Source: a virus
Strand: one strand, 5' to 3'
Length of the DNA: 64,000 nucleotides
Virus record (IMG/VR): IMGVR_UViG_3300047160_007578
Location: 66,263 to 130,262 of that record
Part shown: piece by piece, positions 1 to 64,000 of the stretch
Numbering within the stretch: position 1 is the first letter of the stretch
Layout of the letters: every line of letters begins with the position of its first letter
Notes under the pieces: generated by a model
Seen by the model: only the letters and a program-made list of their open reading frames with translations
Told to the model about the DNA's origin: nothing
Database searches by the model: none
Translations under genes and position numbers: made by a program

Positions 1-35
1 CACCAACCGGAGGAATCTCCAGTTTTGATTTTTGA

Positions 36-359
36 TCACGTGACACCATTTTCCTTCCTCCTGTTCCGCCAGTACATCCGCGCGAGCGGCTTGCTGGCCC
101 AGCCTGGGTGATGTGGCGCGTTATGTGCTGATACGCATTGACGAAGCGTACCGTCATAACCCAGGATACACATGAAATGTCCACGACGCCAGATTCGACC
201 CCCGGCAACGTGAGCCGTTGTGAGCGACCACCCGTGCCGTATTAGTCTGCCGAGATTTTTCATTCTTCTCTCCTTGACTTCGGCGTTCCTGGCCAAGATG
301 GCGCATTCACACCGATATCGTTTGCACTTGAAACAGAGCGTTAACATTGAGTGGGTCAT
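36..359 (-). CDS. hypothetical protein
   Basis: 107-aa ORF with GGAGG RBS, co-oriented with the operon. Confidence 0.6.
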   Translation of the reverse strand: MTHSMLTLCFKCKRYRCECAILARNAEVKERRMKNLGRLIRHGWSLTTAHVAGGRIWRRGHFMCILGYDGTLRQCVSAHNAPHHPGWASKPLARMYWRNRRKENGVT

Positions 360-377
360 CGGTTCCCTCCGTAGTTT

Positions 378-917
378 TCACGGACCAACCGGAGCAGGAT
401 TCTCCGGTGTCCCAGGCGCGCTTCCGTACAGCCACTTGCCGGTACGTGCGTGTACTTTGGCTTCGAGAGATCGCATCCTGGCCAAAGCGACCGCTTCTTC
501 CAGGTGCGGATTCGCTTCCTCGCAGCAGAGACAGTACCGAACTGCCTCGCTTTCGGTGAAGCCAGTACGCTCACAGCGCAGGATTTCATCGTCGATGGAC
601 TTCGCGTACACACCATCCAGAGGCGTATCCGGCATGTCACGTCCCGCGATCGCGCGATCAACGCGCCCGCGAACGTTGTCCAGGTACGTTCCTTCCACCG
701 GATTCTTCGAGTCCACCAGCTTGCCGAACACCGTGAGCACGTTTGACCCACGTTCGCGGATATAGCGAGTGCCCACCTGCTGGATTTCCGGCGACGGATA
801 GAAGCTGCGGCGTTGGAAAGCCTTAGCCGCATCTTCAATCGTATCGGTCTCGCACACCGAAATCACGATCGCAAGATCGTTTTTCGAGTGGAGCACGTCA
901 ACGAGTTCAAAGATCAC
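378..917 (-). CDS. hypothetical protein
   Basis: 179-aa ORF, AGGT RBS upstream of GTG. Confidence 0.7.
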   Translation of the reverse strand: MIFELVDVLHSKNDLAIVISVCETDTIEDAAKAFQRRSFYPSPEIQQVGTRYIRERGSNVLTVFGKLVDSKNPVEGTYLDNVRGRVDRAIAGRDMPDTPLDGVYAKSIDDEILRCERTGFTESEAVRYCLCCEEANPHLEEAVALARMRSLEAKVHARTGKWLYGSAPGTPENPAPVGP

Positions 918-959
918 ATTTCACCTACCTTTCTGGCCCAGAGCCATTGGGATTATTGA

Positions 960-1130
960 TCATTCCGGTTCGAGCGAACCGCCGAACCAGCCGAGCACTT
1001 CTTCGACGTTCGCTTCGGATGAACAGTTCCGAATTGCGTCAAGCAATTTCTGCTTGCGCTCTTCCCAGGTGACGACAGGGTCGCCGCCGATCACAGACAG
1101 AGCTTCGGCGGCAGTTTCGTACTGATCCAT
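960..1130 (-). CDS. hypothetical protein
   Basis: AGGGAG RBS before ATG at 1130 (MDQYETAAE...). Confidence 0.65.
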   Translation of the reverse strand: MDQYETAAEALSVIGGDPVVTWEERKQKLLDAIRNCSSEANVEEVLGWFGGSLEPE

Positions 1131-1142
1131 TTTTCTCCCTTT

Positions 1143-1249
1143 CACTAACTACTTGGTTCCCACTCCTTGGATGGTTACGCTTCTTCGTTTGGTTCCCACT
1201 GGCTGGTTGGTTACACCATGGTCTTGGTTCTCTCGGCTCGATCGGTTTA
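1143..1249 (-). repeat. TIGR-like dual-repeat array A (3 units)
   Basis: Plus strand alternates TGGTTCCCAC/TGGTTCTCTC (1154, 1190, 1225) with TGGTTACRC (1172, 1208), separated by unique 8-9 nt spacers; intergenic. Confidence 0.8.
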
Positions 1250-1603
1250 AGTGTGAAGAGCCGCTTCGATTTCCACCAGGCGATTCTCAGGGAAGCCACA
1301 GAGTATCGCGAATGGACGCAGATCGCTGGTGTCCATGCTCGGATACTTCTTGCCTTCGCTCCTGGAGAACTCGAACCGTTCGCGAAGATTTTTGATCAGC
1401 CGAGCCAACTTTGGCTCGACTTCGACTTCCTTGCCGGTGTCCTCATCCGTCATGACGAAGACGCCTTGATTGTCCGCTGTGACGAAAGCGCAATCTTGTT
1501 CGTCAGCCGGTTGCATCCAGATTTGGAAGTAGACCGACGTAACATGATCGTAACCGGCGGCGAAGCGGTACTTCTCGCCGTCGAATTCCACCCGAGTGCC
1601 CAT
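1247..1603 (-). CDS. hypothetical protein
   Basis: 118-aa ORF with AAGGA RBS. Confidence 0.7.
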   Translation of the reverse strand: MGTRVEFDGEKYRFAAGYDHVTSVYFQIWMQPADEQDCAFVTADNQGVFVMTDEDTGKEVEVEPKLARLIKNLRERFEFSRSEGKKYPSMDTSDLRPFAILCGFPENRLVEIEAALHT

Positions 1604-1606
1604 GAA

Positions 1607-1771
1607 TCACTTCCTTTCGCCGATTGAGTTGATGGCGTCATCGAACGCCTTATTGTACTCCCGATTTTCCCGCTGTTGGACCGTTCCTTTGTAGCTCTGA
1701 AACAGGCACACTCCGGCGGTCACAAAGACCATGCCGAGAACGATGCAGACAGCACAAAACAGGTCTCTCAC
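1607..1771 (-). CDS. small membrane protein
   Basis: 54-aa ORF missing from the track (VRDLFCAVCIVLGMVFVTAGVCLF...), GGTGG RBS, one hydrophobic segment. Confidence 0.6.
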   Translation of the reverse strand: MRDLFCAVCIVLGMVFVTAGVCLFQSYKGTVQQRENREYNKAFDDAINSIGERK

Positions 1772-1823
1772 GAATCACCACCTTTCATTGTTAGGATCAA
1801 TCCAACTTTCTGATTATTGATCA

Positions 1824-1858
1824 CGCAACCACAATGGTTCTCACGCTCGGGGTGGTTA
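1824..1858 (-). repeat. TIGR-like single unit B
   Basis: Minus strand TAACCA-CCCCGAGC-GTGAGAACCA-TTGTGGTT-GCG, just downstream of a promoter. Confidence 0.7.
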
Positions 1859-1879
1859 TTTGATCATTAATCATTGGCC

Positions 1880-1996
1880 AGATTAATCAAATCTTTCCGA
1901 CGCGCGGCGCGCATCGCTCCGCTACTATAGCTTACCATATTATTTTGCCTATGTCAAGAGGAATTTTTCAGATTGTTGGAAAGATTTGATTAATCT
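1880..1996 (-). promoter_or_regulatory. sigma70-type promoter bracketed by 19-bp inverted repeats
   Basis: TTGACA(1957-1952)-17 nt-TAAGCT(1934-1929) with extended -10 TG; flanks AGATTAATCAAATCTTTCC / GGAAAGATTTGATTAATCT. Confidence 0.85.
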
Positions 1997-2039
1997 CGCC
2001 TTTTGTCCACAAAAAGCTACCTTGCTTTTCGATTATTAA

Positions 2040-2627
2040 TCAATCTCTTCCAAGCTTCTTAAATTGAGCACTAATCGAAGCCAATTGGAAACTGAGATAA
2101 GTGACAGGAGCATCAGCATGGCTGTGTAATAAATTCCAGAGTCGCGGAAAAGTGATCGCAGCACCACCTTCACTAATGAATTCCTTAACATTGTCGTCCG
2201 AATCATCGACAAGAATCTTGTTTGGCCCAGCACAGAAATGTTTCGCGGGACCGATAAGGAACTGTGGAGCGAGTAACGGATAGTGTTTCTGCAACCAGTC
2301 AATTTTACCGGCGACAGATTCACCGACGCGATCCATCGGGAAATCGCCTTTGGATGTTGGCAGTGACGTACAGATACAGATTTCTTTCGGATCAAAGTAG
2401 GCGAGTATCATTTTCACAATATCATCAGCCCAGGGCGTCTTGTGAGCGTTCGCCCAAAAAGCATAATTGCATGGCTTCCACCACGGTTCAGGGATTTCGA
2501 GTCCCACCGAGAATCGCCATTCGCCTTTGACTTTCCATTCGTTCGGGACACCAAAGGCTTCCGCGATTCCACGGTGGATATCAGCCAACACGCCGTCTAA
2601 ATCAAGACAGCATTTGAGCTTAGGCAT
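2040..2627 (-). CDS. HAD-family 5'(3')-deoxyribonucleotidase
   Basis: DLDGVLAD motif I, K, and LVDDS motif IV. Confidence 0.85.
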   Translation of the reverse strand: MPKLKCCLDLDGVLADIHRGIAEAFGVPNEWKVKGEWRFSVGLEIPEPWWKPCNYAFWANAHKTPWADDIVKMILAYFDPKEICICTSLPTSKGDFPMDRVGESVAGKIDWLQKHYPLLAPQFLIGPAKHFCAGPNKILVDDSDDNVKEFISEGGAAITFPRLWNLLHSHADAPVTYLSFQLASISAQFKKLGRD

Positions 2628-2642
2628 CTTTCCTCCTGATCA

Positions 2643-2747
2643 TTAATCATTCTTTCGGTTGATAATCCAATAAGCAAACGCGAATGCAGCCCCGACAATA
2701 AGAAATATAATTAAAACAATATCAAAGGGCTCGAATATTTCTTTCAT
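2643..2747 (-). CDS. small membrane peptide
   Basis: 34-aa ORF MKEIFEPFDIVLIIFLIVGAAFAFAYWIINRKND, ATGA overlap with the upstream stop, GAGGA RBS. Confidence 0.55.
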   Translation of the reverse strand: MKEIFEPFDIVLIIFLIVGAAFAFAYWIINRKND

Positions 2748-3274
2748 AATTCCTCACTAGAGAAAAGTAATTGCCTGAGTAATTCTATTTGTTGATGTAT
2801 CCTGCCGTGCTGCTCGTGCGTGAATCTGTTACAATCTCCCGATAGCTCGTACACACGATTGATAAACTCCGGACTATCGCCGAAAGTATCATACGCCGCG
2901 AAGATCGAAGCACAGTATTGTTCGATATCCATTTCTTCCGGAACATAGTCTGTGGCATAGACTATCACTTTTACCGCGTCGATACCAGCTTCCTCTAGGA
3001 AATGCCTTTTATTTTCTTCGACGTTTTGAACATTAATCACCATATTGTATCGCCTGACCAAAGCCTCTGCTATTTCTCTTTCGGTGATTTTCAACTGAAC
3101 ACCATAGATTGTATTACCATTATTTTCCCCTTCTACTTTCCTGGTATCTTTCAACTGCTCTTTGTGCTTATTTAAGAAATCCTGTAATTCAGCTTCGGAA
3201 TGTGTTTCGATATTAAAAACAGCATAAGAGCAATGGTAAGCCGATTGCTCGTAATCACCCGTTACCCTTAGCAT
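2744..3274 (-). CDS. hypothetical protein
   Basis: 176-aa ORF with AAGGA RBS. Confidence 0.7.
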   Translation of the reverse strand: MLRVTGDYEQSAYHCSYAVFNIETHSEAELQDFLNKHKEQLKDTRKVEGENNGNTIYGVQLKITEREIAEALVRRYNMVINVQNVEENKRHFLEEAGIDAVKVIVYATDYVPEEMDIEQYCASIFAAYDTFGDSPEFINRVYELSGDCNRFTHEQHGRIHQQIELLRQLLFSSEEL

Positions 3275-3527
3275 ATCGTTTCCTTTCCTTTCCTCTTTTC
3301 TCGTTTACGCCTTTCATATGCAGCCACAAAAAGAGTGCGTGTATCCACTGAGACGTATTCGCCATATCGCGCCAGATATCATCGACTTCTTTCGATTCAG
3401 TATCAGTTAACACATCTAGGGCACAATCGTACCATTTGATATTAGTGCCTTCCCCTTTATTCATCTTCGCTTGTGCCGCCTCTTGGCAAAGCTGCCGAAT
3501 GACTTCTTTTTGTCGCGTCATACCCAT
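3255..3527 (-). CDS. hypothetical protein
   Basis: 90-aa ORF with GGAGG RBS. Confidence 0.7.
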   Translation of the reverse strand: MGMTRQKEVIRQLCQEAAQAKMNKGEGTNIKWYDCALDVLTDTESKEVDDIWRDMANTSQWIHALFLWLHMKGVNEKRGKERKRYAKGNG

Positions 3528-3602
3528 CTTCCTCCAGGGTTTAGATACTATAGCATAGTATACTATAGTATCCGAAAATTGAAAAAGATTAATAATCCTG
3601 AA

Positions 3603-4661
3603 TTAAAATTTCCGCTGAACAGGTCGGGTCATATTGAGGAACGTATCAGCATCCTTCTGAGTGTCGAAGGCCATCTGCAATTGATTCGTTAACAGACCGC
3701 AACGCATATCAGATTCCTCTTTCGACAGGTCACGAAAGAAATGGTCGCTGTGAGCGGCTTCCCAAATCCCCTGCGCAAACGTGAACGTCTCATGCTGGAA
3801 GTCGGCACCGACTCGCATCCGATGTTCCGCGATCCGAATATCCGGAAACTCTGACCCGTTGGGCGCGCAGCAGATTTGATCGATGGCCGCGATAAAATCC
3901 TCTCCCACGGAACAGCCGAGCAACCACGCGTACACGGACAGCTGCGTTGCCCAATCAATGTTGGTCTGTTCCAGAAAACCAGCGCCGTTGATTAATGTTC
4001 CGTTGTGCATGAGCAGCCGGCAGTCATCGTGTTTTCCAGCTTTCTTCCGGTCGCGCCTGAGACGCACATAGCCCGGCATCGGCGAGACGGGTGTGCGTGA
4101 GAGATAGCCGTTGACCTTGAAATCGAGAATGACGTGCGAGCCGAACTTGTTGATGTAGAACACGTCAGGTTTGCCCAGGAAAGTTACACCGCCCCGGACC
4201 ATCGTTTTCGCTTCGCGCTCGGTTCCCGTTTCGCCCGGTCGGCCCGGATCACCTTGCTTCGCTCGGTCGCTGTGAACCGCGCCCATGACTTCGATTTCAA
4301 ACTGTGGAATATTAATCGCTTGATTGAGTTCGAGCATCAGATCAGCCAGCGCTCCGGATTTCTCGTAGATATCGAAAAGGTACATGCCGTGCAGTCGCGC
4401 CCAGTCACGCCATTCCTGGGAAACTTGAGCCTCGAAGATATTGTCGAAAGCATACTTCGGGTCGTGGCCCTTGCCGAAGAGTTTCTCGTGAACGTAGTTC
4501 TTGACGTATGCATCGAACGAACTTCCGATTGCCATTGGTTGCGTCTGCGGTTCGCGAACCCTATCGATTGGTGCCAAATAGTCCAGGTAGAATTGTTCCG
4601 GATTCTTTCGGTACGTACTGATTCCGGTCGGACTCAGATAACGCAGGGTCTTGTTCTTCAA
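3603..4661 (-). CDS. PD-(D/E)XK (RecB/Cas4-like) exonuclease
   Basis: N-terminal LSPT..ST, GKPD, ILDFK and QLSVY motifs. Confidence 0.8.
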   Translation of the reverse strand: MKNKTLRYLSPTGISTYRKNPEQFYLDYLAPIDRVREPQTQPMAIGSSFDAYVKNYVHEKLFGKGHDPKYAFDNIFEAQVSQEWRDWARLHGMYLFDIYEKSGALADLMLELNQAINIPQFEIEVMGAVHSDRAKQGDPGRPGETGTEREAKTMVRGGVTFLGKPDVFYINKFGSHVILDFKVNGYLSRTPVSPMPGYVRLRRDRKKAGKHDDCRLLMHNGTLINGAGFLEQTNIDWATQLSVYAWLLGCSVGEDFIAAIDQICCAPNGSEFPDIRIAEHRMRVGADFQHETFTFAQGIWEAAHSDHFFRDLSKEESDMRCGLLTNQLQMAFDTQKDADTFLNMTRPVQRKF

Positions 4662-4858
4662 GGCTGGCTCCGTTCATCAACGAACTTTGTAAGGGCTTTT
4701 CCCATTTTACTATCAGTTGTTTTAGTTGGATCGATATTAGCGTTGGCGTATTCTACCCATTCTTTCCAAAGCTGTGGATTTTTGTCGCATATTAACATCG
4801 CATGTCCAGCCCACTGCCATCCCAGCAGGCTCAGTTCTTCTTCAGTCCAGTTTGGCAC
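4658..4858 (-). CDS. hypothetical protein
   Basis: 66-aa ORF, GGAGG RBS, overlaps the next start. Confidence 0.65.
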   Translation of the reverse strand: MPNWTEEELSLLGWQWAGHAMLICDKNPQLWKEWVEYANANIDPTKTTDSKMGKALTKFVDERSQP

Positions 4859-4879
4859 ATACCCTCCAATGATTATTGA

Positions 4880-5677
4880 TCACGGTTGCAATTTCATTCC
4901 ACTTACTTCGGTGAGCCCATCGACTTCTTCGACCTTCGCGTCGCAGAAGATTGATGGGAATTTGTTCACGCAGATATTGTAGACCTGACTGTAAACGTAT
5001 CGAATCTCCCACTCCGAATGTCGCGACGTTCGCATCTGCATCGTGTGACGGAGCGAACGGAGATTGAGAGAAAAGCCGATTTCATTGCTCTGGCCATTCG
5101 GCAGGAATCGACGCAGAGCAGAGGTTATCTTTTTCTTTTTATTGAAGTCGAGACTCTTATCATTGAGGCCCATCTTGGCGACCATCTTCCGATAATATTC
5201 TTCGATGATTCGTAGGAGTTCCTCTCCCTCTTCCCGGACAGGTTCGAGAATTGGATCAAAAATCAAATCAATGGTCTCGCCCCGGACGTAGCGGCCGCTG
5301 GTCTGAGAGAACGCCGTGCCGACGCGATGCCTGACGAGTTCGTGCGTAAAGACGCGTGAACAGTTCCGGACAACGAAGTTCAGTTGAGTATGCTCGAAAA
5401 CCGAACCGTGACCGGAATCAAAGCAACTCTTAAGATTGGCTGGAATATCTCGGATTTTGGTAACATTGTCATTTTTGCCGAGTGTCAGGCTAGCGTAGCA
5501 CAGCTTCGCATAGAAGCTGCACAACACTTCACCTGGGTGTAAGCCCTGCTCGATTGCGGATTCAACCGAGCCTATGAAGTTCATGTTACCGGAATCTTTC
5601 AGGTACTCACGAAACGCTTGCCATTCGATTCCGGTGTAGCCGATGAGATATACCTGCGGTTTGACGAACTGACCCAT
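4880..5677 (-). CDS. thyX: flavin-dependent thymidylate synthase
   Basis: GHGSVFEH and THELVRHR...SQTSGRY ThyX signature. Confidence 0.95.
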   Translation of the reverse strand: MGQFVKPQVYLIGYTGIEWQAFREYLKDSGNMNFIGSVESAIEQGLHPGEVLCSFYAKLCYASLTLGKNDNVTKIRDIPANLKSCFDSGHGSVFEHTQLNFVVRNCSRVFTHELVRHRVGTAFSQTSGRYVRGETIDLIFDPILEPVREEGEELLRIIEEYYRKMVAKMGLNDKSLDFNKKKKITSALRRFLPNGQSNEIGFSLNLRSLRHTMQMRTSRHSEWEIRYVYSQVYNICVNKFPSIFCDAKVEEVDGLTEVSGMKLQP

Positions 5678-5697
5678 GATAACCTTCCCTTGTTTGA

Positions 5698-6216
5698 TTA
5701 ATAATCGTGTTTGACCGGTGTAATAGTATCAAGATCAAGAACAACATGAAACCTATCATCAGTCCCATCATTACCAACCTGATGATTAATCCAATAAGGC
5801 ATCGGTCCGTACCAATGTCCTGCGCGCATATTAATCCTTCCGTTGTGTTCGTCCCACCACCAACATTCGGGATTTGTCCAGACAGGAAGATGCCACCGTT
5901 CAACCCTGACAACTTGTTTGGGTGTGCGCTTTTGATACGTCGTATCTTTCAGGGTATCCGTGTGAATCGGAACGGTGACGCCGGGAGGAAGATGATTAAT
6001 AGTCAAATAGATCGCAGCGTCTCCCCGCATCTGTTCAAGCTCTTTGATAGCGTCGATCAGATTTGGGTAGCGAATTAAGGTTCCCATCATATCTTGAATT
6101 CGAGTACTTTGGGGCAGATACATCCTAGCCCCGGAACCATCAAGCTGATATTCCAGTTTCGATATTTCGTCCCAAACACCTAGTGTAAAGACGTTTGATT
6201 TAACTGTTCGGAGCAT
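5698..6216 (-). CDS. 2OG-Fe(II) oxygenase, Asp/Asn beta-hydroxylase-like
   Basis: LPPG...HTD, RWHLP and HQVGN...RFHVVLD facial-triad pattern. Confidence 0.8.
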   Translation of the reverse strand: MLRTVKSNVFTLGVWDEISKLEYQLDGSGARMYLPQSTRIQDMMGTLIRYPNLIDAIKELEQMRGDAAIYLTINHLPPGVTVPIHTDTLKDTTYQKRTPKQVVRVERWHLPVWTNPECWWWDEHNGRINMRAGHWYGPMPYWINHQVGNDGTDDRFHVVLDLDTITPVKHDY

Positions 6217-6251
6217 CCTTCGTCTCCCAGCCGGTTACAATTAATAATCAA

Positions 6252-6321
6252 TGGAACTGGCTGGACTCGAACCAGCAACTCGGCGCATGCACTCCGTGTG
6301 ATACCGTTTCACCACAGCCCC
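6252..6321 (-). tRNA. tRNA-like gene with Ala identity (G3:U70, A73) and an aberrant anticodon arm
   Basis: Acceptor GGGGCTG/CAGTTCC, D arm GTGA/TCAC with GG, T arm GCTGG-TTCGAGT-CCAGC; 16-nt anticodon arm containing TGC; no CCA encoded. Confidence 0.75.
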
Positions 6322-6408
6322 ACCAACTCAGGTTTTCCTTCTCCTCTTTCTGGCTCCCGCGAACTGACTAAATTCGACATGCCCAGCGGTCGCGGGCGTT
6401 TCGGGCCT

Positions 6409-6705
6409 TCATGCGAAACCGCTGAACGCGACGTGACCCGCGGTCGCCTGCGGCGGCGAAATGTCCACATCGACCGTATCGTCACCAGTAATGGCGACGC
6501 CGTTGCTGGTACCCTGCCAGCTGATGGTGGCCGTTCCTGCTCCGATCGCCGTCACCTTGCAAGTCGTGTCCCCGGTGGGGGCCAAGAGAACAATACCAGG
6601 CGTGTCGGAGAGAAACTTGCCACTACCAGGATCGATGGTTCCGTCAGGCGGAATCGGTGTAATGGTGATAGTGCCAATGTCACCGATGGTCCCGGAGGCA
6701 TCCAT
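6409..6705 (-). CDS. small Ig-like beta-sandwich protein
   Basis: Thr/Gly-rich beta pattern (VTAIGAGTATISW), AAGGA RBS. Confidence 0.55.
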   Translation of the reverse strand: MDASGTIGDIGTITITPIPPDGTIDPGSGKFLSDTPGIVLLAPTGDTTCKVTAIGAGTATISWQGTSNGVAITGDDTVDVDISPPQATAGHVAFSGFA

Positions 6706-6746
6706 TTGTTTTCCTTGTGTTGAATTGCTTTTTTAATAGACCACGA

Positions 6747-7025
6747 TTAAAGATCAAATTCTTCGATTTTAATACGCATAAACGACGCCAATTGTTCGCG
6801 ATTATATTGTGGATTCAATTGCTCATATTTTCGGAGTCTTTCGCCCCATATCTTTTTATCCCTCTCTGGCTGATCCTCGCGCATATCTTCATCAAATTGT
6901 TCGGGCGTCATCTGTATTCTGCGAATTAATTCTTCCCTGGGCATCTTGAACTTATTAAGCAACTTACGAACCTGTTCCCTCCATTGGGCGGGATGGATAG
7001 GAACGTATCGAAGCGATTCGATCAT
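6747..7025 (-). CDS. hypothetical protein
   Basis: 92-aa ORF overlapping the upstream stop. Confidence 0.65.
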   Translation of the reverse strand: MIESLRYVPIHPAQWREQVRKLLNKFKMPREELIRRIQMTPEQFDEDMREDQPERDKKIWGERLRKYEQLNPQYNREQLASFMRIKIEEFDL

Positions 7026-7315
7026 GTTGATCCCGGTTTGGGCATTCGGCCGAACTGGAGAAGTGTCGTCATATCAGAGATTTTCGTTGCCAGGCTCTTG
7101 CCGCTGGGATCATCCATAACCTGTTTCAACTTCGCGGCATTGGCCGGATTCGCGTGCCACTCGTCGAACTTGGCCAAGTCCCACTGAAGATTCCGAAGGG
7201 CTTTTTCGACGATCTGTTGCCACGTCGGAGGCAAACTGTTGAAGGCAGCTCCCACTTTCACCCCTCCTCTTTCAATGTGGCCAACACCCTGAATTTTGAT
7301 TTGTCCCAATCCCAT
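7022..7315 (-). CDS. hypothetical protein
   Basis: 97-aa ORF with GAGGA RBS. Confidence 0.65.
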   Translation of the reverse strand: MGLGQIKIQGVGHIERGGVKVGAAFNSLPPTWQQIVEKALRNLQWDLAKFDEWHANPANAAKLKQVMDDPSGKSLATKISDMTTLLQFGRMPKPGST

Positions 7316-7327
7316 GTTTTCCTCTGA

Positions 7328-8104
7328 TTATTCAGGTTCTTGGATCGAGTTCGCGTCGTCTATTAGCTTTTCAAATGGAAGTGTCGATCGTTGCTTGCCC
7401 TTGACTTTTGATCTGGAAAAACGACGCGAATGATTAATGATCCCTTTATCAGTTTTCTTGTATCGGTCGTAAAGATCACCGAGCAGTTTAATAACATAGT
7501 TCGGCTTGATTTCCAATATATCAGCAACCTCATTTGGAGTATATCCTGCGGACTTCAGACGCACAATCGCTCGCTTGTATTCGCGACGCACAAGATTATC
7601 GTCAGCCTTGATACAAGTTTCGATTGTTTCCAAAATCTCCAATATACTAGATTCGTGATCTTCCAATCGAGCCTGGTAGTCACCGAGAAAATCAAGTAAA
7701 GGTGAAATGAAGTCCGGATCATGAGCCTTCTTATGCCGATATGTGCGAGCCGGCATAAGATGCTGACTTTCGATGTAATCGATAATTGCACCTTTCATGA
7801 TCGTTGAAAGGTACGGCGTGATATTGTCATCAACCAGAACGGTTGGTGCTCGTTTAATACCCTGTGCAAGAGCTAGCATAGCTTCTTGCACAGCATCTGA
7901 AATGATATGTCTAGCTGTGAATCCGATACGACAGGCCAACGCGATCGCTAACCGCATATGGCCAAAGAAAATCGTTTCGATATCTTTCCGCGTAGCGGTA
8001 TTGTTTCTGAGTTTTTGGACGAGTTCGATCAGTTCCGTTTCCGGCAAAGGATCAGGTATAATGAACGGAGTATAGGGATTATCTACACCGCGTCCTCGTC
8101 GCAT
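7328..8104 (-). CDS. sigma-70 family RNA polymerase sigma factor
   Basis: Region 2-like HMRLAIALA...DAVQEAMLAL...YL...KGAIIDY and region 4 HTH GYTPNEVADILEI. Confidence 0.75.
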   Translation of the reverse strand: MRRGRGVDNPYTPFIIPDPLPETELIELVQKLRNNTATRKDIETIFFGHMRLAIALACRIGFTARHIISDAVQEAMLALAQGIKRAPTVLVDDNITPYLSTIMKGAIIDYIESQHLMPARTYRHKKAHDPDFISPLLDFLGDYQARLEDHESSILEILETIETCIKADDNLVRREYKRAIVRLKSAGYTPNEVADILEIKPNYVIKLLGDLYDRYKKTDKGIINHSRRFSRSKVKGKQRSTLPFEKLIDDANSIQEPE

Positions 8105-8116
8105 TTTACCTCCTTG

Positions 8117-8599
8117 TCACGTCGTGACATGATGGCGTGCTAGCTTTCGGAACTCTTTCTCGATCTGCTCCCATCGAACCTGTTGGCCGTCGAGACCAAC
8201 ATTGTTCATCAACGCCTGCATGTACTTGGAATAGTCAGCGAGCTGGTTCATAAATCGTTTCCAACCCTTTCGATTAATAATCCTTTGTATCTCCACCACT
8301 TCTGGCGTCGGATCAGTCAACGGAATTAGTTTTCTTTCTACTGGCTCTAGCTGATCTAGGTATCGCTGCACGTATCCGCTCGGACTCTCCTCTTCCTCGC
8401 CGTTATCATTGGTGTTGAAAACAGGAGTCAGAACGAAATCTGTGAACATATCGTTCAAGACCTTGTTCACCACACTGGCATCGAAGCCGTGCGGTGACAA
8501 TTGGTACGACCGATCCAAGTACACCTTGGTGAGAATCGGATCGGTGTTGACCAAACGAAGCATCGTTGCGCGAGAATACTCGATCGAGTGCGGAAGCAT
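8117..8599 (-). CDS. hypothetical protein
   Basis: 160-aa ORF in the operon. Confidence 0.7.
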   Translation of the reverse strand: MLPHSIEYSRATMLRLVNTDPILTKVYLDRSYQLSPHGFDASVVNKVLNDMFTDFVLTPVFNTNDNGEEEESPSGYVQRYLDQLEPVERKLIPLTDPTPEVVEIQRIINRKGWKRFMNQLADYSKYMQALMNNVGLDGQQVRWEQIEKEFRKLARHHVTT

Positions 8600-8632
8600 T
8601 TTAATATACCTTGCTGGTTTAATAAATTGTGT

Positions 8633-8836
8633 CTACGGATCAATCACTCTTGTATCAGCCCGGACGAAATCGCCGGTTTTAGCGTCGAAGATCAACAGTG
8701 GCACTATCCTGATGCCATCTCGTTTGTCGTCCAGAACCATTACTCGACGTAAAGGTTCGCTTCCAACCTCGCAGTAGTGGAAGTGCGGTTGTTTCGCACG
8801 GTCCAACATCTGCACAGTCTGCTCATAGTCAGTCAT
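8633..8836 (-). CDS. hypothetical protein
   Basis: GGAGG RBS before ATG 8836 (MTDYEQ...). Confidence 0.6.
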   Translation of the reverse strand: MTDYEQTVQMLDRAKQPHFHYCEVGSEPLRRVMVLDDKRDGIRIVPLLIFDAKTGDFVRADTRVIDP

Positions 8837-8855
8837 TGCCCCTCCTTCTAAGGAT

Positions 8856-9287
8856 TTATGGCACTGGCCAATACATTGGAATATCGTTGGGATCGTCCCA
8901 GCCAAGACCTTTTTGATACCATTCCGGATTCAACCTAATCAGATTACTCCGGTGTGACTTGTGTAATAAATCATCACCCAACCAATCAGGCGATACTGCA
9001 TCCATATATTCAGTAGTGATTATTAATCGTAGGAAGTCGCTCAAGTGATCATCCTTGACATGGCGGTTTTTGCATTCTTTGCAAATCTGGATAGCGTAAC
9101 GTAACAGTGACGCACGGAAACCCCTCCACATCTTCGTGGCCGGATGGTATTTCCAGGTCGTGGTACGACCATCCAGTGTATTGATTATCGACATACAGTT
9201 GACCCGCTGCGCTTTCAATCGCGTCAGGTCCAATGAAAGTGCCGATAGCTCGAAACACGGATACGGGAGATACGTTTGGAGCGACAT
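8856..9287 (-). CDS. pyrimidine-dimer DNA glycosylase / DenV-like (MSMEG_6728-type) protein
   Basis: QTYLPYP...LD..RL.KQR-like N terminus, WKYHPATKMWRG, HKSHRSNL. Confidence 0.8.
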   Translation of the reverse strand: MSLQTYLPYPCFELSALSLDLTRLKAQRVNCMSIINTLDGRTTTWKYHPATKMWRGFRASLLRYAIQICKECKNRHVKDDHLSDFLRLIITTEYMDAVSPDWLGDDLLHKSHRSNLIRLNPEWYQKGLGWDDPNDIPMYWPVP

Positions 9288-9301
9288 TATTGTTCCTTTG
9301 A

Positions 9302-9562
9302 TTAATGATCTATTGGCGAACTTCGCCAATTTTCTGTTTGCGGCTCCCATAACAAGAAACAATGAGGCGTTCCTTCTTGATTCAACACGCAAGCAATCTC
9401 AGAATCCTCTTTCATTGCTTGAACCAAATCAGGTGGTATATCTGATTCCCAAGGTATAGTTCTACCTTCAAAATGGTATGGCCTACGAGTATCACCACAT
9501 TCTATTTGCAACTCTCGAACATTTTCAAGTTCGCTTTTCGACATGAAATCTTTAGGAAGCAT
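9302..9562 (-). CDS. hypothetical protein
   Basis: GGAGG RBS before ATG 9562 (MLPKDF...). Confidence 0.6.
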   Translation of the reverse strand: MLPKDFMSKSELENVRELQIECGDTRRPYHFEGRTIPWESDIPPDLVQAMKEDSEIACVLNQEGTPHCFLLWEPQTENWRSSPIDH

Positions 9563-10037
9563 TTTCTTCCTCCTTTCTTCGCTTCGCCAATCGCGTCTTG
9601 ATATCGCGGCGCTTGGCTTCAAAGTAGCCAGCGCTCCCATAGATTGATCCGAAGCGTTTGGTGCAGACTTCGTTCCAGGCATCGAGCAGACTGCGAGCCA
9701 TCAGAACTTTGCCACGGACCTTGATCGCAGTCAAATCGATTCCAAGATCAATTGCAGTGGCCGCAACCAATCGCCGGCACGCTTGACGCTCTTTGTGTGG
9801 CCGAACTCGCGGTGATCGAAGTCCGGCCAATGTTTGAGCCAGCCGAATCATGTCTTCGATTTCTTCTTCATATTCCATCCGTTCCGGTTCCAGCTTCTCG
9901 TTGGCCAAGAAGCTGGCCCAAAGATCAATATCAGAAACAACCTTGACCTTTTGAGTTTGCATCGCTTTATTAAGCTCGCGGCGTTCATCGAACACTCGCT
10001 TTAGTTCAGCCAAATCAGCTTCGGGTCCGAGTTCCAT
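9552..10037 (-). CDS. hypothetical helical protein
   Basis: 161-aa ORF, start context AGGATTATTAATCATG. Confidence 0.7.
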   Translation of the reverse strand: MELGPEADLAELKRVFDERRELNKAMQTQKVKVVSDIDLWASFLANEKLEPERMEYEEEIEDMIRLAQTLAGLRSPRVRPHKERQACRRLVAATAIDLGIDLTAIKVRGKVLMARSLLDAWNEVCTKRFGSIYGSAGYFEAKRRDIKTRLAKRRKEEENAS

Positions 10038-10060
10038 GATTAATAATCCTTTCCGCTGGT

Positions 10061-10261
10061 TCAGGCGTAGGGGCCATCAGCGTGCCAGGTGGCGCCGCAC
10101 AGCGTGCAACGAACGGCTTGACTTGAGGTACGTCCCTCTGGGCCGTCGTCGATCTGAAACATCACGCCGCCCCTTTGATGGCATTTACGGCACGGTTCTT
10201 CCGGTAATGAACCCCAATCACCAGTGTTGGCGTCATACTCTTTCTTTTGTTGTTCAGGCAC
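10061..10261 (-). CDS. small zinc-ribbon protein
   Basis: CRKC...CTLC pairs. Confidence 0.6.
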   Translation of the reverse strand: MPEQQKKEYDANTGDWGSLPEEPCRKCHQRGGVMFQIDDGPEGRTSSQAVRCTLCGATWHADGPYA

Positions 10262-10279
10262 GATTAATAATCCTTTCGG

Positions 10280-10558
10280 TTAATTGGGCGAATCCGGTGC
10301 TTGATAAGCTCGTCCAGTGATCGGATCAATTTCAATATCGATTTCATCTGGATCGTACTCAATATATACATCGGGATGCAACTGTAATTGCTCCATTATC
10401 ATATCCTTTGGATTCTTGTCCCCTGTATATCGAATGTATTCGTAGGTTTTATTTTGCGGAAGTTCTGGATCGAGCCACGCTCCTGTGATTTTTAATCCAT
10501 TCACGAGAATGAAGCCACGAACTTCCTCGTTGAGAATGATCGCATAAGCCTTTTCCAT
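10280..10558 (-). CDS. hypothetical protein
   Basis: 92-aa ORF, first gene after the promoter cassette. Confidence 0.7.
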   Translation of the reverse strand: MEKAYAIILNEEVRGFILVNGLKITGAWLDPELPQNKTYEYIRYTGDKNPKDMIMEQLQLHPDVYIEYDPDEIDIEIDPITGRAYQAPDSPN

Positions 10559-10583
10559 GATTAATAATCCCTCCGATCAGCCC

Positions 10584-10701
10584 AGATTAATCAAATCTTT
10601 CTAGCGGTCGGCGCGCAGCGCTCCGCTACTATAGTGTAACATACTTTTTTCGTCATGTCAAGAGGAATTTTTCCCCGCCTCTGGAAAGATTTGATTAATC
10701 T
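10584..10701 (-). promoter_or_regulatory. second copy of the inverted-repeat-bracketed sigma70 promoter cassette
   Basis: TTGACA(10661-10656)-17 nt-TACACT(10638-10633); same flanks and CTCCGCTACTATAG core as 1880-1996. Confidence 0.85.
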
Positions 10702-11245
10702 CACCCTGCCCAAAGGTTTTTAGGACAAAGAACTCTCGTATTGTGAATCGCGTAATTGGATACGTTGTGCCGTTCGGATCATAAATCATACCGCGTTCCC
10801 AAGCAACAGCATGTTCGTTACCGTTCTCAGTCGTGCCGACCAAGACACCACGGTTTGCGATTACTAATCTTTCTAGGACTTCATTATCAACAACCGTAGA
10901 ATATATTCCTTTCTTTATTTTTTCGATTGTATTCATCGCCTCCATATAATCGCTCTCAACAAGGCCAGCGGTGATCCGCATGAATTCTTCTTCCAGATCA
11001 ATGATCACACTTTGTGGATTAAGTTCAAAATGAATCGCAGCCCATCCGCGGACAAACGCGAACATGATTATTTCTTGTGGGTGAAACGCTCGCCGACATT
11101 TCGGCTCTGGTAAATCTGGCCATATTATTTCCGAACCATCGTGCCCAATGTACGTGAGTATTTCTCCCACTGGTATATTCATCGCCATAGCGAAAGCCGT
11201 GGGAAGACATGACCAGCGATTCGGTTGGATTTGACTATTAATCAT
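10658..11245 (-). CDS. papain-like / C39-type cysteine peptidase
   Basis: Q....SCLPTAFAM catalytic Cys region, HAVAW and YDP. Confidence 0.7.
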   Translation of the reverse strand: MINSQIQPNRWSCLPTAFAMAMNIPVGEILTYIGHDGSEIIWPDLPEPKCRRAFHPQEIIMFAFVRGWAAIHFELNPQSVIIDLEEEFMRITAGLVESDYMEAMNTIEKIKKGIYSTVVDNEVLERLVIANRGVLVGTTENGNEHAVAWERGMIYDPNGTTYPITRFTIREFFVLKTFGQGEINQIFPEAGKNSS

Positions 11246-11271
11246 TCTGTGCCCTCATTGAATAAATCGTT

Positions 11272-11505
11272 TCAACCAGACACCGCCGGTTTCCACGGCG
11301 GCTTGGGCGGTGACGGCGGCGCGTGCGCATGACTCTGCATGCAGTCGAACGAACAGAACATATCGTTGAACGTGACGCCATGCAACGGTCCACCGCAATT
11401 GGTGCACCTGTGCTGACCGCTCTGCGTCGAGTGCGTATACGCACCCGTGGACAGCTGCGGCGGTGGTGGTTTCTTCTGCTGTTTCTCAGTGAAAAATTCG
11501 TTCAT
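11272..11505 (-). CDS. TRASH/YacG-like zinc-finger protein 1
   Basis: CTNCGG...FCSFDC with Pro-rich flanks. Confidence 0.7.
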   Translation of the reverse strand: MNEFFTEKQQKKPPPPQLSTGAYTHSTQSGQHRCTNCGGPLHGVTFNDMFCSFDCMQSHAHAPPSPPKPPWKPAVSG

Positions 11506-11613
11506 TGTTCACACCGTCTTTGGTTCTCGCAACATGGTGGATACGCGTAGATGGTGGTTCTCTCTACTCCTTCGGATACACCCACATAATGGTTCTCACG
11601 GCGATCAAGGCTA
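11506..11613 (-). repeat. TIGR-like dual-repeat array C (3 units)
   Basis: Plus strand TGGTTCTCNC at 11521, 11555, 11590 alternating with YGGATACRC at 11538, 11573; spacers 7-8 nt. Confidence 0.8.
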
Positions 11614-11958
11614 TCCGTTCCGAATCGAACCGCCGGCGCCAGGACCACCGCCGATCATGCCGCGCGTACCGGTAATCGAATTGTCGATGACAGCGTTGGG
11701 CGTGTAATTGGTTCCGATTTTCTTTCCGGTAACTTTTTTCGAGCACTTGTCGCAGCTGCCGCCACAGGAGCAACCATCATGGTCGTCTTGGATAATCTTA
11801 TGGTTGCCAGCGCAAGTGATCGAACAGAACGAATCTCCGAAAATCGGGCCGTTGATCGGACCAGAGCAATACTTGCACGTACCAGAAGCCGGCTGAATAC
11901 CGGTCGGCGTTTGGATCGCGGGCGGCGGTGATTCCGGTGGACCGTAGAGGCGGTTCAT
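11611..11958 (-). CDS. TRASH/YacG-like zinc-finger protein 2
   Basis: CKYC...FCSITC, extra Cys cluster, NYTPNAVID in the tail. Confidence 0.7.
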   Translation of the reverse strand: MNRLYGPPESPPPAIQTPTGIQPASGTCKYCSGPINGPIFGDSFCSITCAGNHKIIQDDHDGCSCGGSCDKCSKKVTGKKIGTNYTPNAVIDNSITGTRGMIGGGPGAGGSIRNG

Positions 11959-11991
11959 GACCTATTTCCTTTCCGAGCGATTAAAAATCTT

Positions 11992-12402
11992 TTAGCCCAG
12001 GGTCGGGCCAACGCCACCGATCGAAATGACGTGCAAAGCACCGCCGGCTGAACCAGTCGTGTCGATATCCTTGTGATTCTTTTTCTTCTTGGTGGTTGCG
12101 CCAGTGCCCTGAGCTGTGCTGTCTTGGTGCGGTGCCAAGATACCCGGAGTTGTCGCACCGGGAATGGTCGCATTGCGTTCGCTAATGCTCTGGCCACCGG
12201 GGCGAGCCTTGCCGGGCCGGCCTGAATCGGAACGATAATGCACGAACGACTCGGGGCCTTCCGGACCAGGCGGCATCGGTGGTGCTTCGTGTTGAGCTGC
12301 GCCGAGACAATCCATTGAACAGTAGGGCTTTTCATCCTTGCCCAAATAGCGGAGCGTTGTTCCCATCGCATTGTTACAACGGGAACACGTTTGAACTGTC
12401 AT
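11992..12402 (-). CDS. TRASH/YacG-like zinc-finger protein 3
   Basis: CSRC...YCSMDC plus low-complexity tail. Confidence 0.7.
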   Translation of the reverse strand: MTVQTCSRCNNAMGTTLRYLGKDEKPYCSMDCLGAAQHEAPPMPPGPEGPESFVHYRSDSGRPGKARPGGQSISERNATIPGATTPGILAPHQDSTAQGTGATTKKKKNHKDIDTTGSAGGALHVISIGGVGPTLG

Positions 12403-12424
12403 TAACGTCCCCTTTGATTAAAAA

Positions 12425-12661
12425 TCAGTCCAAGGCATTGGGGTAGCCTTTATTGATGAGCTTTTGGCCCGCGGTATTAGGTTCGTGATTGTCAGCAGTC
12501 ATTAAATTACTTACGGAGCCTGCCAATTCCTTGGCTTCCACAATTTTATTGACGGGATGTTCCTTTTCTCCGAAACATCCCATCGAACAGTATGATTCCC
12601 CACTCTTTGCACGGTAATGCAAAGATGGCAAGTCGCCACCGCAATGATTGCAGGTAAGCAT
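12425..12661 (-). CDS. TRASH/YacG-like zinc-finger protein 4
   Basis: CNHCGG...YCSMGC, C-terminal GYPNALD. Confidence 0.7.
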   Translation of the reverse strand: MLTCNHCGGDLPSLHYRAKSGESYCSMGCFGEKEHPVNKIVEAKELAGSVSNLMTADNHEPNTAGQKLINKGYPNALD

Positions 12662-12662
12662 A

Positions 12663-12872
12663 TCAGTTGTGTCCCAACATAGATCGTAGCTCGGTATCGA
12701 TTCTGACGATGACCGGAGTGAACAATAAAATCAAACCGATGATCACCAACACGATTCCAGTGATACGGACGACCTTCGCGAGTATTCCAGGGCCGAGGGC
12801 TTTTTCGGCGAAATAGGCCATTGCCAGACCCGCAAGGATCAGACCAAGTGCCAAACCAATGATCAGAGCCAT
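12663..12872 (-). CDS. small two-helix membrane protein
   Basis: Two hydrophobic segments in 69 aa. Confidence 0.7.
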   Translation of the reverse strand: MALIIGLALGLILAGLAMAYFAEKALGPGILAKVVRITGIVLVIIGLILLFTPVIVRIDTELRSMLGHN

Positions 12873-12883
12873 GACTGTATCCC

Positions 12884-13162
12884 CTAAGACTGGAACTCCT
12901 CGTCTTGCTTATTGTCCCGGTCCTCAACCATCAGTTGACCGGTCGCTCGTGCGTATTGTGACAGGTCTTGGACTTGCGTTGTTTCCGGACCGAAAATCTT
13001 GTCAGGCACTTGTCGACCAGAACCGGTCCCGAGCGGATCAGCCTTACCGCTGCCACCGCCCTTTTCCTTCTCGCCCATGCAGGACATGGAGCAGTACGAG
13101 CCGCTGTGCCCGTGATACTCCAACGTCTGCATGGTCGTGCCGCAGTTTGCACAACCTTGCAT
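12884..13162 (-). CDS. TRASH/YacG-like zinc-finger protein 5
   Basis: CANCGT...YCSMSC, GGAGG RBS. Confidence 0.7.
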   Translation of the reverse strand: MQGCANCGTTMQTLEYHGHSGSYCSMSCMGEKEKGGGSGKADPLGTGSGRQVPDKIFGPETTQVQDLSQYARATGQLMVEDRDNKQDEEFQS

Positions 13163-13200
13163 GTTTGTTCCTCCGAATTGATCAGTAATCGAAATTGAGC

Positions 13201-13521
13201 TCAGTCGATGCTGTTGGGATAGCCCTGTGTCGAGTTCGGCAACAGCATCCCCGTGGGCTGCTTCGACGTGCGCGGATCGAACGTGATCATTCCCATGCCG
13301 TCGCCGTGCGGATCGTTACCCACCGGCTTGCCTGCTCCCTCAGTGCCGGCTTCCGGCGGCAATGCGATCGTTCCCGGTTTGCTGTCCTGACCACCTTCCT
13401 TAGCGTTGAGACAATCCATTGAGCAATAACTTCCTTGCTCGCCCGCGTAGCTGAGTTGAACGTGCTGCATCGACCCGGTACGGTCGATAGTCATTTCCGT
13501 CCCACAGTTAGCGCATTTCAT
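13201..13521 (-). CDS. TRASH/YacG-like zinc-finger protein 6
   Basis: CANCGT...YCSMDC, C-terminal GYPNSID. Confidence 0.7.
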   Translation of the reverse strand: MKCANCGTEMTIDRTGSMQHVQLSYAGEQGSYCSMDCLNAKEGGQDSKPGTIALPPEAGTEGAGKPVGNDPHGDGMGMITFDPRTSKQPTGMLLPNSTQGYPNSID

Positions 13522-13541
13522 CAGATTTTCCTCCGAAAGAA

Positions 13542-14156
13542 TCAGTTCCCATTGGGTTTAGCTTCGAGTAAGTCTTCGTCAATCTCGATGCAGCTATCAG
13601 CAACATCGTGCAATTCTCGCGAGATATTACAAGCACAAATCACGCATTGAGCTTGTTGCTCTTTGATATACTCCACTAGGGGAGCGAGGTCGCCATCACC
13701 AGAACCGAGAACGACGATATCAACTCTGTTGACTACTCGCACAACGTCGATTGCCAAACCAACATCCCAATCAGCCTTTTTAATATCCTTTTTCGATCGG
13801 AGGGCTTTCCTGGTAGCGTCCAGTGCTGAATTAAGACGATTAATAATCTTTTCATCCAACTTGGCTAACTCAGGTAATTTGAGGAGTTCCTCGAAGGCTT
13901 CGATATCGATTCGGTAATTCGGGTTATCGAATGCTTTGGGGCGTTTGTATCGCGGTAGGTATCCGAAGGAGCGCAACGCGCCCAGGAATGCGTTCGCTTC
14001 GGTGCTGTCCTGCGCACCGTAAGCGTTAGCTCGCACAAGTTCATGATTCCCAAGGACGTAGTCCTTGTACCTGCGATAGTCGAGCTTCCGGTCGAACTTC
14101 TTTTTGATGCAGTAGTACAGGTTGGATACGTCGATGAAAATGCCCATCCGGGCCAT
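13542..14156 (-). CDS. NYN-domain (LabA/DUF88, PIN-like) nuclease
   Basis: IFIDVSN, KKADWDVGLAID and LGSGDGDLAP motifs. Confidence 0.9.
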   Translation of the reverse strand: MARMGIFIDVSNLYYCIKKKFDRKLDYRRYKDYVLGNHELVRANAYGAQDSTEANAFLGALRSFGYLPRYKRPKAFDNPNYRIDIEAFEELLKLPELAKLDEKIINRLNSALDATRKALRSKKDIKKADWDVGLAIDVVRVVNRVDIVVLGSGDGDLAPLVEYIKEQQAQCVICACNISRELHDVADSCIEIDEDLLEAKPNGN

Positions 14157-14220
14157 ACGAATCCCTCCCGCGGAATTATTGCGACCAGACCGACGATAAT
14201 AATCAATAACTGATTAATAA

Positions 14221-14592
14221 TCAATGGCCTCGCGTATGTGACGACTTATTAAGGAAATGGAACCAGTTCGGAGGAAGAAATAGCTTATCATATTCGTGCT
14301 GATCAGCGTAACAGAGTATCCAAATACCGACACCCTTAGATTGCATCATCGGAAATACTTGGAGTTGAGCCGGAGTAAAACTGTATTGCTCAGGATTTTT
14401 CACTTCGATCCATCGCGTACCGAAAGAAAAATGAGCGCAGTATAAATCCGGTAATCCCATCTGGAATTCATTGCCGTGTGTTGGAATCACCAACCATTCG
14501 CGATCTTCCAGAAACCGTTTAAGATCAGTCTGTATTTTGTGTTCCGGTCCGCCTTTCTTGAAACTCTTGACGGTGCCGAATCTTGCTCCCAT
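14221..14592 (-). CDS. VRR-NUC domain nuclease
   Basis: E..IQ, GLPDL, WIEVK and T.AQ motifs. Confidence 0.85.
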   Translation of the reverse strand: MGARFGTVKSFKKGGPEHKIQTDLKRFLEDREWLVIPTHGNEFQMGLPDLYCAHFSFGTRWIEVKNPEQYSFTPAQLQVFPMMQSKGVGIWILCYADQHEYDKLFLPPNWFHFLNKSSHTRGH

Positions 14593-14594
14593 GA

Positions 14595-14960
14595 TTATCC
14601 TCCTATATCAAAATGACCGTCAGGTCCGATAGGGAATGTTGCCGGATCAATAATCCCTTTTGATGTTTTGCGCTCGAGTGCGCGCTGCTCGTGAAACAGA
14701 ATCGCCAACCGAGCTTGTCGTTGCGACTCGGAAAGCGCTTTGATTACTCGGTCGTTACCTTCCCAGCGAAGACAACCGTCGCAGTGATTAGTGCGGTCGA
14801 TTAGGCACTCCAACATATCAACAACGGTACGGAGAACTTCCTGCGTCTGTGTGCCTGGATGCGGAGTATCTTCGCGATTAACGAATACCAACCGAAGCGG
14901 AGAACCATCCCCGTCCAATTGATTCAACTCGTAGATGTGTCCTGGTTCGATGACTTTCAT
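14595..14960 (-). CDS. Tad1/Acb2-like anti-defence sponge candidate
   Basis: GHIYEL...F...GT.T.EVL...LIDR...N..I..L...A...R..ER...G pattern resembles Tad1. Confidence 0.55.
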   Translation of the reverse strand: MKVIEPGHIYELNQLDGDGSPLRLVFVNREDTPHPGTQTQEVLRTVVDMLECLIDRTNHCDGCLRWEGNDRVIKALSESQRQARLAILFHEQRALERKTSKGIIDPATFPIGPDGHFDIGG

Positions 14961-14976
14961 GATTAATAATCCTTTC

Positions 14977-15273
14977 TTACTTCCGGAATTGATCGTTGAC
15001 CACTTCGGCTATTGCGAGCAACAGAATCGCGTTGTCCATCTTGGACTGATAAACGTCGAAACCAGTCATCGGATTATCAGGGCCAGTCATTTCTTGACGA
15101 ATAGCCAATTGAGCTTCCCGAATCATTTCGATCGCGCGGCTTTCGAGATACCGCGGATCGTCGATATGTTGTTCGATGATTATTGCGAGCGGTCCACCTT
15201 TCTTCGGATCGAATTTACACCTTGCCAACACCTTGCGGATTTTGGTCACGGTGACCGTCTGTTTCCTCGCCAT
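14977..15273 (-). CDS. hypothetical protein
   Basis: 98-aa ORF with AAGGA RBS. Confidence 0.65.
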   Translation of the reverse strand: MARKQTVTVTKIRKVLARCKFDPKKGGPLAIIIEQHIDDPRYLESRAIEMIREAQLAIRQEMTGPDNPMTGFDVYQSKMDNAILLLAIAEVVNDQFRK

Positions 15274-15658
15274 TTGATACGTCCTTCGCTTTCTGTTTGA
15301 TAAGCAGTTCCGAATAGTTCTTCAATATATCAACAAAGGCTTGCCGGCAAACTTTTGCCTGCTTCCTGAACATACGAACTTCGGGAAATTGATTGGCGCG
15401 TTGACCGTACTGGAGCAATCGATCCCACAGTTCGGGACCGTTGGGAGAATTGTCCAGAGGCAACCGGAAAATCCGGTACAGTTCCGCGTATTCGTTCGCC
15501 CGGAATTGTGACAGATCGTCCCACAGTGCAGATAGCTGCACAGTATTGAAATTGCCGAGGCTATCAAACAGCCTTAGAAATAAGTCCTCTTTCAACTTCC
15601 CGTATTTCACCAGCACCGTTTCCATTTCCGTTTTCAGTTCCAGCAGTTGGGGTGTCAT
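15215..15658 (-). CDS. hypothetical protein
   Basis: 147-aa ORF. Confidence 0.6.
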   Translation of the reverse strand: MTPQLLELKTEMETVLVKYGKLKEDLFLRLFDSLGNFNTVQLSALWDDLSQFRANEYAELYRIFRLPLDNSPNGPELWDRLLQYGQRANQFPEVRMFRKQAKVCRQAFVDILKNYSELLIKQKAKDVSNGEETDGHRDQNPQGVGKV

Positions 15659-15989
15659 CGTTTTCTTTCCGTGTCGCCTGAATACAACCTATTAGTTCCA
15701 CGCGACTCATTGAAGAATAGTTGCGAATACTTTTATCCCGTGCTATTTCGCGCAGACAACGAACATCAAGTAATTCAAAGCTATTAGTTCGCTTTAGTAC
15801 GCACTTTACCCAAAAAGCAATCGCTTCCCTATCACTGGATTCGATATATTGAAGAACTTGCTTTCGCTCTTCCTCGCTGCAAAGGTCATACGCTGTCTGA
15901 AATGCCTGTTGCTCAACGAATCGAAAGACGTTGAGCACAGACAAATACCTGGAATGCAACGAGCATCGCAAGTCAGCGAACAGCATCAC
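15564..15989 (-). CDS. protein with a Rho-N-like helical domain
   Basis: LREIARDKSIRNYSSMSRVELI resembles the Rho N-terminal/LEM-like motif. Confidence 0.6.
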   Translation of the reverse strand: MMLFADLRCSLHSRYLSVLNVFRFVEQQAFQTAYDLCSEEERKQVLQYIESSDREAIAFWVKCVLKRTNSFELLDVRCLREIARDKSIRNYSSMSRVELIGCIQATRKENDDTPTAGTENGNGNGAGEIREVERGLISKAV

Positions 15990-18655
15990 CTAGCCCTCCA
16001 GCCCTTTTTAATTGAATAGTCTATGTGTTCATCTTTGGACATTAAACGCCAACTATATCCTTCGTATTTGTCTTGCTGCTTGGTCAAACAACGGTAAATC
16101 TGGTTAAAGTCCAATCCAAATTTCTTTACATCGAATCGGTTCTTGTAAGCATCAACGATTTGGTTTTGATCATTAATCGAAACGATACCATATCCCTTAT
16201 CACCCCAATTGATTACATAGCTATCCCACGGCATTTTGATAAGCGGGACCATCGGTCTAATAGCTTCAACTGCATCTTTTACCACTTTGGCTACCTTTTC
16301 AACATATTGTGGTTTGACCGGAGTAATGATCGAATCGTGGATATTAACAGGTTGAACGATCCATTCGTGTTCGCCCTTTGGTTGCAGATTCCAAACAGCC
16401 AATTGAACACGCTTGGTTGCCTCAGCACCAGTTCCTTGAATCACATGGTTCGCAGCCGCACGCTTATTGTGGCCTTGTACATTGAACGCCGCGGAATATA
16501 TAGCTGAACAGGCCGCACCACCCGCAGTTTGAACCCTATCAGTTCGTGTAACTTTCAGTTTGATATCTTTCATTGCCTTTGGCATTTTATTTGCTAGTTC
16601 AAACAATGCTTTGCAAATCATATTTTCTAAAGTAAAATATCGTTTGAAACCAAACAAGGTTTCCATGTAATCAGATGGTTGATGCCATTCTACTTTCGTC
16701 CCGCGTCCACCCGGCTGTCGCATGGATTGGAACATATCGACGACAACTTGCTGTGCCCGACCAACACCCTTGTACTTGCGATCAAATCTTCTATTTGCTT
16801 CCTCAGCTGCCTCTAATGGTATTCCAAGGCGATCTTGCATTGTTCCAGCATCGCCGCCGTAGATTTTGAGGAAGACAGCTTGCTTTGATTTTGTGTACCT
16901 ATCATCGTCCGTCTTTTCTGTCGCCTTGATTTCATCGTAAGTCATACCAGGGAAACAGAACATACCGAACAGAGCGTGAATCTTTTGGCCCTTATTGCTA
17001 CCACACTTGGAACAGATATAGTCACATTTATTTTGATCAAAAATCATTTCAGACTTGCAAGACTCACAAGTCAACAAGTCCTTTTTCAATTCCGGATCGT
17101 TATAAACAGCTACCGCGATTGTTACCTCGAATGCGTCGAAGTCACCACCCGCTAGAACTTCATCGCCCCAAGTGAACAAAAATTGCATCTTTACTGCGAA
17201 GGTATTTTTGACAGCTTGAATGTTCAAACCGTCCGCACCGCTCATGCGACCACTGAGTGTCCCGATCACTTTCAAGGACGCGTGAAGTCTTCCGGCCGCA
17301 ATAATCTTGTCCCACAGTTCACGTTCCTTATCTGCCTTTCTTGCTAATACGATCTGCTCGCAGCGCACAGCCGCGGGGTGTTTAATAAATCCAGTCCCTT
17401 TACAAACCAGGCACTTATCGTGATCAATCCCGTTACTGTCTTTTTCCATGCATGGCAATTTCCATTCGCGTGCAATATACTCAAGTGTTACTTTCTTGGT
17501 GTTACCATGCTCTGAACTGAAAGCTAATTTCTCATTCTCATCGCAGACGGCCATGATGTAACGCTTAACATCAGCCGGGGCCGTAGGCAATGGAACTAGA
17601 TCATTCTGAATTGGATCAAAAATCAATTTCCGCTTGAATGATTCGTCGCGATGTTTTATCGCACCCGCTATATCCATCCGGTATCCGCGCCAACGCGAGC
17701 AAGCAACCATGATCGCCAACTCGCTATCCATATCCCCCATATCAGCTTCAGTTATATTGAAGAACTTACACAAACCGCGAGTATAGACGATATCATCTTC
17801 CGCGTATTTCCGGGCCAACTCATTGTAGCCCCAATGTATGATATGTTCTTTAATCAACGCGGGCCAAGTGTTCCGATACGGCCCTGCTCGTTTCCGTTCC
17901 TTGGATTTATTTTTGAGTTTTAATCGAATCGCCGCTTTAGCAAACGGAGCATAACCGAATTCGACAGGGAATAGCCGGGGCGATATGTCTCCGTATCGTA
18001 GTATCTGCTCATACGTTGCCAATCCAACATCGACAGCCAAAGCTTTCAAAGCGGAGCTTGGCTTGAACTTCAATACGATATCCTTCCAATCAGGATCAAT
18101 CTCACCAAATGTATCTTTTCGATCCCGGACGTTCCACTTCGATTGGTTCTTATCTTTGCGCCTAGCGAAGTAAATGTCCTTTAGAGGAATCCGTTTCTCT
18201 AATTCTTCTGCCACCATCCAAGCAAGTGGTGTAGGAACGCGTCTTAAGACTACGTCTTTCCTTTCCATTGTGCTCTGATAACTTGTCCTGCGTGCGTGCA
18301 GGAACAAGTCACATACTTTTTGTGGGCGTATCGTTGTCGGACAATCTCTGCCGGCTTCTTCCAGTTCGATTATTGTTTCGATATGATCTTCAGGATATGC
18401 GTCAGGATCAATCTCCATCAATTGCTTGATTATCGTGTACCACTTAACCAGGTGGAACCAATCGAAAACCGCATTAAAGAATATTAATCCGTCCTTGTGA
18501 TGAACGAATTTCATTATCAGTTCCCAAGACTCTTTTGCTGGAGAAGTCCAAGGAGAAAACAGATTGATTGGCCCATCGCCTTCCGCCCACTGGATCAGAA
18601 CGACAAGCCCATGCAGTCCACACGTTTCTGTGTCAATAACTATCGGACTGAACAT
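15986..18655 (-). CDS. polA: family A DNA polymerase with 3'-5' exonuclease
   Basis: ExoI IDTET, GRMS, motif A GDFDAFE, motif B KQAVFLKIYG, NHVIQGT, motif C IHDS. Confidence 0.93.
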   Translation of the reverse strand: MFSPIVIDTETCGLHGLVVLIQWAEGDGPINLFSPWTSPAKESWELIMKFVHHKDGLIFFNAVFDWFHLVKWYTIIKQLMEIDPDAYPEDHIETIIELEEAGRDCPTTIRPQKVCDLFLHARRTSYQSTMERKDVVLRRVPTPLAWMVAEELEKRIPLKDIYFARRKDKNQSKWNVRDRKDTFGEIDPDWKDIVLKFKPSSALKALAVDVGLATYEQILRYGDISPRLFPVEFGYAPFAKAAIRLKLKNKSKERKRAGPYRNTWPALIKEHIIHWGYNELARKYAEDDIVYTRGLCKFFNITEADMGDMDSELAIMVACSRWRGYRMDIAGAIKHRDESFKRKLIFDPIQNDLVPLPTAPADVKRYIMAVCDENEKLAFSSEHGNTKKVTLEYIAREWKLPCMEKDSNGIDHDKCLVCKGTGFIKHPAAVRCEQIVLARKADKERELWDKIIAAGRLHASLKVIGTLSGRMSGADGLNIQAVKNTFAVKMQFLFTWGDEVLAGGDFDAFEVTIAVAVYNDPELKKDLLTCESCKSEMIFDQNKCDYICSKCGSNKGQKIHALFGMFCFPGMTYDEIKATEKTDDDRYTKSKQAVFLKIYGGDAGTMQDRLGIPLEAAEEANRRFDRKYKGVGRAQQVVVDMFQSMRQPGGRGTKVEWHQPSDYMETLFGFKRYFTLENMICKALFELANKMPKAMKDIKLKVTRTDRVQTAGGAACSAIYSAAFNVQGHNKRAAANHVIQGTGAEATKRVQLAVWNLQPKGEHEWIVQPVNIHDSIITPVKPQYVEKVAKVVKDAVEAIRPMVPLIKMPWDSYVINWGDKGYGIVSINDQNQIVDAYKNRFDVKKFGLDFNQIYRCLTKQQDKYEGYSWRLMSKDEHIDYSIKKGWRAR

Positions 18656-18673
18656 TTTAATAAATCCCTCCCG

Positions 18674-18850
18674 TTATGGTTTCTCACTAATCTTGGCATT
18701 GGAAATCAAATCTTGAATGTATTCATCCCGATCTATTTTAACGCCCCATTTAGGTTCGCGATCATCAAGGAATGCTAAGGAATCAATAATCAGTTGCCGA
18801 TATTTTTCTCCGTAGGCTTGCACGAATTCTTCAACGCGTTGTCCAGACAT
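18674..18850 (-). CDS. hypothetical protein
   Basis: 58-aa ORF missing from the track (MSGQRVEEFVQAYGEKY...), GGAGG RBS. Confidence 0.55.
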   Translation of the reverse strand: MSGQRVEEFVQAYGEKYRQLIIDSLAFLDDREPKWGVKIDRDEYIQDLISNAKISEKP

Positions 18851-19127
18851 CAGGTTTTACCTCCTTGACAAGTTTGCACTGTCTCAAGTGCCGGTGTGCG
18901 AGCGTTTCGCCTGAGGCTTCCGTTGCTCGCAATATGTGTTCGCCCCAGGCTTCATCGTCTTTGAAGTGCAGCTTTGCGTGCATCTTCACATATTGTTCCG
19001 TAGTGAAACACTGTGTATCGTTCCCGGCTAAAAGATTATTAATCGTTTCTTTCTTATGCTCATTTAATAGCATTGGAGCTACTTCATTCCACAACTCATC
19101 AGGCGTCATGTCTTTGGCGAGCTTCAT
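18831..19127 (-). CDS. hypothetical protein
   Basis: 98-aa ORF with ATGA overlap. Confidence 0.65.
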   Translation of the reverse strand: MKLAKDMTPDELWNEVAPMLLNEHKKETINNLLAGNDTQCFTTEQYVKMHAKLHFKDDEAWGEHILRATEASGETLAHRHLRQCKLVKEVKPDVWTTR

Positions 19128-19336
19128 TGGCGTAAATCCACTCGGTGGTTAAGTGACCATCCAAAAATATCATCCCACAAATAATCAGGAGCATTAGTCT
19201 TTTTGGGCGTTGCCAGTACCATTTTATTAGCAACTACTTTGTAAGTGAAATCATTCCATCTATTTGATGGCCAATCGGTTTTGGCTCGATTAATCAACCA
19301 CTCGTCTGTCACCGTCTGTCCAAGATATTCAGCCAT
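19124..19336 (-). CDS. hypothetical protein
   Basis: 70-aa ORF with AGGAG RBS. Confidence 0.65.
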   Translation of the reverse strand: MAEYLGQTVTDEWLINRAKTDWPSNRWNDFTYKVVANKMVLATPKKTNAPDYLWDDIFGWSLNHRVDLRQ

Positions 19337-19344
19337 TATTTCTC

Positions 19345-19704
19345 CTAATGGTCATGTTCATGCCGTTTTGATGGTGGTGCGTGATGAGGTTCACGATAAT
19401 GATTACCTTTTATTTTGAACCACTCATTTATTTCATGATGCTCAAAATCAACAATCATCACATAGAGTTGGTGCGAAAAAAATTCTTGCCACCTATCATC
19501 GACCAATTCCCAAATCGGAATCTTGATATCAGACGTGACCTTAGTCGTCACCTTCGGATTATCAGAGTCCGCAGTAATAACCTCCAATCTGATTAATAAT
19601 ACATCCAAATCGGGGCTATCAACAAGCTCGAACTTATAATTTGGCTTGTATGTGACATCCTTTAGGAATGCCCTTATCTTCCTCTTTGCTTCAAATAGGT
19701 GCAT
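19345..19704 (-). CDS. hypothetical protein
   Basis: GAGGT RBS before ATG 19704 (MHLFEAK...). Confidence 0.65.
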   Translation of the reverse strand: MHLFEAKRKIRAFLKDVTYKPNYKFELVDSPDLDVLLIRLEVITADSDNPKVTTKVTSDIKIPIWELVDDRWQEFFSHQLYVMIVDFEHHEINEWFKIKGNHYREPHHAPPSKRHEHDH

Positions 19705-19810
19705 GATTACCTCTACAAACGGAGGCAGCGCGGCATCAGCGCACAACGCTGATCCGCGCCTCTTTTTGTCCCATCGTATCAGATCGGCGAATCACAGTGT
19801 GTCAGGTCGA

Positions 19811-20683
19811 TCACATCTTGTGAACCGCCATCAAATCAAGTACCTCAACTGGTGGACTGTATCTCAAGTGATTTTCTTTCGCGTATTCAACCAGATCGCG
19901 GTACAGATCAAGGTCACTGATTTCGCCGTTCGCCCATGCCAGAGCACGGGTTGCCAGATTCCCCTGTCCCATTTCTTCAATGATATGATCGATCATCTGG
20001 AAGATTTCTTCCGGATTCCGACGCTTCCGTTGCGTTGGCTTGGACTTCTTCTTCTTGATCACCGGAAGTCGTGTCTCGTTCCGAAGCTTCGCTTCCTTGA
20101 TGGCCTTTGCCATCGTCATCTGTTCCGACGGGTCTTTGATTTCAGAAAGATCATAAATCTGTCCCTGCGTCAAGAAGCCTGCCGCGGCTGCCTCTTGGAT
20201 CGGTTCAGCCATCGAGAGCAAACCCATACGGATGACGACCCACTTCTTGCCTTGTCCAGTGAGCCTAGCAATTTCGCCGATAGTGGCACCGAGTTTAATA
20301 AAACGATCGATACCGTGAGCTTCCTGCAATATATTCAAATCCTGTCGTTGGATGTTCTCAACGAAATTGAGACCGAGAGCTTGAATCTCTGTCAAGCCCT
20401 CTCGAAGAATCGTGGGGATTGTTTCGCGCTCGAGATACTCGTAAGCCGCGTATCGTCTGTGACCTACCACAACCTTGTATTTGTAGCCCGGAATATCGAA
20501 CGGACGAACCGTGATCGGTTGAAGTAAACCCTGTGCCTCAATATCTTTTGCAAGCTCAACGATGCTTGCCGGATTAATCTCTCCGCGAATATTGAATTCC
20601 GGATCGGAAAAGATATCGGAAAGTAGAAAATGTTCTACCTTCATATCCTTTTCATTTTCAGGAATGGCCACTGCGACGTTCAT
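19811..20683 (-). CDS. ParB/Spo0J-like protein (CTPase domain plus HTH)
   Basis: ELAKDIEAQGLLQPITVR, GHRR, ENIQRQDL, followed by an HTH. Confidence 0.9.
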   Translation of the reverse strand: MNVAVAIPENEKDMKVEHFLLSDIFSDPEFNIRGEINPASIVELAKDIEAQGLLQPITVRPFDIPGYKYKVVVGHRRYAAYEYLERETIPTILREGLTEIQALGLNFVENIQRQDLNILQEAHGIDRFIKLGATIGEIARLTGQGKKWVVIRMGLLSMAEPIQEAAAAGFLTQGQIYDLSEIKDPSEQMTMAKAIKEAKLRNETRLPVIKKKKSKPTQRKRRNPEEIFQMIDHIIEEMGQGNLATRALAWANGEISDLDLYRDLVEYAKENHLRYSPPVEVLDLMAVHKM

Positions 20684-20706
20684 TGAAACCTCTGGTTTGA
20701 TTTTGA

Positions 20707-20937
20707 TTATAAATCTTCTTCGCCACCGAGACGCTCGTATGCTTCGTTAATCAAAGCGTTCCAGTAATCGTCGTAGCAAGTAAGTGTTTTCTTGAATTGG
20801 TGGAACTCATCGTTCCCAAATAAATCTTGTTGCTCATCCATCAAGCGTTTCAATTCATCGCTACGCTTGCGGGACACGCAATCTCGAAATTCATCCCAAT
20901 ATTGACGATACAGGCGATGGTGCTCAGGTTCATCCAT
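20707..20937 (-). CDS. hypothetical protein
   Basis: 76-aa ORF. Confidence 0.6.
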   Translation of the reverse strand: MDEPEHHRLYRQYWDEFRDCVSRKRSDELKRLMDEQQDLFGNDEFHQFKKTLTCYDDYWNALINEAYERLGGEEDL

Positions 20938-21028
20938 CTTGCCCCCCCTTCGCTTTGATTAATAGTCTCGGGCAGCCTCTCGTGCCAGCGACTACCCGAG
21001 ACCGGTCCCCATGCGGACCTGTTAATAC

Positions 21029-21292
21029 TTACCGCTCGAAAGCCTCCTCTTTTAGTTTCCGATAATTAGCAATGTCATCCTTGAATTGATTTTCACGGAG
21101 TCCTTCTACCCATTGCTCTGGAGCATCCGGACCACCTTCGAGCAAGTGGACGATGATGTGGCGATGATGTTTTATCTCATACTCGTATTCAACGTTCTTG
21201 AACGCCTCTGCTTTTAATTTACCCAAATAATAACCACCGACGAATGTCAACATCATACAGAAAAACACTGTGACAAGTTGATTTGATTTCAT
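21029..21292 (-). CDS. protein with an N-terminal membrane anchor
   Basis: Hydrophobic N terminus. Confidence 0.6.
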   Translation of the reverse strand: MKSNQLVTVFFCMMLTFVGGYYLGKLKAEAFKNVEYEYEIKHHRHIIVHLLEGGPDAPEQWVEGLRENQFKDDIANYRKLKEEAFER

Positions 21293-21609
21293 TAGTTTGC
21301 CATCCTATCACAGAGAGCTACTATTTTTGGATTGAGTCGAATCATATCTTCGCGAGTACCAATGTCAATCATATTACCAATTCGCTTGACGAACGCATAC
21401 ATTTCCCCTGTCGGGACATGAATGTGTATTTTGGTCAGACCTTCCTTGAAATCATCCTGATGTTGACCTACTAGATTAAGAATCGCATCGTTATCAAGTC
21501 CGGACTTTTCTCTCAAATCGCTACCGATACCAACATCGAGAACATCATTTTGTGCAGCCATCGCTGCCCGGAATTGAAACGCTGCTGAGTCGATTCTTTC
21601 CGGTTCCAC
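21292..21609 (-). CDS. hypothetical protein
   Basis: 105-aa ORF, 1-bp overlaps at both ends. Confidence 0.65.
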   Translation of the reverse strand: MEPERIDSAAFQFRAAMAAQNDVLDVGIGSDLREKSGLDNDAILNLVGQHQDDFKEGLTKIHIHVPTGEMYAFVKRIGNMIDIGTREDMIRLNPKIVALCDRMAN

Positions 21610-21863
21610 TATTTTGGCCCTCCGTTCTTTACCATTTCAATCGTATCAATGCCGAACGCGGCTTTCATGAATCGACTCGCGGCACGATTGGCGGCGACAC
21701 GCTCCATGCCTTCGTCAACAGAACACATCGCGATATTGCAGTGCCACGACCACGCATAGGCGGGATCATCGGCGAACACTTTGCTGAGCACCGCAAGAGC
21801 TTCTTTCGGAGTGTTCATTTTAATAGATTCCTGATCAATAATCATTCCGGAAAATTGAGACAC
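21609..21863 (-). CDS. hypothetical phage protein
   Basis: DPAYAWSWHCNIAM conserved-looking motif. Confidence 0.65.
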   Translation of the reverse strand: MSQFSGMIIDQESIKMNTPKEALAVLSKVFADDPAYAWSWHCNIAMCSVDEGMERVAANRAASRFMKAAFGIDTIEMVKNGGPK

Positions 21864-22330
21864 GCAAACTCGCCAAAATATTTCTTTGCCGCCCTGTCGT
21901 AAGCTCTCGCTGCTTCCTCTTCAGTATTAAAGGAACCCAGATATTTTGACTTACCGTTAAGTCGAATCTGAGCACACCATGTTCCACTTTTCTTGTAGTA
22001 ATGAACACCTTTATAATCGCTATATTTCTTTCTACTTTGTGCTCTTCGATTTTGACAAGTATGAGCAGTTGTAGCTTCTCTCAGATTTTCTCGCGTACAG
22101 TTAAAAGGCTGTTGATCTTTATGATCAATATCTTTTTCTTTTGACAATCTCATTCTGTTCGCGATAAATCGGTGCAGATACTGCTTTCGATATTTTCCAT
22201 CAATTTTTATATCGCGAAAAGCATAACCTTTACCATTACTGTGCCAAAGAAAAGCCTTAACAGCTACTTCGTCTTCAACACTAACATAATGAAAATCATC
22301 ACCTGTTACAGAAATACGAGCAACAGTCAT
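21842..22330 (-). CDS. HNH-AP2 homing endonuclease
   Basis: LHRFI, IDHKD...N.RENLR, and AP2 domain YKGV...W.AQI...YLGSF.TEEEAARAYD. Confidence 0.9.
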   Translation of the reverse strand: MTVARISVTGDDFHYVSVEDEVAVKAFLWHSNGKGYAFRDIKIDGKYRKQYLHRFIANRMRLSKEKDIDHKDQQPFNCTRENLREATTAHTCQNRRAQSRKKYSDYKGVHYYKKSGTWCAQIRLNGKSKYLGSFNTEEEAARAYDRAAKKYFGEFACLNFPE

Positions 22331-24390
22331 ATTGCACGCTCATACTCAATTTCCACTTTATTCATTACTGTTTGAAGTTGTCCGAGACTCATGTTCATCA
22401 GATTAATCTTACGAATATGACTTTCCAACACAACTTCATCTTGCGGTAAATGCACCAAGTCTATTATTTGACAGCCACGATTGTGATCTGCTCCAGGACG
22501 ATGTATTCGATCAATTGCTTGCGCTCTATCTTCAGCGCGAAACGAATTAGAGTAGAATACTTCAGCCGACGAAGCTGTTAAATTTAGCCCCATTCCACCT
22601 GCCCCAGGATTACCAACAAAAACTACCTTAGGAAAATCATTCGTATTATCAAATAGTTGGAGCATCCGAACTCCAAACTCTTTCGTAATCACTACTTCCA
22701 TTTTAGTCATAATATCAGGACTTGCCCACCAACCACGACCATCCAATCTAATAACAGACCAACCATTTTTAATACACGTATCAACATTACGGTCAACGCT
22801 ATCGGAAAATGCGGCCCAGATTATAAATCGTCCTTCGTCTGAAAATTGATCAAGCAAATCAGCAATGACCTGATCCTTCGGGCATTCGACGCGAGTAGCA
22901 ATGCGAGAGTAATGAACAACCGTGCCCTTCTTTCCGCATTGGGGACAGTCGATTTCCTTTTCACCGATATTGAGTGGTTCTTCCTTGTAGCCAGTTACGA
23001 TGTTCTTTTCTTCGTCCCATATTGCTCGATGACCGCGAGCCAGCGATTCACCATCCAGAGGATTGGTCGGATCATCCAAATCGACGTTCATTTTGATTAT
23101 TAATCGTCCCTCACAGGTCGGGCAAGTTTCCTCGCCATCGGGGACTTCCTGATATTGGAAACCATCAGATAATTCGCGATTAAGAGTCAGTGCCTTGATT
23201 GCGGAACGTGCCGTTTTCGTTATCAGATTGGAAGCCCGCAACACACTCGGTGTTGGCTTGCACTTGATTATCTTGAATACTTTTTCCGGCAAGTCCAATA
23301 GGTCTTTCTTGAACTTGACCAGTACCAGACCCTTCAATCGTTCGTACAGATACGCAACTTCGTTTACTGATTTCTGGTATGGATGATACCATGACTCGCA
23401 CATATTAATGTGATCGTGGTCGGGATCGTCCTGGAACTTCCCGCATACTTTACATTTATTTTCATCGTCCCACCAGGTAACGAGTTTCGGAAAGCTCCCG
23501 CCGGTGGAACTCTCGTATTGTTTGATCAGCGCGAGTCGATTTTTGAACTTAACCAGATTCCCTTCCTTTAGAAATCCCGGACAAGCTATCTCACATAACG
23601 ACCACCAGTCCGATGGGTCTTTCGGTGCTGGCGTGCCAGTCATCAGAATGATTAATGATTCGCGACCATATAGATGACGCATCCTATCAGCGATGATTTG
23701 AATTGCCTGAGTCCGCTGAGCAGTAGGAGTCTTGAGCCGACTTGCCTCGTCGCACACTAGAACCCGCGGCAGAATGATTTGATCGAGCTTATCTACAAAT
23801 GACCGTATTGCCTCGTAGGTAAAGAACAGTGGCACTGTCCCAGCTTGCCACTTGACGAATTCATATTTCACCGAATCCAACGCAGATCGCGGTCCAGCCC
23901 ACATACATTCTTCGGGCTTGAATCGCAGGACGTTTATTGCGTACTCAAGCGCTTCAATAGACGCCAGAGTCTTACCAACACCCATTTCCTCAGCAACAAT
24001 GCAATGTCGCCGAGTTAGCTCGAATGCCGTCGTTTCGACTTGATGGTTGTACGGTGGCGGATTAGTTCGGTAGGAATTATATTCGACCAGTGGCGTGTCA
24101 TATGGGGCATACGGGTTCAACCCCATCAGATACGCTAACTGGAAATGATTGCGAGGAGTGTCACTGACTACCCAAACCTTGCGTGGCTTCTCTTCATCGA
24201 AACCGAGCCAGCGTGCTCCCTCCATCGCTTTGACTTCATCTTTCAATCTGGCGTTGAAACCAAATTGGATTAATAATCGAGAATAGCCGTGAATCTGTTC
24301 GCGAACTATCACGGCTGGCATCGTTCGCGTCCGTCCGTCAGAGACATACTGAAAACGAACATGCCCTGTCGGAATGTTAATAAGTGGCAT
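22327..24390 (-). CDS. SNF2-family helicase
   Basis: EMGVGKT, DEAS, MTGTP, GMGLNL and QAIDRIHR; CxxC insertions. Confidence 0.92.
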   Translation of the reverse strand: MPLINIPTGHVRFQYVSDGRTRTMPAVIVREQIHGYSRLLIQFGFNARLKDEVKAMEGARWLGFDEEKPRKVWVVSDTPRNHFQLAYLMGLNPYAPYDTPLVEYNSYRTNPPPYNHQVETTAFELTRRHCIVAEEMGVGKTLASIEALEYAINVLRFKPEECMWAGPRSALDSVKYEFVKWQAGTVPLFFTYEAIRSFVDKLDQIILPRVLVCDEASRLKTPTAQRTQAIQIIADRMRHLYGRESLIILMTGTPAPKDPSDWWSLCEIACPGFLKEGNLVKFKNRLALIKQYESSTGGSFPKLVTWWDDENKCKVCGKFQDDPDHDHINMCESWYHPYQKSVNEVAYLYERLKGLVLVKFKKDLLDLPEKVFKIIKCKPTPSVLRASNLITKTARSAIKALTLNRELSDGFQYQEVPDGEETCPTCEGRLIIKMNVDLDDPTNPLDGESLARGHRAIWDEEKNIVTGYKEEPLNIGEKEIDCPQCGKKGTVVHYSRIATRVECPKDQVIADLLDQFSDEGRFIIWAAFSDSVDRNVDTCIKNGWSVIRLDGRGWWASPDIMTKMEVVITKEFGVRMLQLFDNTNDFPKVVFVGNPGAGGMGLNLTASSAEVFYSNSFRAEDRAQAIDRIHRPGADHNRGCQIIDLVHLPQDEVVLESHIRKINLMNMSLGQLQTVMNKVEIEYERAI

Positions 24391-24450
24391 TCACCCTCCG
24401 CGTCTGAGCACGGGAATCCCGTGCTCGATAAATTGGACTGTCCCAATAAA

Positions 24451-24660
24451 TCAAGCTGCTCCCACAAGATCATTGACTATTGCAACGAATTGATAAATCC
24501 GGTATCCATCCTCGCTATATCGTTCCGTTTGCCGATAGAGGTAATCGACACCATCCACATGAATAAGGATGGTATCACTGTGTCGCCCGAGTGGTAGAAA
24601 TCGGCGGGTTCCGTCACGCGGGCCGAACCGAAACTCAATGTACATGTTCGCCCCTCTCAT
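24451..24660 (-). CDS. hypothetical protein
   Basis: Short ORF with F.FGP.DG motif; true start probably 24645. Confidence 0.55.
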   Translation of the reverse strand: MRGANMYIEFRFGPRDGTRRFLPLGRHSDTILIHVDGVDYLYRQTERYSEDGYRIYQFVAIVNDLVGAA

Positions 24661-24672
24661 AAATCGTAATCG

Positions 24673-24731
24673 TAGAATTATGATCTTTAATTGTGATCTA
24701 GAATTATGATCTAGAATTATGATCTTTAATC
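24673..24731. repeat. 13-bp tandem repeat (TAGAATTATGATC-like, about 4.5 copies)
   Basis: TAGAATTATGATC TTTAATTGTGATC TAGAATTATGATC TAGAATTATGATC TTTAATC. Confidence 0.8.
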
Positions 24732-24811
24732 AAACAAACGCCTCTTCCCTGTCCCTGCTTCGCGGCGTTTTCACTGGCTGTGTAATAGCACGAATACAGT
24801 TGCAATACTAA

Positions 24812-24851
24812 GGCCCACTGCTATGGGTATCGCTACCCATAGCAGTGGACC
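24812..24851 (-). terminator. strong hairpin after the Gly-rich peptide gene
   Basis: CCACTGCTATGGGTA-tcgc-TACCCATAGCAGTGG perfect stem. Confidence 0.6.
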
Positions 24852-24856
24852 GGCCA

Positions 24857-25069
24857 CTAACGGCAGCGACCGCCGGAACAGCCACCCCCATAGGAGAAGC
24901 CACCCGCGTAGGCGAAACCGCCCGCGTAGCCGCCACCGCACCCGCCACCGTAAACGACGGCGTGTCCACCACCGCGCCGGCCGCCGCCTCGACAGCCCCG
25001 AGCGTCCACGGTCTCCACGAAAAGCACAGAGCCAATAAGTGCAACGAGAGCCAAAGCCAGGAATCGCAT
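24857..25069 (-). CDS. secreted Gly/Cys/Arg-rich peptide
   Basis: Signal peptide MRFLALALVALIGSVLFVETVDA followed by RGCRGGG...GGGCSGGRCR; GGAG RBS. Confidence 0.65.
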   Translation of the reverse strand: MRFLALALVALIGSVLFVETVDARGCRGGGRRGGGHAVVYGGGCGGGYAGGFAYAGGFSYGGGCSGGRCR

Positions 25070-25113
25070 AGCGTGTTCTCCGCGAGTGACCAGAACGATC
25101 AATGATCACGCGA

Positions 25114-25425
25114 TCACATCATCGCCCCGGTATGAATCAGAATTATGTTACTGTTAATTTCGATCGGTTTGATTTTGCCCTTATTTGCATCCTGCCAATC
25201 TTTTTCCGTAGAGAAGATGATATTATCCAGTTTGGTGGCGAGCCATTCGTAGAGCCAGGTGTCCACCGGATGACCCTGCTCGTTGTTCGCGAGATTGCCG
25301 TATTCACCGTGGCACTTCCAGAGATTCTTGAACTCGTCCGACATGGGATCAAGTTCAAGATCATAAATCGTGGTCGCCTCCGGCACCGCCTCGAAGATAA
25401 CCAGAGCCCGAGTGAGAGTGTTCAC
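25114..25425 (-). CDS. hypothetical protein
   Basis: 103-aa ORF with GTGA overlap. Confidence 0.65.
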   Translation of the reverse strand: MNTLTRALVIFEAVPEATTIYDLELDPMSDEFKNLWKCHGEYGNLANNEQGHPVDTWLYEWLATKLDNIIFSTEKDWQDANKGKIKPIEINSNIILIHTGAMM

Positions 25426-25955
25426 TGAATCTTCCTTTTCTCGATCAGTCTAATAGTACGGTCATTCGTGAGAATAAATTCAAGCGCCATGTATTGAGTC
25501 ATAGCGGCATCTTCCAATCGACCATAGGCCAATGTTCCAAATTCGCGGACTTCAAATGATTGACCATTGGAGCAGCAATTAAGTAATGCGGATCGCCATT
25601 CATGCAACGTGCCCGATACTATTGAGATTCGGAAGTTCTCCAGACATGACTTCGCTGCCGTGAAGTGAAGTCTGGAACGATTAATAATCTCTAAGAGTGC
25701 CGCATCCGTGCAGACCAGAATGAATGAAACATGAACGTGAACCAACAAATGATTTGCAGCTTCAAACGGTTCACTGCCGGGCGTATCAATTTCTTTCAGA
25801 GCGACGATGAAATCAGACAACGATTTCGTGGGCGTGATCCAACGCGCATTCAATTGCTCAAGAGGGTTTCGCTTGAGAACGTCAGAGACTTCTCTCAAAA
25901 AGGTATCCCAATCAACTTGTGTTTGTGCTATCGGTATTAGGCGGATCATAGTCAA
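25422..25955 (-). CDS. degenerate ThyX-like protein
   Basis: LVHVHVSF..., IVSGTLHEW...EVRE pattern echoes ThyX without the RHR...S.R catalytic motif. Confidence 0.4.
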   Translation of the reverse strand: MTMIRLIPIAQTQVDWDTFLREVSDVLKRNPLEQLNARWITPTKSLSDFIVALKEIDTPGSEPFEAANHLLVHVHVSFILVCTDAALLEIINRSRLHFTAAKSCLENFRISIVSGTLHEWRSALLNCCSNGQSFEVREFGTLAYGRLEDAAMTQYMALEFILTNDRTIRLIEKRKIQ

Positions 25956-26098
25956 GCCTTATTCTCGGCAATGGGCATTGAAGCGTGTCGCCGTTTCTGA
26001 CAACGACACCATCCATGTGAACTGTTCCGTTACCGTCATCGACAGCCGTGTAAATCTCGCGGTGTCCTTCTCGTCGAGTCACGACTACTTCAACTTCA

Positions 26099-26347
26099 CA
26101 CTCTTCCATTGGTTCGCACTCACAGCGGGGTTGAACAGGCTGTTTGGTTCACGCGTGGAATGTGACTTCACACCCGACTGCTGGTTCTCGCAACGGATAA
26201 GGCTACGCGCATCGTCATCGGTTCTCACCATGTGCATGACTACACGTTTGACTTGGTTCCCGCACACTGCATGGCTGCACACTTCCATTGTTTCTCGCGA
26301 AGAAGGTGGCTACGCTCGGTACCTGGTTCTCGCCGCGGGTCTGTTTA
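26099..26347 (-). repeat. TIGR-like dual-repeat array D (7 units)
   Basis: Seven TGGTTCNCRC-type repeats alternating with six TGRCTACRC-type repeats; spacers mostly 8 nt (two of 10); period 35-37. Confidence 0.88.
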
Positions 26348-26536
26348 CTTCTTTTTCTTCTTGGCCATGCCTTTGAGCGTCTTGGCCAAGTTGCATCGTT
26401 TCTGCGTGGTGCCCGACAGGTTGCCCTGGGCACAGAACTCGCTGATCGACATTCCGGCTGCAGCTGCTTGTCGCGTGAGTGCTCCCGGATTTTTGATCGC
26501 CTTCTGGATGAACTTCTTGGCCTTCTTTTTCGCCAT
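26345..26536 (-). CDS. small Lys-rich basic protein
   Basis: MAKKKAKKFIQKAIKNPGAL...LAKTLKGMAKKKKK. Confidence 0.75.
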   Translation of the reverse strand: MAKKKAKKFIQKAIKNPGALTRQAAAAGMSISEFCAQGNLSGTTQKRCNLAKTLKGMAKKKKK

Positions 26537-26542
26537 GACAAA

Positions 26543-26577
26543 CCCCTTACCTTTGGTTCGCACGCAGTCATTGGGTT
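26543..26577 (-). repeat. TIGR-like single unit E
   Basis: Minus strand AACCCA-ATGACTGC-GTGCGAACCA-AAGGTAAG-GGG. Confidence 0.6.
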
Positions 26578-26599
26578 TGATTAAAAATCCAATCAAAGG

Positions 26600-26626
26600 G
26601 GTGCCCGGTCATTGCTGACCGGGCAC
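26600..26626 (-). terminator. probable intrinsic terminator
   Basis: GTGCCCGGTCA/TGACCGGGCAC stem followed by CCCTTTGATT on the minus strand. Confidence 0.55.
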
Positions 26627-26663
26627 ACACGGGGCTCCCACCCACACAGGAGGGAGGCTACGA

Positions 26664-27362
26664 CTACCGGGCACGTGCGCCGTCAGCGGGAGCCGCGCCT
26701 GCCGCCTGTGCTGGCGGAAAGTCAGCGGCCTCGCGCTCGGACTCGCCCGGACTCATGAACTTCTCGGCCAACGTTTTCGCGGTATCAACGTCGAACGGTT
26801 CGATCGGCGATGCGTACGGGATGCAGACGGGAACGTGCCACTTGAATTCCTTGCTGGAAACGAGTCGCGACTTCATCGTGCCGGCGGACTTGGCGTCGAG
26901 CAGTCGCTTCATATTGCGGCCTTCCGGCCGTGCGGACTTGGAGCCGAACAGGAAAGTAGCGAAGTCCTTGACCGACGGCACCCAAATCAAGAACTGCGGG
27001 CCATAGGCGCACTTCGAGTCCTTTTCCTCGGACTCCGCCATGACCTCCTTGAACTCGGGGGACTCCGGATTGTAATACGAGTCGATCTGTTCCGTCCCGA
27101 AGCGAAGCGCCGCGAAGCGGTACGCGAGGGCATAGAACTGATACTCGTTTGATAAGGCGACGAAATCGTCCTTGTTGCGGATGAACGCGAAGTGTCCGAC
27201 GCTGATCTTGCCCTCCTGCGCGAGTGCGTTGTTGCCGCCGCAGAGCTGCACGCGGCTGAGGAACGCGGCCCGGACGAGGCCGTCGAACATCTGGTCGGAC
27301 TGAGCAGTCGCACCGAAAGTCGGCAGATTCGCGTTCGGATTCGTGGTCATTTCCTGAGCCAT
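26664..27362 (-). CDS. putative ssDNA-binding or other highly expressed replication protein
   Basis: Strong GC3 bias, beta-rich core, flexible acidic/Ala tail; function is inferred. Confidence 0.5.
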   Translation of the reverse strand: MAQEMTTNPNANLPTFGATAQSDQMFDGLVRAAFLSRVQLCGGNNALAQEGKISVGHFAFIRNKDDFVALSNEYQFYALAYRFAALRFGTEQIDSYYNPESPEFKEVMAESEEKDSKCAYGPQFLIWVPSVKDFATFLFGSKSARPEGRNMKRLLDAKSAGTMKSRLVSSKEFKWHVPVCIPYASPIEPFDVDTAKTLAEKFMSPGESEREAADFPPAQAAGAAPADGARAR

Positions 27363-27420
27363 GATCTGTACTCTCTTTCGTTGAAAATCGGTAGAGTGAA
27401 AGACATCCTGCCAGTTGATC

Positions 27421-27900
27421 CTATAAATCTTGATCATTAATCAAATCATCTTGATTGGATACTTCTATCCAATTCCCGAAATAAACACCCAACACTCCAA
27501 ACCTATTCATTTCTACAACTGTACACGGTATTGCGAATTTATTCACAGGCTTATTAGAATCATGCCAGATAAGCGTAACCAGAACATGTCGTGTCGTTCC
27601 GACTTCAGGCCACGGTATTGTCCGAACATATACTGAGCATCTTGCTCTGACCGGTGTATCAGGACGAAGCAATAATGGATCGCCCGATTCAACACACATG
27701 AACATCATATTGGTCATATCGACTTCTTCGCCGAACATATTATAGGCGACTATTGTGAATGATGAATCGCAATGATCAATAATCGCAAAATTAACGATAT
27801 TATTTTTCTGTCCCGGATGTAATAACTTTTGGAGAACACGCCGGAACCAGCTGGGGATGTTCCGGCGTGTTTCCACCGACCTGCCAGGGAGACTGCTCAA
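27421..27900 (-). CDS. hypothetical protein
   Basis: 159-aa ORF, start uncertain. Confidence 0.5.
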   Translation of the reverse strand: MSSLPGRSVETRRNIPSWFRRVLQKLLHPGQKNNIVNFAIIDHCDSSFTIVAYNMFGEEVDMTNMMFMCVESGDPLLLRPDTPVRARCSVYVRTIPWPEVGTTRHVLVTLIWHDSNKPVNKFAIPCTVVEMNRFGVLGVYFGNWIEVSNQDDLINDQDL

Positions 27901-28227
27901 TCAATCACCCACGTTGTAGTCGCCCTTGCCCGGTGAACCCGGCGCCTTGCGCGGGGTCTGACCGGACTGGCCGACCGTATCGCCGTTGTCCTTGGCCGCG
28001 CCCGGGGTCTCGAAATCCTCGTGATACAGTTCGGGATTCGGGACACCGCTGCCGACCTCGCCAGCGCCCGGAGGCGACGGGGACGCGCCGGCCGACTGAA
28101 CCGCGGGAACGTTGGAGACCGTGCGATCAAGCGTGCCGCCGATGTAGTTGCCCGTGTCGGGAGTCATAGTTATCTCGGGAAACGATTCCGGCTGTGGCAA
28201 CTTCGGGTGGGGAAGAACGCCGTCCAT
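27901..28227 (-). CDS. disordered Gly/Pro-rich protein
   Basis: AAGGA RBS and GC3-rich frame. Confidence 0.65.
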   Translation of the reverse strand: MDGVLPHPKLPQPESFPEITMTPDTGNYIGGTLDRTVSNVPAVQSAGASPSPPGAGEVGSGVPNPELYHEDFETPGAAKDNGDTVGQSGQTPRKAPGSPGKGDYNVGD

Positions 28228-28393
28228 GTTTTGGTCCTTTCTGTTGAGTTCAATATTATTTCACCGTATTGTGTTTAATCATATCCGATATTGTGATCTT
28301 TAATCAATTCTCGCCGTGGCCACCTGCCAACCATTAACTACCCAGCCAACAGGTGGCCACGAGCGATTATCAAGGTCAACAGCGGACTTGTCG

Positions 28394-29515
28394 TTACTTG
28401 GCCCCGGCGGTCGCAGGGGCGGGAGCGGGCTCCTTGGCAGCCTGTGCGGCGCGTTCGGCGATCCGCTTTTCGAGTTCCTGCCGCGTCTTCTCGGCTTCGT
28501 CCTGCTTCTGCTTCGTGCGCTCGAGCGCCCGCTTGTCGCTCTCCTCCTTGCGCTTCTTCTCGCGGGCGTCGTGCTCCTGCTTCTGCACCACCTTGCTGTC
28601 CGGGTCCATATGCAGAGTCCACGCGACGCCGAGTGCGAAGGCTTCGGTCGGGTCCGTGATCTTTAATCCCTTGACGAGCAAGGGACCGATGACGGCCTTC
28701 TCGAACTCGCCCTTGACCTCGCTGAGCTTGCGGGCGTGGGCCACCGGCTGGAACTCCGGCGGCGACTCGGCGCGGCCCTTCTTGCGAGCTTCCTTGATCT
28801 CCTTGACGCGGGCGGCGACCGCGGCGGAGAACTCACCGGCGGCTTGCGTCATGGCGCGGTCGACCCAGGCCGGCTGTTCCTCCACGGGGAGCTTGGCCAG
28901 TTCGGTCGCGTTGAAGAGCTTGATGCGCGCGTCGTCCACGAGGGGCTTGATTTCCTCGTGCAGATGCTTGACCATGCCGAGCATCTTGTGAATCCAGGTA
29001 GTGGACTTGGAGAGCTTGCCCGACAACTCGGTGATCGTCATGAGCGGGTTGCGTTCGAGCAGGCGTGCGATCTGCTGCGCGTACTGGACAGGCCGCGTCT
29101 CGATCTTCTGCGCGTTGGCGATGATCTGCATTTCCTCGATACGCGCCTGATCCGCGGTCGTGATGTGTGCCGGGATTTCCTTGATGCCCGCGTCGAGCGA
29201 CGCGTTGTAGCGCTGCAGGCCGTCAATCAGGCCGTAGAGCTTAGCGCCGGGCTTCTCGGGGTCTTCGACTTCCCGGACAACAATGGGGTTGAGAACGCCG
29301 TCCTTGCGAATCGACGCGACGAGTCCGAGATAATCCTCATTCTCGCGATCGACCGGCCGAAGCGCGACCGGATTCTCGCGAATGAGTCCGATGGGAATGT
29401 ACCGCAAGGTATCGCCGTTGGCCGATGTTGCCAATGCGGGATTTTCCTTTGCCGGCGGATGCGCCGGTTCCTTTGCGGCAGGTGGAGTTTTCGTCGCTTG
29501 TTTGGTCTCAGCCAT
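28394..29515 (-). CDS. ParB-like protein with a long helical/coiled C terminus
   Basis: LVASIRKDGVLNPIVVR and IDGLQRY, HTH (TITELSGKLSKSTTWI), very high GC3. Confidence 0.85.
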   Translation of the reverse strand: MAETKQATKTPPAAKEPAHPPAKENPALATSANGDTLRYIPIGLIRENPVALRPVDRENEDYLGLVASIRKDGVLNPIVVREVEDPEKPGAKLYGLIDGLQRYNASLDAGIKEIPAHITTADQARIEEMQIIANAQKIETRPVQYAQQIARLLERNPLMTITELSGKLSKSTTWIHKMLGMVKHLHEEIKPLVDDARIKLFNATELAKLPVEEQPAWVDRAMTQAAGEFSAAVAARVKEIKEARKKGRAESPPEFQPVAHARKLSEVKGEFEKAVIGPLLVKGLKITDPTEAFALGVAWTLHMDPDSKVVQKQEHDAREKKRKEESDKRALERTKQKQDEAEKTRQELEKRIAERAAQAAKEPAPAPATAGAK

Positions 29516-29700
29516 TGATACGTACTCCCTGATAAATGATCCGGTGGACTCGACATAACTACGCCGTCAGGTCGTGTTTCACCATACATGCGCCTCTTTC
29601 CGTTCTCAATCATTTCGATTATTGATCACGTCTACCAATTCGATTATTAATCAGATATTATTGTTCGCCCCACCGAATCATCAACGATTAATAATCCCCA

Positions 29701-30089
29701 GCGATTAATAATCACGGAACCGACTCAGAACCCAACGTGGGTAGGGGGCTACTCCGGAGGGAGCACAGAGTCGGTCCCGTGATTATTAATCGCGGACCGG
29801 TCAGGGTCAGCTACGTGTGGTAGACTTACGACCCTGAAACCGGTCCAGCGATTAATAAACACCTAAGCGATTAATAATCAGCCGAGTGGACTTGGCACAT
29901 GCGTTCCCGTCCAACCATCGTGCGGTCCACTCGGCTGCCCCTTTGATCAGCCGAGTCTTTCGAGTCCGTGGCTCTGCGTACGTCACAGGCACAATCAACT
30001 CGGCTGAATGCCAAAAAGATTTTTAATCAGTCGAGGGCGACCGTGAGGACTTGACAGGAGGCGGTCAACCACTCGACTGATTAAAAATC
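29701..30089 (-). ncRNA. cluster of five bulged RNA hairpins in the leader of the ParB-like gene
   Basis: Stems at 29701-29793, 29794-29846, 29878-29937, 29947-30007, 30018-30089; plus-strand A.C mismatches become G.U pairs on the minus strand. Confidence 0.6.
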
Positions 30090-30095
30090 AAAAGG

Positions 30096-30220
30096 CCGAA
30101 TTAATCAAATCTTTCCAGCGGTCGGGCCAAAACTCCCCATATACCTATGCAACGGCAAAAACGGGCGGATTGTGCCAAACTTTTTCCGCCCGATTCGCGG
30201 GAAAGATTTGATTAATTCGG
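30096..30220 (-). promoter_or_regulatory. third inverted-repeat-bracketed cassette (putative leftward promoter)
   Basis: 21-bp perfect IR CCGAATTAATCAAATCTTTCC / GGAAAGATTTGATTAATTCGG. Confidence 0.7.
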
Positions 30221-30383
30221 TCCGCGCCAACGGCGCAAGTGTACAAATGTCAAGAGCTACGTATAGTGTTCTTTTTAGTTGACCGTTAGAGAGTCTAAAA
30301 CAAAAAAGTCATATATCATTAAGGGCGCTTGCACTTACGTAAGGCTATACTCCAGTCCAGTCCGAAAACGCACAAAAAAATTA

Positions 30384-30462
30384 TTGACACAAACCGGCGG
30401 ATTTTGCCGTGACATAGGTATGGGGAGTGAGATTGACCGCCTCTGGAAAGATTTGATTAATT
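30384..30462 (+). promoter_or_regulatory. putative rightward promoter homologous to the leftward cassette
   Basis: TTGACACAA...TTTTGCCGTGACATAGGTATGGGGAG followed by GGAAAGATTTGATTAATT. Confidence 0.6.
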
Positions 30463-30563
30463 TCACTTTCTCTATTTCCGCGTGCCCGTTTTTGATTAAT
30501 AATCATTCTGATCCAAGAGCATAGCTCTAATTGATTATTGATCAGAAACTAGGAGATTCAAGG

Positions 30564-30749
30564 ATGGAGTTTGAAATCAGACAACGAAGCGACGGATACT
30601 ACGACATTTTCGGAGACGGACAACCAGTTGGCGTCGTTGGAATCAATAATAAGACAGTCAGTATAACGTGGACAATTTCGCCCTCTGAGGAAGACCTCTG
30701 TACCGTGTTAAGTCTAACAGACGCAATAAGAGAAAAGACTAATGATTAG
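30564..30749 (+). CDS. hypothetical protein
   Basis: AGGAG RBS, MEFEIRQRSDGYY... Confidence 0.6.
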   Translation: MEFEIRQRSDGYYDIFGDGQPVGVVGINNKTVSITWTISPSEEDLCTVLSLTDAIREKTND

Positions 30750-30776
30750 TGAAATGATTTATAATCGAGGGAGGCT

Positions 30777-33635
30777 ATGTCTGGAATAAAGCGATCAGTT
30801 GCTATCAAGAACTTCCTTTCGATGCACACGTGGCCGGACTTGGCCGCGATGTACACAGATGAAATGGAAGTCCAGATCAACGTCGCCCAAGATGGCGGTG
30901 AGTGCGTTGACCGCTACTATCAGGGCAGGAACTGGCGGGAGTATACAGATGGTGCCCAAACGTGGGGACCATTCCGTATACCGCGTAACTCGATGAATAT
31001 ACCTGAAGATAATGACTTCAACATAAAATTCGATTTGCCTTTACATGTCGAAGGTATCGGCATGACCGGCTGGAACTGGAAGCAAAAGAAATCTCTGTGG
31101 GTCGCCTTTGATTTCGACGCAATCGTTGGGCACAGCGAGAGACATTCGCGCAAACTCAATCCAGCTGAAATCGAGGAAATTCGACAGAAGGTAGGAACGA
31201 TACCGTGGGTAACGATACGACGGTCCACCAGCGGATCGGGCCTGCACTTATACGTGTTCATTGACGAGAATGTTTTCCGATCAGCGATTAATAATCACAA
31301 CGAACACATGGCAGTTGGCAGAGCGATACTTTCTCAGTTGTCTTCAATTGCCGGTTTTGATCTGGAAGCCAAGGTAGACGTGTACGCGGGCAACATGTGG
31401 GTGTGGCATCGCAAGATGCTCACGCCTGGCGGTGAGCGTAAGCCTGAGAGTCTGCTACTGGTCAAACAGGGTGATAAATTAAAAGACATTCCTACTGAGT
31501 GGAAAGATTACATCGACGTAGTATCGGGGAAACGTAGGCGAACAGTTCCGTTCTTCGTCAAGGGACAAGATGAAAGTGCCGGCGGATATGATGAATTCGA
31601 GGAACTCTCGAATCAACGCCCAAAGATTCCACTCGACGCAGAGCACCAGAAATTACTGGACTGGATTCAAACCAATACACCCGGCGGCTCGTGGTGGCGT
31701 GACGATCATCATATGCTCGTGACGCATACATACACGCTCAAGCTAGCTCACAAGGCTCTCAACTTGCGAGGCAGCTACGATACACTCGCGTTAGGGACTG
31801 AACACGGTTCCGATCACAATTGTTACGGATTCCCCATGCCGCGAGGCGCATGGAGATTCCGTCGATTCACCAAAGGTTGCACTGAGCATTCCTTTTGGAC
31901 TCAGGACGGCCGCGGGTGGACAAGCATATGGTTCAACAAATTGCCGGACTTTAAGACGGCGTGCAAATTGAACGACGGCGTTGAACGATCAAACGGCGGA
32001 TTCGTTTTCAAAGAAGCGAAACAAGCCATTGCCGCCGCGCGCATGCTTGGTGCAGATATTGGCGTATCCGAACGGATGCTAACCAGAACTGCTGTCTTGA
32101 AGCAGCACCGCGATAAACGATTATTAATCGAAATCGAGAAAGAGACCAAAGATACCGCTGATGGTATGGACGGGTACGACGGCACAGGTAAGACCTGGAA
32201 CAAGATAGTCGATGGCAAGATCGACCAGATGAATAGCTACTCTGATACGATGCACCTAGACAAGATCATTCGACATGTAGTAAATGAAGGTGATGCTGAT
32301 GAAGGCTGGGTCGTCAAGAGCGCCGAAGAATGGCGAGATGAACCACTGGAGCACGTCAAGCTGATATTGAAAGGTCACTTCGGTTATAAGCCGGCCGATG
32401 TTGACCAAATTCTCGGCACAGGCGTTATTCAACCGTACAAGATTATTAATCGTCCGTTCGATGTTGAATATCCTCCAGGACGATTGTGGAATCGTCGCGG
32501 AGCCAAGTTCCGTTTCCAACCATCACAAGATATCGACAACCTATCTTTCCCGACATGGTTGAAAATACTGGAACACTTAGGAACTGGAATCGATCCAATC
32601 GTTCAGGATCATCCCTGGGCGAAAGCGAATTCGATAAAGAATGGAGCAGACTATCTGCTCCTGTGGATTGCCGCGAAATTCCAGAAACCATACGACCGTT
32701 TACCATATCTGTTCTTTTATTCGGACGAACAAAATACAGGGAAATCTACTTTCCATGAAGCACTCGCGATATTACTTGATGGCGACCCGCCACGCGGATA
32801 CATGAAAGTCAACGAAGCATTGAAAGCAACTGCCCAATTCAACGCGGAGTTGCAACACGCAATCCTGTGCGTAGTTGAAGAACTTGATCTGAACCCTAAG
32901 AAGAACGATGCCAAGATTTCATACAATCGAATCAAAGAACTGGTAACAGCGAACAATATCTCGATTCATGAAAAGCGTCAAACGCCGATCATGGTCAAGA
33001 ACAGCACAGCGTGGGTCCAATGCGCTAATGATAAAACGTCCTGCCCGATATTCCAGAACGATAGCCGTATCACTATGATCCGCGTACATCCATTGGATGA
33101 AGTTGAAATCATCCCCAAGAAGCGATTGCTGGAAGCTCTGGTCAAGGAAGCTCCACATTTCATGGCCCACATACTGCGATTAGAAATCCCTGAGAGCAAT
33201 GATAGACTTGTCGTACCTGTTATGGAAACCGAAGATAAGCGTCGAGTACAACGATCGAATCTCAATCCGCTTGAGCAATTCCTCGATGAAGAATGCGAAT
33301 ACGTTGAAGGTGAAATGATCAAGTGGAGTGAGTTTTACGATAGGCTTCTGCACTGGCTTGAACCGACGGAAGCTGAGAAGTTCACAAAACGATATTGCGG
33401 GCTGCATATGCCTGAAAGATTCCCTCGAGCGCGGAGACGCGAGGACGCACAGTATTATGTTGGTAATATCATATGGAAAACAAGTGAGCAACGAAACGGC
33501 GAGCCCAAGCCGCGATTAATAGTCAAAGCCGATTTTCTAACGCCAGTTAAAACCGATTCCAATAATGGGTCTACAAATTTATCAACTGACCGGGAGAGCG
33601 TAACCAATGGACCAGAACAAGAATCGAATCAATGA
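30777..33635 (+). CDS. primase-helicase (AEP-like N terminus, SF3/D5-like P-loop C terminus)
   Basis: FDFD and STSGSGLHLY primase motifs; QNTGKST Walker A and VVEE Walker B. Confidence 0.85.
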   Translation: MSGIKRSVAIKNFLSMHTWPDLAAMYTDEMEVQINVAQDGGECVDRYYQGRNWREYTDGAQTWGPFRIPRNSMNIPEDNDFNIKFDLPLHVEGIGMTGWNWKQKKSLWVAFDFDAIVGHSERHSRKLNPAEIEEIRQKVGTIPWVTIRRSTSGSGLHLYVFIDENVFRSAINNHNEHMAVGRAILSQLSSIAGFDLEAKVDVYAGNMWVWHRKMLTPGGERKPESLLLVKQGDKLKDIPTEWKDYIDVVSGKRRRTVPFFVKGQDESAGGYDEFEELSNQRPKIPLDAEHQKLLDWIQTNTPGGSWWRDDHHMLVTHTYTLKLAHKALNLRGSYDTLALGTEHGSDHNCYGFPMPRGAWRFRRFTKGCTEHSFWTQDGRGWTSIWFNKLPDFKTACKLNDGVERSNGGFVFKEAKQAIAAARMLGADIGVSERMLTRTAVLKQHRDKRLLIEIEKETKDTADGMDGYDGTGKTWNKIVDGKIDQMNSYSDTMHLDKIIRHVVNEGDADEGWVVKSAEEWRDEPLEHVKLILKGHFGYKPADVDQILGTGVIQPYKIINRPFDVEYPPGRLWNRRGAKFRFQPSQDIDNLSFPTWLKILEHLGTGIDPIVQDHPWAKANSIKNGADYLLLWIAAKFQKPYDRLPYLFFYSDEQNTGKSTFHEALAILLDGDPPRGYMKVNEALKATAQFNAELQHAILCVVEELDLNPKKNDAKISYNRIKELVTANNISIHEKRQTPIMVKNSTAWVQCANDKTSCPIFQNDSRITMIRVHPLDEVEIIPKKRLLEALVKEAPHFMAHILRLEIPESNDRLVVPVMETEDKRRVQRSNLNPLEQFLDEECEYVEGEMIKWSEFYDRLLHWLEPTEAEKFTKRYCGLHMPERFPRARRREDAQYYVGNIIWKTSEQRNGEPKPRLIVKADFLTPVKTDSNNGSTNLSTDRESVTNGPEQESNQ

Positions 33636-33846
33636 TATCATTCGCTCTCTGTCCAAAGAAGACAGGGAAATGCTACGCTACGCCCACACATACGGTACGC
33701 CTGCTTATGTGAAGTTACCGCACAACCGATTCATCGGCGTTCATTGTCAAGGCGTCCGGCGATTAATAATCACGGACAACTACAATGATTGGTATATCGG
33801 TGCGCTCGAACAATCCAATGGCCAACCTCACCAGGAGTCAACATGA
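33607..33846 (+). CDS. hypothetical protein
   Basis: 79-aa ORF. Confidence 0.6.
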   Translation: MDQNKNRINDIIRSLSKEDREMLRYAHTYGTPAYVKLPHNRFIGVHCQGVRRLIITDNYNDWYIGALEQSNGQPHQEST

Positions 33847-34034
33847 ACGGTGCTGCTGTAACACACGGCCGCGATACAGCTATCTATCAGGAACTGGTAG
33901 TGATTAATAATCGTATTCAAGATTGGGCTAAGGCAAATGATAATGACTTCCATAACGACGTTATGAAAGATAAAGTCAGGATGGCTCAGGAGCTTCTGGA
34001 AGAAGTAGCAGAGGAGCTTAATACACCACTATGA
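33843..34034 (+). CDS. hypothetical protein
   Basis: AGGAG RBS with ATGA overlap. Confidence 0.6.
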   Translation: MNGAAVTHGRDTAIYQELVVINNRIQDWAKANDNDFHNDVMKDKVRMAQELLEEVAEELNTPL

Positions 34035-34321
34035 GCGATCCACTCCCAACACCTTACCCGGTACCCCATTATATCATGGAGTTACAACCCGACATGGTTG
34101 TTGATCCCGATAAATTCTTCGAGTTATTTTTGAAAAAAATAGCAGAGGATGATTCTGTTCCGAAGCAACTGAACGTGAAACGATTGGACACTCGTACTGT
34201 CAGTTTCGATATGAAAGACTTAAATAATTACAAAACGATTATTAATCGCCTCCACGAAATAGCCGAAGTGGTTGAAAACGAACTGAACCCAAAAGGAGAC
34301 AACAATGCCGGTGCATGTTGA
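34031..34321 (+). CDS. hypothetical protein
   Basis: 96-aa ORF with ATGA overlap. Confidence 0.65.
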   Translation: MSDPLPTPYPVPHYIMELQPDMVVDPDKFFELFLKKIAEDDSVPKQLNVKRLDTRTVSFDMKDLNNYKTIINRLHEIAEVVENELNPKGDNNAGAC

Positions 34322-34520
34322 GAAGCGCGGTAAGAAGCACGTCGTCGTCGAGCCCGGCGGTGGCAAGGTCAAGAAAGGCCGCTCACACGGCACACGCAAG
34401 GATGCAGTCAAACAAGCCCAGGCCATTAACATCAACATGATGCGAAGTGGCAAGATCAAGCCCAAGGGCGGTAAGCCCCCGATCGCTCGCAAGCCTGCGC
34501 CCAAGCGAAAGAAGAAGTAA
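34305..34520 (+). CDS. small Lys-rich basic protein
   Basis: MPVHVEKRGKK...HGTRKDAVKQAQAI; AGGAG RBS. Confidence 0.75.
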   Translation: MPVHVEKRGKKHVVVEPGGGKVKKGRSHGTRKDAVKQAQAININMMRSGKIKPKGGKPPIARKPAPKRKKK

Positions 34521-34554
34521 CGGATTTCTCCCACCCACCAGAGGGATATTGCCA

Positions 34555-35634
34555 ATGGATCAAATCACGAATCTTCGGGATGGCGACTTCACGATTATTT
34601 ACCATCGGAACTGCACCGATGGTTTCGCGTCTGCATGGGCAGCCGTGCGGGCTATCAATCAGCTTCCAATACCTTCGAGTCGAGCAGCTACTCTTCAAAT
34701 CGATCTGTTTGATTGTCAGTATCAGGAACCGTTCACAATTCCCGAAGACAAGTTGAAGGACCGATACGTCTACATTCTCGACTTTTCTTTTCCGCGCAAA
34801 ATCATGCTCTTTATCAAATCGCTCGCCAGGAAGATGAAATGTTACGATCATCACAAGACGGCCCAAAAGGAATTAGAAGACATTGAGGGTTGCGAGTTTG
34901 ATATGAGCCGATCCGGGGCCATGATGACGTGGCAAGGATTCAATATGGAAGCGGTACCGCGTCTAATACATTACGTTCAGGACTACGATCTTTGGCTACA
35001 TAGGTTACCTGCTACTCGCGAAATCAATGCCAATATCAAAAGTTATCCGATGACCTTCGAGAACTTCGATTTGATTAATGCTCGTATCGAACGCAATTTT
35101 ACTGAGTTTGCTCGTGAAGGAGGAGCACTCCTACGCCGCGAAGCACAAGATATTGAAAATGCAGTCAACAATAAGGTTCCAATGGTAATCGATGGCCGAC
35201 GAATTTGGTGCGTCAATAATCCGAACGCGACTTTAATAAGTAAGATAGGGGAAGCCCTCGCCAACCAAGATAACAAATACGGTATGGGCGGCGTGTTCTT
35301 CATGCTTCCCACCGGGCAATGGGCCGTCAGTCTTCGCTCACGCGAATTCATGAACGCAGTTGGTGCGAAACAATTAACCGATGTTAGTTTGATCTGCAAG
35401 AAATTTGGTGGCGGTGGTCACGCAAGTGCTGCTGGTTTCAAGACCAACGATATCGCTCAGTTCTTCGACTACTGCAACGTGATTATTGATCAAGATAAGA
35501 TGACCTGCTGTACCAACTTCGCAACGCATTGGGTTGGTAGCGATGGCGTCGATAACTACAATCACGTCTGCGAAGATCATATCAAGACCATATTCAAGGA
35601 AGGTGATAAGGTATACGCACTCAACCAAGAATAA
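34555..35634 (+). CDS. DHH/DHHA1 family phosphoesterase
   Basis: YH..C.DG, LDFS, DHH and GGGGHASAAGF. Confidence 0.92.
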   Translation: MDQITNLRDGDFTIIYHRNCTDGFASAWAAVRAINQLPIPSSRAATLQIDLFDCQYQEPFTIPEDKLKDRYVYILDFSFPRKIMLFIKSLARKMKCYDHHKTAQKELEDIEGCEFDMSRSGAMMTWQGFNMEAVPRLIHYVQDYDLWLHRLPATREINANIKSYPMTFENFDLINARIERNFTEFAREGGALLRREAQDIENAVNNKVPMVIDGRRIWCVNNPNATLISKIGEALANQDNKYGMGGVFFMLPTGQWAVSLRSREFMNAVGAKQLTDVSLICKKFGGGGHASAAGFKTNDIAQFFDYCNVIIDQDKMTCCTNFATHWVGSDGVDNYNHVCEDHIKTIFKEGDKVYALNQE

Positions 35635-35654
35635 TAATCAGGAAAGGAAAACCA

Positions 35655-36233
35655 TTGCTATTTATCGCGTTCGGACACCGCAAGCGAGTTGGCAAAGATA
35701 CCGCTGCGCGATTCTTAAGCGCATATTTGAGGCTCAAGAAAAAGGGCCTTGACATTCAACAGAAAGGATTCGGCGATAAGGTCAAAGATATTACGCATCA
35801 ATTATATGGCTGGGCTGGCTTGCAGCCTGGACACTATTACGAGAAACCCGAGAATGCCCATTTGATCGAACAGATACTTCCAAGGATCGGAAAGAGCCCG
35901 CGACAAATTTGGATCGAATTCGCAACTAAAGTTGCACGTGAAGTATACGCTGATACTTGGCTCGATTACGTTCTGCAAACTACTGAGGGCGATGTTTGTA
36001 TCCTGAAAGATTTACGGTTTCCTAATGAGGCTCATAAGATTCTAGATTTCGGCGGGTACATTTACAAAATCAATCGAGCTGACGCTCCTAATAATTCTGA
36101 TCTTGCTGATGATCAATTAGTCGAATTTAATCAGTGGACAAAGATTCTGGACAATAACGGATCAATCAAAGAATTCCACGATAAGATCACGACTGAGATC
36201 GGTGACACGATTCTCGCACAATTAAATGAGTAA
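35655..36233 (+). CDS. deoxynucleoside monophosphate kinase
   Basis: G...VGKDT P-loop, F.D.VK and DLRFPNE. Confidence 0.85.
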   Translation: MLFIAFGHRKRVGKDTAARFLSAYLRLKKKGLDIQQKGFGDKVKDITHQLYGWAGLQPGHYYEKPENAHLIEQILPRIGKSPRQIWIEFATKVAREVYADTWLDYVLQTTEGDVCILKDLRFPNEAHKILDFGGYIYKINRADAPNNSDLADDQLVEFNQWTKILDNNGSIKEFHDKITTEIGDTILAQLNE

Positions 36234-36248
36234 CATGAAAGGAGCCTC

Positions 36249-36617
36249 ATGAGTCCTTACCAACAAATCGCCGAACGCCGAATGAAGGTTCTCTGGTTTT
36301 CTAATAAGCAACTTCTCGATCTAATACAGGGTAATATCAAACTCGAAACTCTGGAACCTGGTTCAAATGTCGTTAACGTCACTTTCGATGCTGCTCGCGG
36401 TTCATTTGGTTTGGTTTTGATTAATGATCGTTGGGACTCAATTCCCCCGAATCAAATACTTCCAGAATATCCAACAATTCAACAATCACCGTTCGCTTCG
36501 GCTCTCAAAGAAGGTCTGAACAAAATGATCGGTGTCGGTGGGCAAGTTTCAGGTCTTCATCCCGACGGAGCAGACGAGTCAATGCCAGTTAAAGTAAAAG
36601 CACCGGAGCGCCCATGA
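36249..36617 (+). CDS. hypothetical protein
   Basis: 122-aa ORF with AAGGAG RBS. Confidence 0.65.
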   Translation: MSPYQQIAERRMKVLWFSNKQLLDLIQGNIKLETLEPGSNVVNVTFDAARGSFGLVLINDRWDSIPPNQILPEYPTIQQSPFASALKEGLNKMIGVGGQVSGLHPDGADESMPVKVKAPERP

Positions 36618-37228
36618 TTGAACGCACAATGACGCATCTCAATTCCAACAGTCTTGTCTCAATTGCAATTGAGACGACTGGAGATAATCCACGCCTTCAC
36701 GATGTTTGTTTTATTTGTATCGTGTTGTTGGATAATTACATCAAACCATCAACACAGATAGTCCCATTCTATACAGCGATTCAACCGTTTCGTCCAGAAA
36801 ATATTGATCCTGAGACTGCCAGTATCAGCCCAACAAAACTCAATAATGCGATGATACATGGTATCGCACCATCACTAGCTGCTGATCGTTTGGAAGAGTG
36901 GGTGAAGCTGTTGGATATGCCGGAGGGGAAAAGGATCGTGCCGATTGTGCACGGGTGGGAAAGGATTCACAGCTTCCTGCGAGAATGGTTGGGCTTTCAC
37001 AATTGCAAGCACTTGATATCCGAAGAAGCCCGCGATCTAAGAACCGCGGCATTGTATCTGAACGATTGTCTAAATCATCGTGCCAAACCAATGATGTATA
37101 CCAAAGTATTACCCAGCTTTATTGGACAAGCTCATAATATTCAATGGCTAGTATACGCTGACGTTATGGAGAAAGCCTTGAAACAGGCTGAAATATATCG
37201 CTTGATGTTAGGTATTTCAAACTCATGA
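36614..37228 (+). CDS. degenerate DEDDh exonuclease-like protein
   Basis: IAIETTG in place of IDxETTG; ExoII and ExoIII acidic residues not evident. Confidence 0.55.
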   Translation: MIERTMTHLNSNSLVSIAIETTGDNPRLHDVCFICIVLLDNYIKPSTQIVPFYTAIQPFRPENIDPETASISPTKLNNAMIHGIAPSLAADRLEEWVKLLDMPEGKRIVPIVHGWERIHSFLREWLGFHNCKHLISEEARDLRTAALYLNDCLNHRAKPMMYTKVLPSFIGQAHNIQWLVYADVMEKALKQAEIYRLMLGISNS

Positions 37229-37253
37229 TTATTAATCATTCCAGATTAGCGAT

Positions 37254-37532
37254 TCATTCCGGGTCGCTTTCCCCTCTTTTATCGCACGCAATACAATGAT
37301 CAAAAGTCATACTCAAGAGATTGTACTTTGTACAATGTCTTAGGGGGACTTTGTCGATACAGCATGGTACCTGCACCAGTCGAATTGTTCTTGCCCTGCA
37401 TGGCGGCAGTATCGGAGTGAAACGGTACGGGTCGCCAGGATCAACTTCATATCCCGGCACTTCCATCGGCGGCAGCCCTCTCTTCTTGAAAATGATGCTG
37501 CCGTCTCCCATCCTGATGTATTGACACGCCAT
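37254..37532 (-). CDS. Cys-rich hypothetical protein
   Basis: 92-aa ORF, AGGAG RBS, last gene of the virion operon. Confidence 0.65.
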   Translation of the reverse strand: MACQYIRMGDGSIIFKKRGLPPMEVPGYEVDPGDPYRFTPILPPCRARTIRLVQVPCCIDKVPLRHCTKYNLLSMTFDHCIACDKRGESDPE

Positions 37533-37546
37533 CCAATCTCCTTTGA

Positions 37547-40459
37547 TTAAAAATCACCACCACCAGTATCTGCTGGAGGCGCGAGCCAGAATGGAGACGG
37601 TGTTAACGTATATTTGACACCAATAGCACCGCCTAAGACAGTGGTAGTACCACTGGCACCGAAAATCATTTGTCGAATTACAGTACAAGTACAACTTTCA
37701 GGTAATGCGGCATCCGGTGACATACCTGAAACAATAGCATTGACAGTAGCGGTTGATGGTTGATCATAACCATCTTCGTAGAGATCAACAGTGTATGTAT
37801 TATCATCATTCGCAGCAGTTATTATACCAGGAATAGGTCTCGACGGTGCGCCAAGATCAGTGTCTGTTGATGGAGTCGGCGTTGGTTCACGAAAGACATA
37901 ATTGTATGCTGGTTGAACAATTGCACCCTGAGCCGGTGTTTGACCTGTGGGTCCACCCGGAGGCGCTCCATCATACCACGGATAATTAGGCATTTCTGCT
38001 ATTGCTGGTGGTGTAGGATTTGCTGGCGGATTACCTTGATCCGAAATGGAACTACCACCACCTTGTACACTCCACACTGGCGTGACTGGATTCGTTCCTG
38101 CTTTAGCATTCAAATCAACTTGCGGTAATTGCACAAAGACACCAGGCACTTCGTTTATGTCAGGGAAGACATAAGTCGTTGAGATACCTGCCGGGCGTGC
38201 CAGCGGATATTCCTTCATTTCTCCCAATCTCACTGGCAGCCAAATGTCTAAGTCTATTGACAAATCAGCTGAATTAAAAGTTGCCTTTCTAGTTGACCCG
38301 ACAACAGGACCAATACAGGCGTAATTATGGGCAAGATTAATAGTCACATCATCGAAAGTCTCAACTGTGAGCTTCTGAAGAAATGTCTTACACTTGAGAA
38401 CCTTCCAAATGTTACTGTATATCATTGTCCAGTATTGTGCAGATTTCCAAACATAATCCAGAATATTGTAGATGTAAAAATCATAGCTTCGCTTAACGAC
38501 ACCATATAAAGCAACATTATTCTGGCAACAGATTTCAGTCTTATCAGTCAACGCCCAGGACGTTTGAAACAGAGCAACAAACTTTGTTACGATTTCTTCA
38601 AATGGTGTACATTCTATTTGGAGCGTAGCTACTTCAATATCATCCTCAGTAATAGTGTCAACAGGTGTTAATTGTTCAGGTAAGTATCTTATATACCATG
38701 TATCGTTTGTGACCCACACCGCACACCGAGCTTGCCAAGCGATTTCTTTTAATACTGTGACCACATTCTTCTTGTCATAGAACGGAAAGCTTGACGGATA
38801 CTTTTCAACCATGATACGGACATGATTAAAACTCGTCCAATCAATTTTATATGCTGTATAATTTTGGATGAACCAAACTAAAATATCAACAGTATTCGGT
38901 CCAATTGGAGAAATAACAGTGGCATACACATCGTTTGACCAGTGCTGATCCCAAATCGTTGAGAGCGGTTGATTAAAAGTCGCAATCAATGCCGTGACAC
39001 TACCGAAGGACATATAGCTCAATTCGTAATAGTACGGCGGTATCGGTGTGATCAGCTCCAAACCACTGTCTCGATCCTTTGCTGACAACCAAAGAACCTG
39101 AACATTCGGAACAATCGTGATAATATATCGAATCGAATAATCAACACCTGGTTCGACAGTTGCCCCAGCTTGAGCAAACCAGAATTTTTGCCTATTACTC
39201 ATTCCTTGTGTATTTGCAGGTGCAACAGGAGCAGTATTAATTGTAAAAAAGTAGGGTGGTTGGCATGACCAATAAGCTGTCGCTTCTGATTGTGCTGTTG
39301 GATTAAGGTCGCCAACGATCTTAAAACCGGGGCCACCTTTGGCAGCAACAGTTGAATCAAATTGCTCTTGCGTTCCTTGAACAGGAGAACCAAATCTACT
39401 TGGAAGACTTGGAGCTAATCCACCGCCAGGAGCACGGTGAAAGTCTTCATTAGGCGACATTCTTGAAATCACATTGAAAACATCACCAGAGAATGAACCG
39501 TAGTAACTTGCTCCATTGATTTTAATTTCCATAGGAGTACCTTGATGAAAGCGATGACCATTGATAATCGGAATTGAATAAAGATCATAAATCTTTTGAT
39601 CCTGTTGTATCGCCTTCAATCTATTAATTTGTGGATAATGATTTGCATTAGCTTGTGACTGCATTGACAAAGCTTGATTTTCTAACGCCTTACCTTTTGC
39701 CATTAGGGCAGCATCAGGCGTAAGTGCGGCTCCAAAACCAATTGACGAACCACCACTCATCGCAATCCACATCATTTCAGCTGCGCGTAAAGACAAGCAA
39801 GAAGCACGTCCAGATTGAGCATCAGCCTTATCTTGAAGATAATCAATTTGAGCGCCGAGATTTGCGTCTGGAATACCAAGAGGTACTCTAGTTGTACCAA
39901 CAGGAATCTCATCCATTTGAATGGTCGGCATATCGTGAACCGTGCCAAATACCAATGGCCACGGCTTATTCAAAATAATCGGTGGTACATTGGTGAAATT
40001 ACCATCTTCTACTGTGAATCCGACTTGCACATCATCAATCTTCGTTACCACATCAAACGAAAACGACCTATCGCCTTCACTCCAGACGATAGGCGCAGCA
40101 ACGACGCCCTCGAAGATTGGAAAAGCGTCACCAACTGGAATCTGTGTAAACCACTGATAAATGATCACTCGACGACCATACAGAGGGTGGGTATCAAAAA
40201 GATTTTTAATCATCCCATCAGTATCATCCAATACGACCTTAACGCTAGTCGTGGAACCACCTTTGGAAATATCGAGTACAGCTTCAAGATCAGCAACTTC
40301 TATCAGTTTGCCCATAACAACACCTGGAATATATCGATCACAATAGCTATAGAAGTTACCTTTATAAATCCATTGAATCGAAATGATATTAACTGGCTCT
40401 AAGCCAGTTTTGTTGGCGAGCAATGTGTTGAGAGTTTCAGGGGGAATACGCCTCGGCAT
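37547..40459 (-). CDS. tail tip / baseplate hub-like protein
   Basis: 970 aa, downstream of tape measure, KPWPLVFG motif. Confidence 0.7.
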   Translation of the reverse strand: MPRRIPPETLNTLLANKTGLEPVNIISIQWIYKGNFYSYCDRYIPGVVMGKLIEVADLEAVLDISKGGSTTSVKVVLDDTDGMIKNLFDTHPLYGRRVIIYQWFTQIPVGDAFPIFEGVVAAPIVWSEGDRSFSFDVVTKIDDVQVGFTVEDGNFTNVPPIILNKPWPLVFGTVHDMPTIQMDEIPVGTTRVPLGIPDANLGAQIDYLQDKADAQSGRASCLSLRAAEMMWIAMSGGSSIGFGAALTPDAALMAKGKALENQALSMQSQANANHYPQINRLKAIQQDQKIYDLYSIPIINGHRFHQGTPMEIKINGASYYGSFSGDVFNVISRMSPNEDFHRAPGGGLAPSLPSRFGSPVQGTQEQFDSTVAAKGGPGFKIVGDLNPTAQSEATAYWSCQPPYFFTINTAPVAPANTQGMSNRQKFWFAQAGATVEPGVDYSIRYIITIVPNVQVLWLSAKDRDSGLELITPIPPYYYELSYMSFGSVTALIATFNQPLSTIWDQHWSNDVYATVISPIGPNTVDILVWFIQNYTAYKIDWTSFNHVRIMVEKYPSSFPFYDKKNVVTVLKEIAWQARCAVWVTNDTWYIRYLPEQLTPVDTITEDDIEVATLQIECTPFEEIVTKFVALFQTSWALTDKTEICCQNNVALYGVVKRSYDFYIYNILDYVWKSAQYWTMIYSNIWKVLKCKTFLQKLTVETFDDVTINLAHNYACIGPVVGSTRKATFNSADLSIDLDIWLPVRLGEMKEYPLARPAGISTTYVFPDINEVPGVFVQLPQVDLNAKAGTNPVTPVWSVQGGGSSISDQGNPPANPTPPAIAEMPNYPWYDGAPPGGPTGQTPAQGAIVQPAYNYVFREPTPTPSTDTDLGAPSRPIPGIITAANDDNTYTVDLYEDGYDQPSTATVNAIVSGMSPDAALPESCTCTVIRQMIFGASGTTTVLGGAIGVKYTLTPSPFWLAPPADTGGGDF

Positions 40460-40471
40460 GATTAATAATCC

Positions 40472-41344
40472 TCATGACTGAGTCTCGAAGTCCAAACGAA
40501 CCGAGCTAAATTGTTTTTGCTGTCGAGAGAAGTCAGTATCAGGATTCTTGATATAAACGGAGTGATTGTTACCTTCATAATCGAGCAAGTTGAAAACCTG
40601 GCCTACTGTGTTCGATACAAAAGTCATCAGATTATCTCGGTCCTTCATACCCAAATATTTCCAAGTGTAAGTCAATGTCGTTGACTTTGGCCACTGCGGG
40701 TCTCTGAAAATAATCAAATCCCCGCCCCTGGTCTTTTTATTAACGCGAGTGAATTGCAGTGCCTCCGTGTTGTCGAAATCAGGAGACATGACTGTGACAC
40801 TATATCTATTATCAAAAGTAGAAAGTGTAACAGTAAGCGTATTAGTTGCTGGGCCAACAAGACAGGGTCGATCACCGCACCTAATTTGTGTAAAAGTTAA
40901 TCCTTCGGTAAGATTGAGCGTCTCGTTTATTATGAGAACTCTCTTGACTTTAAGTCCTATCGTTTCTGTAAACACTAACGTGTCATACTTTGCTTTACGC
41001 TTATCAAGAGTAAGCGTTTCCCTAAAGTGCAATTGCTCTACAAAATTAAGACTACTCTTATGTTCCACTAATTGTAGAATATCAAAAACATCACACTGGA
41101 AACTTCTCGGTAATGTATGCTCAGAAAATACGAGACTCTCAATAATATTTGGAATCTGTCGAGTAGTACTACTTGTCAACAAATCTCGAATTGTCATCGA
41201 TTCGACAATACTTAAATAATGTCTATTATGCTTTAACGTTTCAGTAAAAGTCAAAGACTCAGATACTCGAAATGAAGGTCTATCGGTTCTTACTTTTTCG
41301 GCAAAAAGAATCACATCAGTTGTATAGAGAGAGAATGTTCGCAT
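40472..41344 (-). CDS. tail protein (distal-tail-like C domain)
   Basis: E.L.F.E repeats and a C-terminal domain shared with 53437-56784 and 61530-63104. Confidence 0.6.
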   Translation of the reverse strand: MRTFSLYTTDVILFAEKVRTDRPSFRVSESLTFTETLKHNRHYLSIVESMTIRDLLTSSTTRQIPNIIESLVFSEHTLPRSFQCDVFDILQLVEHKSSLNFVEQLHFRETLTLDKRKAKYDTLVFTETIGLKVKRVLIINETLNLTEGLTFTQIRCGDRPCLVGPATNTLTVTLSTFDNRYSVTVMSPDFDNTEALQFTRVNKKTRGGDLIIFRDPQWPKSTTLTYTWKYLGMKDRDNLMTFVSNTVGQVFNLLDYEGNNHSVYIKNPDTDFSRQQKQFSSVRLDFETQS

Positions 41345-41389
41345 TTATCCTCCTTTGAATTGAACCCATGATTATTAATCGAAATCATA

Positions 41390-41953
41390 TTAGCAAGAGA
41401 GACCGTAAGTAGAACGAATTTCATCGCTTGGTACGCAAGCCGGCGGATTGGTATAGGAAGCCGCACTCCAGAGAACACCGGCTGTGCTTCCCTTCGTATT
41501 GACCGTCGTGATAAACAAGCCCTGAACCGTGCCAGTGACCGTCAGATCGAAGACCATCGGCGACGCATTCGAGATGCTTGCGCTCGCGGCTGTACCCTGT
41601 CCCCACGCGGGACGAACAGTTTGCGAATAACCTGTGAACTCGACCCAGCCAGGGTGAGACGACATTGTGTCAGTCGCGACGTTGTAGCCAGTGAATCCGT
41701 TGGCATCGACCAGACCAGCACACCAGCTTCCCGGCGTGATTTGCAACAGAGCATTGAAGAACGTATTGAGCAGTGCGTTCTTGCCGACGACCACGATATC
41801 GTTGTGAGCTTCATGGACGGAAATCAACTTGCCTTTCCGCCAGAGTTCACTGACCCAATGACCGCGGAGAGTCAACGGATCATTAATCGGACGCTTCCTT
41901 GTCACATTGCTGGTGAGTCCTTCTCTCAGATTCATTCGTTGTTGAAAGCTCAT
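41390..41953 (-). CDS. tail-associated structural protein
   Basis: N.VV.GKN.LL motif and position next to the tape measure. Confidence 0.6.
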   Translation of the reverse strand: MSFQQRMNLREGLTSNVTRKRPINDPLTLRGHWVSELWRKGKLISVHEAHNDIVVVGKNALLNTFFNALLQITPGSWCAGLVDANGFTGYNVATDTMSSHPGWVEFTGYSQTVRPAWGQGTAASASISNASPMVFDLTVTGTVQGLFITTVNTKGSTAGVLWSAASYTNPPACVPSDEIRSTYGLSC

Positions 41954-44900
41954 TGTGCATCCTGTAGGGTTTGGAATCGAACCGTCCCACGCCGTAATTC
42001 AGTATTGATCCCTTGAGCAATCTCCCGTATTGTTCTTTCCGACGTATCACCACCGGAAACATTGACGTTGATATCGCCAACAGTTACAAGACCGCCACCA
42101 GCAAAATAACGTGGCTGTCGTCCACTGTTAATAGACAGAAGTTGAGTATAGAATCTACGCGTACTATCAGCGTTGACTACGAATTCTCCCGCTGTTAACC
42201 ATGCCGGTATGTTGTCTGTCCCTCTTGGACCAGAAACTGGTCCACCTTCTGCATACCTACCGGGTGCAATTTGACCAGGTTCCAATGGCCCAATAAAACC
42301 AGGTGCCGGCGTTGAAAGACCACGCATTTGATTTATTGAAGTTACAGTGTTTATTATATCCTGATTAATTTGCGCAGTTAGCTTTTGAGATTTCTCTAGC
42401 TCCTGCGTTATGTGGGGCATCGCTACAGCCGCACCTTCAAAACCAGCTCGCATTTGTTGTGCAGGTTGACCAATCTGTTGCAGCGCTTCCAAAGGCGATT
42501 GAGCCGTCGATATTTTCTGTATCGCATCGTCTACTATTCGTGCTTGTCTTTGTGGATTTATAGCCTTATTTGTGACTTCTCGATCAATATTCCCAAGAGC
42601 AGTTTGTAGATTACCTGTAAATTCAACACCACCAAATATACGAGAAACCCAATCACCCCAGCTACTAGCATCTTTTAACTTTGCTAGCGTCTGCATTAAT
42701 TCAGACATTGCAGTACGCAACAATAAAGCATTTTCCGCTGTTTGTCCTTCCTTTGTTGACATTCTTGCTAAGGCTTGCTCTGCATTTTGTTGCGCCTTCA
42801 CATAGGCGTTCCAATCCTCAGCAGATTGTCGTGCAGCGGAACCAAAAGGAATTTGTCCAACATTTATTTCTGAAACATCGTGTACTTTTTGCATTCGCCC
42901 ACGAATCTCAGCTAGGGTAACACCCATCTGAGTTTGCGCAAGCTTTAGCTGTACCTGTGCTTCAATACGCTTATTAATCGCATCGGTTCCTTCCTCTATT
43001 ATTTTCTTCATCGACTCTTCTAATTGAAGCAATCGAGAACTTGCCTGATTAGCCCTATCAACAGCGGCTGTTTCTGCCGCAAGCGCAGCCGCTTTTTGTG
43101 TAACCACTTGACTAACTTCTCTTGAACTTATTTGTTTTTCGGTAGGTAGACGTTCATTAGCTACATCTATTGCGTCTCTTGCAGCTTTAGCGAGTTTCTC
43201 CAAATCAGCTGCCGCAAGTGCACGACCACCGCCAGGTCCTTGGCGTGCTTCTGCCTCCCTATATCTACGAAGCATATTACCTTTTTCATCAAACATACTA
43301 AATTTTTCGATATTACGAAATGCTTGTTCTACTAATTTCAGATTTTGTGTCTGTATTGACTTTTCTTTTTCAAGTTCAATATTACGTTGTCTACGAGCTT
43401 CTTGTATTTGTTTTTCCCATCGAGCTTGTTGCTCGATAAGTTGATTGATTGCTTCTTGTCTTTGCTGATCTTGAGTCATATTTGGTGAATATTTTGCAAC
43501 TATTGGTTGGTACGCTCCCATCTGCGCACCAGGTGGTAATGTTTTCGCATATGCGTCATGGGCTTGTTGACCTATCTGATTAAGATATTGTGTCCAGTGT
43601 TGAAGATTCTGTGTGAGACCGGCATCTTCCTCCTTGAAGAATTGTATCGACAATTTTAATCGTTCCTGAAACATCTTATTTATTTCAGATATTTCAGCAT
43701 CATTAAGTATTCTCTTTTCAGCAGCAGCTTTTTGCTCAATAGCCGATTGTTCTTGCTGCAACTCTTGCATGCGTTGCTGAATTGCAACTTGTTTTTGATA
43801 CGGGTCCTGTATTGCACCAAATCTCTCTTGAAATAAAGCAGCACGTGCTTGTTCAGCAAAATTCTGCGCCCTTTTCATTGACGCGTCTATTTCTGACGTA
43901 TTTTTTGCTATTTCGCGTCGAACTTCAGATAAGGCACTCCGAAGAGTATCGGTAAATGATTGTGTCGTTATTAACCAAGATTGAGCCATTCTTTTATGAT
44001 CATTAATCGCATCATCACGAACTTGATTGGACAATTTAATAAGTTCTCTAGCGCCAGCTAAATCAGGTTCAAAATGTTGCCTTACTTTTTGTTCGTAGTC
44101 TCGGACTTCAGCGCGACCGCCAGCGCGTATTTGTTCTGCCGCTGTTCGTCCTTCACGTGCTATTTTTTGTGCGTTTTCCCATTGTGGATTATTGAATATA
44201 GAATCAAGTGCCATATTAATCAGTTTAAGTGGCCCGCTAACAATATCTTCCGCAAAGAAGTTCTTTATTCGTTGTGCGAATTTTTCCCATTGAGCACCGA
44301 CGGTCTGATCTACCTTCTCAAAATTCTGAGCCAATTTACTCGGATCAGTATTATAGAGTTTTTCTAATTCCAATCTGAATTTTTCTGTATTTTGACCACC
44401 TAGAGAAAGGAATCCAATGAAAGTACGAAGTGATCCTCCAATTTCAGACATTAACTCTGGTGTACGTTCGGCGTCTTGATTGAGTTTTTCTAATACTGCT
44501 GGTAATTGACCACCAAACGCATTCATTAGAGATTGGGCGTTAACAACCCCAAGGCTTTGCATCCATTGTTGCATCGCCTTGCCAGGTCTTTCAAACGCAC
44601 CCAATACTTGCTGTATACGATTCATTGATTCAGATGCGCGACCACCTTGGCTCTGAATCGTTATAAACGCTGCAACTACTTGCTCAAAATCAACACCCAT
44701 AGCTTTTGCAGCTGGGCCGACGCGACCAATTGAAGCTTGTAATTGTTCAAGCGGAATACGAGAACGACTTTGTGCCGCGGCTAATACATTTACTACACGA
44801 CCAGCATCATTTGCCGATAAATGGAACGCATCCATACTAGCAGTCGTTAATCGTAACGCTGCATTATACTCTAAACCGGTAGCACGTCCTAACATCATCG

Positions 44901-45765
44901 CTTGATTTAATACATTTACTCCAGCTGCAGCATCCCCTCCTTGAGACGTAAGAGCTTGTTGATACAAACCAGCAGCTTGTGTAGGAGAGATACCATACTG
45001 TTCTGAAACACCAGTTACTTCTCTCCTAACCGCTCCCGGTGTTTGACCGGTGACATTGGCAACTTGTTGTAGTTTTATTGAAAACTCTTGTGCTTGAGTG
45101 ATCCCTTCACGCATCAAGCTAATAAGTGCGGATATTGCACGTCTAACAAGCATTGATTGAACAGTTCGAGCTATACCTGCCCAACCAATAGTGAATTGTT
45201 GTTCTGCTTGTGTAGAAGCACTACCAACGCCTAATATTGCACGAGCAAGACTTTGCATCTGTGGAGTCATACTTGGAATTGTTTGAGCAAAGGCTTTCAT
45301 ATTAGTTTTGGCTTCAGTCATCATTTGCTGGAATTGTGCCGCTGATACACCAGACTGAGCAAAAACACGTTGAAGATTAGTAATCGAATTAGTGTATGAT
45401 GCTACATTTTGAATATTGGCACCAGATGGCATCGGAAATATTTTCGATACGTCAGCCGTAGCTGCTCTAGCAGCGGCTGCTTGTAATTCAAGGAATTGTT
45501 GCTTCATTGCTTTTGCAGTATTAGTAACTTTTACACCTGCTTGTTCAACACCTTGGGCAGTTATTTCAAAAGTTCTTGTTATTTTCTGGCCTGTTGAACT
45601 CATTTGTTCAACAACGCCCATAAAAGCTTCATTGGCCTTATTATACTCCATCGTTTTATTGACAAAATCTCCTACAACTTTACCAGAATTGATAAGCATC
45701 TGGTTAAATTGATCCATCCCGGATTGTGCGCCTGATGTATCGGCGCCGATCGTGATGTTCGGCAT
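41950..45765 (-). CDS. tape measure protein
   Basis: About 1270 aa, helical and Ala/Gln-rich, C-terminal YAEGG...GTDNIPAWLTAGEFVV. Confidence 0.9.
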   Translation of the reverse strand: MPNITIGADTSGAQSGMDQFNQMLINSGKVVGDFVNKTMEYNKANEAFMGVVEQMSSTGQKITRTFEITAQGVEQAGVKVTNTAKAMKQQFLELQAAAARAATADVSKIFPMPSGANIQNVASYTNSITNLQRVFAQSGVSAAQFQQMMTEAKTNMKAFAQTIPSMTPQMQSLARAILGVGSASTQAEQQFTIGWAGIARTVQSMLVRRAISALISLMREGITQAQEFSIKLQQVANVTGQTPGAVRREVTGVSEQYGISPTQAAGLYQQALTSQGGDAAAGVNVLNQAMMLGRATGLEYNAALRLTTASMDAFHLSANDAGRVVNVLAAAQSRSRIPLEQLQASIGRVGPAAKAMGVDFEQVVAAFITIQSQGGRASESMNRIQQVLGAFERPGKAMQQWMQSLGVVNAQSLMNAFGGQLPAVLEKLNQDAERTPELMSEIGGSLRTFIGFLSLGGQNTEKFRLELEKLYNTDPSKLAQNFEKVDQTVGAQWEKFAQRIKNFFAEDIVSGPLKLINMALDSIFNNPQWENAQKIAREGRTAAEQIRAGGRAEVRDYEQKVRQHFEPDLAGARELIKLSNQVRDDAINDHKRMAQSWLITTQSFTDTLRSALSEVRREIAKNTSEIDASMKRAQNFAEQARAALFQERFGAIQDPYQKQVAIQQRMQELQQEQSAIEQKAAAEKRILNDAEISEINKMFQERLKLSIQFFKEEDAGLTQNLQHWTQYLNQIGQQAHDAYAKTLPPGAQMGAYQPIVAKYSPNMTQDQQRQEAINQLIEQQARWEKQIQEARRQRNIELEKEKSIQTQNLKLVEQAFRNIEKFSMFDEKGNMLRRYREAEARQGPGGGRALAAADLEKLAKAARDAIDVANERLPTEKQISSREVSQVVTQKAAALAAETAAVDRANQASSRLLQLEESMKKIIEEGTDAINKRIEAQVQLKLAQTQMGVTLAEIRGRMQKVHDVSEINVGQIPFGSAARQSAEDWNAYVKAQQNAEQALARMSTKEGQTAENALLLRTAMSELMQTLAKLKDASSWGDWVSRIFGGVEFTGNLQTALGNIDREVTNKAINPQRQARIVDDAIQKISTAQSPLEALQQIGQPAQQMRAGFEGAAVAMPHITQELEKSQKLTAQINQDIINTVTSINQMRGLSTPAPGFIGPLEPGQIAPGRYAEGGPVSGPRGTDNIPAWLTAGEFVVNADSTRRFYTQLLSINSGRQPRYFAGGGLVTVGDINVNVSGGDTSERTIREIAQGINTELRRGTVRFQTLQDAQ

Positions 45766-45793
45766 AGAAAGCTCCAAAAAGATTAATAATCAA

Positions 45794-46318
45794 CTATGAA
45801 ACATTTATCGTGGTTTTCCGAAGAAATTCCTCTATCTTTGGCAATCTATCTTCAAGACCAGCTTCAAACGTATTTATGTATGCAACTTGGCCAGCTTCAA
45901 AAGCTCCCCATGGCGCAGACGGTGAGTTGCCAGTACCAGTATCTTGAATTGCAAAGTAGCTAATATCAACATTGAAATTAAAAATGTAATTCTTTCCGAC
46001 CCAACGAAATATATCTGCTGATGCCGGTGAAGTAAACGCTGCACCAGTTTGAGGATTTTTAGGCGTTTTACTTGGATAATAAAATTCTGGCTTTAATGCA
46101 TTCGTCACAATCGGATTGAATTGTGGATTATCAAGTAGAGCAGCAAGAGAATAGATCGCACCGGCAACAAAGCCAGTGTGTACTGGAATTCGTGACAAAG
46201 CAGCTTGAGCAAAAGCATTGGTCGCATCTTGTGCTGTTTGCTCTATTGCACCTTTCAAAGCTTTGAGCCAACCTTCCTTGTCAAACTCCTCTTTCTCAAC
46301 TCGCAAGGTTAATTTCAT
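45794..46318 (-). CDS. neck/tail-completion protein (HK97 gp10-like)
   Basis: IPVHTG motif, size and position. Confidence 0.55.
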   Translation of the reverse strand: MKLTLRVEKEEFDKEGWLKALKGAIEQTAQDATNAFAQAALSRIPVHTGFVAGAIYSLAALLDNPQFNPIVTNALKPEFYYPSKTPKNPQTGAAFTSPASADIFRWVGKNYIFNFNVDISYFAIQDTGTGNSPSAPWGAFEAGQVAYINTFEAGLEDRLPKIEEFLRKTTINVS

Positions 46319-46581
46319 CCCATATCCTTCCAAATGCCCTTCTCTAACATCCCGTGCCACCGGATATCACCTGAATCATTAGCACCGGTGCAGAGAATTG
46401 AAGGACTTACTGTGATTGAGCCATCCTCATGTGGCGTAACAGTGTGACGGCCAAGATTGGCAATCAGACCGTTCGGACAGCACGCATACCACGTTCCCTT
46501 GTGTCGTGCGTATTGACCAAGCGTTAACTCTGTCAAACTGGCGATATCGACACGCTCTCCCTTCACAAGTTCGCCTTGCAT
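46315..46581 (-). CDS. DUF6527-like small protein
   Basis: CCP...TVSPSIL...WHG.L..G.W. Confidence 0.6.
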   Translation of the reverse strand: MQGELVKGERVDIASLTELTLGQYARHKGTWYACCPNGLIANLGRHTVTPHEDGSITVSPSILCTGANDSGDIRWHGMLEKGIWKDMG

Positions 46582-46623
46582 CGCCTGTTCCCCTGGGGCA
46601 CCACTTTGATTAAAAATCAGGAA

Positions 46624-46875
46624 TTACAATCCCGGTGATCGTGCTATCACCTTGAGCAACATATCACGCTCTTCACCTTCTTCGTAATCAATGATCATAC
46701 TGTATGCCAATATTTTTGCTTGCATCCAAGCCGATAACTGTTCCCAGGACTGTACATTTTCTAAGCCCGGGGGTCTGATTCCGAATTTGTGGCAGGCTCG
46801 CCAGATGGCGTAGTCTTCGCTCCGTCCGGTGGGGAGCTTTGTCCGTTTAGCGGTTCCTCCTGAGATTTCAAAAAA
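46624..46875 (-). CDS. -1 frameshift extension of the tail chaperone (GT)
   Basis: The -1 frame is open from the T run to TAA 46624: FFEISGG...AIWRACHKFGIRPP...WEQL...ILAY. Confidence 0.7.
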   Translation of the reverse strand, partial: FFEISGGTAKRTKLPTGRSEDYAIWRACHKFGIRPPGLENVQSWEQLSAWMQAKILAYSMIIDYEEGEERDMLLKVIARSPGL

Positions 46876-47321
46876 CTTTGTCGGGCCTCCTCAATTAGGC
46901 TTTCATTGAGGCCGTTGACTTCTGCAACGCCCGCAATGATTCGCTGTATCTCGAAGCTCGAAAAGCCCGCGGCCTGCATCTCTTTTTCCCACAACTCGAA
47001 GGTGTCAGGGTCATCCAATTTGACATCTTCCCATACGAGTTCGGGTGTCGCGCTCAGAGCCATGACATGAATCCAGGCTCCGCGCTTCTTCCACCAGGCT
47101 TCCATTTCGGACTTGTATCGTGGATTCTCGAAATCGATCACCTTCTTATTACCAGGACGAAGCATGTACGGAGCCTGCGGTTCCGGACAGACTTCCTTGA
47201 ATTTTTCAACGTCAACCACCGCCTTCAATTGAAGAAATATTGTTCCGCCTTCCTCTTCACTGCGAATGATGGGAACGATGATTTGTCTCGGACCCAACAG
47301 TTTCTTTCCCTTGTAGAGCAT
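46761..47321 (-). CDS. tail assembly chaperone (G)
   Basis: Lies between tail tube and tape measure; slippery AGT TTT TTG near the 3' end. Confidence 0.75.
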   Translation of the reverse strand: MLYKGKKLLGPRQIIVPIIRSEEEGGTIFLQLKAVVDVEKFKEVCPEPQAPYMLRPGNKKVIDFENPRYKSEMEAWWKKRGAWIHVMALSATPELVWEDVKLDDPDTFELWEKEMQAAGFSSFEIQRIIAGVAEVNGLNESLIEEARQSFLKSQEEPLNGQSSPPDGAKTTPSGEPATNSESDPRA

Positions 47322-47359
47322 AAATCTCCTTGGTGATAAATCAGATACAAAGAATCAGA

Positions 47360-47390
47360 TTAATCTTCCCGGACTGTCCGGGAAGATTAA
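47360..47390 (-). terminator. hairpin after the tail tube genes
   Basis: TTAATCTTCCCGGAC / GTCCGGGAAGATTAA. Confidence 0.55.
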
Positions 47391-47405
47391 AAATCAATTA
47401 AACCG

Positions 47406-48194
47406 TTACGCTGCCTCAGACGATACTTCCCCCGGGTCTTTCCCGATCGACTTGGCCGACATGGAACCAGCCGAGACCACCGGAGCCAGACGAACCGAAG
47501 TCGCCTCAGTCACGTTGCACTTGCCAGTCAATGTGATAACACCGGTCTTGGCATCGTGCGAGAGTTCTTCGTAGCGGAAATCCGGTAACGTGATCTTCTC
47601 GTCATACGTTCCCAAACAGTTCGGCTTGTAGTAGACGAGAATGTTGACCGCGTAGGGCGCGCACTGATCAGGGTCAGATGAAATCCAGTTGGACGCGCCG
47701 CCGATCTGTTTGAAGCATTCCTCCACGGTCGGTGGGTGTCCGCTCTGCGAACGAATAAAATCCCACATGAAGTCGGTCCGAACGTCGACGGGTTCTTCGT
47801 CAGCATTGCGAACCGTGGTGAGCAAACCACGATTCTTGACGTAGGTTCGCGCCTTCTTCTCGACGTAGGTGAGCGTGCCCTCCGTCAGGATGATTTCGAT
47901 ATCATGAGGCATAATCGTGACTGCCTCATCATCGGTGGCCGCGACCACAAGTCCCGGCGAGAACGTGATGCTGGTTGTGGCACCCAGCGTCTCTGTGTGA
48001 CCAGTGATCGTGTAGGTGTTGGGATCACCAGTCAACTGGAACGTATCTCCGTTGTTCAGTGTGACAGTGAATCCGTCCACCGCCATCGTCGTTGACCCGA
48101 TGGGATAGCCAGTGGGATTATTGATCAACCCACCAGTCGGACCATAACCATCCTCCACATGGATGGTGGCCTTTTTCAGATCAAACTGTGCCAT
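47406..48194 (-). CDS. major tail tube protein, paralog 2
   Basis: Near-identical core to 48213-48932, just upstream of the chaperone. Confidence 0.75.
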   Translation of the reverse strand: MAQFDLKKATIHVEDGYGPTGGLINNPTGYPIGSTTMAVDGFTVTLNNGDTFQLTGDPNTYTITGHTETLGATTSITFSPGLVVAATDDEAVTIMPHDIEIILTEGTLTYVEKKARTYVKNRGLLTTVRNADEEPVDVRTDFMWDFIRSQSGHPPTVEECFKQIGGASNWISSDPDQCAPYAVNILVYYKPNCLGTYDEKITLPDFRYEELSHDAKTGVITLTGKCNVTEATSVRLAPVVSAGSMSAKSIGKDPGEVSSEAA

Positions 48195-48212
48195 AGTAGG
48201 CGCTCCTTGTGA

Positions 48213-48932
48213 TTACGCTGCGGGCAAGCGGACCGAAGTTGCCTCAGTCACGTTGCACTTGCCAGTCAGAGTGATGACGCCCGTCTTGGCGTCGTGTGAG
48301 AGTTCTTCGTACCGAAAGTCAGGGAGCGTAATCTTTTCATCATACGTCCCCAAGCAGTTCGGTTTGTAGTAGACAAGGACGTTGACGGCATACGGGGCGC
48401 ACTGGTCAGGATCGGACGAAATCCAGTTGGACGCGCCACCGATCTGCTTGAAACATTCCTCCACAGTCGGCGGCTTGCCCGTCTGTGAGCGAATGAAATC
48501 CCACATGAAGTCGGTGCGAACATCGACAGGCTCTTCATCGGCGTTTCGGACCGTGGTGAGCAAGCCGCGGTTCTTGACGTAGGTGCGAGCCTTCTTCTCG
48601 ACGTAGGTGAGCGTACCCTCCGTCAGAATGATTTCGATATCGTGCGGATTGAATGTTAGCACGTCCTCATCGGCTGCCGCGACTACGAGTCCTGGAGAAA
48701 ACGTGATGCTGGTCGTGTTGCCGAGCGTTTCGATGGTGGACGAAATCGTGTAGACGGTTGGCCCTTCGGGAAGCGTGAACATATCGCCGGGATTCAACTT
48801 CCCGGTCACGCCCTCAATCAACATCGTCGTTGACCCGATGGGATAGCCAGCGACATTGTTGATGTTGACGCCAGTTGGTCCAAAACCGTCTTCCACGTGG
48901 ATAGTCGCCTTCTTCAAATCAAATTGTGCCAT
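48213..48932 (-). CDS. major tail tube protein, paralog 1
   Basis: MAQFDLKKATIHVEDG..., follows the putative tail terminator. Confidence 0.75.
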   Translation of the reverse strand: MAQFDLKKATIHVEDGFGPTGVNINNVAGYPIGSTTMLIEGVTGKLNPGDMFTLPEGPTVYTISSTIETLGNTTSITFSPGLVVAAADEDVLTFNPHDIEIILTEGTLTYVEKKARTYVKNRGLLTTVRNADEEPVDVRTDFMWDFIRSQTGKPPTVEECFKQIGGASNWISSDPDQCAPYAVNVLVYYKPNCLGTYDEKITLPDFRYEELSHDAKTGVITLTGKCNVTEATSVRLPAA

Positions 48933-48969
48933 GTAAGGCGCTCCTTGTGATTATTAATCCTTTTCCAAA

Positions 48970-49458
48970 TCAATCAGGTGTGACCAGGATTATTTTGTAG
49001 CAAGCATCAACAGTCGATTGGACAGCGGGCAGTTCAGGAACAACATGCCCGAAGTGCGTCGTGATTATCGTACCCATTGGGGTCGATACTAAAGTCATGC
49101 AGTCAATTGATACACTGGGATTATCGTCGGCCCCGTCACCTAATTGAAATATGGGAATTGATGCCGTGAAAGCTGCTTCAACGGGACCAACGAATTTGTA
49201 CACCTTATGGAAATCAGATTCATCATCCATGACTCGAATCAGAATACTCACGTCTACTAAACCCATCCATTGTGTTCGAGTCAATTGAGTCCATCTTGGA
49301 CCAGTTGATCTGTATGCTATTATATCACCCGTCGTATCCATTTTAACGCCTTCAATGTGAAACTTATATTGCGGCAAATTAGGCAAATTGGATAGAGTAT
49401 CGCTAAAGTATTTGCTCAGTGAAGCAAAAATCCAACGATTCCATTTTGGGTCAATCAT
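48970..49458 (-). CDS. tail terminator-like protein
   Basis: Size and synteny. Confidence 0.5.
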   Translation of the reverse strand: MIDPKWNRWIFASLSKYFSDTLSNLPNLPQYKFHIEGVKMDTTGDIIAYRSTGPRWTQLTRTQWMGLVDVSILIRVMDDESDFHKVYKFVGPVEAAFTASIPIFQLGDGADDNPSVSIDCMTLVSTPMGTIITTHFGHVVPELPAVQSTVDACYKIILVTPD

Positions 49459-49471
49459 TACAACTCTCCAG

Positions 49472-50074
49472 TTATCTTATTGGCCGATGTACTAATGACC
49501 GCTGTATTACCTCAGTTAATGTTTCGGTAAAAGCCAAAGCCTCAAGAGTCTTTTGATCCCAAGGCTCGGTCGTAACTTCATTAAATATCAACGAGTCACT
49601 GGCAGTCAGATCAAAGAACTCATTCCTCACACCGCCCTTGACAAATCGAGCAGTAATCAAATGTCCAAGCATTCCCTCAAGGGTTGATATCTTCTGAATA
49701 TTGTATCGTTGATTATTAATCAATTCAATGATATAGTCTTCTGCCGTGGCAGTGATATCAATGTTCTTGGGAATATCAGCACCGTCCAGTATTATGTATC
49801 GTGTATCAACAAGCGTCGGTGGACTTGGCATACCGGATGATGCGTTATCAACACGCCGATAGCCGCCCAACAAATTCATTTCCAGACTCAATGCCACCGG
49901 CATAACAATTGCACGATTGATTCGGAACTTTTGTTTGTTGACAATATTCTTCCCTGTACCGGCATCGCTTTGGGTGGAAAGGACATGGTACCAGTCCGCT
50001 GGCGTGCCGTACCGTCTTTTCAGATTGTAGAGCACTCTTTTGGTAAAGAGTAACGGACCTGGTAATACTGGCAT
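49472..50074 (-). CDS. head-closure-like protein
   Basis: Size and synteny after the capsid gene. Confidence 0.5.
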   Translation of the reverse strand: MPVLPGPLLFTKRVLYNLKRRYGTPADWYHVLSTQSDAGTGKNIVNKQKFRINRAIVMPVALSLEMNLLGGYRRVDNASSGMPSPPTLVDTRYIILDGADIPKNIDITATAEDYIIELINNQRYNIQKISTLEGMLGHLITARFVKGGVRNEFFDLTASDSLIFNEVTTEPWDQKTLEALAFTETLTEVIQRSLVHRPIR

Positions 50075-50130
50075 TTCACACCCTTTGATTATTAATCACC
50101 AAGTATCAAACACAACTATTATTAATCAGA

Positions 50131-50157
50131 CTGAGCCGGGCAAGAATGCCCGGCTCA
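50131..50157 (-). terminator. hairpin after the capsid gene
   Basis: TGAGCCGGGCA / TGCCCGGCTCA. Confidence 0.6.
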
Positions 50158-50169
50158 ATCGAGAGTCGA

Positions 50170-51573
50170 TCAACCGATGAGGACACCGCCGAGGCGAGTG
50201 TCGAGAACCGCGACGCCGGCGAGGAAGTCGCACGTGACCAAATGGCCCTGGTTGAGCCCTTGGTAGGTGATGACGACACGCATCGACAGATTGTTCCAGT
50301 TCGCGACAGCCGCGACTGCACCAGTACCCGGACGCGGGAGAGCCAGCGGTCGAACCACAAGTGCGATCGCATTCCGGTGGAACGCGAAGTTGTAGTTGGC
50401 TGCCGGACCGAGCAGAACTGCTGCGCTGTTTGCGACGGCCGCATCGAGCGGACGATCGAGCGTGATGCCGACAAGACCGTCAACCGCGACGACGGTGTAT
50501 TGCGGACCCGCAACGTTGCCGAAAGTCACCATCTGGCCGATATTGGGAGCCACCGTGAAACCGCTGACGGTGATTTCCTTCGTCCAGCCAGCCGCGTAAC
50601 CACCGGTGTTGTTGATGGTGCCGGCCGCAGCAGTCGTAACTGCTCCACCGCTGGCTACTGCTGAAGCCAAAGGCGGAGTAAAGGTGATGCTGGTGGTATT
50701 GCCGAGCGTTTCGGTGTGAGACACGACAGTGTGCGGAATACCCTCGGTACCAACCATGATCCACGCGCCGGTCGTAACCGCTCCGGTGAAACCGGTAGTC
50801 GTAATCGTTGTCGCACCGGCAGCCGCGTTTGCTCCCGTCGTGCCCGCCAACTGCGTGTTGCCCGTCGGGATCACCGGCATGTTCTGGTCCATCCAGAAGT
50901 CCCATCCGAGCTTGCGACCGAGCGTGGCGTTTCGCAACGCCTCGCCGAAGTCGCCGACCATCTGAGCCTGGGTGAAGATATCCAGGTTCAGCAGGGTCGT
51001 TTCGGTGACAGAGTTGAGAACCAGATTCCGACCCGCGACCGGGCAACGGTTCTGATTAAAAATCTGTCGAAGGGCCAGGATGAATCCCTTGGCGTTGGTG
51101 GATGTGATGCCGAAGGCGGCGCCTGCGGAATTGGCGAGGAACTGGACATACTGACCAAGCACGATCTGGTCGACGAAACGCGCCTGTGCGATGATCGCCG
51201 GACGCAGGAACTCATCGACGAGAGACTTGAAGGACTTCGATTCCTCGCCGTCACGGATGAGGAAGCTGGTATGGATGTGCTGGTTCAGAGTGACCGGCAC
51301 GTCCGCGGCCGACACGTCCTGGATGACGACGTTATCGGTCACGTCCTTGCGTTGTGCCTGGAGTTCGTGCGGGCGCGCGACGTGAACCGTATCACCGTAG
51401 CGGGCGAGCACGTTCTCGAAATCCCGAAAGACGAGATTACCGGCGACCATGTTCTCGACCAGGATCGCGAGCGACTCATTGGCCCACAATTCCGGAATGA
51501 ACACGTCCACGGTGTTCGCGTAGACCGGCCGGAAACCACGGATCAGCCGGTTTGTCTTGTTGAAGCGAAGCAT
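50170..51573 (-). CDS. major capsid protein (P22 coat-like HK97 fold with insertion domains)
   Basis: FIPELWA, GDTVHV, LGRKLGWDF and AFHRNAIALV.RPL. Confidence 0.9.
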   Translation of the reverse strand: MLRFNKTNRLIRGFRPVYANTVDVFIPELWANESLAILVENMVAGNLVFRDFENVLARYGDTVHVARPHELQAQRKDVTDNVVIQDVSAADVPVTLNQHIHTSFLIRDGEESKSFKSLVDEFLRPAIIAQARFVDQIVLGQYVQFLANSAGAAFGITSTNAKGFILALRQIFNQNRCPVAGRNLVLNSVTETTLLNLDIFTQAQMVGDFGEALRNATLGRKLGWDFWMDQNMPVIPTGNTQLAGTTGANAAAGATTITTTGFTGAVTTGAWIMVGTEGIPHTVVSHTETLGNTTSITFTPPLASAVASGGAVTTAAAGTINNTGGYAAGWTKEITVSGFTVAPNIGQMVTFGNVAGPQYTVVAVDGLVGITLDRPLDAAVANSAAVLLGPAANYNFAFHRNAIALVVRPLALPRPGTGAVAAVANWNNLSMRVVITYQGLNQGHLVTCDFLAGVAVLDTRLGGVLIG

Positions 51574-51801
51574 TGCGAGTTTCCTTTCAGCGGTTGATCA
51601 ACTGCCATTTTCGACACACCCTCCTTTCGAGAGGTTAGACCCGAGTTGATTAATAATCGCGAAACAAACGAGTAAAGAGGGGCGCCCTCATTTACAATCG
51701 CGATTATTAATCTATCGGTGAATCGTATTCAGAGAATCGATTCATTATCGTATCGGTATTACAAACCGGCGTAGTTATGCCAAGTTATTCGATCCATTGA
51801 G

Positions 51802-52671
51802 TTATTCTTTCGGTTCAGCGTAGGCGAGGCTCGGGTCTTTCTTCCGCGCCTCCATGTATTCTGCCGTGGTCATTTTCTTCGGATCGACCTTCTTCCTGTT
51901 CCCAGGCTCGGAACCGGATCGGCCGAGACCGCCATTGACCCCGGACTTGAAGAGATTGCCGAAGCGTTCGGGCGTGTTCTTCATCTTGGTGATCGCTTCC
52001 TTCACCGTCAAGTCCAATTCGACGAGATTCCCGTTGGCGTCCGTGTCTTCCATCCTGACACGCGGAGCGTAACGGCCGGTCGGCTTGTTCTCAGCGTCGA
52101 GTTCTTCGACAAGCCGCGAGTTCGGGCCAAGCATCGAAATGATCTGACCGGGCGAATAAGCGTCGGCCTCGAGCGCTGCATCCTGCAGCGCTCGAGTGAC
52201 GCTTGTGGACTGGAACTGTCGCTTCCAGTGTTCCGTCTCCTGTTGGCTCTTCTTGAGCGCGTCCTGGTACTCCGTTGCCTGCCGTTCGCGTTCCTGCTTG
52301 GCGATTTCCTCCTTGCTCATGAATTGCTGCTGCAGTTCGTTGATCCGTGCCTGCAACTCGTCCTTCTTTTTGGCCGTGATGCCCTGCTCCTGTTGGAGCT
52401 TCTGTAGATCGGCGACCGTCTTCTCATTCTGAGCCTGGAGCTTCCGCCGTTCAGCAGCCAAGAGCGAGTTGACGTGGTTCTGCTGCTCAGGCGTGAACTC
52501 GGGCTTTTTCGGTGGCGGTGTTCCACCGCCTCCACTTCCCGCCGCCGTGGTGTCGTTTCCGCTGCCGCCTTGGGTCGTATCATTGCCACTACCAGCCGGA
52601 GTCGTATCGTCGTCCGGAGCGTAGGCCAGGCGAAATGTGTGTCCAAAGCGTCTTGTCAAGAGCCATTTCAT
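51802..52671 (-). CDS. capsid scaffolding protein
   Basis: FTPEQ.N..LA, coiled coil, LFKS...GG, MT..EY...R tail; directly upstream of the capsid gene. Confidence 0.8.
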   Translation of the reverse strand: MKWLLTRRFGHTFRLAYAPDDDTTPAGSGNDTTQGGSGNDTTAAGSGGGGTPPPKKPEFTPEQQNHVNSLLAAERRKLQAQNEKTVADLQKLQQEQGITAKKKDELQARINELQQQFMSKEEIAKQERERQATEYQDALKKSQQETEHWKRQFQSTSVTRALQDAALEADAYSPGQIISMLGPNSRLVEELDAENKPTGRYAPRVRMEDTDANGNLVELDLTVKEAITKMKNTPERFGNLFKSGVNGGLGRSGSEPGNRKKVDPKKMTTAEYMEARKKDPSLAYAEPKE

Positions 52672-52719
52672 AGCGACCTCCCGGTGAGTAGCCGGTTTAA
52701 CCTCGTTGTTGATTAATAA

Positions 52720-52932
52720 TCATACACGTCTATTCTTTTGAAATCGAAGTATTCGACGCTCCAATATCTTGGTGTATTCACGCATCACTTTCAATTGTTC
52801 CACCATATCATCTTGTTCCTCTTTTTGGAGCATATGATATTGTTGATTATTTTCGATGAAATCAGCAAGCTTAACTATTTTGGCGTTCAATTCAAACTGC
52901 TCGTTCAAAACACGCTGCATATATTCTTCCAT
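52720..52932 (-). CDS. small coiled-coil phage protein (crAss001_48-like)
   Basis: QRV..E..EL..KI.KL..FI...Q..M..Y..IL..RI pattern. Confidence 0.6.
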   Translation of the reverse strand: MEEYMQRVLNEQFELNAKIVKLADFIENNQQYHMLQKEEQDDMVEQLKVMREYTKILERRILRFQKNRRV

Positions 52933-52937
52933 TTTGG

Positions 52938-53396
52938 TTAGTTCACCCTCCACACCTGAACAGACAATGGATCAGCTAAGAACGGTAGCAACATTTGCCA
53001 AGCCTCAGAACTTGGAATCCCAGCCGCGATATGAGGCAAAGCAAAATCACGAATGTAATTAGCGCGGACCATCGAATAGTTATCTCCAGTTGTGGCGATA
53101 TTAGCGATTTCGATATTAGGGTCAACCGAGTCTAATAGCTGCAATGCAAGTTCACACGTTGCCTGTTGAATCGCCAACGGTATCGGCGTATTCGGCCAAG
53201 CATCACGTGGAAATGCATTGGGTTGATTTGGATCAATTGGATTACCCAAAAACCGAAGTCTGTTGATAGCCCGTGTCGCTGTCTGCAACGCTTTCATTTG
53301 ATCGGTAGGCGTAGCGAAGTCCCACGGACCGGTGTTCAACCGTTCATCGAAATACAGCTGCGCCTCAGATATTGTTGCATACGGTGTAGTGGCCAT
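52938..53396 (-). CDS. head-tail adaptor (DnaT-like family)
   Basis: YATISEA..YF, AL..AT, Q..AFPR and IP..I..A.CELAL. Confidence 0.75.
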   Translation of the reverse strand: MATTPYATISEAQLYFDERLNTGPWDFATPTDQMKALQTATRAINRLRFLGNPIDPNQPNAFPRDAWPNTPIPLAIQQATCELALQLLDSVDPNIEIANIATTGDNYSMVRANYIRDFALPHIAAGIPSSEAWQMLLPFLADPLSVQVWRVN

Positions 53397-53436
53397 TTTG
53401 CCCTCCAGTGATCATTGATCAGATGTTTCAATTGGA

Positions 53437-56400
53437 TTAGATTATTCTAACACCTTCCATTTCAATCGAAACCTCATATCTTTCACCTTCGTTATCGTAC
53501 TTTGCTCGCGCTGAAAATTCAATGGGATTCGCCGTGAACATCACCTTCCACGTTTCTCCTTGCCAATTTTGCATATCTATCAGATTCGCAATATTGTTGC
53601 TGACAAACGATTCTAACCTAAGTGCCATCGGTCGACCAACTGTGAACTTGTATTGCAATTTCCGTAGACTGTTCTTTTTGGTGTAAGTGTACAATACATT
53701 AGTCATAGATCGTTTCGGTAATACTTTCTGTAACATTGCTTCGCTGTCGCCAAAATCAGGAGTGGGTAATATAATTGATTGTCCAGTCAACGGTGCTGCA
53801 AGAGATACAAATGGACACATTGCTCTCTTAATAAGAACCACATTGAGTTCTGGAATCATTATGGCATTATTACCGTTGTACAATTGTTGCAGATACCCAC
53901 CAACAAGATTAAGATGTTCAGAAATATCCCGAGTGAAAGTCCTAGGAATTAACTCAAGCGATTCGGTTAATACTAAAGTCTCTTGTATTTGATTAATGAT
54001 CACTCGATTATAAGTTCTAGTTTCCGTGAACGTGAAATGTTCACTGATATTTTCTGGCTTACTATTATCAGGTGACGTTACTTCCGAAAATGCAAATGAT
54101 TCATGAATTGTGCGTGTAAATGTTTCTGTAACGAGTCCTTGTCCAGCAGCAACAATTGGACTAAGGAAAGCACGCCCACGACCGTTTCCATCGCCAGTAG
54201 CAAAAGCTACAATTGCAGATAATGTAGCATTACCAACACCAATATTACTTCGAATATCACCAAAGCCTGCTAATTGTATCGCTTGTAATCTTGCAGCCCC
54301 ATGAGGTATTACTGGTTCAAATGCATAGCAAGTGATACGTTTAAGTATCGCATTACCAGTTCCAATTACAGCGATATCACCGGTATTACTTGAGACAATT
54401 TGACCAAGCGTAGCTGCGCCTTTACCGGCTTGTGTATGTCCGACACCGGCAGCAATTATTGATCGTAAATGAGCATTGCCAATTCCTATTACACTAACAT
54501 CACCTGTACTACTTGCAGTAATCGGATGGAAACTAGCAGCAGCAGTACCGATGACACCTATTGAACCTACGCACGAGCTAACATAAATGGCTCCAAACGT
54601 TCCGCGCGAACCAATACCACCATGAGCAGACGCTGTAATATATGCTAATTGTGCTGCACCGGTCCCGATAAGTGATATATCACCAGTTCCTACTGTAACT
54701 TTTATTGGTTGTAATGTACCGCGACCCCATCGAACTCCTGTATTACCATAGGCAATCGCTGTGATGGCACTAAGTGTTGCTGCACCAATTCCGCTGGTAG
54801 GTGTTTGACCGCGAACAGTATCAGATGTAACTGGAGCGTCAGCAAAATGCCTATATGCTATAAGATGAGCAGTTATTGTATCATAAGTATAAGGCGAATC
54901 AGGAAATTGTTGTCTAAGTAGAATTTGATGAATAGTAAATGTATCGGAAATTGTTGGATTATCACTGAATTGAGCAGATGTAGACACTGCTCGAACAAAG
55001 GTATCAGCAGTGCTCGGCGAATCGATTAATGATCTTTCTAACGTTTCAGCAATAGTGAACATATCAGATGTGCTAGGCGTATCACTGAACTGAACGATAT
55101 TTCCAATGTTGATTGTGAATACATCAGACGTTGACGGACTATCATCAAATGTTACATTTATAGCAGACGTGACTACAACGAATGCATCGGATGTACTCGG
55201 TGCATCGCTGAATTGTGCAGATGTAGAGACTGACCGGACAAATGAATCCGTTGTTGAAGGACTGTCTGCTACTGTTCGGTATAAGATCGTGTTTTGAACA
55301 AATAAATCGACTGTACTTGGAACGTCAGAGAATGTTCGGGATTGAATCGTATATTGTATAAATGAATCAACTGTACTTGGAGCATCAGAGAATGTTCGAG
55401 ATTGAATTGTAGTTTGAACAAAGGAATCGACCGTACTCGGAGTATCAGCGGCTTCAACTCTAGATTCGCTAGCAACTTCACCAAACCAATCTCCTACTGT
55501 GCTTGGAGCATCGGAGAATGTTCGTTGCAATTGAAGAGTTCGATTAAATGAATCAACCGTACTTGGAGTATCAGCAGCTTCAACTCTAGATTCACTGGAG
55601 ACTTCACCGAACCAATCTCCAGTTGTAGATGGAGCATCTGCTATTGTTCGTTGCAATTGAAGAGTTCGATTGAATGAATCAACTGTACTTGGGGTATCGA
55701 CAAATGTTCGAGACTGATTAGTAATCACTACAAACGAATCAACTGTACTTGGCGTATCAGAGAACGTTCGGTGATAAATTGCATTTTGGACAAATGAATC
55801 AACTGTACTTGGAGTATCAGAGAATGATCGCGGTTGAAGTGTACTTTCAACAAACGAATCAACTGTACTTGGAGTATCTGCTATTGTTCGCTGTAATTGA
55901 AGAATTCGATTAAACGAATCGACTGTACTTGGTGTATCAGAGAACGTTCCTACTTGATTCGTTTGGTTTGTAAAATTATCAGTTGTGCTTGGAGTATCAG
56001 TAAAAGTTACGTGTTCACTAATCTTCCGAGTAAACGCGTCTGTAGTAGTTGGAGCGTCTGTAAGAGTTCGGAATCGATTAATAGTCCGAGTGAATGCATC
56101 TGTAGTAGTTGGAGCATCTGCTATCGTTCGATGTATTTGGCCGATTCGATTCCACGTATCAGCTTGCGGTGTAGGAGGAGCAAGACCAAGAACAACGTTG
56201 CCAAGATAACTTCTAACTATGCCTAATTGTGCGGTATATACGAGCGTAGTAGGAGCATCTACAAACACTCGCTGCAATTGTTCAATACGGATAAACGAAT
56301 CGGATGTTATTGGAGCATCTGCTATTGTTCGATAATAAGTCGCACCTTGAGCAAATGAATCAGTTGTTACTGGTGCATCGGCTATTGTTCGATAGTAGGA

Positions 56401-56784
56401 ACCATTTACTATGAACGAATCTGAGGTACTTGGCGCATCTGTGAATGTTCGATATTGAATCGTATTTTCTACAAATGAGTCTAAAGTATTTGGAGCATCT
56501 GCTATTGTTCGCAGTGATTGAAGTACCCGATTAAATGAATCAGTTGTTACTGGTGCATCGGCTATTGTTTGCAAAAACGTTCGTGTTAATATATCAGAAG
56601 TACTTGGACTATCAGCAAAAGACCGATATAAACTGATACCTCGAACAAATGTGTCGGCTGTCGCTGGTGTATCAGTAAAGGATCGATTCTTGACAACGAA
56701 TTGAGTAAATACGTCGCACAAGATTATAGGATAAAGTGGTGTAGATATTGGAGTAAAAGATATAGGACCGTATGAGATTGGCAT
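53437..56784 (-). CDS. repeat-rich virion fibre/structural protein
   Basis: About 30 20-aa repeats RT(I/F)(A/S)D.P.T.D.F, then G.A.L..I repeats and the shared C domain. Confidence 0.75.
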   Translation of the reverse strand: MPISYGPISFTPISTPLYPIILCDVFTQFVVKNRSFTDTPATADTFVRGISLYRSFADSPSTSDILTRTFLQTIADAPVTTDSFNRVLQSLRTIADAPNTLDSFVENTIQYRTFTDAPSTSDSFIVNGSYYRTIADAPVTTDSFAQGATYYRTIADAPITSDSFIRIEQLQRVFVDAPTTLVYTAQLGIVRSYLGNVVLGLAPPTPQADTWNRIGQIHRTIADAPTTTDAFTRTINRFRTLTDAPTTTDAFTRKISEHVTFTDTPSTTDNFTNQTNQVGTFSDTPSTVDSFNRILQLQRTIADTPSTVDSFVESTLQPRSFSDTPSTVDSFVQNAIYHRTFSDTPSTVDSFVVITNQSRTFVDTPSTVDSFNRTLQLQRTIADAPSTTGDWFGEVSSESRVEAADTPSTVDSFNRTLQLQRTFSDAPSTVGDWFGEVASESRVEAADTPSTVDSFVQTTIQSRTFSDAPSTVDSFIQYTIQSRTFSDVPSTVDLFVQNTILYRTVADSPSTTDSFVRSVSTSAQFSDAPSTSDAFVVVTSAINVTFDDSPSTSDVFTINIGNIVQFSDTPSTSDMFTIAETLERSLIDSPSTADTFVRAVSTSAQFSDNPTISDTFTIHQILLRQQFPDSPYTYDTITAHLIAYRHFADAPVTSDTVRGQTPTSGIGAATLSAITAIAYGNTGVRWGRGTLQPIKVTVGTGDISLIGTGAAQLAYITASAHGGIGSRGTFGAIYVSSCVGSIGVIGTAAASFHPITASSTGDVSVIGIGNAHLRSIIAAGVGHTQAGKGAATLGQIVSSNTGDIAVIGTGNAILKRITCYAFEPVIPHGAARLQAIQLAGFGDIRSNIGVGNATLSAIVAFATGDGNGRGRAFLSPIVAAGQGLVTETFTRTIHESFAFSEVTSPDNSKPENISEHFTFTETRTYNRVIINQIQETLVLTESLELIPRTFTRDISEHLNLVGGYLQQLYNGNNAIMIPELNVVLIKRAMCPFVSLAAPLTGQSIILPTPDFGDSEAMLQKVLPKRSMTNVLYTYTKKNSLRKLQYKFTVGRPMALRLESFVSNNIANLIDMQNWQGETWKVMFTANPIEFSARAKYDNEGERYEVSIEMEGVRII
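54830..56690 (-). repeat. 60-bp coding tandem repeats
   Basis: Recurrent GAATCAACTGTACTTGG.GTATC at 60-bp period, clearest at 55300-55950. Confidence 0.85.
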
Positions 56785-56818
56785 TATCTGTGTTCCTTAA
56801 ATGATTATTAATCCTTTC

Positions 56819-56992
56819 TTAACTGTGAGTTCCACACGTAGTTGGATTGTCAATGAAAGATACATTTGTTACCTTAATTGTAGTTATATTGTCAGTTGTA
56901 CTCGGACTATCAGAAGTTGTACGTGTGGTAATTATAGGATAAATTGGCGTTGAAATCGGAGTAAAAGATAAAGGACCGCATGCAATTGGCAT
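56819..56992 (-). pseudogene. truncated duplicate of the N terminus of 53437-56784
   Basis: MPIACGPLSFTPISTPIYPII versus MPISYGPISFTPISTPLYPII; identical AGGAACAGATA RBS; 57 aa. Confidence 0.65.
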
Positions 56993-57010
56993 TATCTGTT
57001 CCTCAAATAA

Positions 57011-58378
57011 TTACAGACTTGCCTGTGTCACTATTGCCGCACCACCTGCAGTACCAGCGGTACCAGAAACAGTTGTTCCGTTATTTCCTGCTCCACCTAC
57101 TGTTATAGTAACCGTATTTTTGCTCAAATTAATCAAGGTTATTCTACCACCATCGCCAGAAGCACCACCTTGACCGCCGGTCGCTGTTGTAGCAGTGGAT
57201 GAGGCGTTAGCACCATTACCACCAGCCCCACTCGAAGTATCGAAGCAATTGGTAGCTGTCGTACCTAACAGTGCTTGATAAGCAACATAAATCCAACCGC
57301 CACCACCACCACCCCCTCCAGCGCCTCCACCAAAATTTCCCGAAGTCGCGTTTGTGGACCCGTTGCCACCTGTTCCACCTTTTGCTACAATAGCACCTGC
57401 TGCCGTAGACCCTGAACGATTAATAATCCGAGCGTAAATTGCGACAATCCCACCCCCGACACCGCCTCCGCCACTTGCTCCACCAACAACAGCACCACTG
57501 CCGCCGGCTGCTCCACCGCTACTGCCACCAACACCACCAGAAATATACACATTACCAAAAATTAAACTGTCATCATATCTTCGCATCGGTGCAATGGTTA
57601 TTGTGCCAACAACACCACCGGCACCACCGGCGTTTGTTGAAGACCCACCTTGACCGCCATTGCCGCCGCGACCTCCATTATAAAAACCTGGTATCGAAGC
57701 AGCTACTCCAGCACCACCAACACCTGTTCCTGCATTTACACCAGCAGCGCCACTTCCACCCCCGCCGACACTGTTGATTGCAGTTGCAGAATAATTTGCA
57801 GCTGCGCCACCATTTGGTTGAGCAGCATTATTTCCATTGTAAACGGATACTTGTATTGCACCAGCTTGAGCAGCTGATATATCAAGTACATCACTGACAA
57901 ATATGCTCCAACCGTTTGTGTTAATATATCCAGTTCCAGAAATTGTAAGATTTCGACAATACAAATCAGCCGTTAAAGTTAACGCACTGCCTGAAGATGT
58001 AATCGTAACATCAGTATTATTATTACCATCACCAAAAAAGAACAAGTCTAATGCATTAATTTCTGTCGAATCAGCTACAAAATCAACGTATTTCATTTCC
58101 GGACCGAAATTAATAAGATTATTAGAATTACTACTTGCAACCACAACGTCTCTAGTAAGAGTAGTATTACCTGGACTATTATAAGTATAAGTTCCTGTAC
58201 CAACTTCATAAGGTCCTATTGGTTTCCCAGCAGTATCAACCATATAAATTATATACTTTACTCTCCCACTTGTGTTTACAAATGAAAACGGTATAAAACC
58301 AGAAGAAAATGATGCTAATGTAAGTGAACCTGTTCCCCCACTTGTGGTATATTCTCTTGTCCAATTGCTAAAAATCAT
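57011..58378 (-). CDS. glycine-rich tail fibre-like protein 3
   Basis: RE.TTSGTG.L.L N terminus, EVG.GTY and poly-Gly repeats. Confidence 0.75.
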   Translation of the reverse strand: MIFSNWTREYTTSGGTGSLTLASFSSGFIPFSFVNTSGRVKYIIYMVDTAGKPIGPYEVGTGTYTYNSPGNTTLTRDVVVASSNSNNLINFGPEMKYVDFVADSTEINALDLFFFGDGNNNTDVTITSSGSALTLTADLYCRNLTISGTGYINTNGWSIFVSDVLDISAAQAGAIQVSVYNGNNAAQPNGGAAANYSATAINSVGGGGSGAAGVNAGTGVGGAGVAASIPGFYNGGRGGNGGQGGSSTNAGGAGGVVGTITIAPMRRYDDSLIFGNVYISGGVGGSSGGAAGGSGAVVGGASGGGGVGGGIVAIYARIINRSGSTAAGAIVAKGGTGGNGSTNATSGNFGGGAGGGGGGGGWIYVAYQALLGTTATNCFDTSSGAGGNGANASSTATTATGGQGGASGDGGRITLINLSKNTVTITVGGAGNNGTTVSGTAGTAGGAAIVTQASL

Positions 58379-58387
58379 ATTCGACTC

Positions 58388-59758
58388 CTACAAACTTACT
58401 TGTACAGTAACTGCAGCCCCACCAGTACCACCGGTACCACCAGATTGAGCACTTCCTGCATTTCCTGATCCGCCTATTGTTTCACTTACTGTACCTTTAC
58501 CGAGATTAATAATCGTTATTCTACCACCATCACCAGAAGAACCGCCTTGGCCACCAGTTGATGCTCCTGTGGTTCCATAATTGCCACCGTTACCACCTTT
58601 ACCACTCGAAGCATCTAAACACGAACCACCTGTTACGCCCATCAACATTTGATAAAGAATATAAATCCAACCGCCACCGCCACCGCCTCCACCGCCACCC
58701 CCACCAAGAGCCCCGGAAGAGCCCGGAGTAGAACCATTTCCTCCATTTCCACCTATCGCTTGAATTGCGCTAACAGCCGTGCCGCCACTTCTTTTGATTA
58801 TCCTTGCATAGATGGCACACACAGTGCCACCGGCTCCGCCACCACCACCTGCGCCGCCAACAGTAGAACCATTACCTCCACCAGCAGCCCCACTCGCTCC
58901 ACCCCCACCACCAAAAATAAGATTTGGTCCAACATTGAGACTGAACCGAGGCTTTCTTACTGAACAAGGAACTATTGTTGGAGCAGTTCCACCAGAGGCA
59001 AAGCTACCGGCAACACTTCCCACGCCACCGTTTCCACCATTTCCACCTTTACCACCGATAAATACACCGGCACCGGACGAAGGGTTGCCAACTGCGCCGC
59101 CTGTGGCAGATACAGAATTTGGACCAGCTACCCCTGTTCCTCCAAAACCAGCAGACTGAGGCACTACAGGGTAAGCTGCAGCTGTTCCACCATTAGGTTG
59201 AATAGCATTTAATCCCGGTATAGATGGCATACTTATTGCATTCGCACCAGCAAGTGATATATCAAGTGTATCACTAACATACAAGCTAAAGCCGTTCAGA
59301 TTAAGTTGACCTGTGCCAGAAATTGTAAGATTTCGATAAGCTGCATCACTGGCTAATTGTATTGTGCCTGAACTTATCGTTGAATCACCAAGGACACTAT
59401 CACAGAACATAGATACATTCAAAGCGTTAAATTCCGATGCATCTGCTATGATATCTATGTATTTTGTCCCTGTACCGAAACTGACAGCCGTACCTACACC
59501 AGCACTACTTACAATCACGGAGTCTCTACTAAGTGTCGGACTGCCAGAGTTCCAATTATAAGTTCCAAGACCAACCTCGAAATTTCCCGTTAAATTACCA
59601 GCTGAAATACTATCAACTTCGTAGGCTGAGTATTTAACTCTAGCTGTTGTACCGTAGAAGCTGTGAAGGGATTGAAACCCGGTAACTGCACCTAATAGTG
59701 AAAGCGTACCACTACCACTTGTGGTTGTAGATTCTCGTACAAAATCACCAAAAAGCAT
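58388..59758 (-). CDS. glycine-rich tail fibre-like protein 2
   Basis: Colinear paralog of its neighbours. Confidence 0.75.
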   Translation of the reverse strand: MLFGDFVRESTTTSGSGTLSLLGAVTGFQSLHSFYGTTARVKYSAYEVDSISAGNLTGNFEVGLGTYNWNSGSPTLSRDSVIVSSAGVGTAVSFGTGTKYIDIIADASEFNALNVSMFCDSVLGDSTISSGTIQLASDAAYRNLTISGTGQLNLNGFSLYVSDTLDISLAGANAISMPSIPGLNAIQPNGGTAAAYPVVPQSAGFGGTGVAGPNSVSATGGAVGNPSSGAGVFIGGKGGNGGNGGVGSVAGSFASGGTAPTIVPCSVRKPRFSLNVGPNLIFGGGGGASGAAGGGNGSTVGGAGGGGGAGGTVCAIYARIIKRSGGTAVSAIQAIGGNGGNGSTPGSSGALGGGGGGGGGGGGWIYILYQMLMGVTGGSCLDASSGKGGNGGNYGTTGASTGGQGGSSGDGGRITIINLGKGTVSETIGGSGNAGSAQSGGTGGTGGAAVTVQVSL

Positions 59759-59784
59759 ATCTTATCTCCCTCTAAGATTATTAA

Positions 59785-61188
59785 TCAAAGGTTCAATTGG
59801 TATGTATATGCCGCTCCAGCGGTTCCACCCGCACCATTGTTTCCGCTACCAGGTGATCCACCAGTACTTCCTGCTGTATTACCCTGATAAGTAGCAACTG
59901 TACTTGCACCCATATTAACCAAAGTCATAGCACCACCCCCGCCACCTTGACCACCAAATCCACCAGTGTTTGGACCCGTTGAGCCAGTTGCAGCTGCATT
60001 ACCACCGACACCACCGGTACCACCTGATGTATCAAGACAGTTTGTAGCGGTCGAACCTTGCAATATCTGAAATGCAAGATAAATCCAACCACCAGCACCG
60101 CCAGCGCCGCCACCGCCGCCGCCAACATTGCCAGTGCCAGTTGGCTGAGCACCCGCTCCACCTGTCCCACCTTTTGCAGAAATAGCGCCAGCGGCTGTAC
60201 TTGGACCGCGATTAATAATCCGAGCAATAATGGCAAGAACATTACCACCTGCTCCACCGCCTCCGCCTGCTCCACCTTTGACTGAAGGATTAGCTCCAGC
60301 ACTACCACCACCGCCGCCACCTACACCACCAAGGATAAGATTTACTCCTAAGGTGAGCGAATCCTTGTGTTTTGATGCGAAGTCAGTTGTGAAGAATCCA
60401 GTCAAAGCCCCACCAGCACCACCGTTATAAGTAGTACCAGCAGAACCGTGTCCCCCTGTTCCTCCGGTTCCACTCATCCAACCGCCGTTATTGCAATATC
60501 CAGCCGATACATTGCCTGCGGCTACTCCACCGTTAATAGTACCGCTAGCACCCGCTCCACCCGGACTCCCCCAGCCAAGTGTTGCTGGTGCTGTTGGATA
60601 AGTAGTAGCTGCTCCACCAGTTCCGGCAGGAACTCCAGCGTTTCCGTTAATTGGAATAGAAGTTATTGCATTCGCAGGGGCATTCGTTATATCGAGCATA
60701 TCACTGACATAGATCATAAATCCATTTACGTTTATTTGACCAGTACCAGAAATTGTAAGATTTTGATAATACATATTTCGAGTTAGAGTAGTTGTACCGG
60801 AACTGATTGTGACATTACCGTCACCGCCATCACCAAAAAGATAAGAGCTTAAGGCATTAAATTCGGATGAATCTGATACAATTTCTACTACATGTGTTCC
60901 AGATATCAAAGAAACAAGACTACCACTATTACTACTTGCAAGCACAGTATCACGACTAAGTGTTGGGCCAGTGGAATTATAAGTTCCAAATCCAACCTCA
61001 AAATCTCCTGTTGGCCTGTTAAAATTATCAACCGAATAAATAGAATATTTTACTCTTGCACCACTCGGAACACCTGCTGTTCCAAAAGATCGGCAACACC
61101 CTAGAAAATTGCTGAGACCTGCAAGTGTAACTGTACCAGTTCCAGTGGTGTAAGTGGCATCCCTCACTGAATCATAAGACAGTATCAT
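59785..61188 (-). CDS. glycine-rich tail fibre-like protein 1
   Basis: Colinear paralog, FGDGGDGNVTI...NLTISGTG. Confidence 0.75.
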   Translation of the reverse strand: MILSYDSVRDATYTTGTGTVTLAGLSNFLGCCRSFGTAGVPSGARVKYSIYSVDNFNRPTGDFEVGFGTYNSTGPTLSRDTVLASSNSGSLVSLISGTHVVEIVSDSSEFNALSSYLFGDGGDGNVTISSGTTTLTRNMYYQNLTISGTGQINVNGFMIYVSDMLDITNAPANAITSIPINGNAGVPAGTGGAATTYPTAPATLGWGSPGGAGASGTINGGVAAGNVSAGYCNNGGWMSGTGGTGGHGSAGTTYNGGAGGALTGFFTTDFASKHKDSLTLGVNLILGGVGGGGGGSAGANPSVKGGAGGGGGAGGNVLAIIARIINRGPSTAAGAISAKGGTGGAGAQPTGTGNVGGGGGGAGGAGGWIYLAFQILQGSTATNCLDTSGGTGGVGGNAAATGSTGPNTGGFGGQGGGGGAMTLVNMGASTVATYQGNTAGSTGGSPGSGNNGAGGTAGAAYTYQLNL

Positions 61189-61211
61189 AGTAACCTCCTA
61201 TTGTTTTCTGA

Positions 61212-61520
61212 TTAATAATCATCCTTGGTGACAGGAGCGTCTCCAATCGAAGCCTTAGTATGCTCAGGATTGGGCTTCAGTGGAACTGACTTTGGGACGT
61301 ACTTTTCAACGTCCTTGGCCGTAAGTCCAAGTTCCTTCAAGCGGGACGATGACGCGTCAGCGAGAACTTCCCAATTCTTGGGGTCGAGTTCCTTTGCCCC
61401 TTTGGCATTGAATTTAACGCCACAGCCGCACACGCAGCAAGCGTGTGGAACAGTGTTATCCCCTGCGTATTCACCCCTGTGCAGGTGTCCGCAGTTCATA
61501 CATCGGAAAGCAACAGCCAT
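61212..61520 (-). CDS. zinc-ribbon protein
   Basis: CMNCGH...PHACCVCG. Confidence 0.7.
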   Translation of the reverse strand: MAVAFRCMNCGHLHRGEYAGDNTVPHACCVCGCGVKFNAKGAKELDPKNWEVLADASSSRLKELGLTAKDVEKYVPKSVPLKPNPEHTKASIGDAPVTKDDY

Positions 61521-61529
61521 GACAGTCTC

Positions 61530-63104
61530 CTAGATTATTCTTACACCAGTAAATTCAAGATCGACTTCGTATCTTTCGCCTTCATTCAAAAATAGTGACC
61601 GAGCCGTGAATGTGACTGGATTATTCGTTATCATGATCTTCCAAATTTCTCCCCGCCAATTTTGCATATCTATTACATTAGCGATATTGTCAGCTAAAAA
61701 TGTTTCCAATCTCAGAGCCATTGGTCGTCCAATGACAAATCGATACATTAGTTTTTGTAGACTATTCTTCTTTGCATATGTGTACAATACATTAGTCATT
61801 GATCGTTTCGGTATATGTCGTTGTTGATAATCTTCGGTATCACCAAACTCAGGTGTAGGTAATACAATCGACTGACCAGTTGCCGGCGCCGCTAATGATA
61901 CAAATTGACACGTTCTCGTTGACACTAGAGAGTAGAACACTTCGGGAAGTGATATTACAGTGGTGCCGATATTAGATGGACGGAATGAGCCACCAATAAG
62001 ATTGAGATTTTCCGAAATATTCCGAACATAATGATTATTAATCGTTGCCAACGTTTCAGTTAATTGTAACTGTTCTTGGATACTATTGTTTCTGATCTTT
62101 GTTAATGACCGTGTTTCAAGGAATGCGACATGCTCATTTACATTCCTGGGTCTAAAATGTTCCATTGTAATGGTTTCAACAAGATGAATGCTCCAATCAT
62201 CGGTAATAGGCAAATAGAAAATCTCTTCAACAATACCACTTGCCGCCATCCGTATCGGCTGTAAAATACCATTACCTCGACCTTTATGATCAAAGGTCGC
62301 ATAAGCTTTCATACCTGTTGCGCCTACTGTGGCATGACCAACACCGATATGACTATGAGTATTACCAAATGCGGCAAGAACTATTCGCTTTAGTGTACCG
62401 GAAGCCGCACCACCAGGAAGGGCGTTTGCAAACGCTTGAACTCTAGAAAGTGTAGCGTTACCGACTCCAACCATCGCATGTGTAGCAACAGCTGCGGCTC
62501 GTATCCTTTGAAGACTAGATGAGCCACGACCTTCACCGTTATCTCCGCTACCACTTGCTGTTATTCTCTTGAGAATCGCAGCGCCGGTACCATTTTTTAC
62601 TTTATGTCCAGAACCACTAGCTGTTATCCTTTTAAGAGTCGCAGCACCATGACCGGTTCTAGCAAATCCACCAACACCAGCTGCTCTAATTTTGGAAAGA
62701 GTACCAGCACCGATACCACTCTCAACAAAAGCGAAACCTGTAATTCTTTGGAGTGTTGCCGCTCCAGTACCTATCACTGCAAGTGCAGCAGACGCACTGG
62801 CAGTAATTCTTTGAAGATTAGGATTACCATACGCGGCACCAGTAGAACCGTGGGCACTTGCCGTGATTCTGGAGAGTGAAGCAGCACCAGTACCCGTAAC
62901 AGTTATTGCACCAGTACCAGTGGTAACAATTATTGCTTGAAGAGTACCCGCACCATAACCATGTCGTACTGTTGTACCGCTACCAGATGCTGTGATTTGT
63001 CCAAGTGTTGCTGCACCAAGACCAGCACTGGTAGAAGCACCATGACCAAGGACAATATTACCAAGATAACTATCGCTTGTACCTAGCTGTCCGGTAAAAG
63101 CCAT
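61530..63104 (-). CDS. repeat-containing virion protein
   Basis: G.G.A.L.RITASG repeats and a C domain highly similar to 53437-56784. Confidence 0.75.
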   Translation of the reverse strand: MAFTGQLGTSDSYLGNIVLGHGASTSAGLGAATLGQITASGSGTTVRHGYGAGTLQAIIVTTGTGAITVTGTGAASLSRITASAHGSTGAAYGNPNLQRITASASAALAVIGTGAATLQRITGFAFVESGIGAGTLSKIRAAGVGGFARTGHGAATLKRITASGSGHKVKNGTGAAILKRITASGSGDNGEGRGSSSLQRIRAAAVATHAMVGVGNATLSRVQAFANALPGGAASGTLKRIVLAAFGNTHSHIGVGHATVGATGMKAYATFDHKGRGNGILQPIRMAASGIVEEIFYLPITDDWSIHLVETITMEHFRPRNVNEHVAFLETRSLTKIRNNSIQEQLQLTETLATINNHYVRNISENLNLIGGSFRPSNIGTTVISLPEVFYSLVSTRTCQFVSLAAPATGQSIVLPTPEFGDTEDYQQRHIPKRSMTNVLYTYAKKNSLQKLMYRFVIGRPMALRLETFLADNIANVIDMQNWRGEIWKIMITNNPVTFTARSLFLNEGERYEVDLEFTGVRII

Positions 63105-63193
63105 ATTTATTCCCTTTCGTTACTTTTACTCCTTTCCTGATTATTGATCAAGATTCCTATTATCATCCGATAACTATTAGCAGCCAGTGATTA

Positions 63194-63991
63194 TCAACCA
63201 GAGAGTGTGCCAGTCCAGGTGACAGTGAGTGTGTCGCCATTACCAACTGTCGCGTCCTGATTCAAGACGCCTTCATAGATCATCGGGTCAGCGCCGGCGG
63301 CTGTGAGGCACGTGAACAGACCTGCCTTGTGAATAGCAGTAAAGGAACTTGTAATCGAGAACACGACTTGAAGCGTAACCGTATTGGTTCCGAATGTGTG
63401 GGCGTATGTCGCGAGTGATCGAGCAGCGCCACCGGAAGTGATTTCGGAAGCGAGTGTCGTATCAGACGCAGATGCCGCCGTTGCGCTGGTGGTCAGTGCC
63501 ATGAATCGAATGTTACCACTGCCGGGTGCAACGAGAAGTCCATTGCCCGAAGCCGGTGTTGTACCAGTGGTATCATTGACGTTCCACCATTTGTCGATGG
63601 TGATGATACTGGTCGTATTGGAAACGATATTACCGTAAACCGGCGCCGTCGTGAGACCGGTAACTGGCATCATCACACGCTGTCCAGCCAAACCAAGCTG
63701 AGGCGTAGCAAGGTTACTAGCCGTCAACGGAGTGCCGGTCACAGTGACGCTTGTCGCTGATATGGCGGTTGATGGTGATGCTGTTGTGACACCGCCACCG
63801 ATGAATCCCCACTGTCCTGCCCACCAATCACGGCCGATGTTGGTAAGCAAGTTGAAGGAAACACCGAGGTCGGTGATAGTCAGGTCTGGATGGCGAATGA
63901 ATGCGTGGATGGAATTGGGACCGCAGCGAATCTTCCGGAATGGTACCGGATTATTCCCACGGTAGATATCGAGCCGAAGACCTTCCTTCAT
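63194..63991 (-). CDS. virion structural / tail-associated protein
   Basis: NLLTNIGRD, A.DTTLASEI and GDTLTVTW motifs. Confidence 0.7.
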   Translation of the reverse strand: MKEGLRLDIYRGNNPVPFRKIRCGPNSIHAFIRHPDLTITDLGVSFNLLTNIGRDWWAGQWGFIGGGVTTASPSTAISATSVTVTGTPLTASNLATPQLGLAGQRVMMPVTGLTTAPVYGNIVSNTTSIITIDKWWNVNDTTGTTPASGNGLLVAPGSGNIRFMALTTSATAASASDTTLASEITSGGAARSLATYAHTFGTNTVTLQVVFSITSSFTAIHKAGLFTCLTAAGADPMIYEGVLNQDATVGNGDTLTVTWTGTLSG

Positions 63992-64000
63992 CCTTTCGAT

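Follow-up and report, generated by a model that had tools for sequence, protein, structure and literature searches.

The genome of this uncultured soil phage carries a short palindrome, GATYWWWRATC, at a density far above chance. The explanation that we favour, and to which we give about an even chance of being right, is that the copies are docking sites, akin to parS or to operators, for a dimeric phage protein, most likely an orphan member of the ParB family. The analysis covered a stretch of 64,000 nucleotides (the window) within a phage record of 130,262 bp. Exact matching returned 98 copies in the window, compared with a mean of 1.06 and a maximum of 4 in 100 dinucleotide-preserving shuffles, none of which reached 98. 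The whole record contains 216 copies, the window's 98 included, and the GATYWWWRATC family ranks top among the over-represented words of the genome. A sequence-only reading of the same DNA had reported about 90 copies with about one expected by chance; both figures agree well with the exact counts, and all ten positions that it had given as examples were recovered among the 98 matches.

Selection on the palindrome as DNA

The extended consensus of the sites is TGATTAWTAATCA, in which flanking bases turn the core into T-GATTAWTAATC-A; of the 98 window sites, 52 are preceded by T at -1 and 47 followed by A at +1. When spacings from 0 to 11 were scanned, GAT-N5-ATC occurred 129 times, against 7 to 48 times for each other spacing. 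According to our own gene model, 47 of the 98 window sites are inside coding sequences and 29 are otherwise intergenic; at gene edges, 15 overlap an upstream stop codon, two overlap a start codon and five abut one. Sites are 7-fold denser outside genes than inside, 36% of copies lie inside genes, and 104 of the 207 gene junctions contain a site. The earlier claim that copies often fall between the ribosome-binding site and the start codon was overstated, with this layout seen at 5 of the 98 window sites (Table 1). The stretch previously singled out as densest does hold a tight cluster, which falls in the best 600-bp window of the entire genome.

Table 1. Palindromic sites and the genes considered as sources of their reader (window coordinates)
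Feature	Position	Strand	Details
Dispersed GATYWWWRATC copies, 98	27..63149	.	Exact matching
Perfect 13-bp TGATTAWTAATCA site	14211..14223	.	0 mismatches
Further perfect 13-bp TGATTAWTAATCA sites	30493, 37226, 49710, 50086, 52710, 61209		0 mismatches
Densest cluster, 8 copies in 473 bp	29617..30089	.	Divergent intergenic region between ParB-family gene and primase block
Site between Shine-Dalgarno and ATG	10038..10048		Minus-strand reading, GGATTATTAATC then ATG
Same Shine-Dalgarno/site/start layout	10262, 10559, 14961, 40460		
Orphan ParB-family gene g173, 373 aa	28394..29515	-	Pfam ParB_N; favoured candidate reader
Second, canonical ParB gene g157, 290 aa	19811..20683	-	Pfam ParB_N + HTH_ParB; GHRR, ENIQR motifs
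Primase/helicase gene g176, 952 aa	30777..33635	+	PHROG DNA primase; Pfam DUF5906

The sites are under selection as DNA and not as protein. The codon-preserving shuffle proposed in the sequence-only reading was run as a crude model on 87 ORFs of at least 60 aa, with 300 shuffles per scheme, and the 52 intragenic sites compare with 0.62 (maximum 5) under shuffling of codon order and 5.95 (maximum 12) under shuffling of synonymous codons. These sites occupy frame 1 (n=13) and frame 2 (n=39) but never frame 0, because a frame-0 site would create stop codons, and the peptides said to be imposed on proteins, xIINR and RLII, are indeed seen at them. A relative that is 86% identical preserves 19 of 29 sites without change, whereas the fraction of unchanged windows among all 11-column windows is 0.288 (binomial P 4.6e-5); other sites are lost or gained nearby, and the densest cluster is retained with extra copies spaced 17 bp. 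Judged from this alignment, the sites are under purifying selection, with turnover between close relatives. They are also evenly spread: the spacing CV is 0.75, whereas a null in which coding and non-coding DNA were weighted gave 1.225 +/- 0.095, and none of 3000 simulations reached the observed value. The mean density is about one site per 600 bp, and 98.7% of the genome is within 1 kb of a site. Over 130 kb the sites restrict what protein sequences and gene junctions can look like, a cost that implies a strong benefit.

The two arms of the palindrome vary independently. The Y/R pairs at positions 4 and 8 comprise 117 T/A, 86 mixed and 13 C/G combinations, as expected under independence, and the isolated half-site GATTA stays at background (277 vs 280 expected). 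Watson-Crick covariation at inner and flanking positions was absent from five motif sets taken from four genomes (G000, G001, G002 and G003). A hairpin reading was rejected on the independence of the arms, and the pattern supports a probable recognition of the duplex by two half-site readers. The earlier suggestion of protein-binding sites is supported in part, and indirectly, by independent half-sites, the background frequency of isolated half-sites, purifying selection, even spacing and the variants found in relatives; the identity of the protein and the purpose of the sites are inferred.

The orphan ParB as candidate reader

The word takes other forms in relatives of the phage. An orthologue of the orphan ParB is encoded in 51 dereplicated phage stretches, of which 23 are enriched (p<1e-6) in a GAT-N5/6/7-ATC palindrome of their own. 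The complete 112-kb relative G002 has 116 sites (74 GATT-N5-AATC and 42 GATT-N4-AATC), and another relative carries TGTTA-N4-TAACA. Across 31 loci that bear a motif, copies of the local variant are most frequent immediately upstream of the ParB orthologue, with 27 sites at -200..0 and 36 at -600..-400, compared with about 0.2 per locus per bin elsewhere. This pile-up falls in the intergenic stretch that separates the ParB gene from the primase gene, and amounts to 26 sites in front of orphan ParB orthologues vs 10.3 expected (2.5-fold). In this phage, eight copies lie upstream of the gene. Even where genome-wide enrichment is absent, the ParB orthologue is still preceded, at a distance of 26-111 bp, by TGATT-type palindromes in at least 9 of 19 loci. 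The phage itself has no named close relative in the named phage collection searched, as nucleotide and DNA-polymerase protein searches gave no match and capsid protein matches were all below 60% identity; a viral-contig scan with the DNA polymerase also found no relative. Contigs from four soil sequencing runs covering 27000-36900 differ between strains, and their assembly is broken in the site cluster; they gave no hint of function.

The gene beside the cluster encodes a protein with Pfam ParB_N (PF02195, E 1e-13, 51.6 bits vs a cut-off of 26.3). Its family profile matches Spo0J 1vz0 (E 4.7e-22, residues 23-188), ParB 6t1f, Noc 7ol9 and KorB 8qa8 in alignments that cover the N-terminal domain and the HTH. 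A Pfam search of the protein sequence itself did not call HTH_ParB; precomputed PF17762 is present on most of its listed homologues. An AlphaFold2 model (pLDDT 82.4) retrieved ParB, Noc and KorB with Foldseek at E 1e-9 to 3e-11 over about 200 aligned columns, and on this model the protein has a ParB fold, an N-terminal domain followed by an HTH. At the predicted CTP-motif positions it has GLQR where GERR and ANAQK where ENLQR would stand, and G99, R102 and N134 are invariant in 27 homologues. The recognition helix varies with motif class, as in the GATG-N4-CATC clade, which has WI(A/G)GRLS; this link follows the protein tree and is therefore confounded by descent. A six-frame scan of the genome with PF02195 found exactly two places, the orphan and the canonical ParB genes. 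A third ParB-like gene considered at G000 27948-29201 was discarded, having no Pfam ParB_N match and no place in that scan.

ParA (PF13614, PF01656) had no match in the 130-kb record, which is estimated to be 88% complete, in a search where control genomes scored 14/14, and integrase (PF00589, PF00239) was not found in the phage. By reading of their sequences, both ParB proteins lack the LG(K/R)GL-type ParA-binding peptide (as quoted in the accessible part of PMC12704722).

In the reading that we favour, the two HTHs of an orphan ParB dimer would recognise one TGATY half-site each. The intergenic sites upstream of the ParB gene may be the ancestral ones, the word later multiplying in the lineage of this phage until a copy stood about every 600 bp. 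On the model of ParB, Noc and KorB, the protein would load at the sites and, if CTP binding is retained, might close as a clamp and slide. Phage DNA would thereby be marked and organised or regulated by an assembly of ParB on DNA, rather than partitioned with the help of ParA. Several observations count against this reading. The CTP-binding motifs, GLQR and ANAQK, appear diverged. Enrichment towards the primase equals or exceeds that towards the ParB gene (3.4-fold vs 2.5-fold), so that the region between them may instead serve as an origin or as an operator for some other protein. In G002, the ParB orthologue has no copy nearby, the nearest one being about 780 bp upstream, and two spacings coexist in several genomes, which is unusual for a rigid dimer. 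Furthermore, enrichment is absent (p>1e-3) from 22 of 50 relatives' stretches (about 10-21 kb each) that encode the ParB orthologue, so the protein alone does not entail genome-wide sites. Nor did a comparison of gene content around the ParB gene, in motif-bearing and motif-free loci, single out a candidate reader.

A bolder version, which we consider possible but doubtful, is that an apparently virulent clade of large soil phages writes a private ParB word about every 600 bp, on which the orphan ParB builds a self-specific coat or condensate as a ParA-free means of self-marking. Such a coat would gather phage DNA away from host DNA and could shield it or time its expression, and word and reader would co-evolve fast between lineages.

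Other readers and other readings

The two ParB-like proteins named as candidates in the sequence-only reading did not fare alike: sites pile up at orthologues of the orphan ParB and not at those of the canonical one. That the canonical ParB reads the same docking sites is accordingly unlikely. In its favour, it combines ParB_N and HTH_ParB with intact CTP motifs, its recognition helix also varies between motif classes, and it has orthologues in G002, G003 and G005 and in 13 of 13 motif-bearing loci with full flanks. It also seems to have no private site to serve: the canonical 16-bp parS, which we take to be TGTTNCACGTGNAACA, is found in the window at best with two mismatches (7 matches vs 3.05 expected at <=3 mismatches), and a search for a private palindrome near the canonical gene gave nothing convincing. 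However, upstream of its orthologues the sites are at background (8 vs 8.5 expected), and the gene is also present in 14 of 15 motif-free loci with full flanks.

It is improbable, too, that the reader is another phage protein, either the primase/helicase acting as an origin initiator or a small regulator with a global operator network. Sites are most enriched ahead of primase orthologues, with 35 where 10.3 would be expected; the cluster occupies the kind of divergent intergenic region in which origins and early promoters are typically found; a sigma-like phage protein is encoded at 7328-8104; and most small ORFs have no family match, leaving room for a hidden regulator. On the other hand, 216 initiator sites would titrate the initiator or make many origins, and the intergenic region of G003, only about 360 bp long, has no space for an extra gene and still holds a site. 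A promoter reading was rejected: a scan for sigma-70-type promoters stayed at background (21 vs 16.3), and as the palindromes lack an orientation and lie at variable distances from start codons, the sites are not promoters.

A host protein, such as a nucleoid-associated protein or global regulator that the phage recruits or titrates, is a very unlikely reader. The AT-rich word seems to resemble operator-type palindromes, and within +/-10 kb of the ParB gene no gene cleanly separates 13 motif-bearing from 15 motif-free full-flank loci, as would be expected if it were the host that differed. Both ParBs, the primase and the helicase are in essentially all loci of either kind, and the few other genes that differ (uncorrected p 0.006-0.044) were attributed to a synteny effect. 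Against a host reader, the variant tracks the phage ParB tree, as in the monophyletic GATG clade, and the sites keep their position next to the gene for a phage DNA-binding protein even where relatives lack the genome-wide spread.

The modification signal offered as an alternative in the earlier reading has lost support, and we regard it as highly improbable that a modification or restriction-related enzyme, for instance the phage N6/N4 methylase, acts on the word. The genome does encode a DNA methylase (PF01555, G000 38091-38981, outside the window), with a weak second methyltransferase-like match, and about a quarter of half-sites contain GATC. However, PF01555, the sole clear DNA methylase, is absent from the records of all five relatives searched, including the complete G002 with its 116 sites, and modification targets are not normally multiplied 100-fold or evenly spaced. 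The presence of ThyX and dUTPase genes suggests that thymidine metabolism is probably ordinary. A link to a thymine dioxygenase activated by ParB was discarded, as no dioxygenase was found among about 70 proteins scanned, a subset of the ORFs; phage ParBs that activate such DNA-modifying enzymes are, in the accessible part of the source, ones without a DNA-binding domain (PMC13229309).

Finally, an RNA or DNA hairpin signal at junctions or a HIP1-like by-product of biased repair is barely credible even though about half of the junctions have a copy and some copies stand between Shine-Dalgarno and start codon, given the lack of covariation between arms, C/A mismatches about as common as G/T wobbles (a hand tally of variants in the window, not strand-resolved by gene), a 4-bp AT stem that would be very weak, a palindrome that serves both strands equally and is often intragenic, and near-cognate words (95 vs 2.05 expected, about 12 decayed sites tallied by eye among them) that are above background instead of depleted, on which biased repair was rejected.

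Comparison with known systems

Several known systems resemble the phage sites in part. HIP1 of cyanobacteria has, to our knowledge, no known reader. It is a hyper-abundant short palindrome (GCGATCGC), about one per gene and intragenic as well (PMC5861425, in part). It belongs to cellular genomes, whereas the phage word differs from one close viral relative to the next and has its anchor next to the gene for a DNA-binding protein. Stoperators of the L5 type are asymmetric, read by a monomer and orientation-dependent, and they occur in temperate phages. In Cluster A mycobacteriophages, a single phage protein reads dozens of 13-bp copies spread over the genome, most of which lie in short gaps between genes (PMC9283540, in part). 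The phage word, in contrast, is palindromic with independent symmetric half-sites, has no orientation and is 36% intragenic, and no integrase was found.

The likeness to ParABS lies in the ParB_N plus HTH fold and in palindromes that adjoin the parB gene; the phage differs in having no ParA match, no canonical parS, no LG(K/R)GL-type peptide and hundreds of sites instead of a few. KorB of plasmid RK2 is, according to the part of PMC11790492 available, a ParB-family CTPase clamp that loads at a 13-bp palindrome, OB, scattered over a mobile element, slides up to 1.5 kb and represses promoters. OB and the phage site share a 6-1-6 architecture (TTTAGC-S-GCTAAA and TGATTA-W-TAATCA), and the fold of the orphan ParB matches 8qa8 and 8qa9. 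RK2 reportedly has about a dozen OB sites, a ParA homologue and the clamp-locker KorA; the phage has hundreds of sites, many of them intragenic, and no ParA was found.

Noc and its NBS sites in Bacillus subtilis are also a ParB-family protein without ParA and a short palindrome scattered over a whole replicon rather than one centromere, the phage reader being a candidate; the orphan ParB has strong fold matches to 7ol9, 7nfu and 7ng0. The word is unrelated to NBS, and the replicon here is a phage in which no integrase was found. Noc is said to have roughly 70 sites on 4.2 Mb, and by that count the 216 sites on 0.13 Mb are about 100 times denser. In the literature searched, with supplementary files outside its scope, genome-wide palindromes of ParB type are not described in phages. 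If an orphan ParB does mark the genome as proposed, this would be the densest known array of ParB-type sites, about 100 times that of Noc on the reported figure, in a phage genome without ParA. The known roles of the ParB clamp, at centromeres and a few operators, would then be joined by the marking of a whole viral genome, and the half-site and N5/N6/N7 spacing variants of the relatives would provide many natural pairs of protein and site in which to follow the evolution of ParB specificity.

Abundance and placement of the palindrome

The palindrome GATYWWWRATC (a site word with this core is TGATTAWTAATCA) is present in 98 copies in the window of 64 kb, whereas 100 dinucleotide-preserving shuffles averaged 1.06 copies and never exceeded 4. 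The sequence-only reading, which had put the number at about 90 with about one expected by chance, is thereby borne out, and all its example positions are among the exact matches. The whole 130,262-bp phage record, of which the window is the right half, holds 216 copies. A scan of spacings in the window gave 129 copies of GAT-N5-ATC and 7 to 48 for each of the remaining spacings from 0 to 11, and the consensus including flanks is T-GATTAWTAATC-A; 52 of the 98 sites have T at -1, and 47 have A at +1. GAT-N4-ATC is found there just 7 times, compared with 18-53 for adjacent spacings and the reverse arrangement, which may mean that a restriction site is being avoided. Among the 8- to 11-mers that an unbiased search returned as over-represented, words of the motif predominate, the sole other entries being a GA repeat and a repeat of guide-array-like units; words such as TGGTTCTCAC, itself present in 16 copies in the whole record, are among the most over-represented and fit guide-array-like dual repeats of a TIGR-Tas-like kind.

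The word is also imposed on genes. With a crude gene model of the window (87 ORFs of at least 60 aa), 52 intragenic sites do not touch a stop codon, compared with 0.62 (largest 5) under codon-order shuffling and 5.95 (largest 12) under synonymous-codon shuffling, with 300 shuffles per scheme. The enrichment persists under the codon-preserving control that had been proposed for it, so selection on the word acts on the DNA sequence and has shaped proteins too; peptides such as xIINR and RLII, which the sequence-only reading had pointed out, are indeed observed. Reading frame 0 is never occupied in this model, because most word variants there would produce stop codons. Across the whole record, a self-trained model of 208 genes and 207 junctions places 78 of the 216 sites inside coding sequences and 87 in otherwise intergenic DNA, while 36 overlap a stop codon, 7 overlap a start codon and 8 abut one. 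Site density is 0.77 per kb inside coding DNA versus 5.5 per kb where sites touch non-coding DNA, and 104 of the 207 junctions carry a site. Placement between ribosome-binding site and start codon, described earlier as frequent, is real but limited to 5 of the 98 window sites.

Sites are spread evenly along the phage genome. The coefficient of variation of inter-site spacing is 0.75, compared with 0.99 for uniform random placement (0 of 2000 simulations as even) and 1.225 +/- 0.095 for a null retaining the non-coding preference (0 of 3000 reach 0.75). For 98.7% of the genome the nearest site is no more than 1 kb away, and the regular spacing suggests that complete coverage has been selected for.

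Nature of the signal and accompanying genes

The symmetry of the word can be examined at its variable positions. Pairs at positions 4 and 8 (117 T/A, 86 mixed and 13 C/G) match the expectation for independent draws with T at about 0.74, and across five motif sets drawn from four genomes, variable positions beside the fixed arms show no Watson-Crick pairing beyond independence. Half-sites standing alone do not depart from background (GATTA not belonging to a full site, 277 vs 280 expected). These features fit recognition of the duplex by two equivalent subunits of a protein. The sites show neither orientation nor a fixed distance to start codons and a sigma-70-type promoter scan gave background level only; the sites are therefore not promoters. 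An RNA or DNA hairpin is argued against by the independent half-sites and the lack of excess Watson-Crick pairing. Repair-driven bias is argued against by decayed near-cognate words, which exceed background rather than being depleted.

Several other genes of the phage are listed below. A Sigma70 region 2 protein is probably a phage sigma factor, and the HNH and AP2 protein is probably a homing endonuclease. Neither ParA nor an integrase was found in the phage record. ThyX, the dUTPase/dCTP-deaminase-like protein and the N6/N4 DNA methylase point to nucleotide metabolism and to an orphan methylase, here in a phage for which no integrase turned up; none of the five relatives' records searched, a complete 112-kb genome (G002) among them, contains the methylase family PF01555.

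Coordinates of genes and site groups in the phage and its relatives
Feature	Record	Coordinates (strand)	Remarks
ThyX thymidylate synthase	window	4880-5677 (-)	
tRNA-like gene	window	6251-6322 (-)	ARAGORN; two-base anticodon undetermined
Putative sigma factor	window	7328-8104 (-)	258 aa; Sigma70 region 2, E 3.4e-6; G002 counterpart 28% identical
Canonical ParB	window	19811-20683 (-)	290 aa; ParB_N and HTH_ParB; GHRR and ENIQR present
HNH and AP2 domain protein	window	21842-22330 (-)	G002 counterpart non-syntenic
Orphan ParB-family gene	window	28394-29515 (-)	373 aa; ParB_N alone by Pfam
Densest site cluster	window	29617-30089	8 sites in 473 bp
Primase	window	30777-33635 (+)	
Rejected ParB-like candidate	whole phage record	27948-29201 (+)	417 aa; weak zinc-ribbon match only by Pfam
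DNA methylase PF01555	whole phage record	38091-38981	N6/N4 type
dUTPase/dCTP-deaminase-like protein	whole phage record	49646-50200	
Tandem motif copies	L005, relative's contig	1480-3691	seven copies, period ~370 bp, in apparent tandemly repeated coding domain
Expanded cluster	L019, relative's contig	columns ~9946-9997 (window ~29686-29713)	four sites at 17-bp spacing vs two in the phage

Variation among relatives

No close named relative of the phage was found, and a literature search without supplements returned no description of such palindrome arrays in phages. L019, a viral contig of 19 kb, has 86% nucleotide identity to the phage over 14 kb. This stretch contains 29 phage sites, 21 of which lie at the same alignment column in L019 and 19 of which are identical in all 11 bases, compared with 28.8% of all 11-column windows and 31.8% of AT-rich ones being unchanged (binomial P 4.6e-5). 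Several sites are missing in one genome and gained a few bases away in the other, and the extra copies in the L019 cluster suggest expansion by slippage.

Beyond this contig, the word changes. Viral contigs with a capsid protein 44-62% identical were found, and in the closest of them the word is GATY-N3-RATC, its centre poorer in A and T, present 15, 21 and 9 times in stretches of 10-17 kb and a further 21 times in the contig L005 (other spacings, 0-10). Of the L005 copies, 7 are not independent because they lie in an apparent tandem coding repeat. In G002, GATT-N5-AATC is present in 74 copies and GATT-N4-AATC in 42 (6.9 expected each), and the 73-kb genome G003 has TGTTA-N4-TAACA (core GTTA-N4-TAAC, 23 vs 3.0 expected). 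G002 (L033-L038) also carries TATGT-N8-ACATA 33 times versus 0.22 expected and GCTT-N5-AAGC 35 times, perhaps as another family of sites or as part of a repeated element.

The set of 80 viral loci encoding an orthologue of the orphan ParB-family gene was dereplicated at 95% protein identity to 51 stretches, this phage included. GAT-Nn-ATC (n = 5, 6 or 7) is enriched at p<1e-6 in 23 of them, borderline in 6 and not enriched in 22 (p>1e-3, 10-21 kb each). Variants include GATT-N3, GATT-N4, GATT-N5, GATG-N4 (one clade), GATC-N4 and TGAT-N6, and the N6 and N7 spacings are often together in one genome. A hyper-abundant TGAT...ATCA palindrome is thus a recurrent, fast-evolving trait of the clade.

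An orphan ParB as candidate reader

A PF02195 scan of the phage genome found exactly two ParB_N genes, the zinc-ribbon candidate not being one of them. A profile built from 27 homologues of the orphan aligns with structures of Spo0J, ParB, Noc and KorB (E 4.7e-22 to 1e-12) across the N-terminal and HTH domains, and its AlphaFold2 model (pLDDT 82.4, with a long C-terminal helix) retrieves Spo0J/ParB/Noc/KorB structures by Foldseek (E 3e-11 to 1e-8). Directly upstream of this gene lies the cluster that the sequence-only reading had singled out as densest, and it is the densest of the whole genome. In 31 motif-bearing loci (not dereplicated), the variant particular to each locus is most frequent immediately in front of the orthologue, with 27 sites at -200..0, 36 at -600..-400 and, in other 200-bp bins, about 0.2 for each locus. 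Among 34 dereplicated loci, counting sites within -250..+50 of inferred starts, there are 26 at the orthologues and 35 at the divergently transcribed primase (10.3 expected each), 8 at canonical ParB orthologues (8.5 expected, no enrichment) and 0- to 1.7-fold in the remaining well-sampled gene families. Where genome-wide enrichment is lacking (19 loci), TGATT-type palindromes persist 26-111 bp in front of the orthologue in at least nine, and two more have a GTTA-type palindrome there. The predicted recognition helix differs by motif class, an association that is not independent evidence because it follows the protein tree. Within the orthologues' own coding sequence, GATTCGNGAGAATC, a GATT-N6-AATC palindrome, recurs in several relatives about +26 from the residue-36 codon at a conserved IRENP motif, and may be a by-product of protein sequence.

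The pile-up lies in an intergenic region that the orphan gene has in common with the primase, so this region may be an origin of replication or the operator of a different protein. Against a ParB reader, both ParBs, primase and helicase are in essentially all loci, motif-bearing and motif-free alike; G002 has no site copy close to the orthologue; the orphan's CTP motifs are diverged; and two spacings in one genome are unusual for a rigid dimer, although the independently tethered DNA-binding domains of ParB could accommodate them. The favoured reading, at about even odds, is that the orphan ParB loads onto these palindromes as parS- or operator-like sites. If it does, sites ancestrally confined to the upstream region of its own gene would have multiplied genome-wide in some lineages, and could help to organise phage DNA, mark it as self, shield it or silence it; on the KorB analogy, clamps loading at each site would occupy the adjacent DNA.

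Follow-up and report, generated by a model that had tools for sequence, protein, structure and literature searches.

Dual-repeat TIGR arrays, as laid out in their published description, are built from two alternating repeats of 8-12 nt separated by spacers of ~9 nt, with a 36-nt tigRNA as the guide (PMC12045711). The same paper defines two elements of the repeats, box D, a UG at the start, and box C, a CCA at the end, and states that published arrays typically, but not universally, end in a terminator. Among the proteins that go with such arrays, a nuclease-less TasA is reported in a later preprint to have worked as an RNA-guided transcriptional repressor (bioRxiv 10.64898/2026.09.09.750476). 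The surveys extracted 5 kb or 10 kb of genomic context around tas, and both sources call the way in which TIGR arrays change and the targets of TIGR open questions (PMC12045711; bioRxiv 10.64898/2026.09.09.750476).

The window considered here is a stretch of 64,000 nt from a phage record of 130,262 bp that is 88% complete; coordinates are those of the window unless they are given as genome positions. We put at roughly 80% the probability that a 130-kb soil phage carries a single dual-repeat TIGR-TasA system to which five intergenic loci in this window belong as satellite mini-arrays. That figure also covers the steps of the mechanism that we infer below.

A pair of repeats scattered between genes

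A sequence-only reading of the window had noticed one pair of repeats recurring at five intergenic loci on the minus strand, and motif counts bear this out. In the window the edge repeat GYGNGAACCA is matched 12 times; the minus strand carries 11 of these matches, every one inside the five loci. Shuffled sequence gave a mean of 0.91 matches and a maximum of 3, and none of 100 shuffles reached 12, which disposes of the worry that the pattern might be equally common in shuffled sequence. The exact minus-strand edges lie at 1154-1163, 1190-1199, 1835-1844, 11521-11530, 11590-11599, 26110-26119, 26145-26154, 26182-26191, 26254-26263, 26324-26333 and 26554-26563. The pattern GAACCA-N8-GYG likewise has 11 matches in the window against a shuffle mean of 1.17, with 10 on the minus strand at the same loci.

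Within the arrays the 10-nt edge alternates with a 9-nt loop repeat, GYGTA(A/G)CCA. Edge and loop are alike in beginning with GYG and ending in CCA; the unique spacers between them measure 8 nt, sometimes 7-10 nt, and the edge-to-edge period is 34-37 nt, most often 35. Degenerate boxes occur in several units (GAAACA, GAACCG, GTCA and GCCT, with the ends ACA, CCG, TCA and CCT). A comparison of 64 spacers from 32 units turned up only two near-duplicate pairs. The window had been credited with about 15 such units, a figure that stands as a count of edge-type repeats: with up to 2 mismatches allowed, the five loci hold 3, 1, 3, 7 and 1, or 15. As a count of complete units, each consisting of edge, spacer A, loop, spacer B and edge, it is too high, as there are 10 (two at locus 1, two at locus 3 and six at locus 4).

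Over the whole genome, chains of alternating repeats with gaps of 7-10 nt were scored on both strands and in 20 Markov shuffles. The minus strand holds 18 chains with 85 elements, 11 of the chains having at least three elements, and the plus strand 4 chains with 8 elements, none of them reaching three. Chains of at least three elements were absent from 18 of the 20 shuffles and occurred once in each of the other two. Exact edge repeats are likewise one-sided: 38 of 40 lie on the minus strand, which is also that of tasA, and all 38 fall within 55.68-92.83 kb of the genome, a span of 37 kb in which the same two repeats occupy 13 intergenic loci. The idea of a distributed guide repertoire thus holds up well, as units with the anatomy of TIGR dual-repeat guides are spread over several loci.

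The loci of the window

The three multi-unit arrays begin at an upstream stop codon and leave no more than about 25 nt before the start codon that follows, much as had been proposed. The one detail to be amended is that the TAA or TAG lies not in an edge repeat but in a loop-type remnant (TAAACCG, TAGCCT or TAAACA). No terminator-like site was found after the window arrays, which end at the ribosome-binding site or start codon of the next gene.

Array 1 (1143..1249, minus strand), 8.4 kb from tasA, has the edges GAGAGAACCA, GTGGGAACCA and GTGGGAACCA and the loops GTGTAACCA and GCGTAACCA, and forms two complete dual-spacer units. Its leading loop-like remnant contains the TAA stop of ORF 1247-1603, and 22 nt separate the end of the array from the ATG at 1131. 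The unit at genome 67461, which has a 9-nt spacer A, has a counterpart near tasA (genome 57795) of which it is a diverged copy, with 8 of 9 matches in spacer A and 5 of 8 in spacer B. Array 3 (11506..11613, minus strand), at a distance of 18.8 kb from tasA, has three edges and two loops (GTGTATCCG and GCGTATCCA) in two complete units. The TAG stop of ORF 11611-11958 lies in its leading loop-like remnant, and there is a fourth edge, the degenerate GTGTGAACAA, that shares bases with the ATG at 11505. A soil contig (run X3, record 16) spans 10901-11683 with zero differences.

The largest array in the window is array 4 (26099..26347, minus strand), 33.4 kb from tasA, with seven edges and six loops, four of the loops being of the GYGYAGYCA type and two degenerate, in six units. 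It begins at the TAA stop of ORF 26345-26536, and its last edge abuts the ATG at 26109 of ORF 25912-26109. RNA folding across this array is weaker than in its shuffles (z = +2.29).

Loci 2 and 5 are single edges beside mere box-C-like or box-D-like remnants, and both are incomplete as guides. At locus 2 (1824..1858, minus strand) the edge GTGAGAACCA has the 5' flank ATAACCA-N8 and the 3' flank N8-GCG; it is not a canonical unit, because the edge sequence sits at the loop position. Locus 5 (26543..26577, minus strand), with the edge GTGCGAACCA, lies between a terminator-like hairpin at 26626-26601 and the ribosome-binding site of ORF 26345-26536, immediately 5' of the latter, and it is incomplete because box D is absent after the second spacer.

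Locus 2 is placed in a leader, between a GTG start at 1771 and a promoter-like module of 22 nt (1936..1957, minus strand; TTGACA ... TATGgT). The module has three exact copies, all on the minus strand, the other two at genome 62,801-62,822 and 55,607-55,628. To judge by their match to the consensus, these are putative promoters. If so, each would stand at the front of one of three consecutive leftward gene blocks with arrays in them, and tasA would belong to the block after the second.

TasA and the arrays beside it

The absence of a Tas gene from the window had been reported from the sequence, together with the suggestion that one might be encoded beyond base 1, where the leftward genes continue. 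Both points are sustained by a six-frame search of the whole record with a Tas family profile, which gave exactly one match, outside the window. This is tasA (genome 57,888-58,958, minus strand), located 7.3 kb before window base 1 and encoding a nuclease-less TasA of 356 aa. On either side of it, at genome 57,680-57,872 and 59,019-59,359 on the tas strand, are the two largest arrays, which carry the same repeats. It had been said in advance that, should a larger array with a canonical Tas beside it turn up elsewhere, the system would be a known one with satellite arrays, and this is the arrangement found. Array loci adjoining tasA make up only 2 of the 13, and the window arrays lie 8.4-33.8 kb away.

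The sequence-only reading had also allowed for a different, undescribed effector, encoded elsewhere, that the units would serve. The window does lack a Tas gene, and six-frame translations of the whole record gave no match to Pfam Nop (PF01798) at E<=10. That said, these repeats sit immediately to either side of a bona fide TasA gene, and their boxes C and D equal those read by the Nop domains of Tas proteins; no other protein is needed, and we regard such an effector as exceedingly improbable.

The assignment of TasA is supported by several lines of comparison. A phmmer search with TasA (P0001) matched 9mty_A at E 0.0011, and a profile of 43 family members searched against the PDB matched the same entry at 3.8e-22, TasH at 4e-6 and IS621 at 2.7e-6. 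The AlphaFold2 model (pLDDT 89.5) has long N-terminal helices at residues 3-20, 25-54 and 60-85, and the ten best matches that Foldseek gives this model in the PDB belong without exception to TIGR-TasR or TasH, each at probability 1.00. Profile, Foldseek and model together identify a Nop-type RNA-binding domain and a coiled-coil dimerisation helix pair, with homology to the Tas proteins of solved structure. Pfam at E<=10 returned only PF02371, below threshold (16.9 bits against a cut-off of 21.3); it detected neither an HNH or RuvC nuclease domain nor the N-terminal DEDD/RuvC-like domain of the IS110 type. Consistent with this, the alignment of TasA with TasR begins at TasR residue 121, past RuvC, and at about residue 34-41 of TasA.

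One feature of the protein bears on how guides might be made. In dual-repeat systems the precursor is cut by a C-terminal Y/H dyad of the Tas protein, Y289 and H296 in SpTasH. Alignment with hhalign puts Y289 of SpTasH on the column of TasA F317 and H296 on that of H331, so that the Y/H dyad is F/H in TasA, which also has a 6-residue insertion in the loop. Of the 43 family members, 35 have Y at the tyrosine column, 7 have F and 1 has W; the histidine occurs in all 43. With F in place of the catalytic Y, TasA may have lost self-processing of the precursor.

Array turnover among relatives

Related contigs give a picture of how these arrays change. In L087 and L088, whose tasA is 94-95% identical, the repeats are conserved and the spacers have diverged, and blocks of about 74, 70 and 170 nt have been gained or lost; L088 is almost devoid of the array downstream of tasA, with the flanking genes intact. 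The relative L102 has fewer edges at the site of array 4: four are clear by eye in the alignment, and a degenerate one precedes the ATG. Its identity to the window is 40% across array 4, and the flanking genes are 77-91% identical. The two have one identical spacer-edge-spacer core in common, one spacer recurs at another position, and the ATG directly after the last edge of array 4 is conserved. The ORF that it opens (25912-26109) can be taken as a real gene, because its differences from L102 are third-codon-position changes and an in-frame indel of 9 nt. L102 also has an edge at the position of locus 5, and another upstream of it. All told, the three near relatives have gained and lost unit-sized blocks and have diverged and reshuffled spacers, with the repeats constant.

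The layout recurs beyond these contigs. Of the 26 repeat matches in record G001, whose TasA is 35% identical, the tas strand carries 25, scattered from 44.7 to 76.0 kb, with tas at ~66.2-67.2 kb. Among 80 TasA loci in IMG/VR, 45 have at least two separate arrays and 26 at least three.

Fast turnover of this kind might instead point to satellites copied from the tasA-proximal array by duplication and recombination, which would be in decay or spread selfishly and be functionless now. The degenerate boxes, the two incomplete solo repeats in the window and the diverged duplicate in array 1 would all fit such a history. Decay, however, does not readily explain why boxes C and D are conserved while spacers diverge in three independent comparisons, nor the strict strand bias of 38/40, the presence of array 4 at the same intergenic site in L102, or the same layout in the distant relative G001 and at many TasA loci. 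We therefore hold it to be very unlikely.

Proposed mechanism and its alternatives

If the loci are satellites of the TIGR-TasA system, the arrays would be transcribed within leftward early and replication-gene messages; co-transcription with the leftward genes is suggested because the arrays have no space for signals that would serve them alone. In each unit TasA dimers would bind boxes C and D, and cuts inside the edge repeats would turn the precursor into guides of ~35 nt. The two spacers of each guide, of 8-9 nt, would then pair with opposite strands of a DNA site of 16-18 bp. Since TasA is without a nuclease, the outcome should be binding and transcriptional block, not cleavage.

In the phage genome, 32 units tried in both half-site orders had no exact target match and no one-mismatch composite matches above controls, and composite matches at up to 2 and up to 3 mismatches equalled those of re-paired controls. 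No target lies on the phage's abundant palindrome. As none was found in the phage itself, the host or competing mobile elements probably contain the targets.

On another reading the units would act mainly in cis, with TasA binding or cutting at the edges to punctuate the long transcripts and set the stability or translation of neighbouring genes, tasA included, and with the guide output of the satellites secondary or absent. Arrays take up the entire space between stop codon and ribosome-binding site, and the start codons of ORF 25912-26109, ORF 11272-11505 and tasA each adjoin or overlap an edge or edge-like repeat; the first of these ORFs is real, and L102 keeps the placement of its ATG. Yet the free change of spacers and the gain and loss of whole units among relatives fit guides, or unconstrained filler, better, and L088 does nearly without its tasA-downstream array, flanking genes intact. 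A mainly cis role is compatible with satellite arrays rather than exclusive of them, but we think it unlikely.

There may even be a double role, a rather doubtful extension of the satellite reading, in which loading of TasA releases guides and also cuts or masks the message at gene junctions. Were this true, an RNA-guided DNA binder would regulate the operons of its own phage, with feedback on tasA, and downstream messages would be near-leaderless and guide sets would differ by infection time. The cut might then need a host or phage RNase, since TasA has F for Y. A candidate RNase for such cuts is the NYN-domain protein encoded at 13542-14156.

TIGR-TasA was described in 2025, and what is added here is layout and dynamics. 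Most guides of this phage lie 8-34 kb from tasA, among genes for replication and nucleotide metabolism, and guide counts or target searches limited to the surroundings of tas undercount such systems. 'Orphan' arrays in partial contigs call for a whole-genome check before a new effector is proposed. The comparison of relatives bears on how TIGR arrays change and what they target.

Comparison with known systems

Phage guides located away from an effector gene, or without one, have a parallel in the solo or orphan vrRNAs of VIPR (bioRxiv 10.64898/2026.10.15.759431). Those guides, however, are modelled as tandem 5-nt GGYNN units, and with a different repeat code here the likeness is one of analogy only. 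Clustered box C/D snoRNAs, which PMC12045711 covers as products of polycistronic transcripts, also combine box C, spacer and box D in a guide, and release from longer transcripts, which we infer for the phage arrays, would be a further likeness. In contrast to them, none of the K-turn, L7Ae or fibrillarin partners was seen here, PF01798 had no match, and the published targets of Tas proteins are DNA, not RNA. The IS110/IS621 bridge-RNA recombinases have a homologous RNA-binding C-terminal domain (PF02371 at 16.9 bits, sub-cut-off; IS621 at E 2.7e-6), but their DEDD/RuvC transposase domain was not found in TasA, and arrays of small guides replace the single bridge RNA.

Among Tas proteins, TaTasR (PDB 9MTY) is the best match to TasA in both sequence and fold, with a profile E of 3.8e-22 over TasR residues 121-323 and the top Foldseek match, and the two have a C-terminal H-x-x-x-I-x-P-P motif in common. 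TasR has an N-terminal RuvC, whereas the first helix of TasA, which aligns with the TasR coiled coil, begins at residue 3. SpTIGR-TasH of Salicola phage CGphi29 (NC_020844; PMC13421893) is, like the present system, phage-borne and dual-repeat, and its protein aligns with TasA at an hhalign probability of 96%, with the processing histidine H296 at H331. It differs in having an HNH nuclease, with which TasH cleaves DNA, and in the Y289 that corresponds to F317.

The closest likeness is to TIGR-TasA itself (Faure et al. 2025; Xu et al. 2026). In both, edge and loop repeats alternate and carry box D (YG) and box C (CCA), each unit has two short spacers, and the period is about 35-36 nt. Further common features are a solo nuclease-less Nop-domain protein with a coiled coil, residence in a phage, and tas-strand arrays on both sides of tas. 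The present system departs from those published in that its window arrays have no terminator of their own, its core spacer is 8 nt and the Y of the Tas dyad is F. Unlike the systems in the surveys, 11 of the 13 loci lie between ordinary genes, up to 33.8 kb from tasA and beyond the 5 or 10 kb of extracted context. Our verdict is that the system is a known one to which satellite arrays belong and that no new effector is involved; all that is unusual is the way its arrays are scattered among ordinary genes.

Arrays of alternating repeats in the window

The sequence-only reading described a repeat pair scattered between genes, and this observation is borne out by shuffled controls. The window contains 12 matches to the motif GYGNGAACCA, 11 on the minus strand and one on the plus strand, against a mean of 0.91 in shuffled sequence, and none of 100 shuffles reaches 12 matches. 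All 11 minus-strand copies lie inside five loci, at 1143-1249, 1824-1858, 11506-11613 (array 3), 26099-26347 (array 4) and 26543-26577. In the multi-unit loci, edge repeats of 10 nt (GYGNGAACCA) and loop repeats of 9 nt (GYGTAACCA, GYGTAGCCA or GYGTATCCA) alternate strictly along the minus strand, with about 8 nt of spacer after each edge repeat and 8 nt after each loop repeat; edge repeats are spaced 34-37 nt apart, most commonly 35. Because an invariant G precedes the YG, spacer length comes to 8 or 9 nt depending on the box D boundary chosen. The earlier count of about 15 units corresponds to 15 edge-type repeats (3, 1, 3, 7 and 1 in loci 1 to 5), among which 10 complete dual-spacer units have an edge repeat on both sides.

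Alternating repeats form chains almost exclusively on one strand. On the minus strand 85 elements make up 18 chains, of which 11 have at least three elements, while the plus strand has 8 elements, none in a chain of three; each of 20 Markov shuffles gave at most one chain of three or more. Arrays begin at the stop codon of the upstream gene, as had been proposed, but the TAA or TAG is carried by a loop-type remnant at the 5' start and not by an edge repeat. At the other end, they stop no more than about 25 nt from the following start codon.

As RNA, array 4 is less well folded than 199 of 200 shuffles (z = +2.29) and is therefore no hairpin-type element; no Rfam family matches window positions 1-30000. 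Shine-Dalgarno-like words were considered as spacer content and rejected: they occur in 7 of 64 spacers, without enrichment over shuffled sequence (5.36 +/- 1.94; 520 of 2000 shuffles reach 7).

TIGR arrays are defined by two alternating repeats of 8-12 nt separated by spacers of about 9 nt, and both repeats have box D (UG) at the start and box C (CCA) at the end (PMC12045711). In sequence, the window units fit this definition on every point. VIPR was set aside on account of its published repeat code, which differs from the repeats found here (10.64898/2026.10.15.759431).

A TasA protein encoded outside the window

The source record is a single linear sequence of 130,262 bp, with a GC content of 48.6% and an estimated completeness of 88%; the window spans its bases 66,263-130,262. 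A search of the entire record with a Tas family profile yields a single match, located outside the window, upholding the earlier statement that the window encodes no Tas. The match is tasA (genome 57,888-58,958, minus strand), which lies to the left of the window and encodes a protein of 356 aa, P0001; of the two effectors that had been entertained, a Tas encoded elsewhere is thus the one found. The Pfam Nop model (PF01798), run on six frames of the whole record, returns nothing at E<=10, since Tas proteins are too distant from that model for a Nop motif hunt to succeed.

Several lines of comparison identify P0001. Against Pfam it gives the IS110 C-terminal domain (PF02371) alone, at a sub-threshold 16.9 bits, and a phmmer search of PDB sequences finds 9mty_A at E 0.0011; 9MTY is a TasR-tigRNA-DNA structure (PMC12045711). 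A search restricted to lengths of 195-623 aa yielded at least 606 homologues, and a profile built from 43 of them matches 9mty_A at E 3.8e-22 in three segments spanning the Nop domain. The same profile finds TasH at 4e-6 and IS621 at 2.7e-6. An AlphaFold2 model of P0001 (mean pLDDT 89.5) was compared with the PDB using Foldseek; the top ten hits are all TIGR-TasR or TasH with probability 1.00, followed by IS621 and ISCro4. P0001 aligns with TasR from a point past the RuvC domain of TasR and has no detected nuclease domain, so the protein is assigned to TasA. The other effector that had been entertained, an undescribed one, is excluded as unnecessary. TasA had no tblastn match at 1e-3 among 50,697 GenBank phage records.

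Distribution of arrays over the genome

Exact edge repeats number 40 in the genome, 38 of them on the minus strand, and all 38 fall within 55,680-92,825. We grouped the edge repeats into 13 loci. One lies directly downstream of tasA (57.68-57.87 kb) and another directly upstream (59.02-59.36 kb); further loci outside the window are at 55.68-55.97, 60.36-60.41, 62.88-63.08, 63.33-63.37, 63.83-63.89 and 64.38 kb. The window loci 1 to 5 follow at 67.42-67.50, 68.10, 77.78-77.86, 92.37-92.60 and 92.82 kb, at distances of 8.4, 9.1, 18.8, 33.4 and 33.8 kb from tasA.

One window unit, at genome 67461, is a diverged version of a tasA-proximal unit at 57795, with matches at 8 of 9 positions in spacer A and 5 of 8 in spacer B; both units also show the unusual spacer length of 9 nt. 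By our binomial estimate over 496 unit pairs, the probability of such a likeness arising by chance is low. It would therefore seem that satellites, the arrays away from tasA, originate by duplication.

The tasA-upstream array is interrupted between two of its units by about 45 nt of non-repeat sequence (genome 59,130-59,180). This insert, which contains a short inverted repeat and an AGGAGG-like stretch, is also present in altered form in two relatives, L087 and L088.

Repeat conservation and spacer turnover in relatives

The arrays next to tasA, array 4 and locus 5 could be compared with relatives; for the genes adjoining loci 1 and 3, IMG/VR holds no close relatives. L087 and L088 are short metagenome contigs whose TasA proteins are 94-95% identical to P0001. 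Both contigs conserve the edge and loop repeats of the arrays next to tasA. Several spacers show differences in at least half of their positions. Upstream, blocks of about 74 and 70 nt are absent in these contigs, and L088 lacks about 170 nt, almost the entire downstream array.

A further virus contig, L102, whose flanking genes share 77-91% identity with those of the window, has an array in the same intergenic site as array 4. This array has fewer edge repeats, in our reading of the alignment four clear ones and, ahead of the ATG, one degenerate. The two arrays have one spacer-edge-spacer core in identical form, the spacer TATCCGTT has a differing position, and across the array identity is 40% with 87 gap columns. 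The ORF that follows array 4 (25912-26109) differs from its L102 counterpart by third-position changes and an in-frame 9-nt indel, marking it as a real gene; in the window phage and L102 alike, its ATG comes immediately after the last edge repeat. L102 also retains the locus 5 edge repeat in place. Nine soil DNA runs contain at least half of the sampled words from a 10-kb stretch of the window. Contigs from four soil runs are short pieces only, and their array 4 joints (26016 to 26208 and 26236 to 26366), with 29-letter sides, are not interpretable.

The more distant relative G001, a 119.5-kb record with direct terminal repeats, encodes a TasA 35% identical to P0001. Its edge-repeat matches lie on the tas strand in 25 of 26 cases and extend across 44.7-76.0 kb, with tas at about 66.2-67.2 kb. 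One array stretch (L032 / G001) contains three successive units with one common spacer, a run that could reflect recent tandem duplication of one unit.

Putative promoters and neighboring genes

Three identical 22-nt promoter-like modules occur on the minus strand, at genome 68,198 (window 1936-1957), 62,801-62,822 and 55,607-55,628, each within a conserved stretch of about 100 nt with the palindrome GATYWNWRATC on its flanks. From their consensus we infer that the modules head successive leftward gene blocks, and they may be strong early promoters of the array-bearing blocks. Window loci 1 and 2 come after the first module and tasA after the second. Neither promoter scans (22 vs 17.1 +/- 3.5 and 29 vs 19.8 +/- 4.6 in shuffles) nor terminator scans (11 vs 15.0 and 13 vs 16.2) are clearly above shuffled sequence, so the operon limits are drawn from the three identical modules alone. 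Strong hairpins are present at 24851-24812 (minus strand; 18-pair stem) and 26626-26601 (minus strand; 11-pair stem), the latter just upstream of locus 5 and terminator-like, with a weak T tail.

The neighboring window genes belong to replication and nucleotide metabolism: ThyX, a PD-(D/E)XK nuclease, a family A DNA polymerase, an SNF2 helicase, two ParB-like proteins and an NYN-domain protein. The ParB-like genes (19811-20683 and 28394-29515, both minus strand) are 27 kb and 36 kb away from tasA; one product has ParB_N plus HTH_ParB and the other ParB_N only. Some TasA loci share an operon with ParB homologues (Faure et al., PMC12045711). A 258-aa protein encoded at 7328-8104 (minus strand) matches sigma-70 region 2 (E 3.4e-6) and may be a phage sigma factor.

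Proposed guide processing and targeting

The data show the anatomy of the units, the homology and fold of TasA, the strand bias, and the retention of repeats against the turnover of spacers. The most likely mechanism is as follows. The arrays would be co-transcribed with their flanking genes, as there is no room for signals of their own. Each unit would then be bound by TasA dimers, and cutting within the edge repeats would release guides of about 35 nt. A guide would pair with a DNA site of 16-18 bp on both of its strands and block transcription, an outcome demonstrated with other TasA proteins (10.64898/2026.09.09.750476).

The processing step is complicated on two counts. TIGR arrays typically have a terminator at the end (PMC12045711), but no terminator follows the window arrays. 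The second count concerns the putative active site. An hhalign alignment of P0001 with SpTasH (probability 96%) places Y289, the catalytic residue of SpTasH (PMC13421893), on F317, and H296 on H331. Among the 43 aligned family members, 35 have Y at the tyrosine position, 7 have F and 1 has W, and all 43 keep the histidine; the processing loop of P0001 carries a 6-residue insertion present in just two or three of the 43 aligned sequences. With F317 in place of the catalytic tyrosine, TasA may depend on another RNase. The NYN-domain protein (13542-14156, minus strand; PF01936, E 1.3e-25), which has a predicted RNase fold and shares its leftward gene block with array 3, is a candidate RNA-processing factor.

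A search of the phage genome for self-targets of 32 units, in both half-site orders with gaps of 0-2 and up to 2 mismatches, found no exact match, and the counts up to 2 mismatches were like those of 5 re-paired controls. In 596 billion bases of public genomes, chance alone would by our estimate give a 16-nt composite site hundreds of matches. The 11-bp palindrome GATYWNWRATC is abundant, with 103 copies in the window (2.02 expected) and 224 spread evenly over the genome. It often adjoins arrays, for example at 1812-1822, 1862-1872 and 26579-26589, and in two units (genome 57872 and 55730) it stands where the loop repeat would be. As a guide target the palindrome was rejected; the 32 parsed guides gave 0 matches to its sites at up to 3 mismatches, and 10 controls gave 0-11.

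Comparison with known systems

Two published TIGR surveys took in the context around tas over only 5 kb (PMC12045711) and 10 kb (10.64898/2026.09.09.750476). The words dispersed, scattered and orphan are absent from the text of PMC12045711 and of the 2026 TIGRFinder preprint (10.64898/2026.09.09.750476); the supplementary tables or TIGRSafari may already list the layout, the clade or the locus. The scattered layout is not unique to the window phage. Among the best 80 IMG/VR TasA loci, covering up to 10 kb on each side of tas and counting arrays of at least 100 nt that lie more than 300 nt apart, 45 have at least two arrays, 26 at least three and 14 at least four, against 15 false arrays in total over the 80 loci in the shuffle control. 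The system of the window phage is TIGR-TasA, a known family, with its arrays scattered and embedded between genes.

Follow-up and report, generated by a model that had tools for sequence, protein, structure and literature searches.

We propose that a run of short alternating repeats on the minus strand of a soil phage genome is, with good probability, a dual-repeat TIGR array belonging to the phage's own TIGR-TasA system. The window analysed here (64 kb) is the second half of this genome, which is an IMG/VR virus record of 130,262 bp; coordinates refer to the window unless marked as genome positions. Arrays of this kind are already known, having been published in 2025, and what is new is the distance of the array from tasA together with the scattered layout of which it forms a part.

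TIGR-Tas systems were first described in 2025 (Faure et al., Science; PMC12045711). According to the accessible portions of that paper, TIGR arrays consist of two alternating repeats of 8-12 nt with spacers of ~9 nt (range 8-12) in units of ~36 nt, and both repeats begin with UG (box D) and end in CCA (box C), the motifs covarying between the edge and the loop repeat. The same portions describe arrays that open and close with edge repeats, in some cases truncated, that give guides of ~36 nt cut in the middle of the edge repeat, and that adjoin tas and are followed by a rho-independent terminator. Each guide of the SpTIGR array carries 16 nt of variable sequence, corresponding to 8-nt spacers (PMC12045711, accessible text).

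The array described here has seven edge repeats of 10 nt (consensus GYGNGAACCA, with variants ending in AACA or CCG) in strict alternation with six loop repeats, which are GYGYAGYCA-like and 8-11 nt long (Table 1). Two short spacers occupy each unit, all of 8 nt except for two of 9 nt, and the edge-to-edge periods are 35, 35, 35, 37, 37 and 35 nt. Both repeat types start with YG and end in CCA, in the array as well as in 20 units near tasA, and the array terminates on both sides in a full edge-type repeat. The initial annotation had counted seven units and given the repeats as GYGAGAACCA and GYGTAGYCA. Its seven edge repeats are indeed present, but they bound only six complete edge-to-edge units with partial units on either side, and its two repeat types of 10 and 9 nt hold with a looser consensus and a more variable loop length. 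The trailing partial unit doubles as the first codons of a 65-aa gene, the ATG of which (26109) directly follows the end of the last edge repeat (26110). No terminator-like site was detected 3′ of the array, where this gene begins at once, and no sigma-70-like promoter was found 5′ of it. An Rfam search of the array gave no match, and Tandem Repeats Finder did not report it, which is expected since ~50% of each unit is variable.

Table 1 Coordinates of the array, related repeats and neighbouring genes (window positions unless marked otherwise; a minus sign denotes the minus strand).
Feature	Position	Strand	Remarks
Core TIGR array	26110..26333	-	7 edge repeats, 6 loop repeats, 12 spacers of 8-9 nt
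Edge repeats 1-4	26333-26324, 26298-26289, 26263-26254, 26228-26219	-	
Edge repeats 5-7	26191-26182, 26154-26145, 26119-26110	-	
Loop repeats 1-3	26315-26307, 26280-26272, 26245-26237	-	
Loop repeats 4-6	26210-26201, 26173-26163, 26136-26129	-	all three degenerate
Leading remnant	26334..26347	-	stop codon of upstream gene, ACA-ending repeat-like stub, one 8-nt spacer-like stretch; weak, read from the sequence
Trailing partial unit	26085..26109	-	8-nt spacer-like stretch, degenerate loop-like 9 nt, 8 nt
Solitary edge-type repeat	26554..26563	-	leader of the lysine-rich gene; match to outside-trained model 26554-26574, E 0.88, weak
Solitary edge-type repeat	1836..1845	-	model match 1835-1858, E 0.023
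Mini-array	1154..1234	-	3 edge and 2 loop repeats, 2 units; model E 3.1e-9 and 9.2e-5
Mini-array	11521..11599	-	3 edge and 2 loop repeats, 2 units; model E 3.4e-7 and 0.053
65-aa protein gene	25912..26109	-	conserved in sister lineage, mostly third-position changes
63-aa lysine-rich protein gene	26345..26536	-	directly upstream of array; conserved in sister lineage
Hairpin	26601..26626	-	G+C-rich, 11 pairs, then weak T run; terminator-like
257-aa protein gene	26664..27437	-	95% identical in sister lineage
tasA	genome 57888-58958 (L029:7888-8958)	-	356 aa; ~33 kb from array, outside window
Arrays flanking tasA	genome 57680-57871 and 58966-59413		same repeats as the array
TIGR arrays of G004	8939-9206, 45032-45336, 55565-56800 of G004	same strand	37-nt period

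The repeats are far from random in their distribution over the genome. A chain finder that requires at least three consecutive repeat-like sites spaced 17-19 nt apart, run on both strands of the 130-kb genome, returned 13 arrays comprising 56 repeats, all on the minus strand; the plus strand gave none, and each of 20 block shuffles was likewise free of arrays. In the genome as a whole, YGNGAACCA as a strict word has 47 minus-strand and 5 plus-strand occurrences. We also built a sequence model from 20 units, every one of them outside the window. In the 64-kb window it gave 13 matches at E<=1 (12 on the minus strand), five of them within 26145-26333, the best of which (26289-26333) reached 26.8 bits and E 3.6e-7. 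Units 2-6 scored low (E 0.011 to 0.44), in part because adjoining units share an edge, which leaves partial matches. An alternating two-repeat array with ~8-nt spacers and a 35-37-nt period, as initially annotated, is thus confirmed by its coordinates, by the chain finder and by the outside-trained model. Altogether the genome holds at least 13 mini-arrays of 1-6 units each, spread over 37 kb on one strand only, all located between genes and co-oriented with the genes around them. As a source of guides, the phage offers 28 clean units. The other arrays cluster at genome positions 55.7-68.1 kb. Two mini-arrays in the window lie close to start codons, the one at 1154..1234 ending 23 nt and the one at 11521..11599 ending 15 nt before an ATG.

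Across this genome the 10-nt repeat opens 12 of the 13 arrays and closes 11. Given the published rule that TIGR arrays open and close with edge repeats, these counts identify the 10-nt repeat as the edge and the 9-nt repeat as the loop, and processing would therefore be expected within the 10-nt repeat. This reverses the earlier proposal of cutting in the 9-nt repeat.

Two further sequence elements recur in the genome. A perfect sigma-70 consensus promoter (TTGACA, 17 nt, TATAAT) is present in two minus-strand copies, at genome ~55630 and ~62820 (L029 ~5630 and ~12820), each inside a shared stretch of ~30 nt just downstream of a mini-array. For the palindrome GAT(C/T)N2-4(A/T)AATC, typically TGATTATTAATCA, scans of the 130-kb genome counted 171 occurrences on the minus and 200 on the plus strand, whereas 50 shuffles averaged 6.5 with a maximum of 14. 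It often separates a Shine-Dalgarno-like AGGA from the start codon, in the form AAAGGATTATTAATC with ATG after it, and is also found within genes (window examples at 10048-10869, 26589, 29627-29879 and 30028-30543). As GATTWWTAATC it stands 10-14 nt after some edge repeats, and we considered it there as a long-loop variant of the loop repeat; with 171-200 occurrences throughout the genome, the palindrome is too widespread for this reading, which was rejected.

The protein partner of the array was reached via the repeats, after a six-frame search of the whole genome with the Pfam Nop model had given no candidate. The gene so located is flanked on both sides by arrays with the same repeats and encodes a 356-aa protein, for which Pfam reports only a weak, below-threshold match to Transposase_20 (E 0.0084) and neither an HNH nor a RuvC domain. 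Among PDB sequences it is closest to 9MTY chain A (E 0.0011), which is the TasR-tigRNA-DNA structure of the original TIGR-Tas report, as far as the accessible text of that paper shows (PMC12045711). An AlphaFold2 model based on a 58-sequence alignment is all helical with a mean pLDDT of 92.3, and in a Foldseek search of the PDB the top ten chains were all TIGR-Tas proteins (9MTY TasR, E 2.6e-4; TasH 9W04, 9VZX, 9W02, 9W03 and 21KL among the top matches), followed by the IS110 recombinases IS621 and ISCro4. A profile of the family likewise matched 9MTY (E 1.5e-24), SpTasH (E 4.9e-8) and IS621 (E 4.1e-7) among PDB sequences. Since this Nop-domain protein has no HNH or RuvC nuclease domain, we assign it to TasA. 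The Nop-domain Tas partner anticipated by the initial annotation is therefore encoded in the same genome, but it is a nuclease-free TasA and lies ~33 kb from the array instead of next to it. Together with the alternating repeats, their YG...CCA ends and the two ~8-nt spacers per unit, its presence bears out the TIGR reading.

The C-terminal loop of TasA carries a putative processing site. In the profile alignment F317 and H331 of TasA correspond to Y289 and H296 of SpTasH, residues that are reported to process pre-tigRNA in the accessible parts of two sources (PMC13421893; bioRxiv 10.64898/2026.09.09.750476). All 58 sequences have H331. Position 317 is more variable, with Y in 44 of them, F in 9 (including this TasA) and W in 5, and TaTasR also carries Trp at the matching position. 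Relative to SpTasH, the TasA lineage has a 7-residue insertion in this loop. At least 606 TasA homologues were found, many of which carry PF02371, and 537 IMG/VR loci contain such a homologue. Among the 80 loci that were fetched, 50 have arrays with a period of 34-39 nt no further than 6 kb from the gene, and example loci show repeat words similar to those of this phage. At tasA itself an edge-type repeat separates the ribosome-binding site from the start codon and shares one base with the ATG, and this repeat is a possible autoregulatory site.

By analogy with the published family, the array would be transcribed together with the surrounding minus-strand operon, and TasA dimers would bind the YG/CCA motifs of both edge and loop repeats. 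The C-terminal loop of TasA would cleave the precursor within its 10-nt edge repeats, with His331 taking the part of the catalytic His296 of SpTasH, and the resulting RNAs of ~35 nt could pair through spacer A with one DNA strand and through spacer B with an adjacent stretch of the other. As TasA is devoid of a nuclease domain, binding and blocking of the target is expected rather than cutting, so that the complex may impede transcription or replication of a gene of the host or of a rival element. In E. coli reporter assays TasA and dead TasR repress in a reversible, RNA-guided manner, according to the accessible text of the TIGRFinder preprint (Xu et al., bioRxiv 10.64898/2026.09.09.750476), and sequence-specific DNA binding that blocks transcription would similarly be expected here. 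Those repressor tests involved MbTasA and a stem-loop TasR, whereas the protein described here is known from its sequence and predicted fold.

Searches for targets gave results at control level. With up to 3 mismatches allowed, the two real spacer arrangements had 40 and 35 matches in the phage's own genome versus 38 and 33 for control arrangements, and in 1.1 Mb of fetched viral loci matches did not exceed those of control arrangements. One exact 15-nt match was found in these loci (L066), which we do not consider significant because ~0.1 such matches are expected by chance. In large collections, tens to hundreds of 16-nt target matches would arise by chance alone, and the accessible text of the preprint likewise states that short spacers lead to many false target matches (bioRxiv 10.64898/2026.09.09.750476).

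To compare the array among relatives, we used records fetched with the 257-aa neighbour, comprising one IMG/VR contig (L110) and four metagenome contigs. L110 is collinear with genome positions 108490-91693 at 85-88% identity and represents a sister lineage. The flanks of the array are 87.7% and 86.4% identical between the lineages, and the alignment breaks exactly over window positions 26345-26098, where 248 nt here correspond to 152 nt in the sister lineage. The sister array has four edge repeats, as against seven here, and seven spacers, or eight with the opening 8 nt of the gene downstream included. Three of its spacers recur in the window, partly in different order, and the edge core GAACC(A/G) is retained. 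Two edge-type repeats stand at the site of the solitary repeat 26554..26563, and 9 nt are absent, in frame, from the region matching 26085..26109. This agrees with the earlier expectation that relatives would keep the repeats and vary the spacers: both spacers and unit number differ between flanks that are 86-88% identical. In the five related records the window array is unchanged in one and the other array is present in four; the unchanged one, L113, is an independent metagenome contig with an identical window haplotype. There are two stable array haplotypes and not a continuum, and since only these two were seen, turnover rests on one lineage pair.

Additional relatives were sought by sequence similarity and by repeat pattern. 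An IMG/VR scan for the repeat pattern returned 27 loci, among which an array was present only in the sister contig L011 (= L001 = L110), and the others were dismissed as single chance matches. In contigs from four soil-metagenome DNA runs the array itself was covered by identical pieces, and a single divergent contig agreed with its flanks without matching the array. This divergent contig is probably the sister lineage and does not count as independent support. In GenBank phages no match was found to the 2.1-kb region (blastn) or to the DNA polymerase (tblastn). By eye, several of the spacers located after an edge repeat have ATG at their start and look like the opening 8 nt of the 65-aa gene downstream (window 26085-26333, L110:18470-18620), and one window spacer equals the start of this gene in the sister lineage. 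There are hints that array units arise by duplication of the array end and not by capture of foreign DNA.

The array fills the space separating two small genes, both conserved in the sister lineage. The upstream one encodes the 63-aa lysine-rich protein, which has only weak matches (DUF7267, E 0.0065; phrog_20603, E 1.2e-4; MbpA, E 6.8e-4) and is separated by the terminator-like hairpin from the gene of the 257-aa protein. The latter belongs to no known family and has no PDB sequence match; it had been considered as a Tas candidate and was dropped after TasA was found. Window positions 26000-30000 have a G+C content of 54-59%, compared with 44-50% on either side, and hold a ParB-like gene (28394-29515), three genes of no assigned family and the array. 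This block may be an acquired module. A link between Tas and ParB was rejected, as none of nine proteins encoded around the array, including both ParB-like ones, had a tblastn match within 6 kb of tasA in the 80 related loci. Further along the window, an HNH-AP2 homing-endonuclease-like gene (21842-22330, minus strand; AP2 E 1.5e-11, phrog_99 E 4.3e-36) lies directly downstream of an SNF2 helicase gene (22327-24390), and a 13-nt tandem repeat of 4.1 copies (24673-24725) adjoins a low-complexity region rich in Gly and Arg (24771-25109) in which several frames are open. Tandem repeats of 60, 120 and 126 nt with TRF scores of up to 425 are present at 55286-56511, and many 9-nt CCACCNNNN-type repeats at 57600-60330; these are probably repetitive structural-protein genes.

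The architecture shared with TIGR arrays would also be inherited by a decaying satellite copy, that is, a descendant of a TIGR array that no longer gives working guides and was left over after spreading by recombination into an intergenic gap. Such decay would fit the degenerate repeats, the irregular loop lengths, the periods of up to 37 nt and the low model scores of units 2-6, as well as the distance from tasA and the lack of a terminator or promoter of the array's own, and the likeness of several spacers (by eye) to one another and to the downstream gene start suggests internal duplication. We nevertheless judge it unlikely, given that tasA is intact, that both lineages have retained an alternating array with preserved box-like ends at this site despite ~13% flank divergence, that the window haplotype recurs unaltered in the independent contig L113, and that the low later scores are in part an artefact of shared edges. 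The repeats could also act mainly in cis, as sites at which TasA binds and cuts polycistronic mRNAs and thereby separates cistrons or controls translation of the next gene, instead of or in addition to supplying trans-acting guides. The placement of at least 13 mini-arrays between co-oriented genes over 37 kb points in this direction, as do the edge repeats that abut or overlap the start codons of the 65-aa gene and of tasA and the short distances of 15 and 23 nt to an ATG at two other window arrays; moreover, the accessible text of the TIGRFinder preprint raises the idea that tigRNA maturation and Tas translation are linked for intragenic arrays (bioRxiv 10.64898/2026.09.09.750476). However, intergenic gaps are where non-coding arrays fit in a densely packed phage genome, and a purely cis function has no need of variable spacers, which makes this explanation quite improbable in our view.

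Explanations without TIGR-Tas fare worse against the same data. The short, direct repeats at 17-18 bp spacing resemble iterons or centromere-like sites acting at the DNA level, which could serve the ParB-like protein encoded 2 kb upstream of the array or the lysine-rich protein, itself weakly similar to mobilisation and DNA-binding proteins. This is very hard to reconcile with the presence of the same two repeat types, with the box motifs of the family, on both sides of tasA, with their strict alternation and their extreme strand bias relative to transcription (47 vs 5), and with the failure of any of the nine neighbouring proteins to recur near tasA in the related loci; we accord it a very small probability. 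The notion that the stretch encodes protein has virtually none. Two frames are open in the window, a 67-aa ORF (26085-26288) and an antisense 189-aa ORF (25807-26376). The sister lineage, however, has stops in all three forward frames within the array and one in the antisense frame corresponding to the open one, no family match was obtained, and a 35-37-nt period does not preserve a reading frame. The forward-frame stops show that the 67-aa ORF is not conserved at codon level, as the initial annotation had required of a non-coding array.

Among known systems, the TIGR array proposed here is most readily compared with dual-repeat TIGR-TasA, for instance FpTIGR of Flavonifractor plautii. It shares with this group the alternating edge and loop repeats in the 8-12-nt range with UG-type starts and CCA ends, the two short spacers per ~36-nt unit, the solo nuclease-free Nop-domain effector and the phage host. 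It differs in being ~33 kb from tasA as one of at least 13 short scattered arrays, and in its 8-nt spacers, its 35-37-nt units, its partly degenerate repeats and the absence of a terminator after it. The 8-nt spacers are similar to those of SpTIGR. SpTasH (Salicola phage CGphi29; PDB 9W03/9W04) and TaTasR (9MTY) have the Nop-domain fold and a C-terminal loop bearing the His that is catalytic in SpTasH in common with the TasA described here, which, unlike them, is without HNH or RuvC and, unlike SpTasH, has Phe in place of the catalytic Tyr289 and the 7-residue loop insertion. As in CRISPR, a repeat-spacer array would be processed into guides and the unit content differs between related genomes; in contrast to CRISPR, the array has two types of repeat and 8-9-nt spacers that would work in pairs on opposite strands, its effector is a Nop-domain protein, and no acquisition machinery is known. 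VIPR with solo vrRNAs (Lopez et al., bioRxiv 10.64898/2026.10.15.759431), to judge from the accessible part of that preprint, resembles the present case in its phage-borne guides that silence rivals and in loci separable from the effector gene. Its GGYNN repeats and pseudoknot tail represent another RNA architecture with another protein, and identity with VIPR was set aside on account of this different RNA architecture.

Distal arrays were seen in two of four genomes examined, this phage and G004. The latter, the record of locus L044 (83 kb, 40% complete), is distantly related, its TasA being 35% identical, and its same-strand arrays are separated from tas by 2.4, 13-15 and 32 kb. In the complete relatives G002 and G003 arrays occur only within ~2 kb of tas. 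As described in the accessible text of the TIGRFinder preprint, the survey covered up to 10 kb on each side of tas (bioRxiv 10.64898/2026.09.09.750476), and an array 33 kb away would therefore not be catalogued. The words 'orphan', 'dispersed' and 'multiple arrays' have no occurrence in the portion of this preprint that was accessible, and in the full-text literature on TIGR-Tas, as far as it was accessible, we found no paper on orphan or distal arrays, those using 'orphan' appearing to be general reviews.

These results suggest that a TIGR array may be separated from its effector gene by tens of kilobases, in which case current censuses and the calling of systems as 'array-less' may be incomplete. 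The two phage lineages, with different unit sets at the same site, provide a small natural example of the gain, loss and reshuffling of units. A more far-reaching hypothesis, which we put forward as speculative and consider rather unlikely, is that in this phage, and in at least one distant relative, TIGR mini-arrays spread through the leaders and gaps of ~37 kb of co-oriented early and replication genes couple guide production to mRNA processing and translational control, including autoregulation of tasA. The edge repeats that touch or overlap start codons, that of tasA among them, make the coupling of guide maturation to gene expression a testable idea, and if TasA does cut and bind sites in polycistronic mRNAs, this would amount to a role beyond trans-acting guides that is undescribed for TIGR-Tas.
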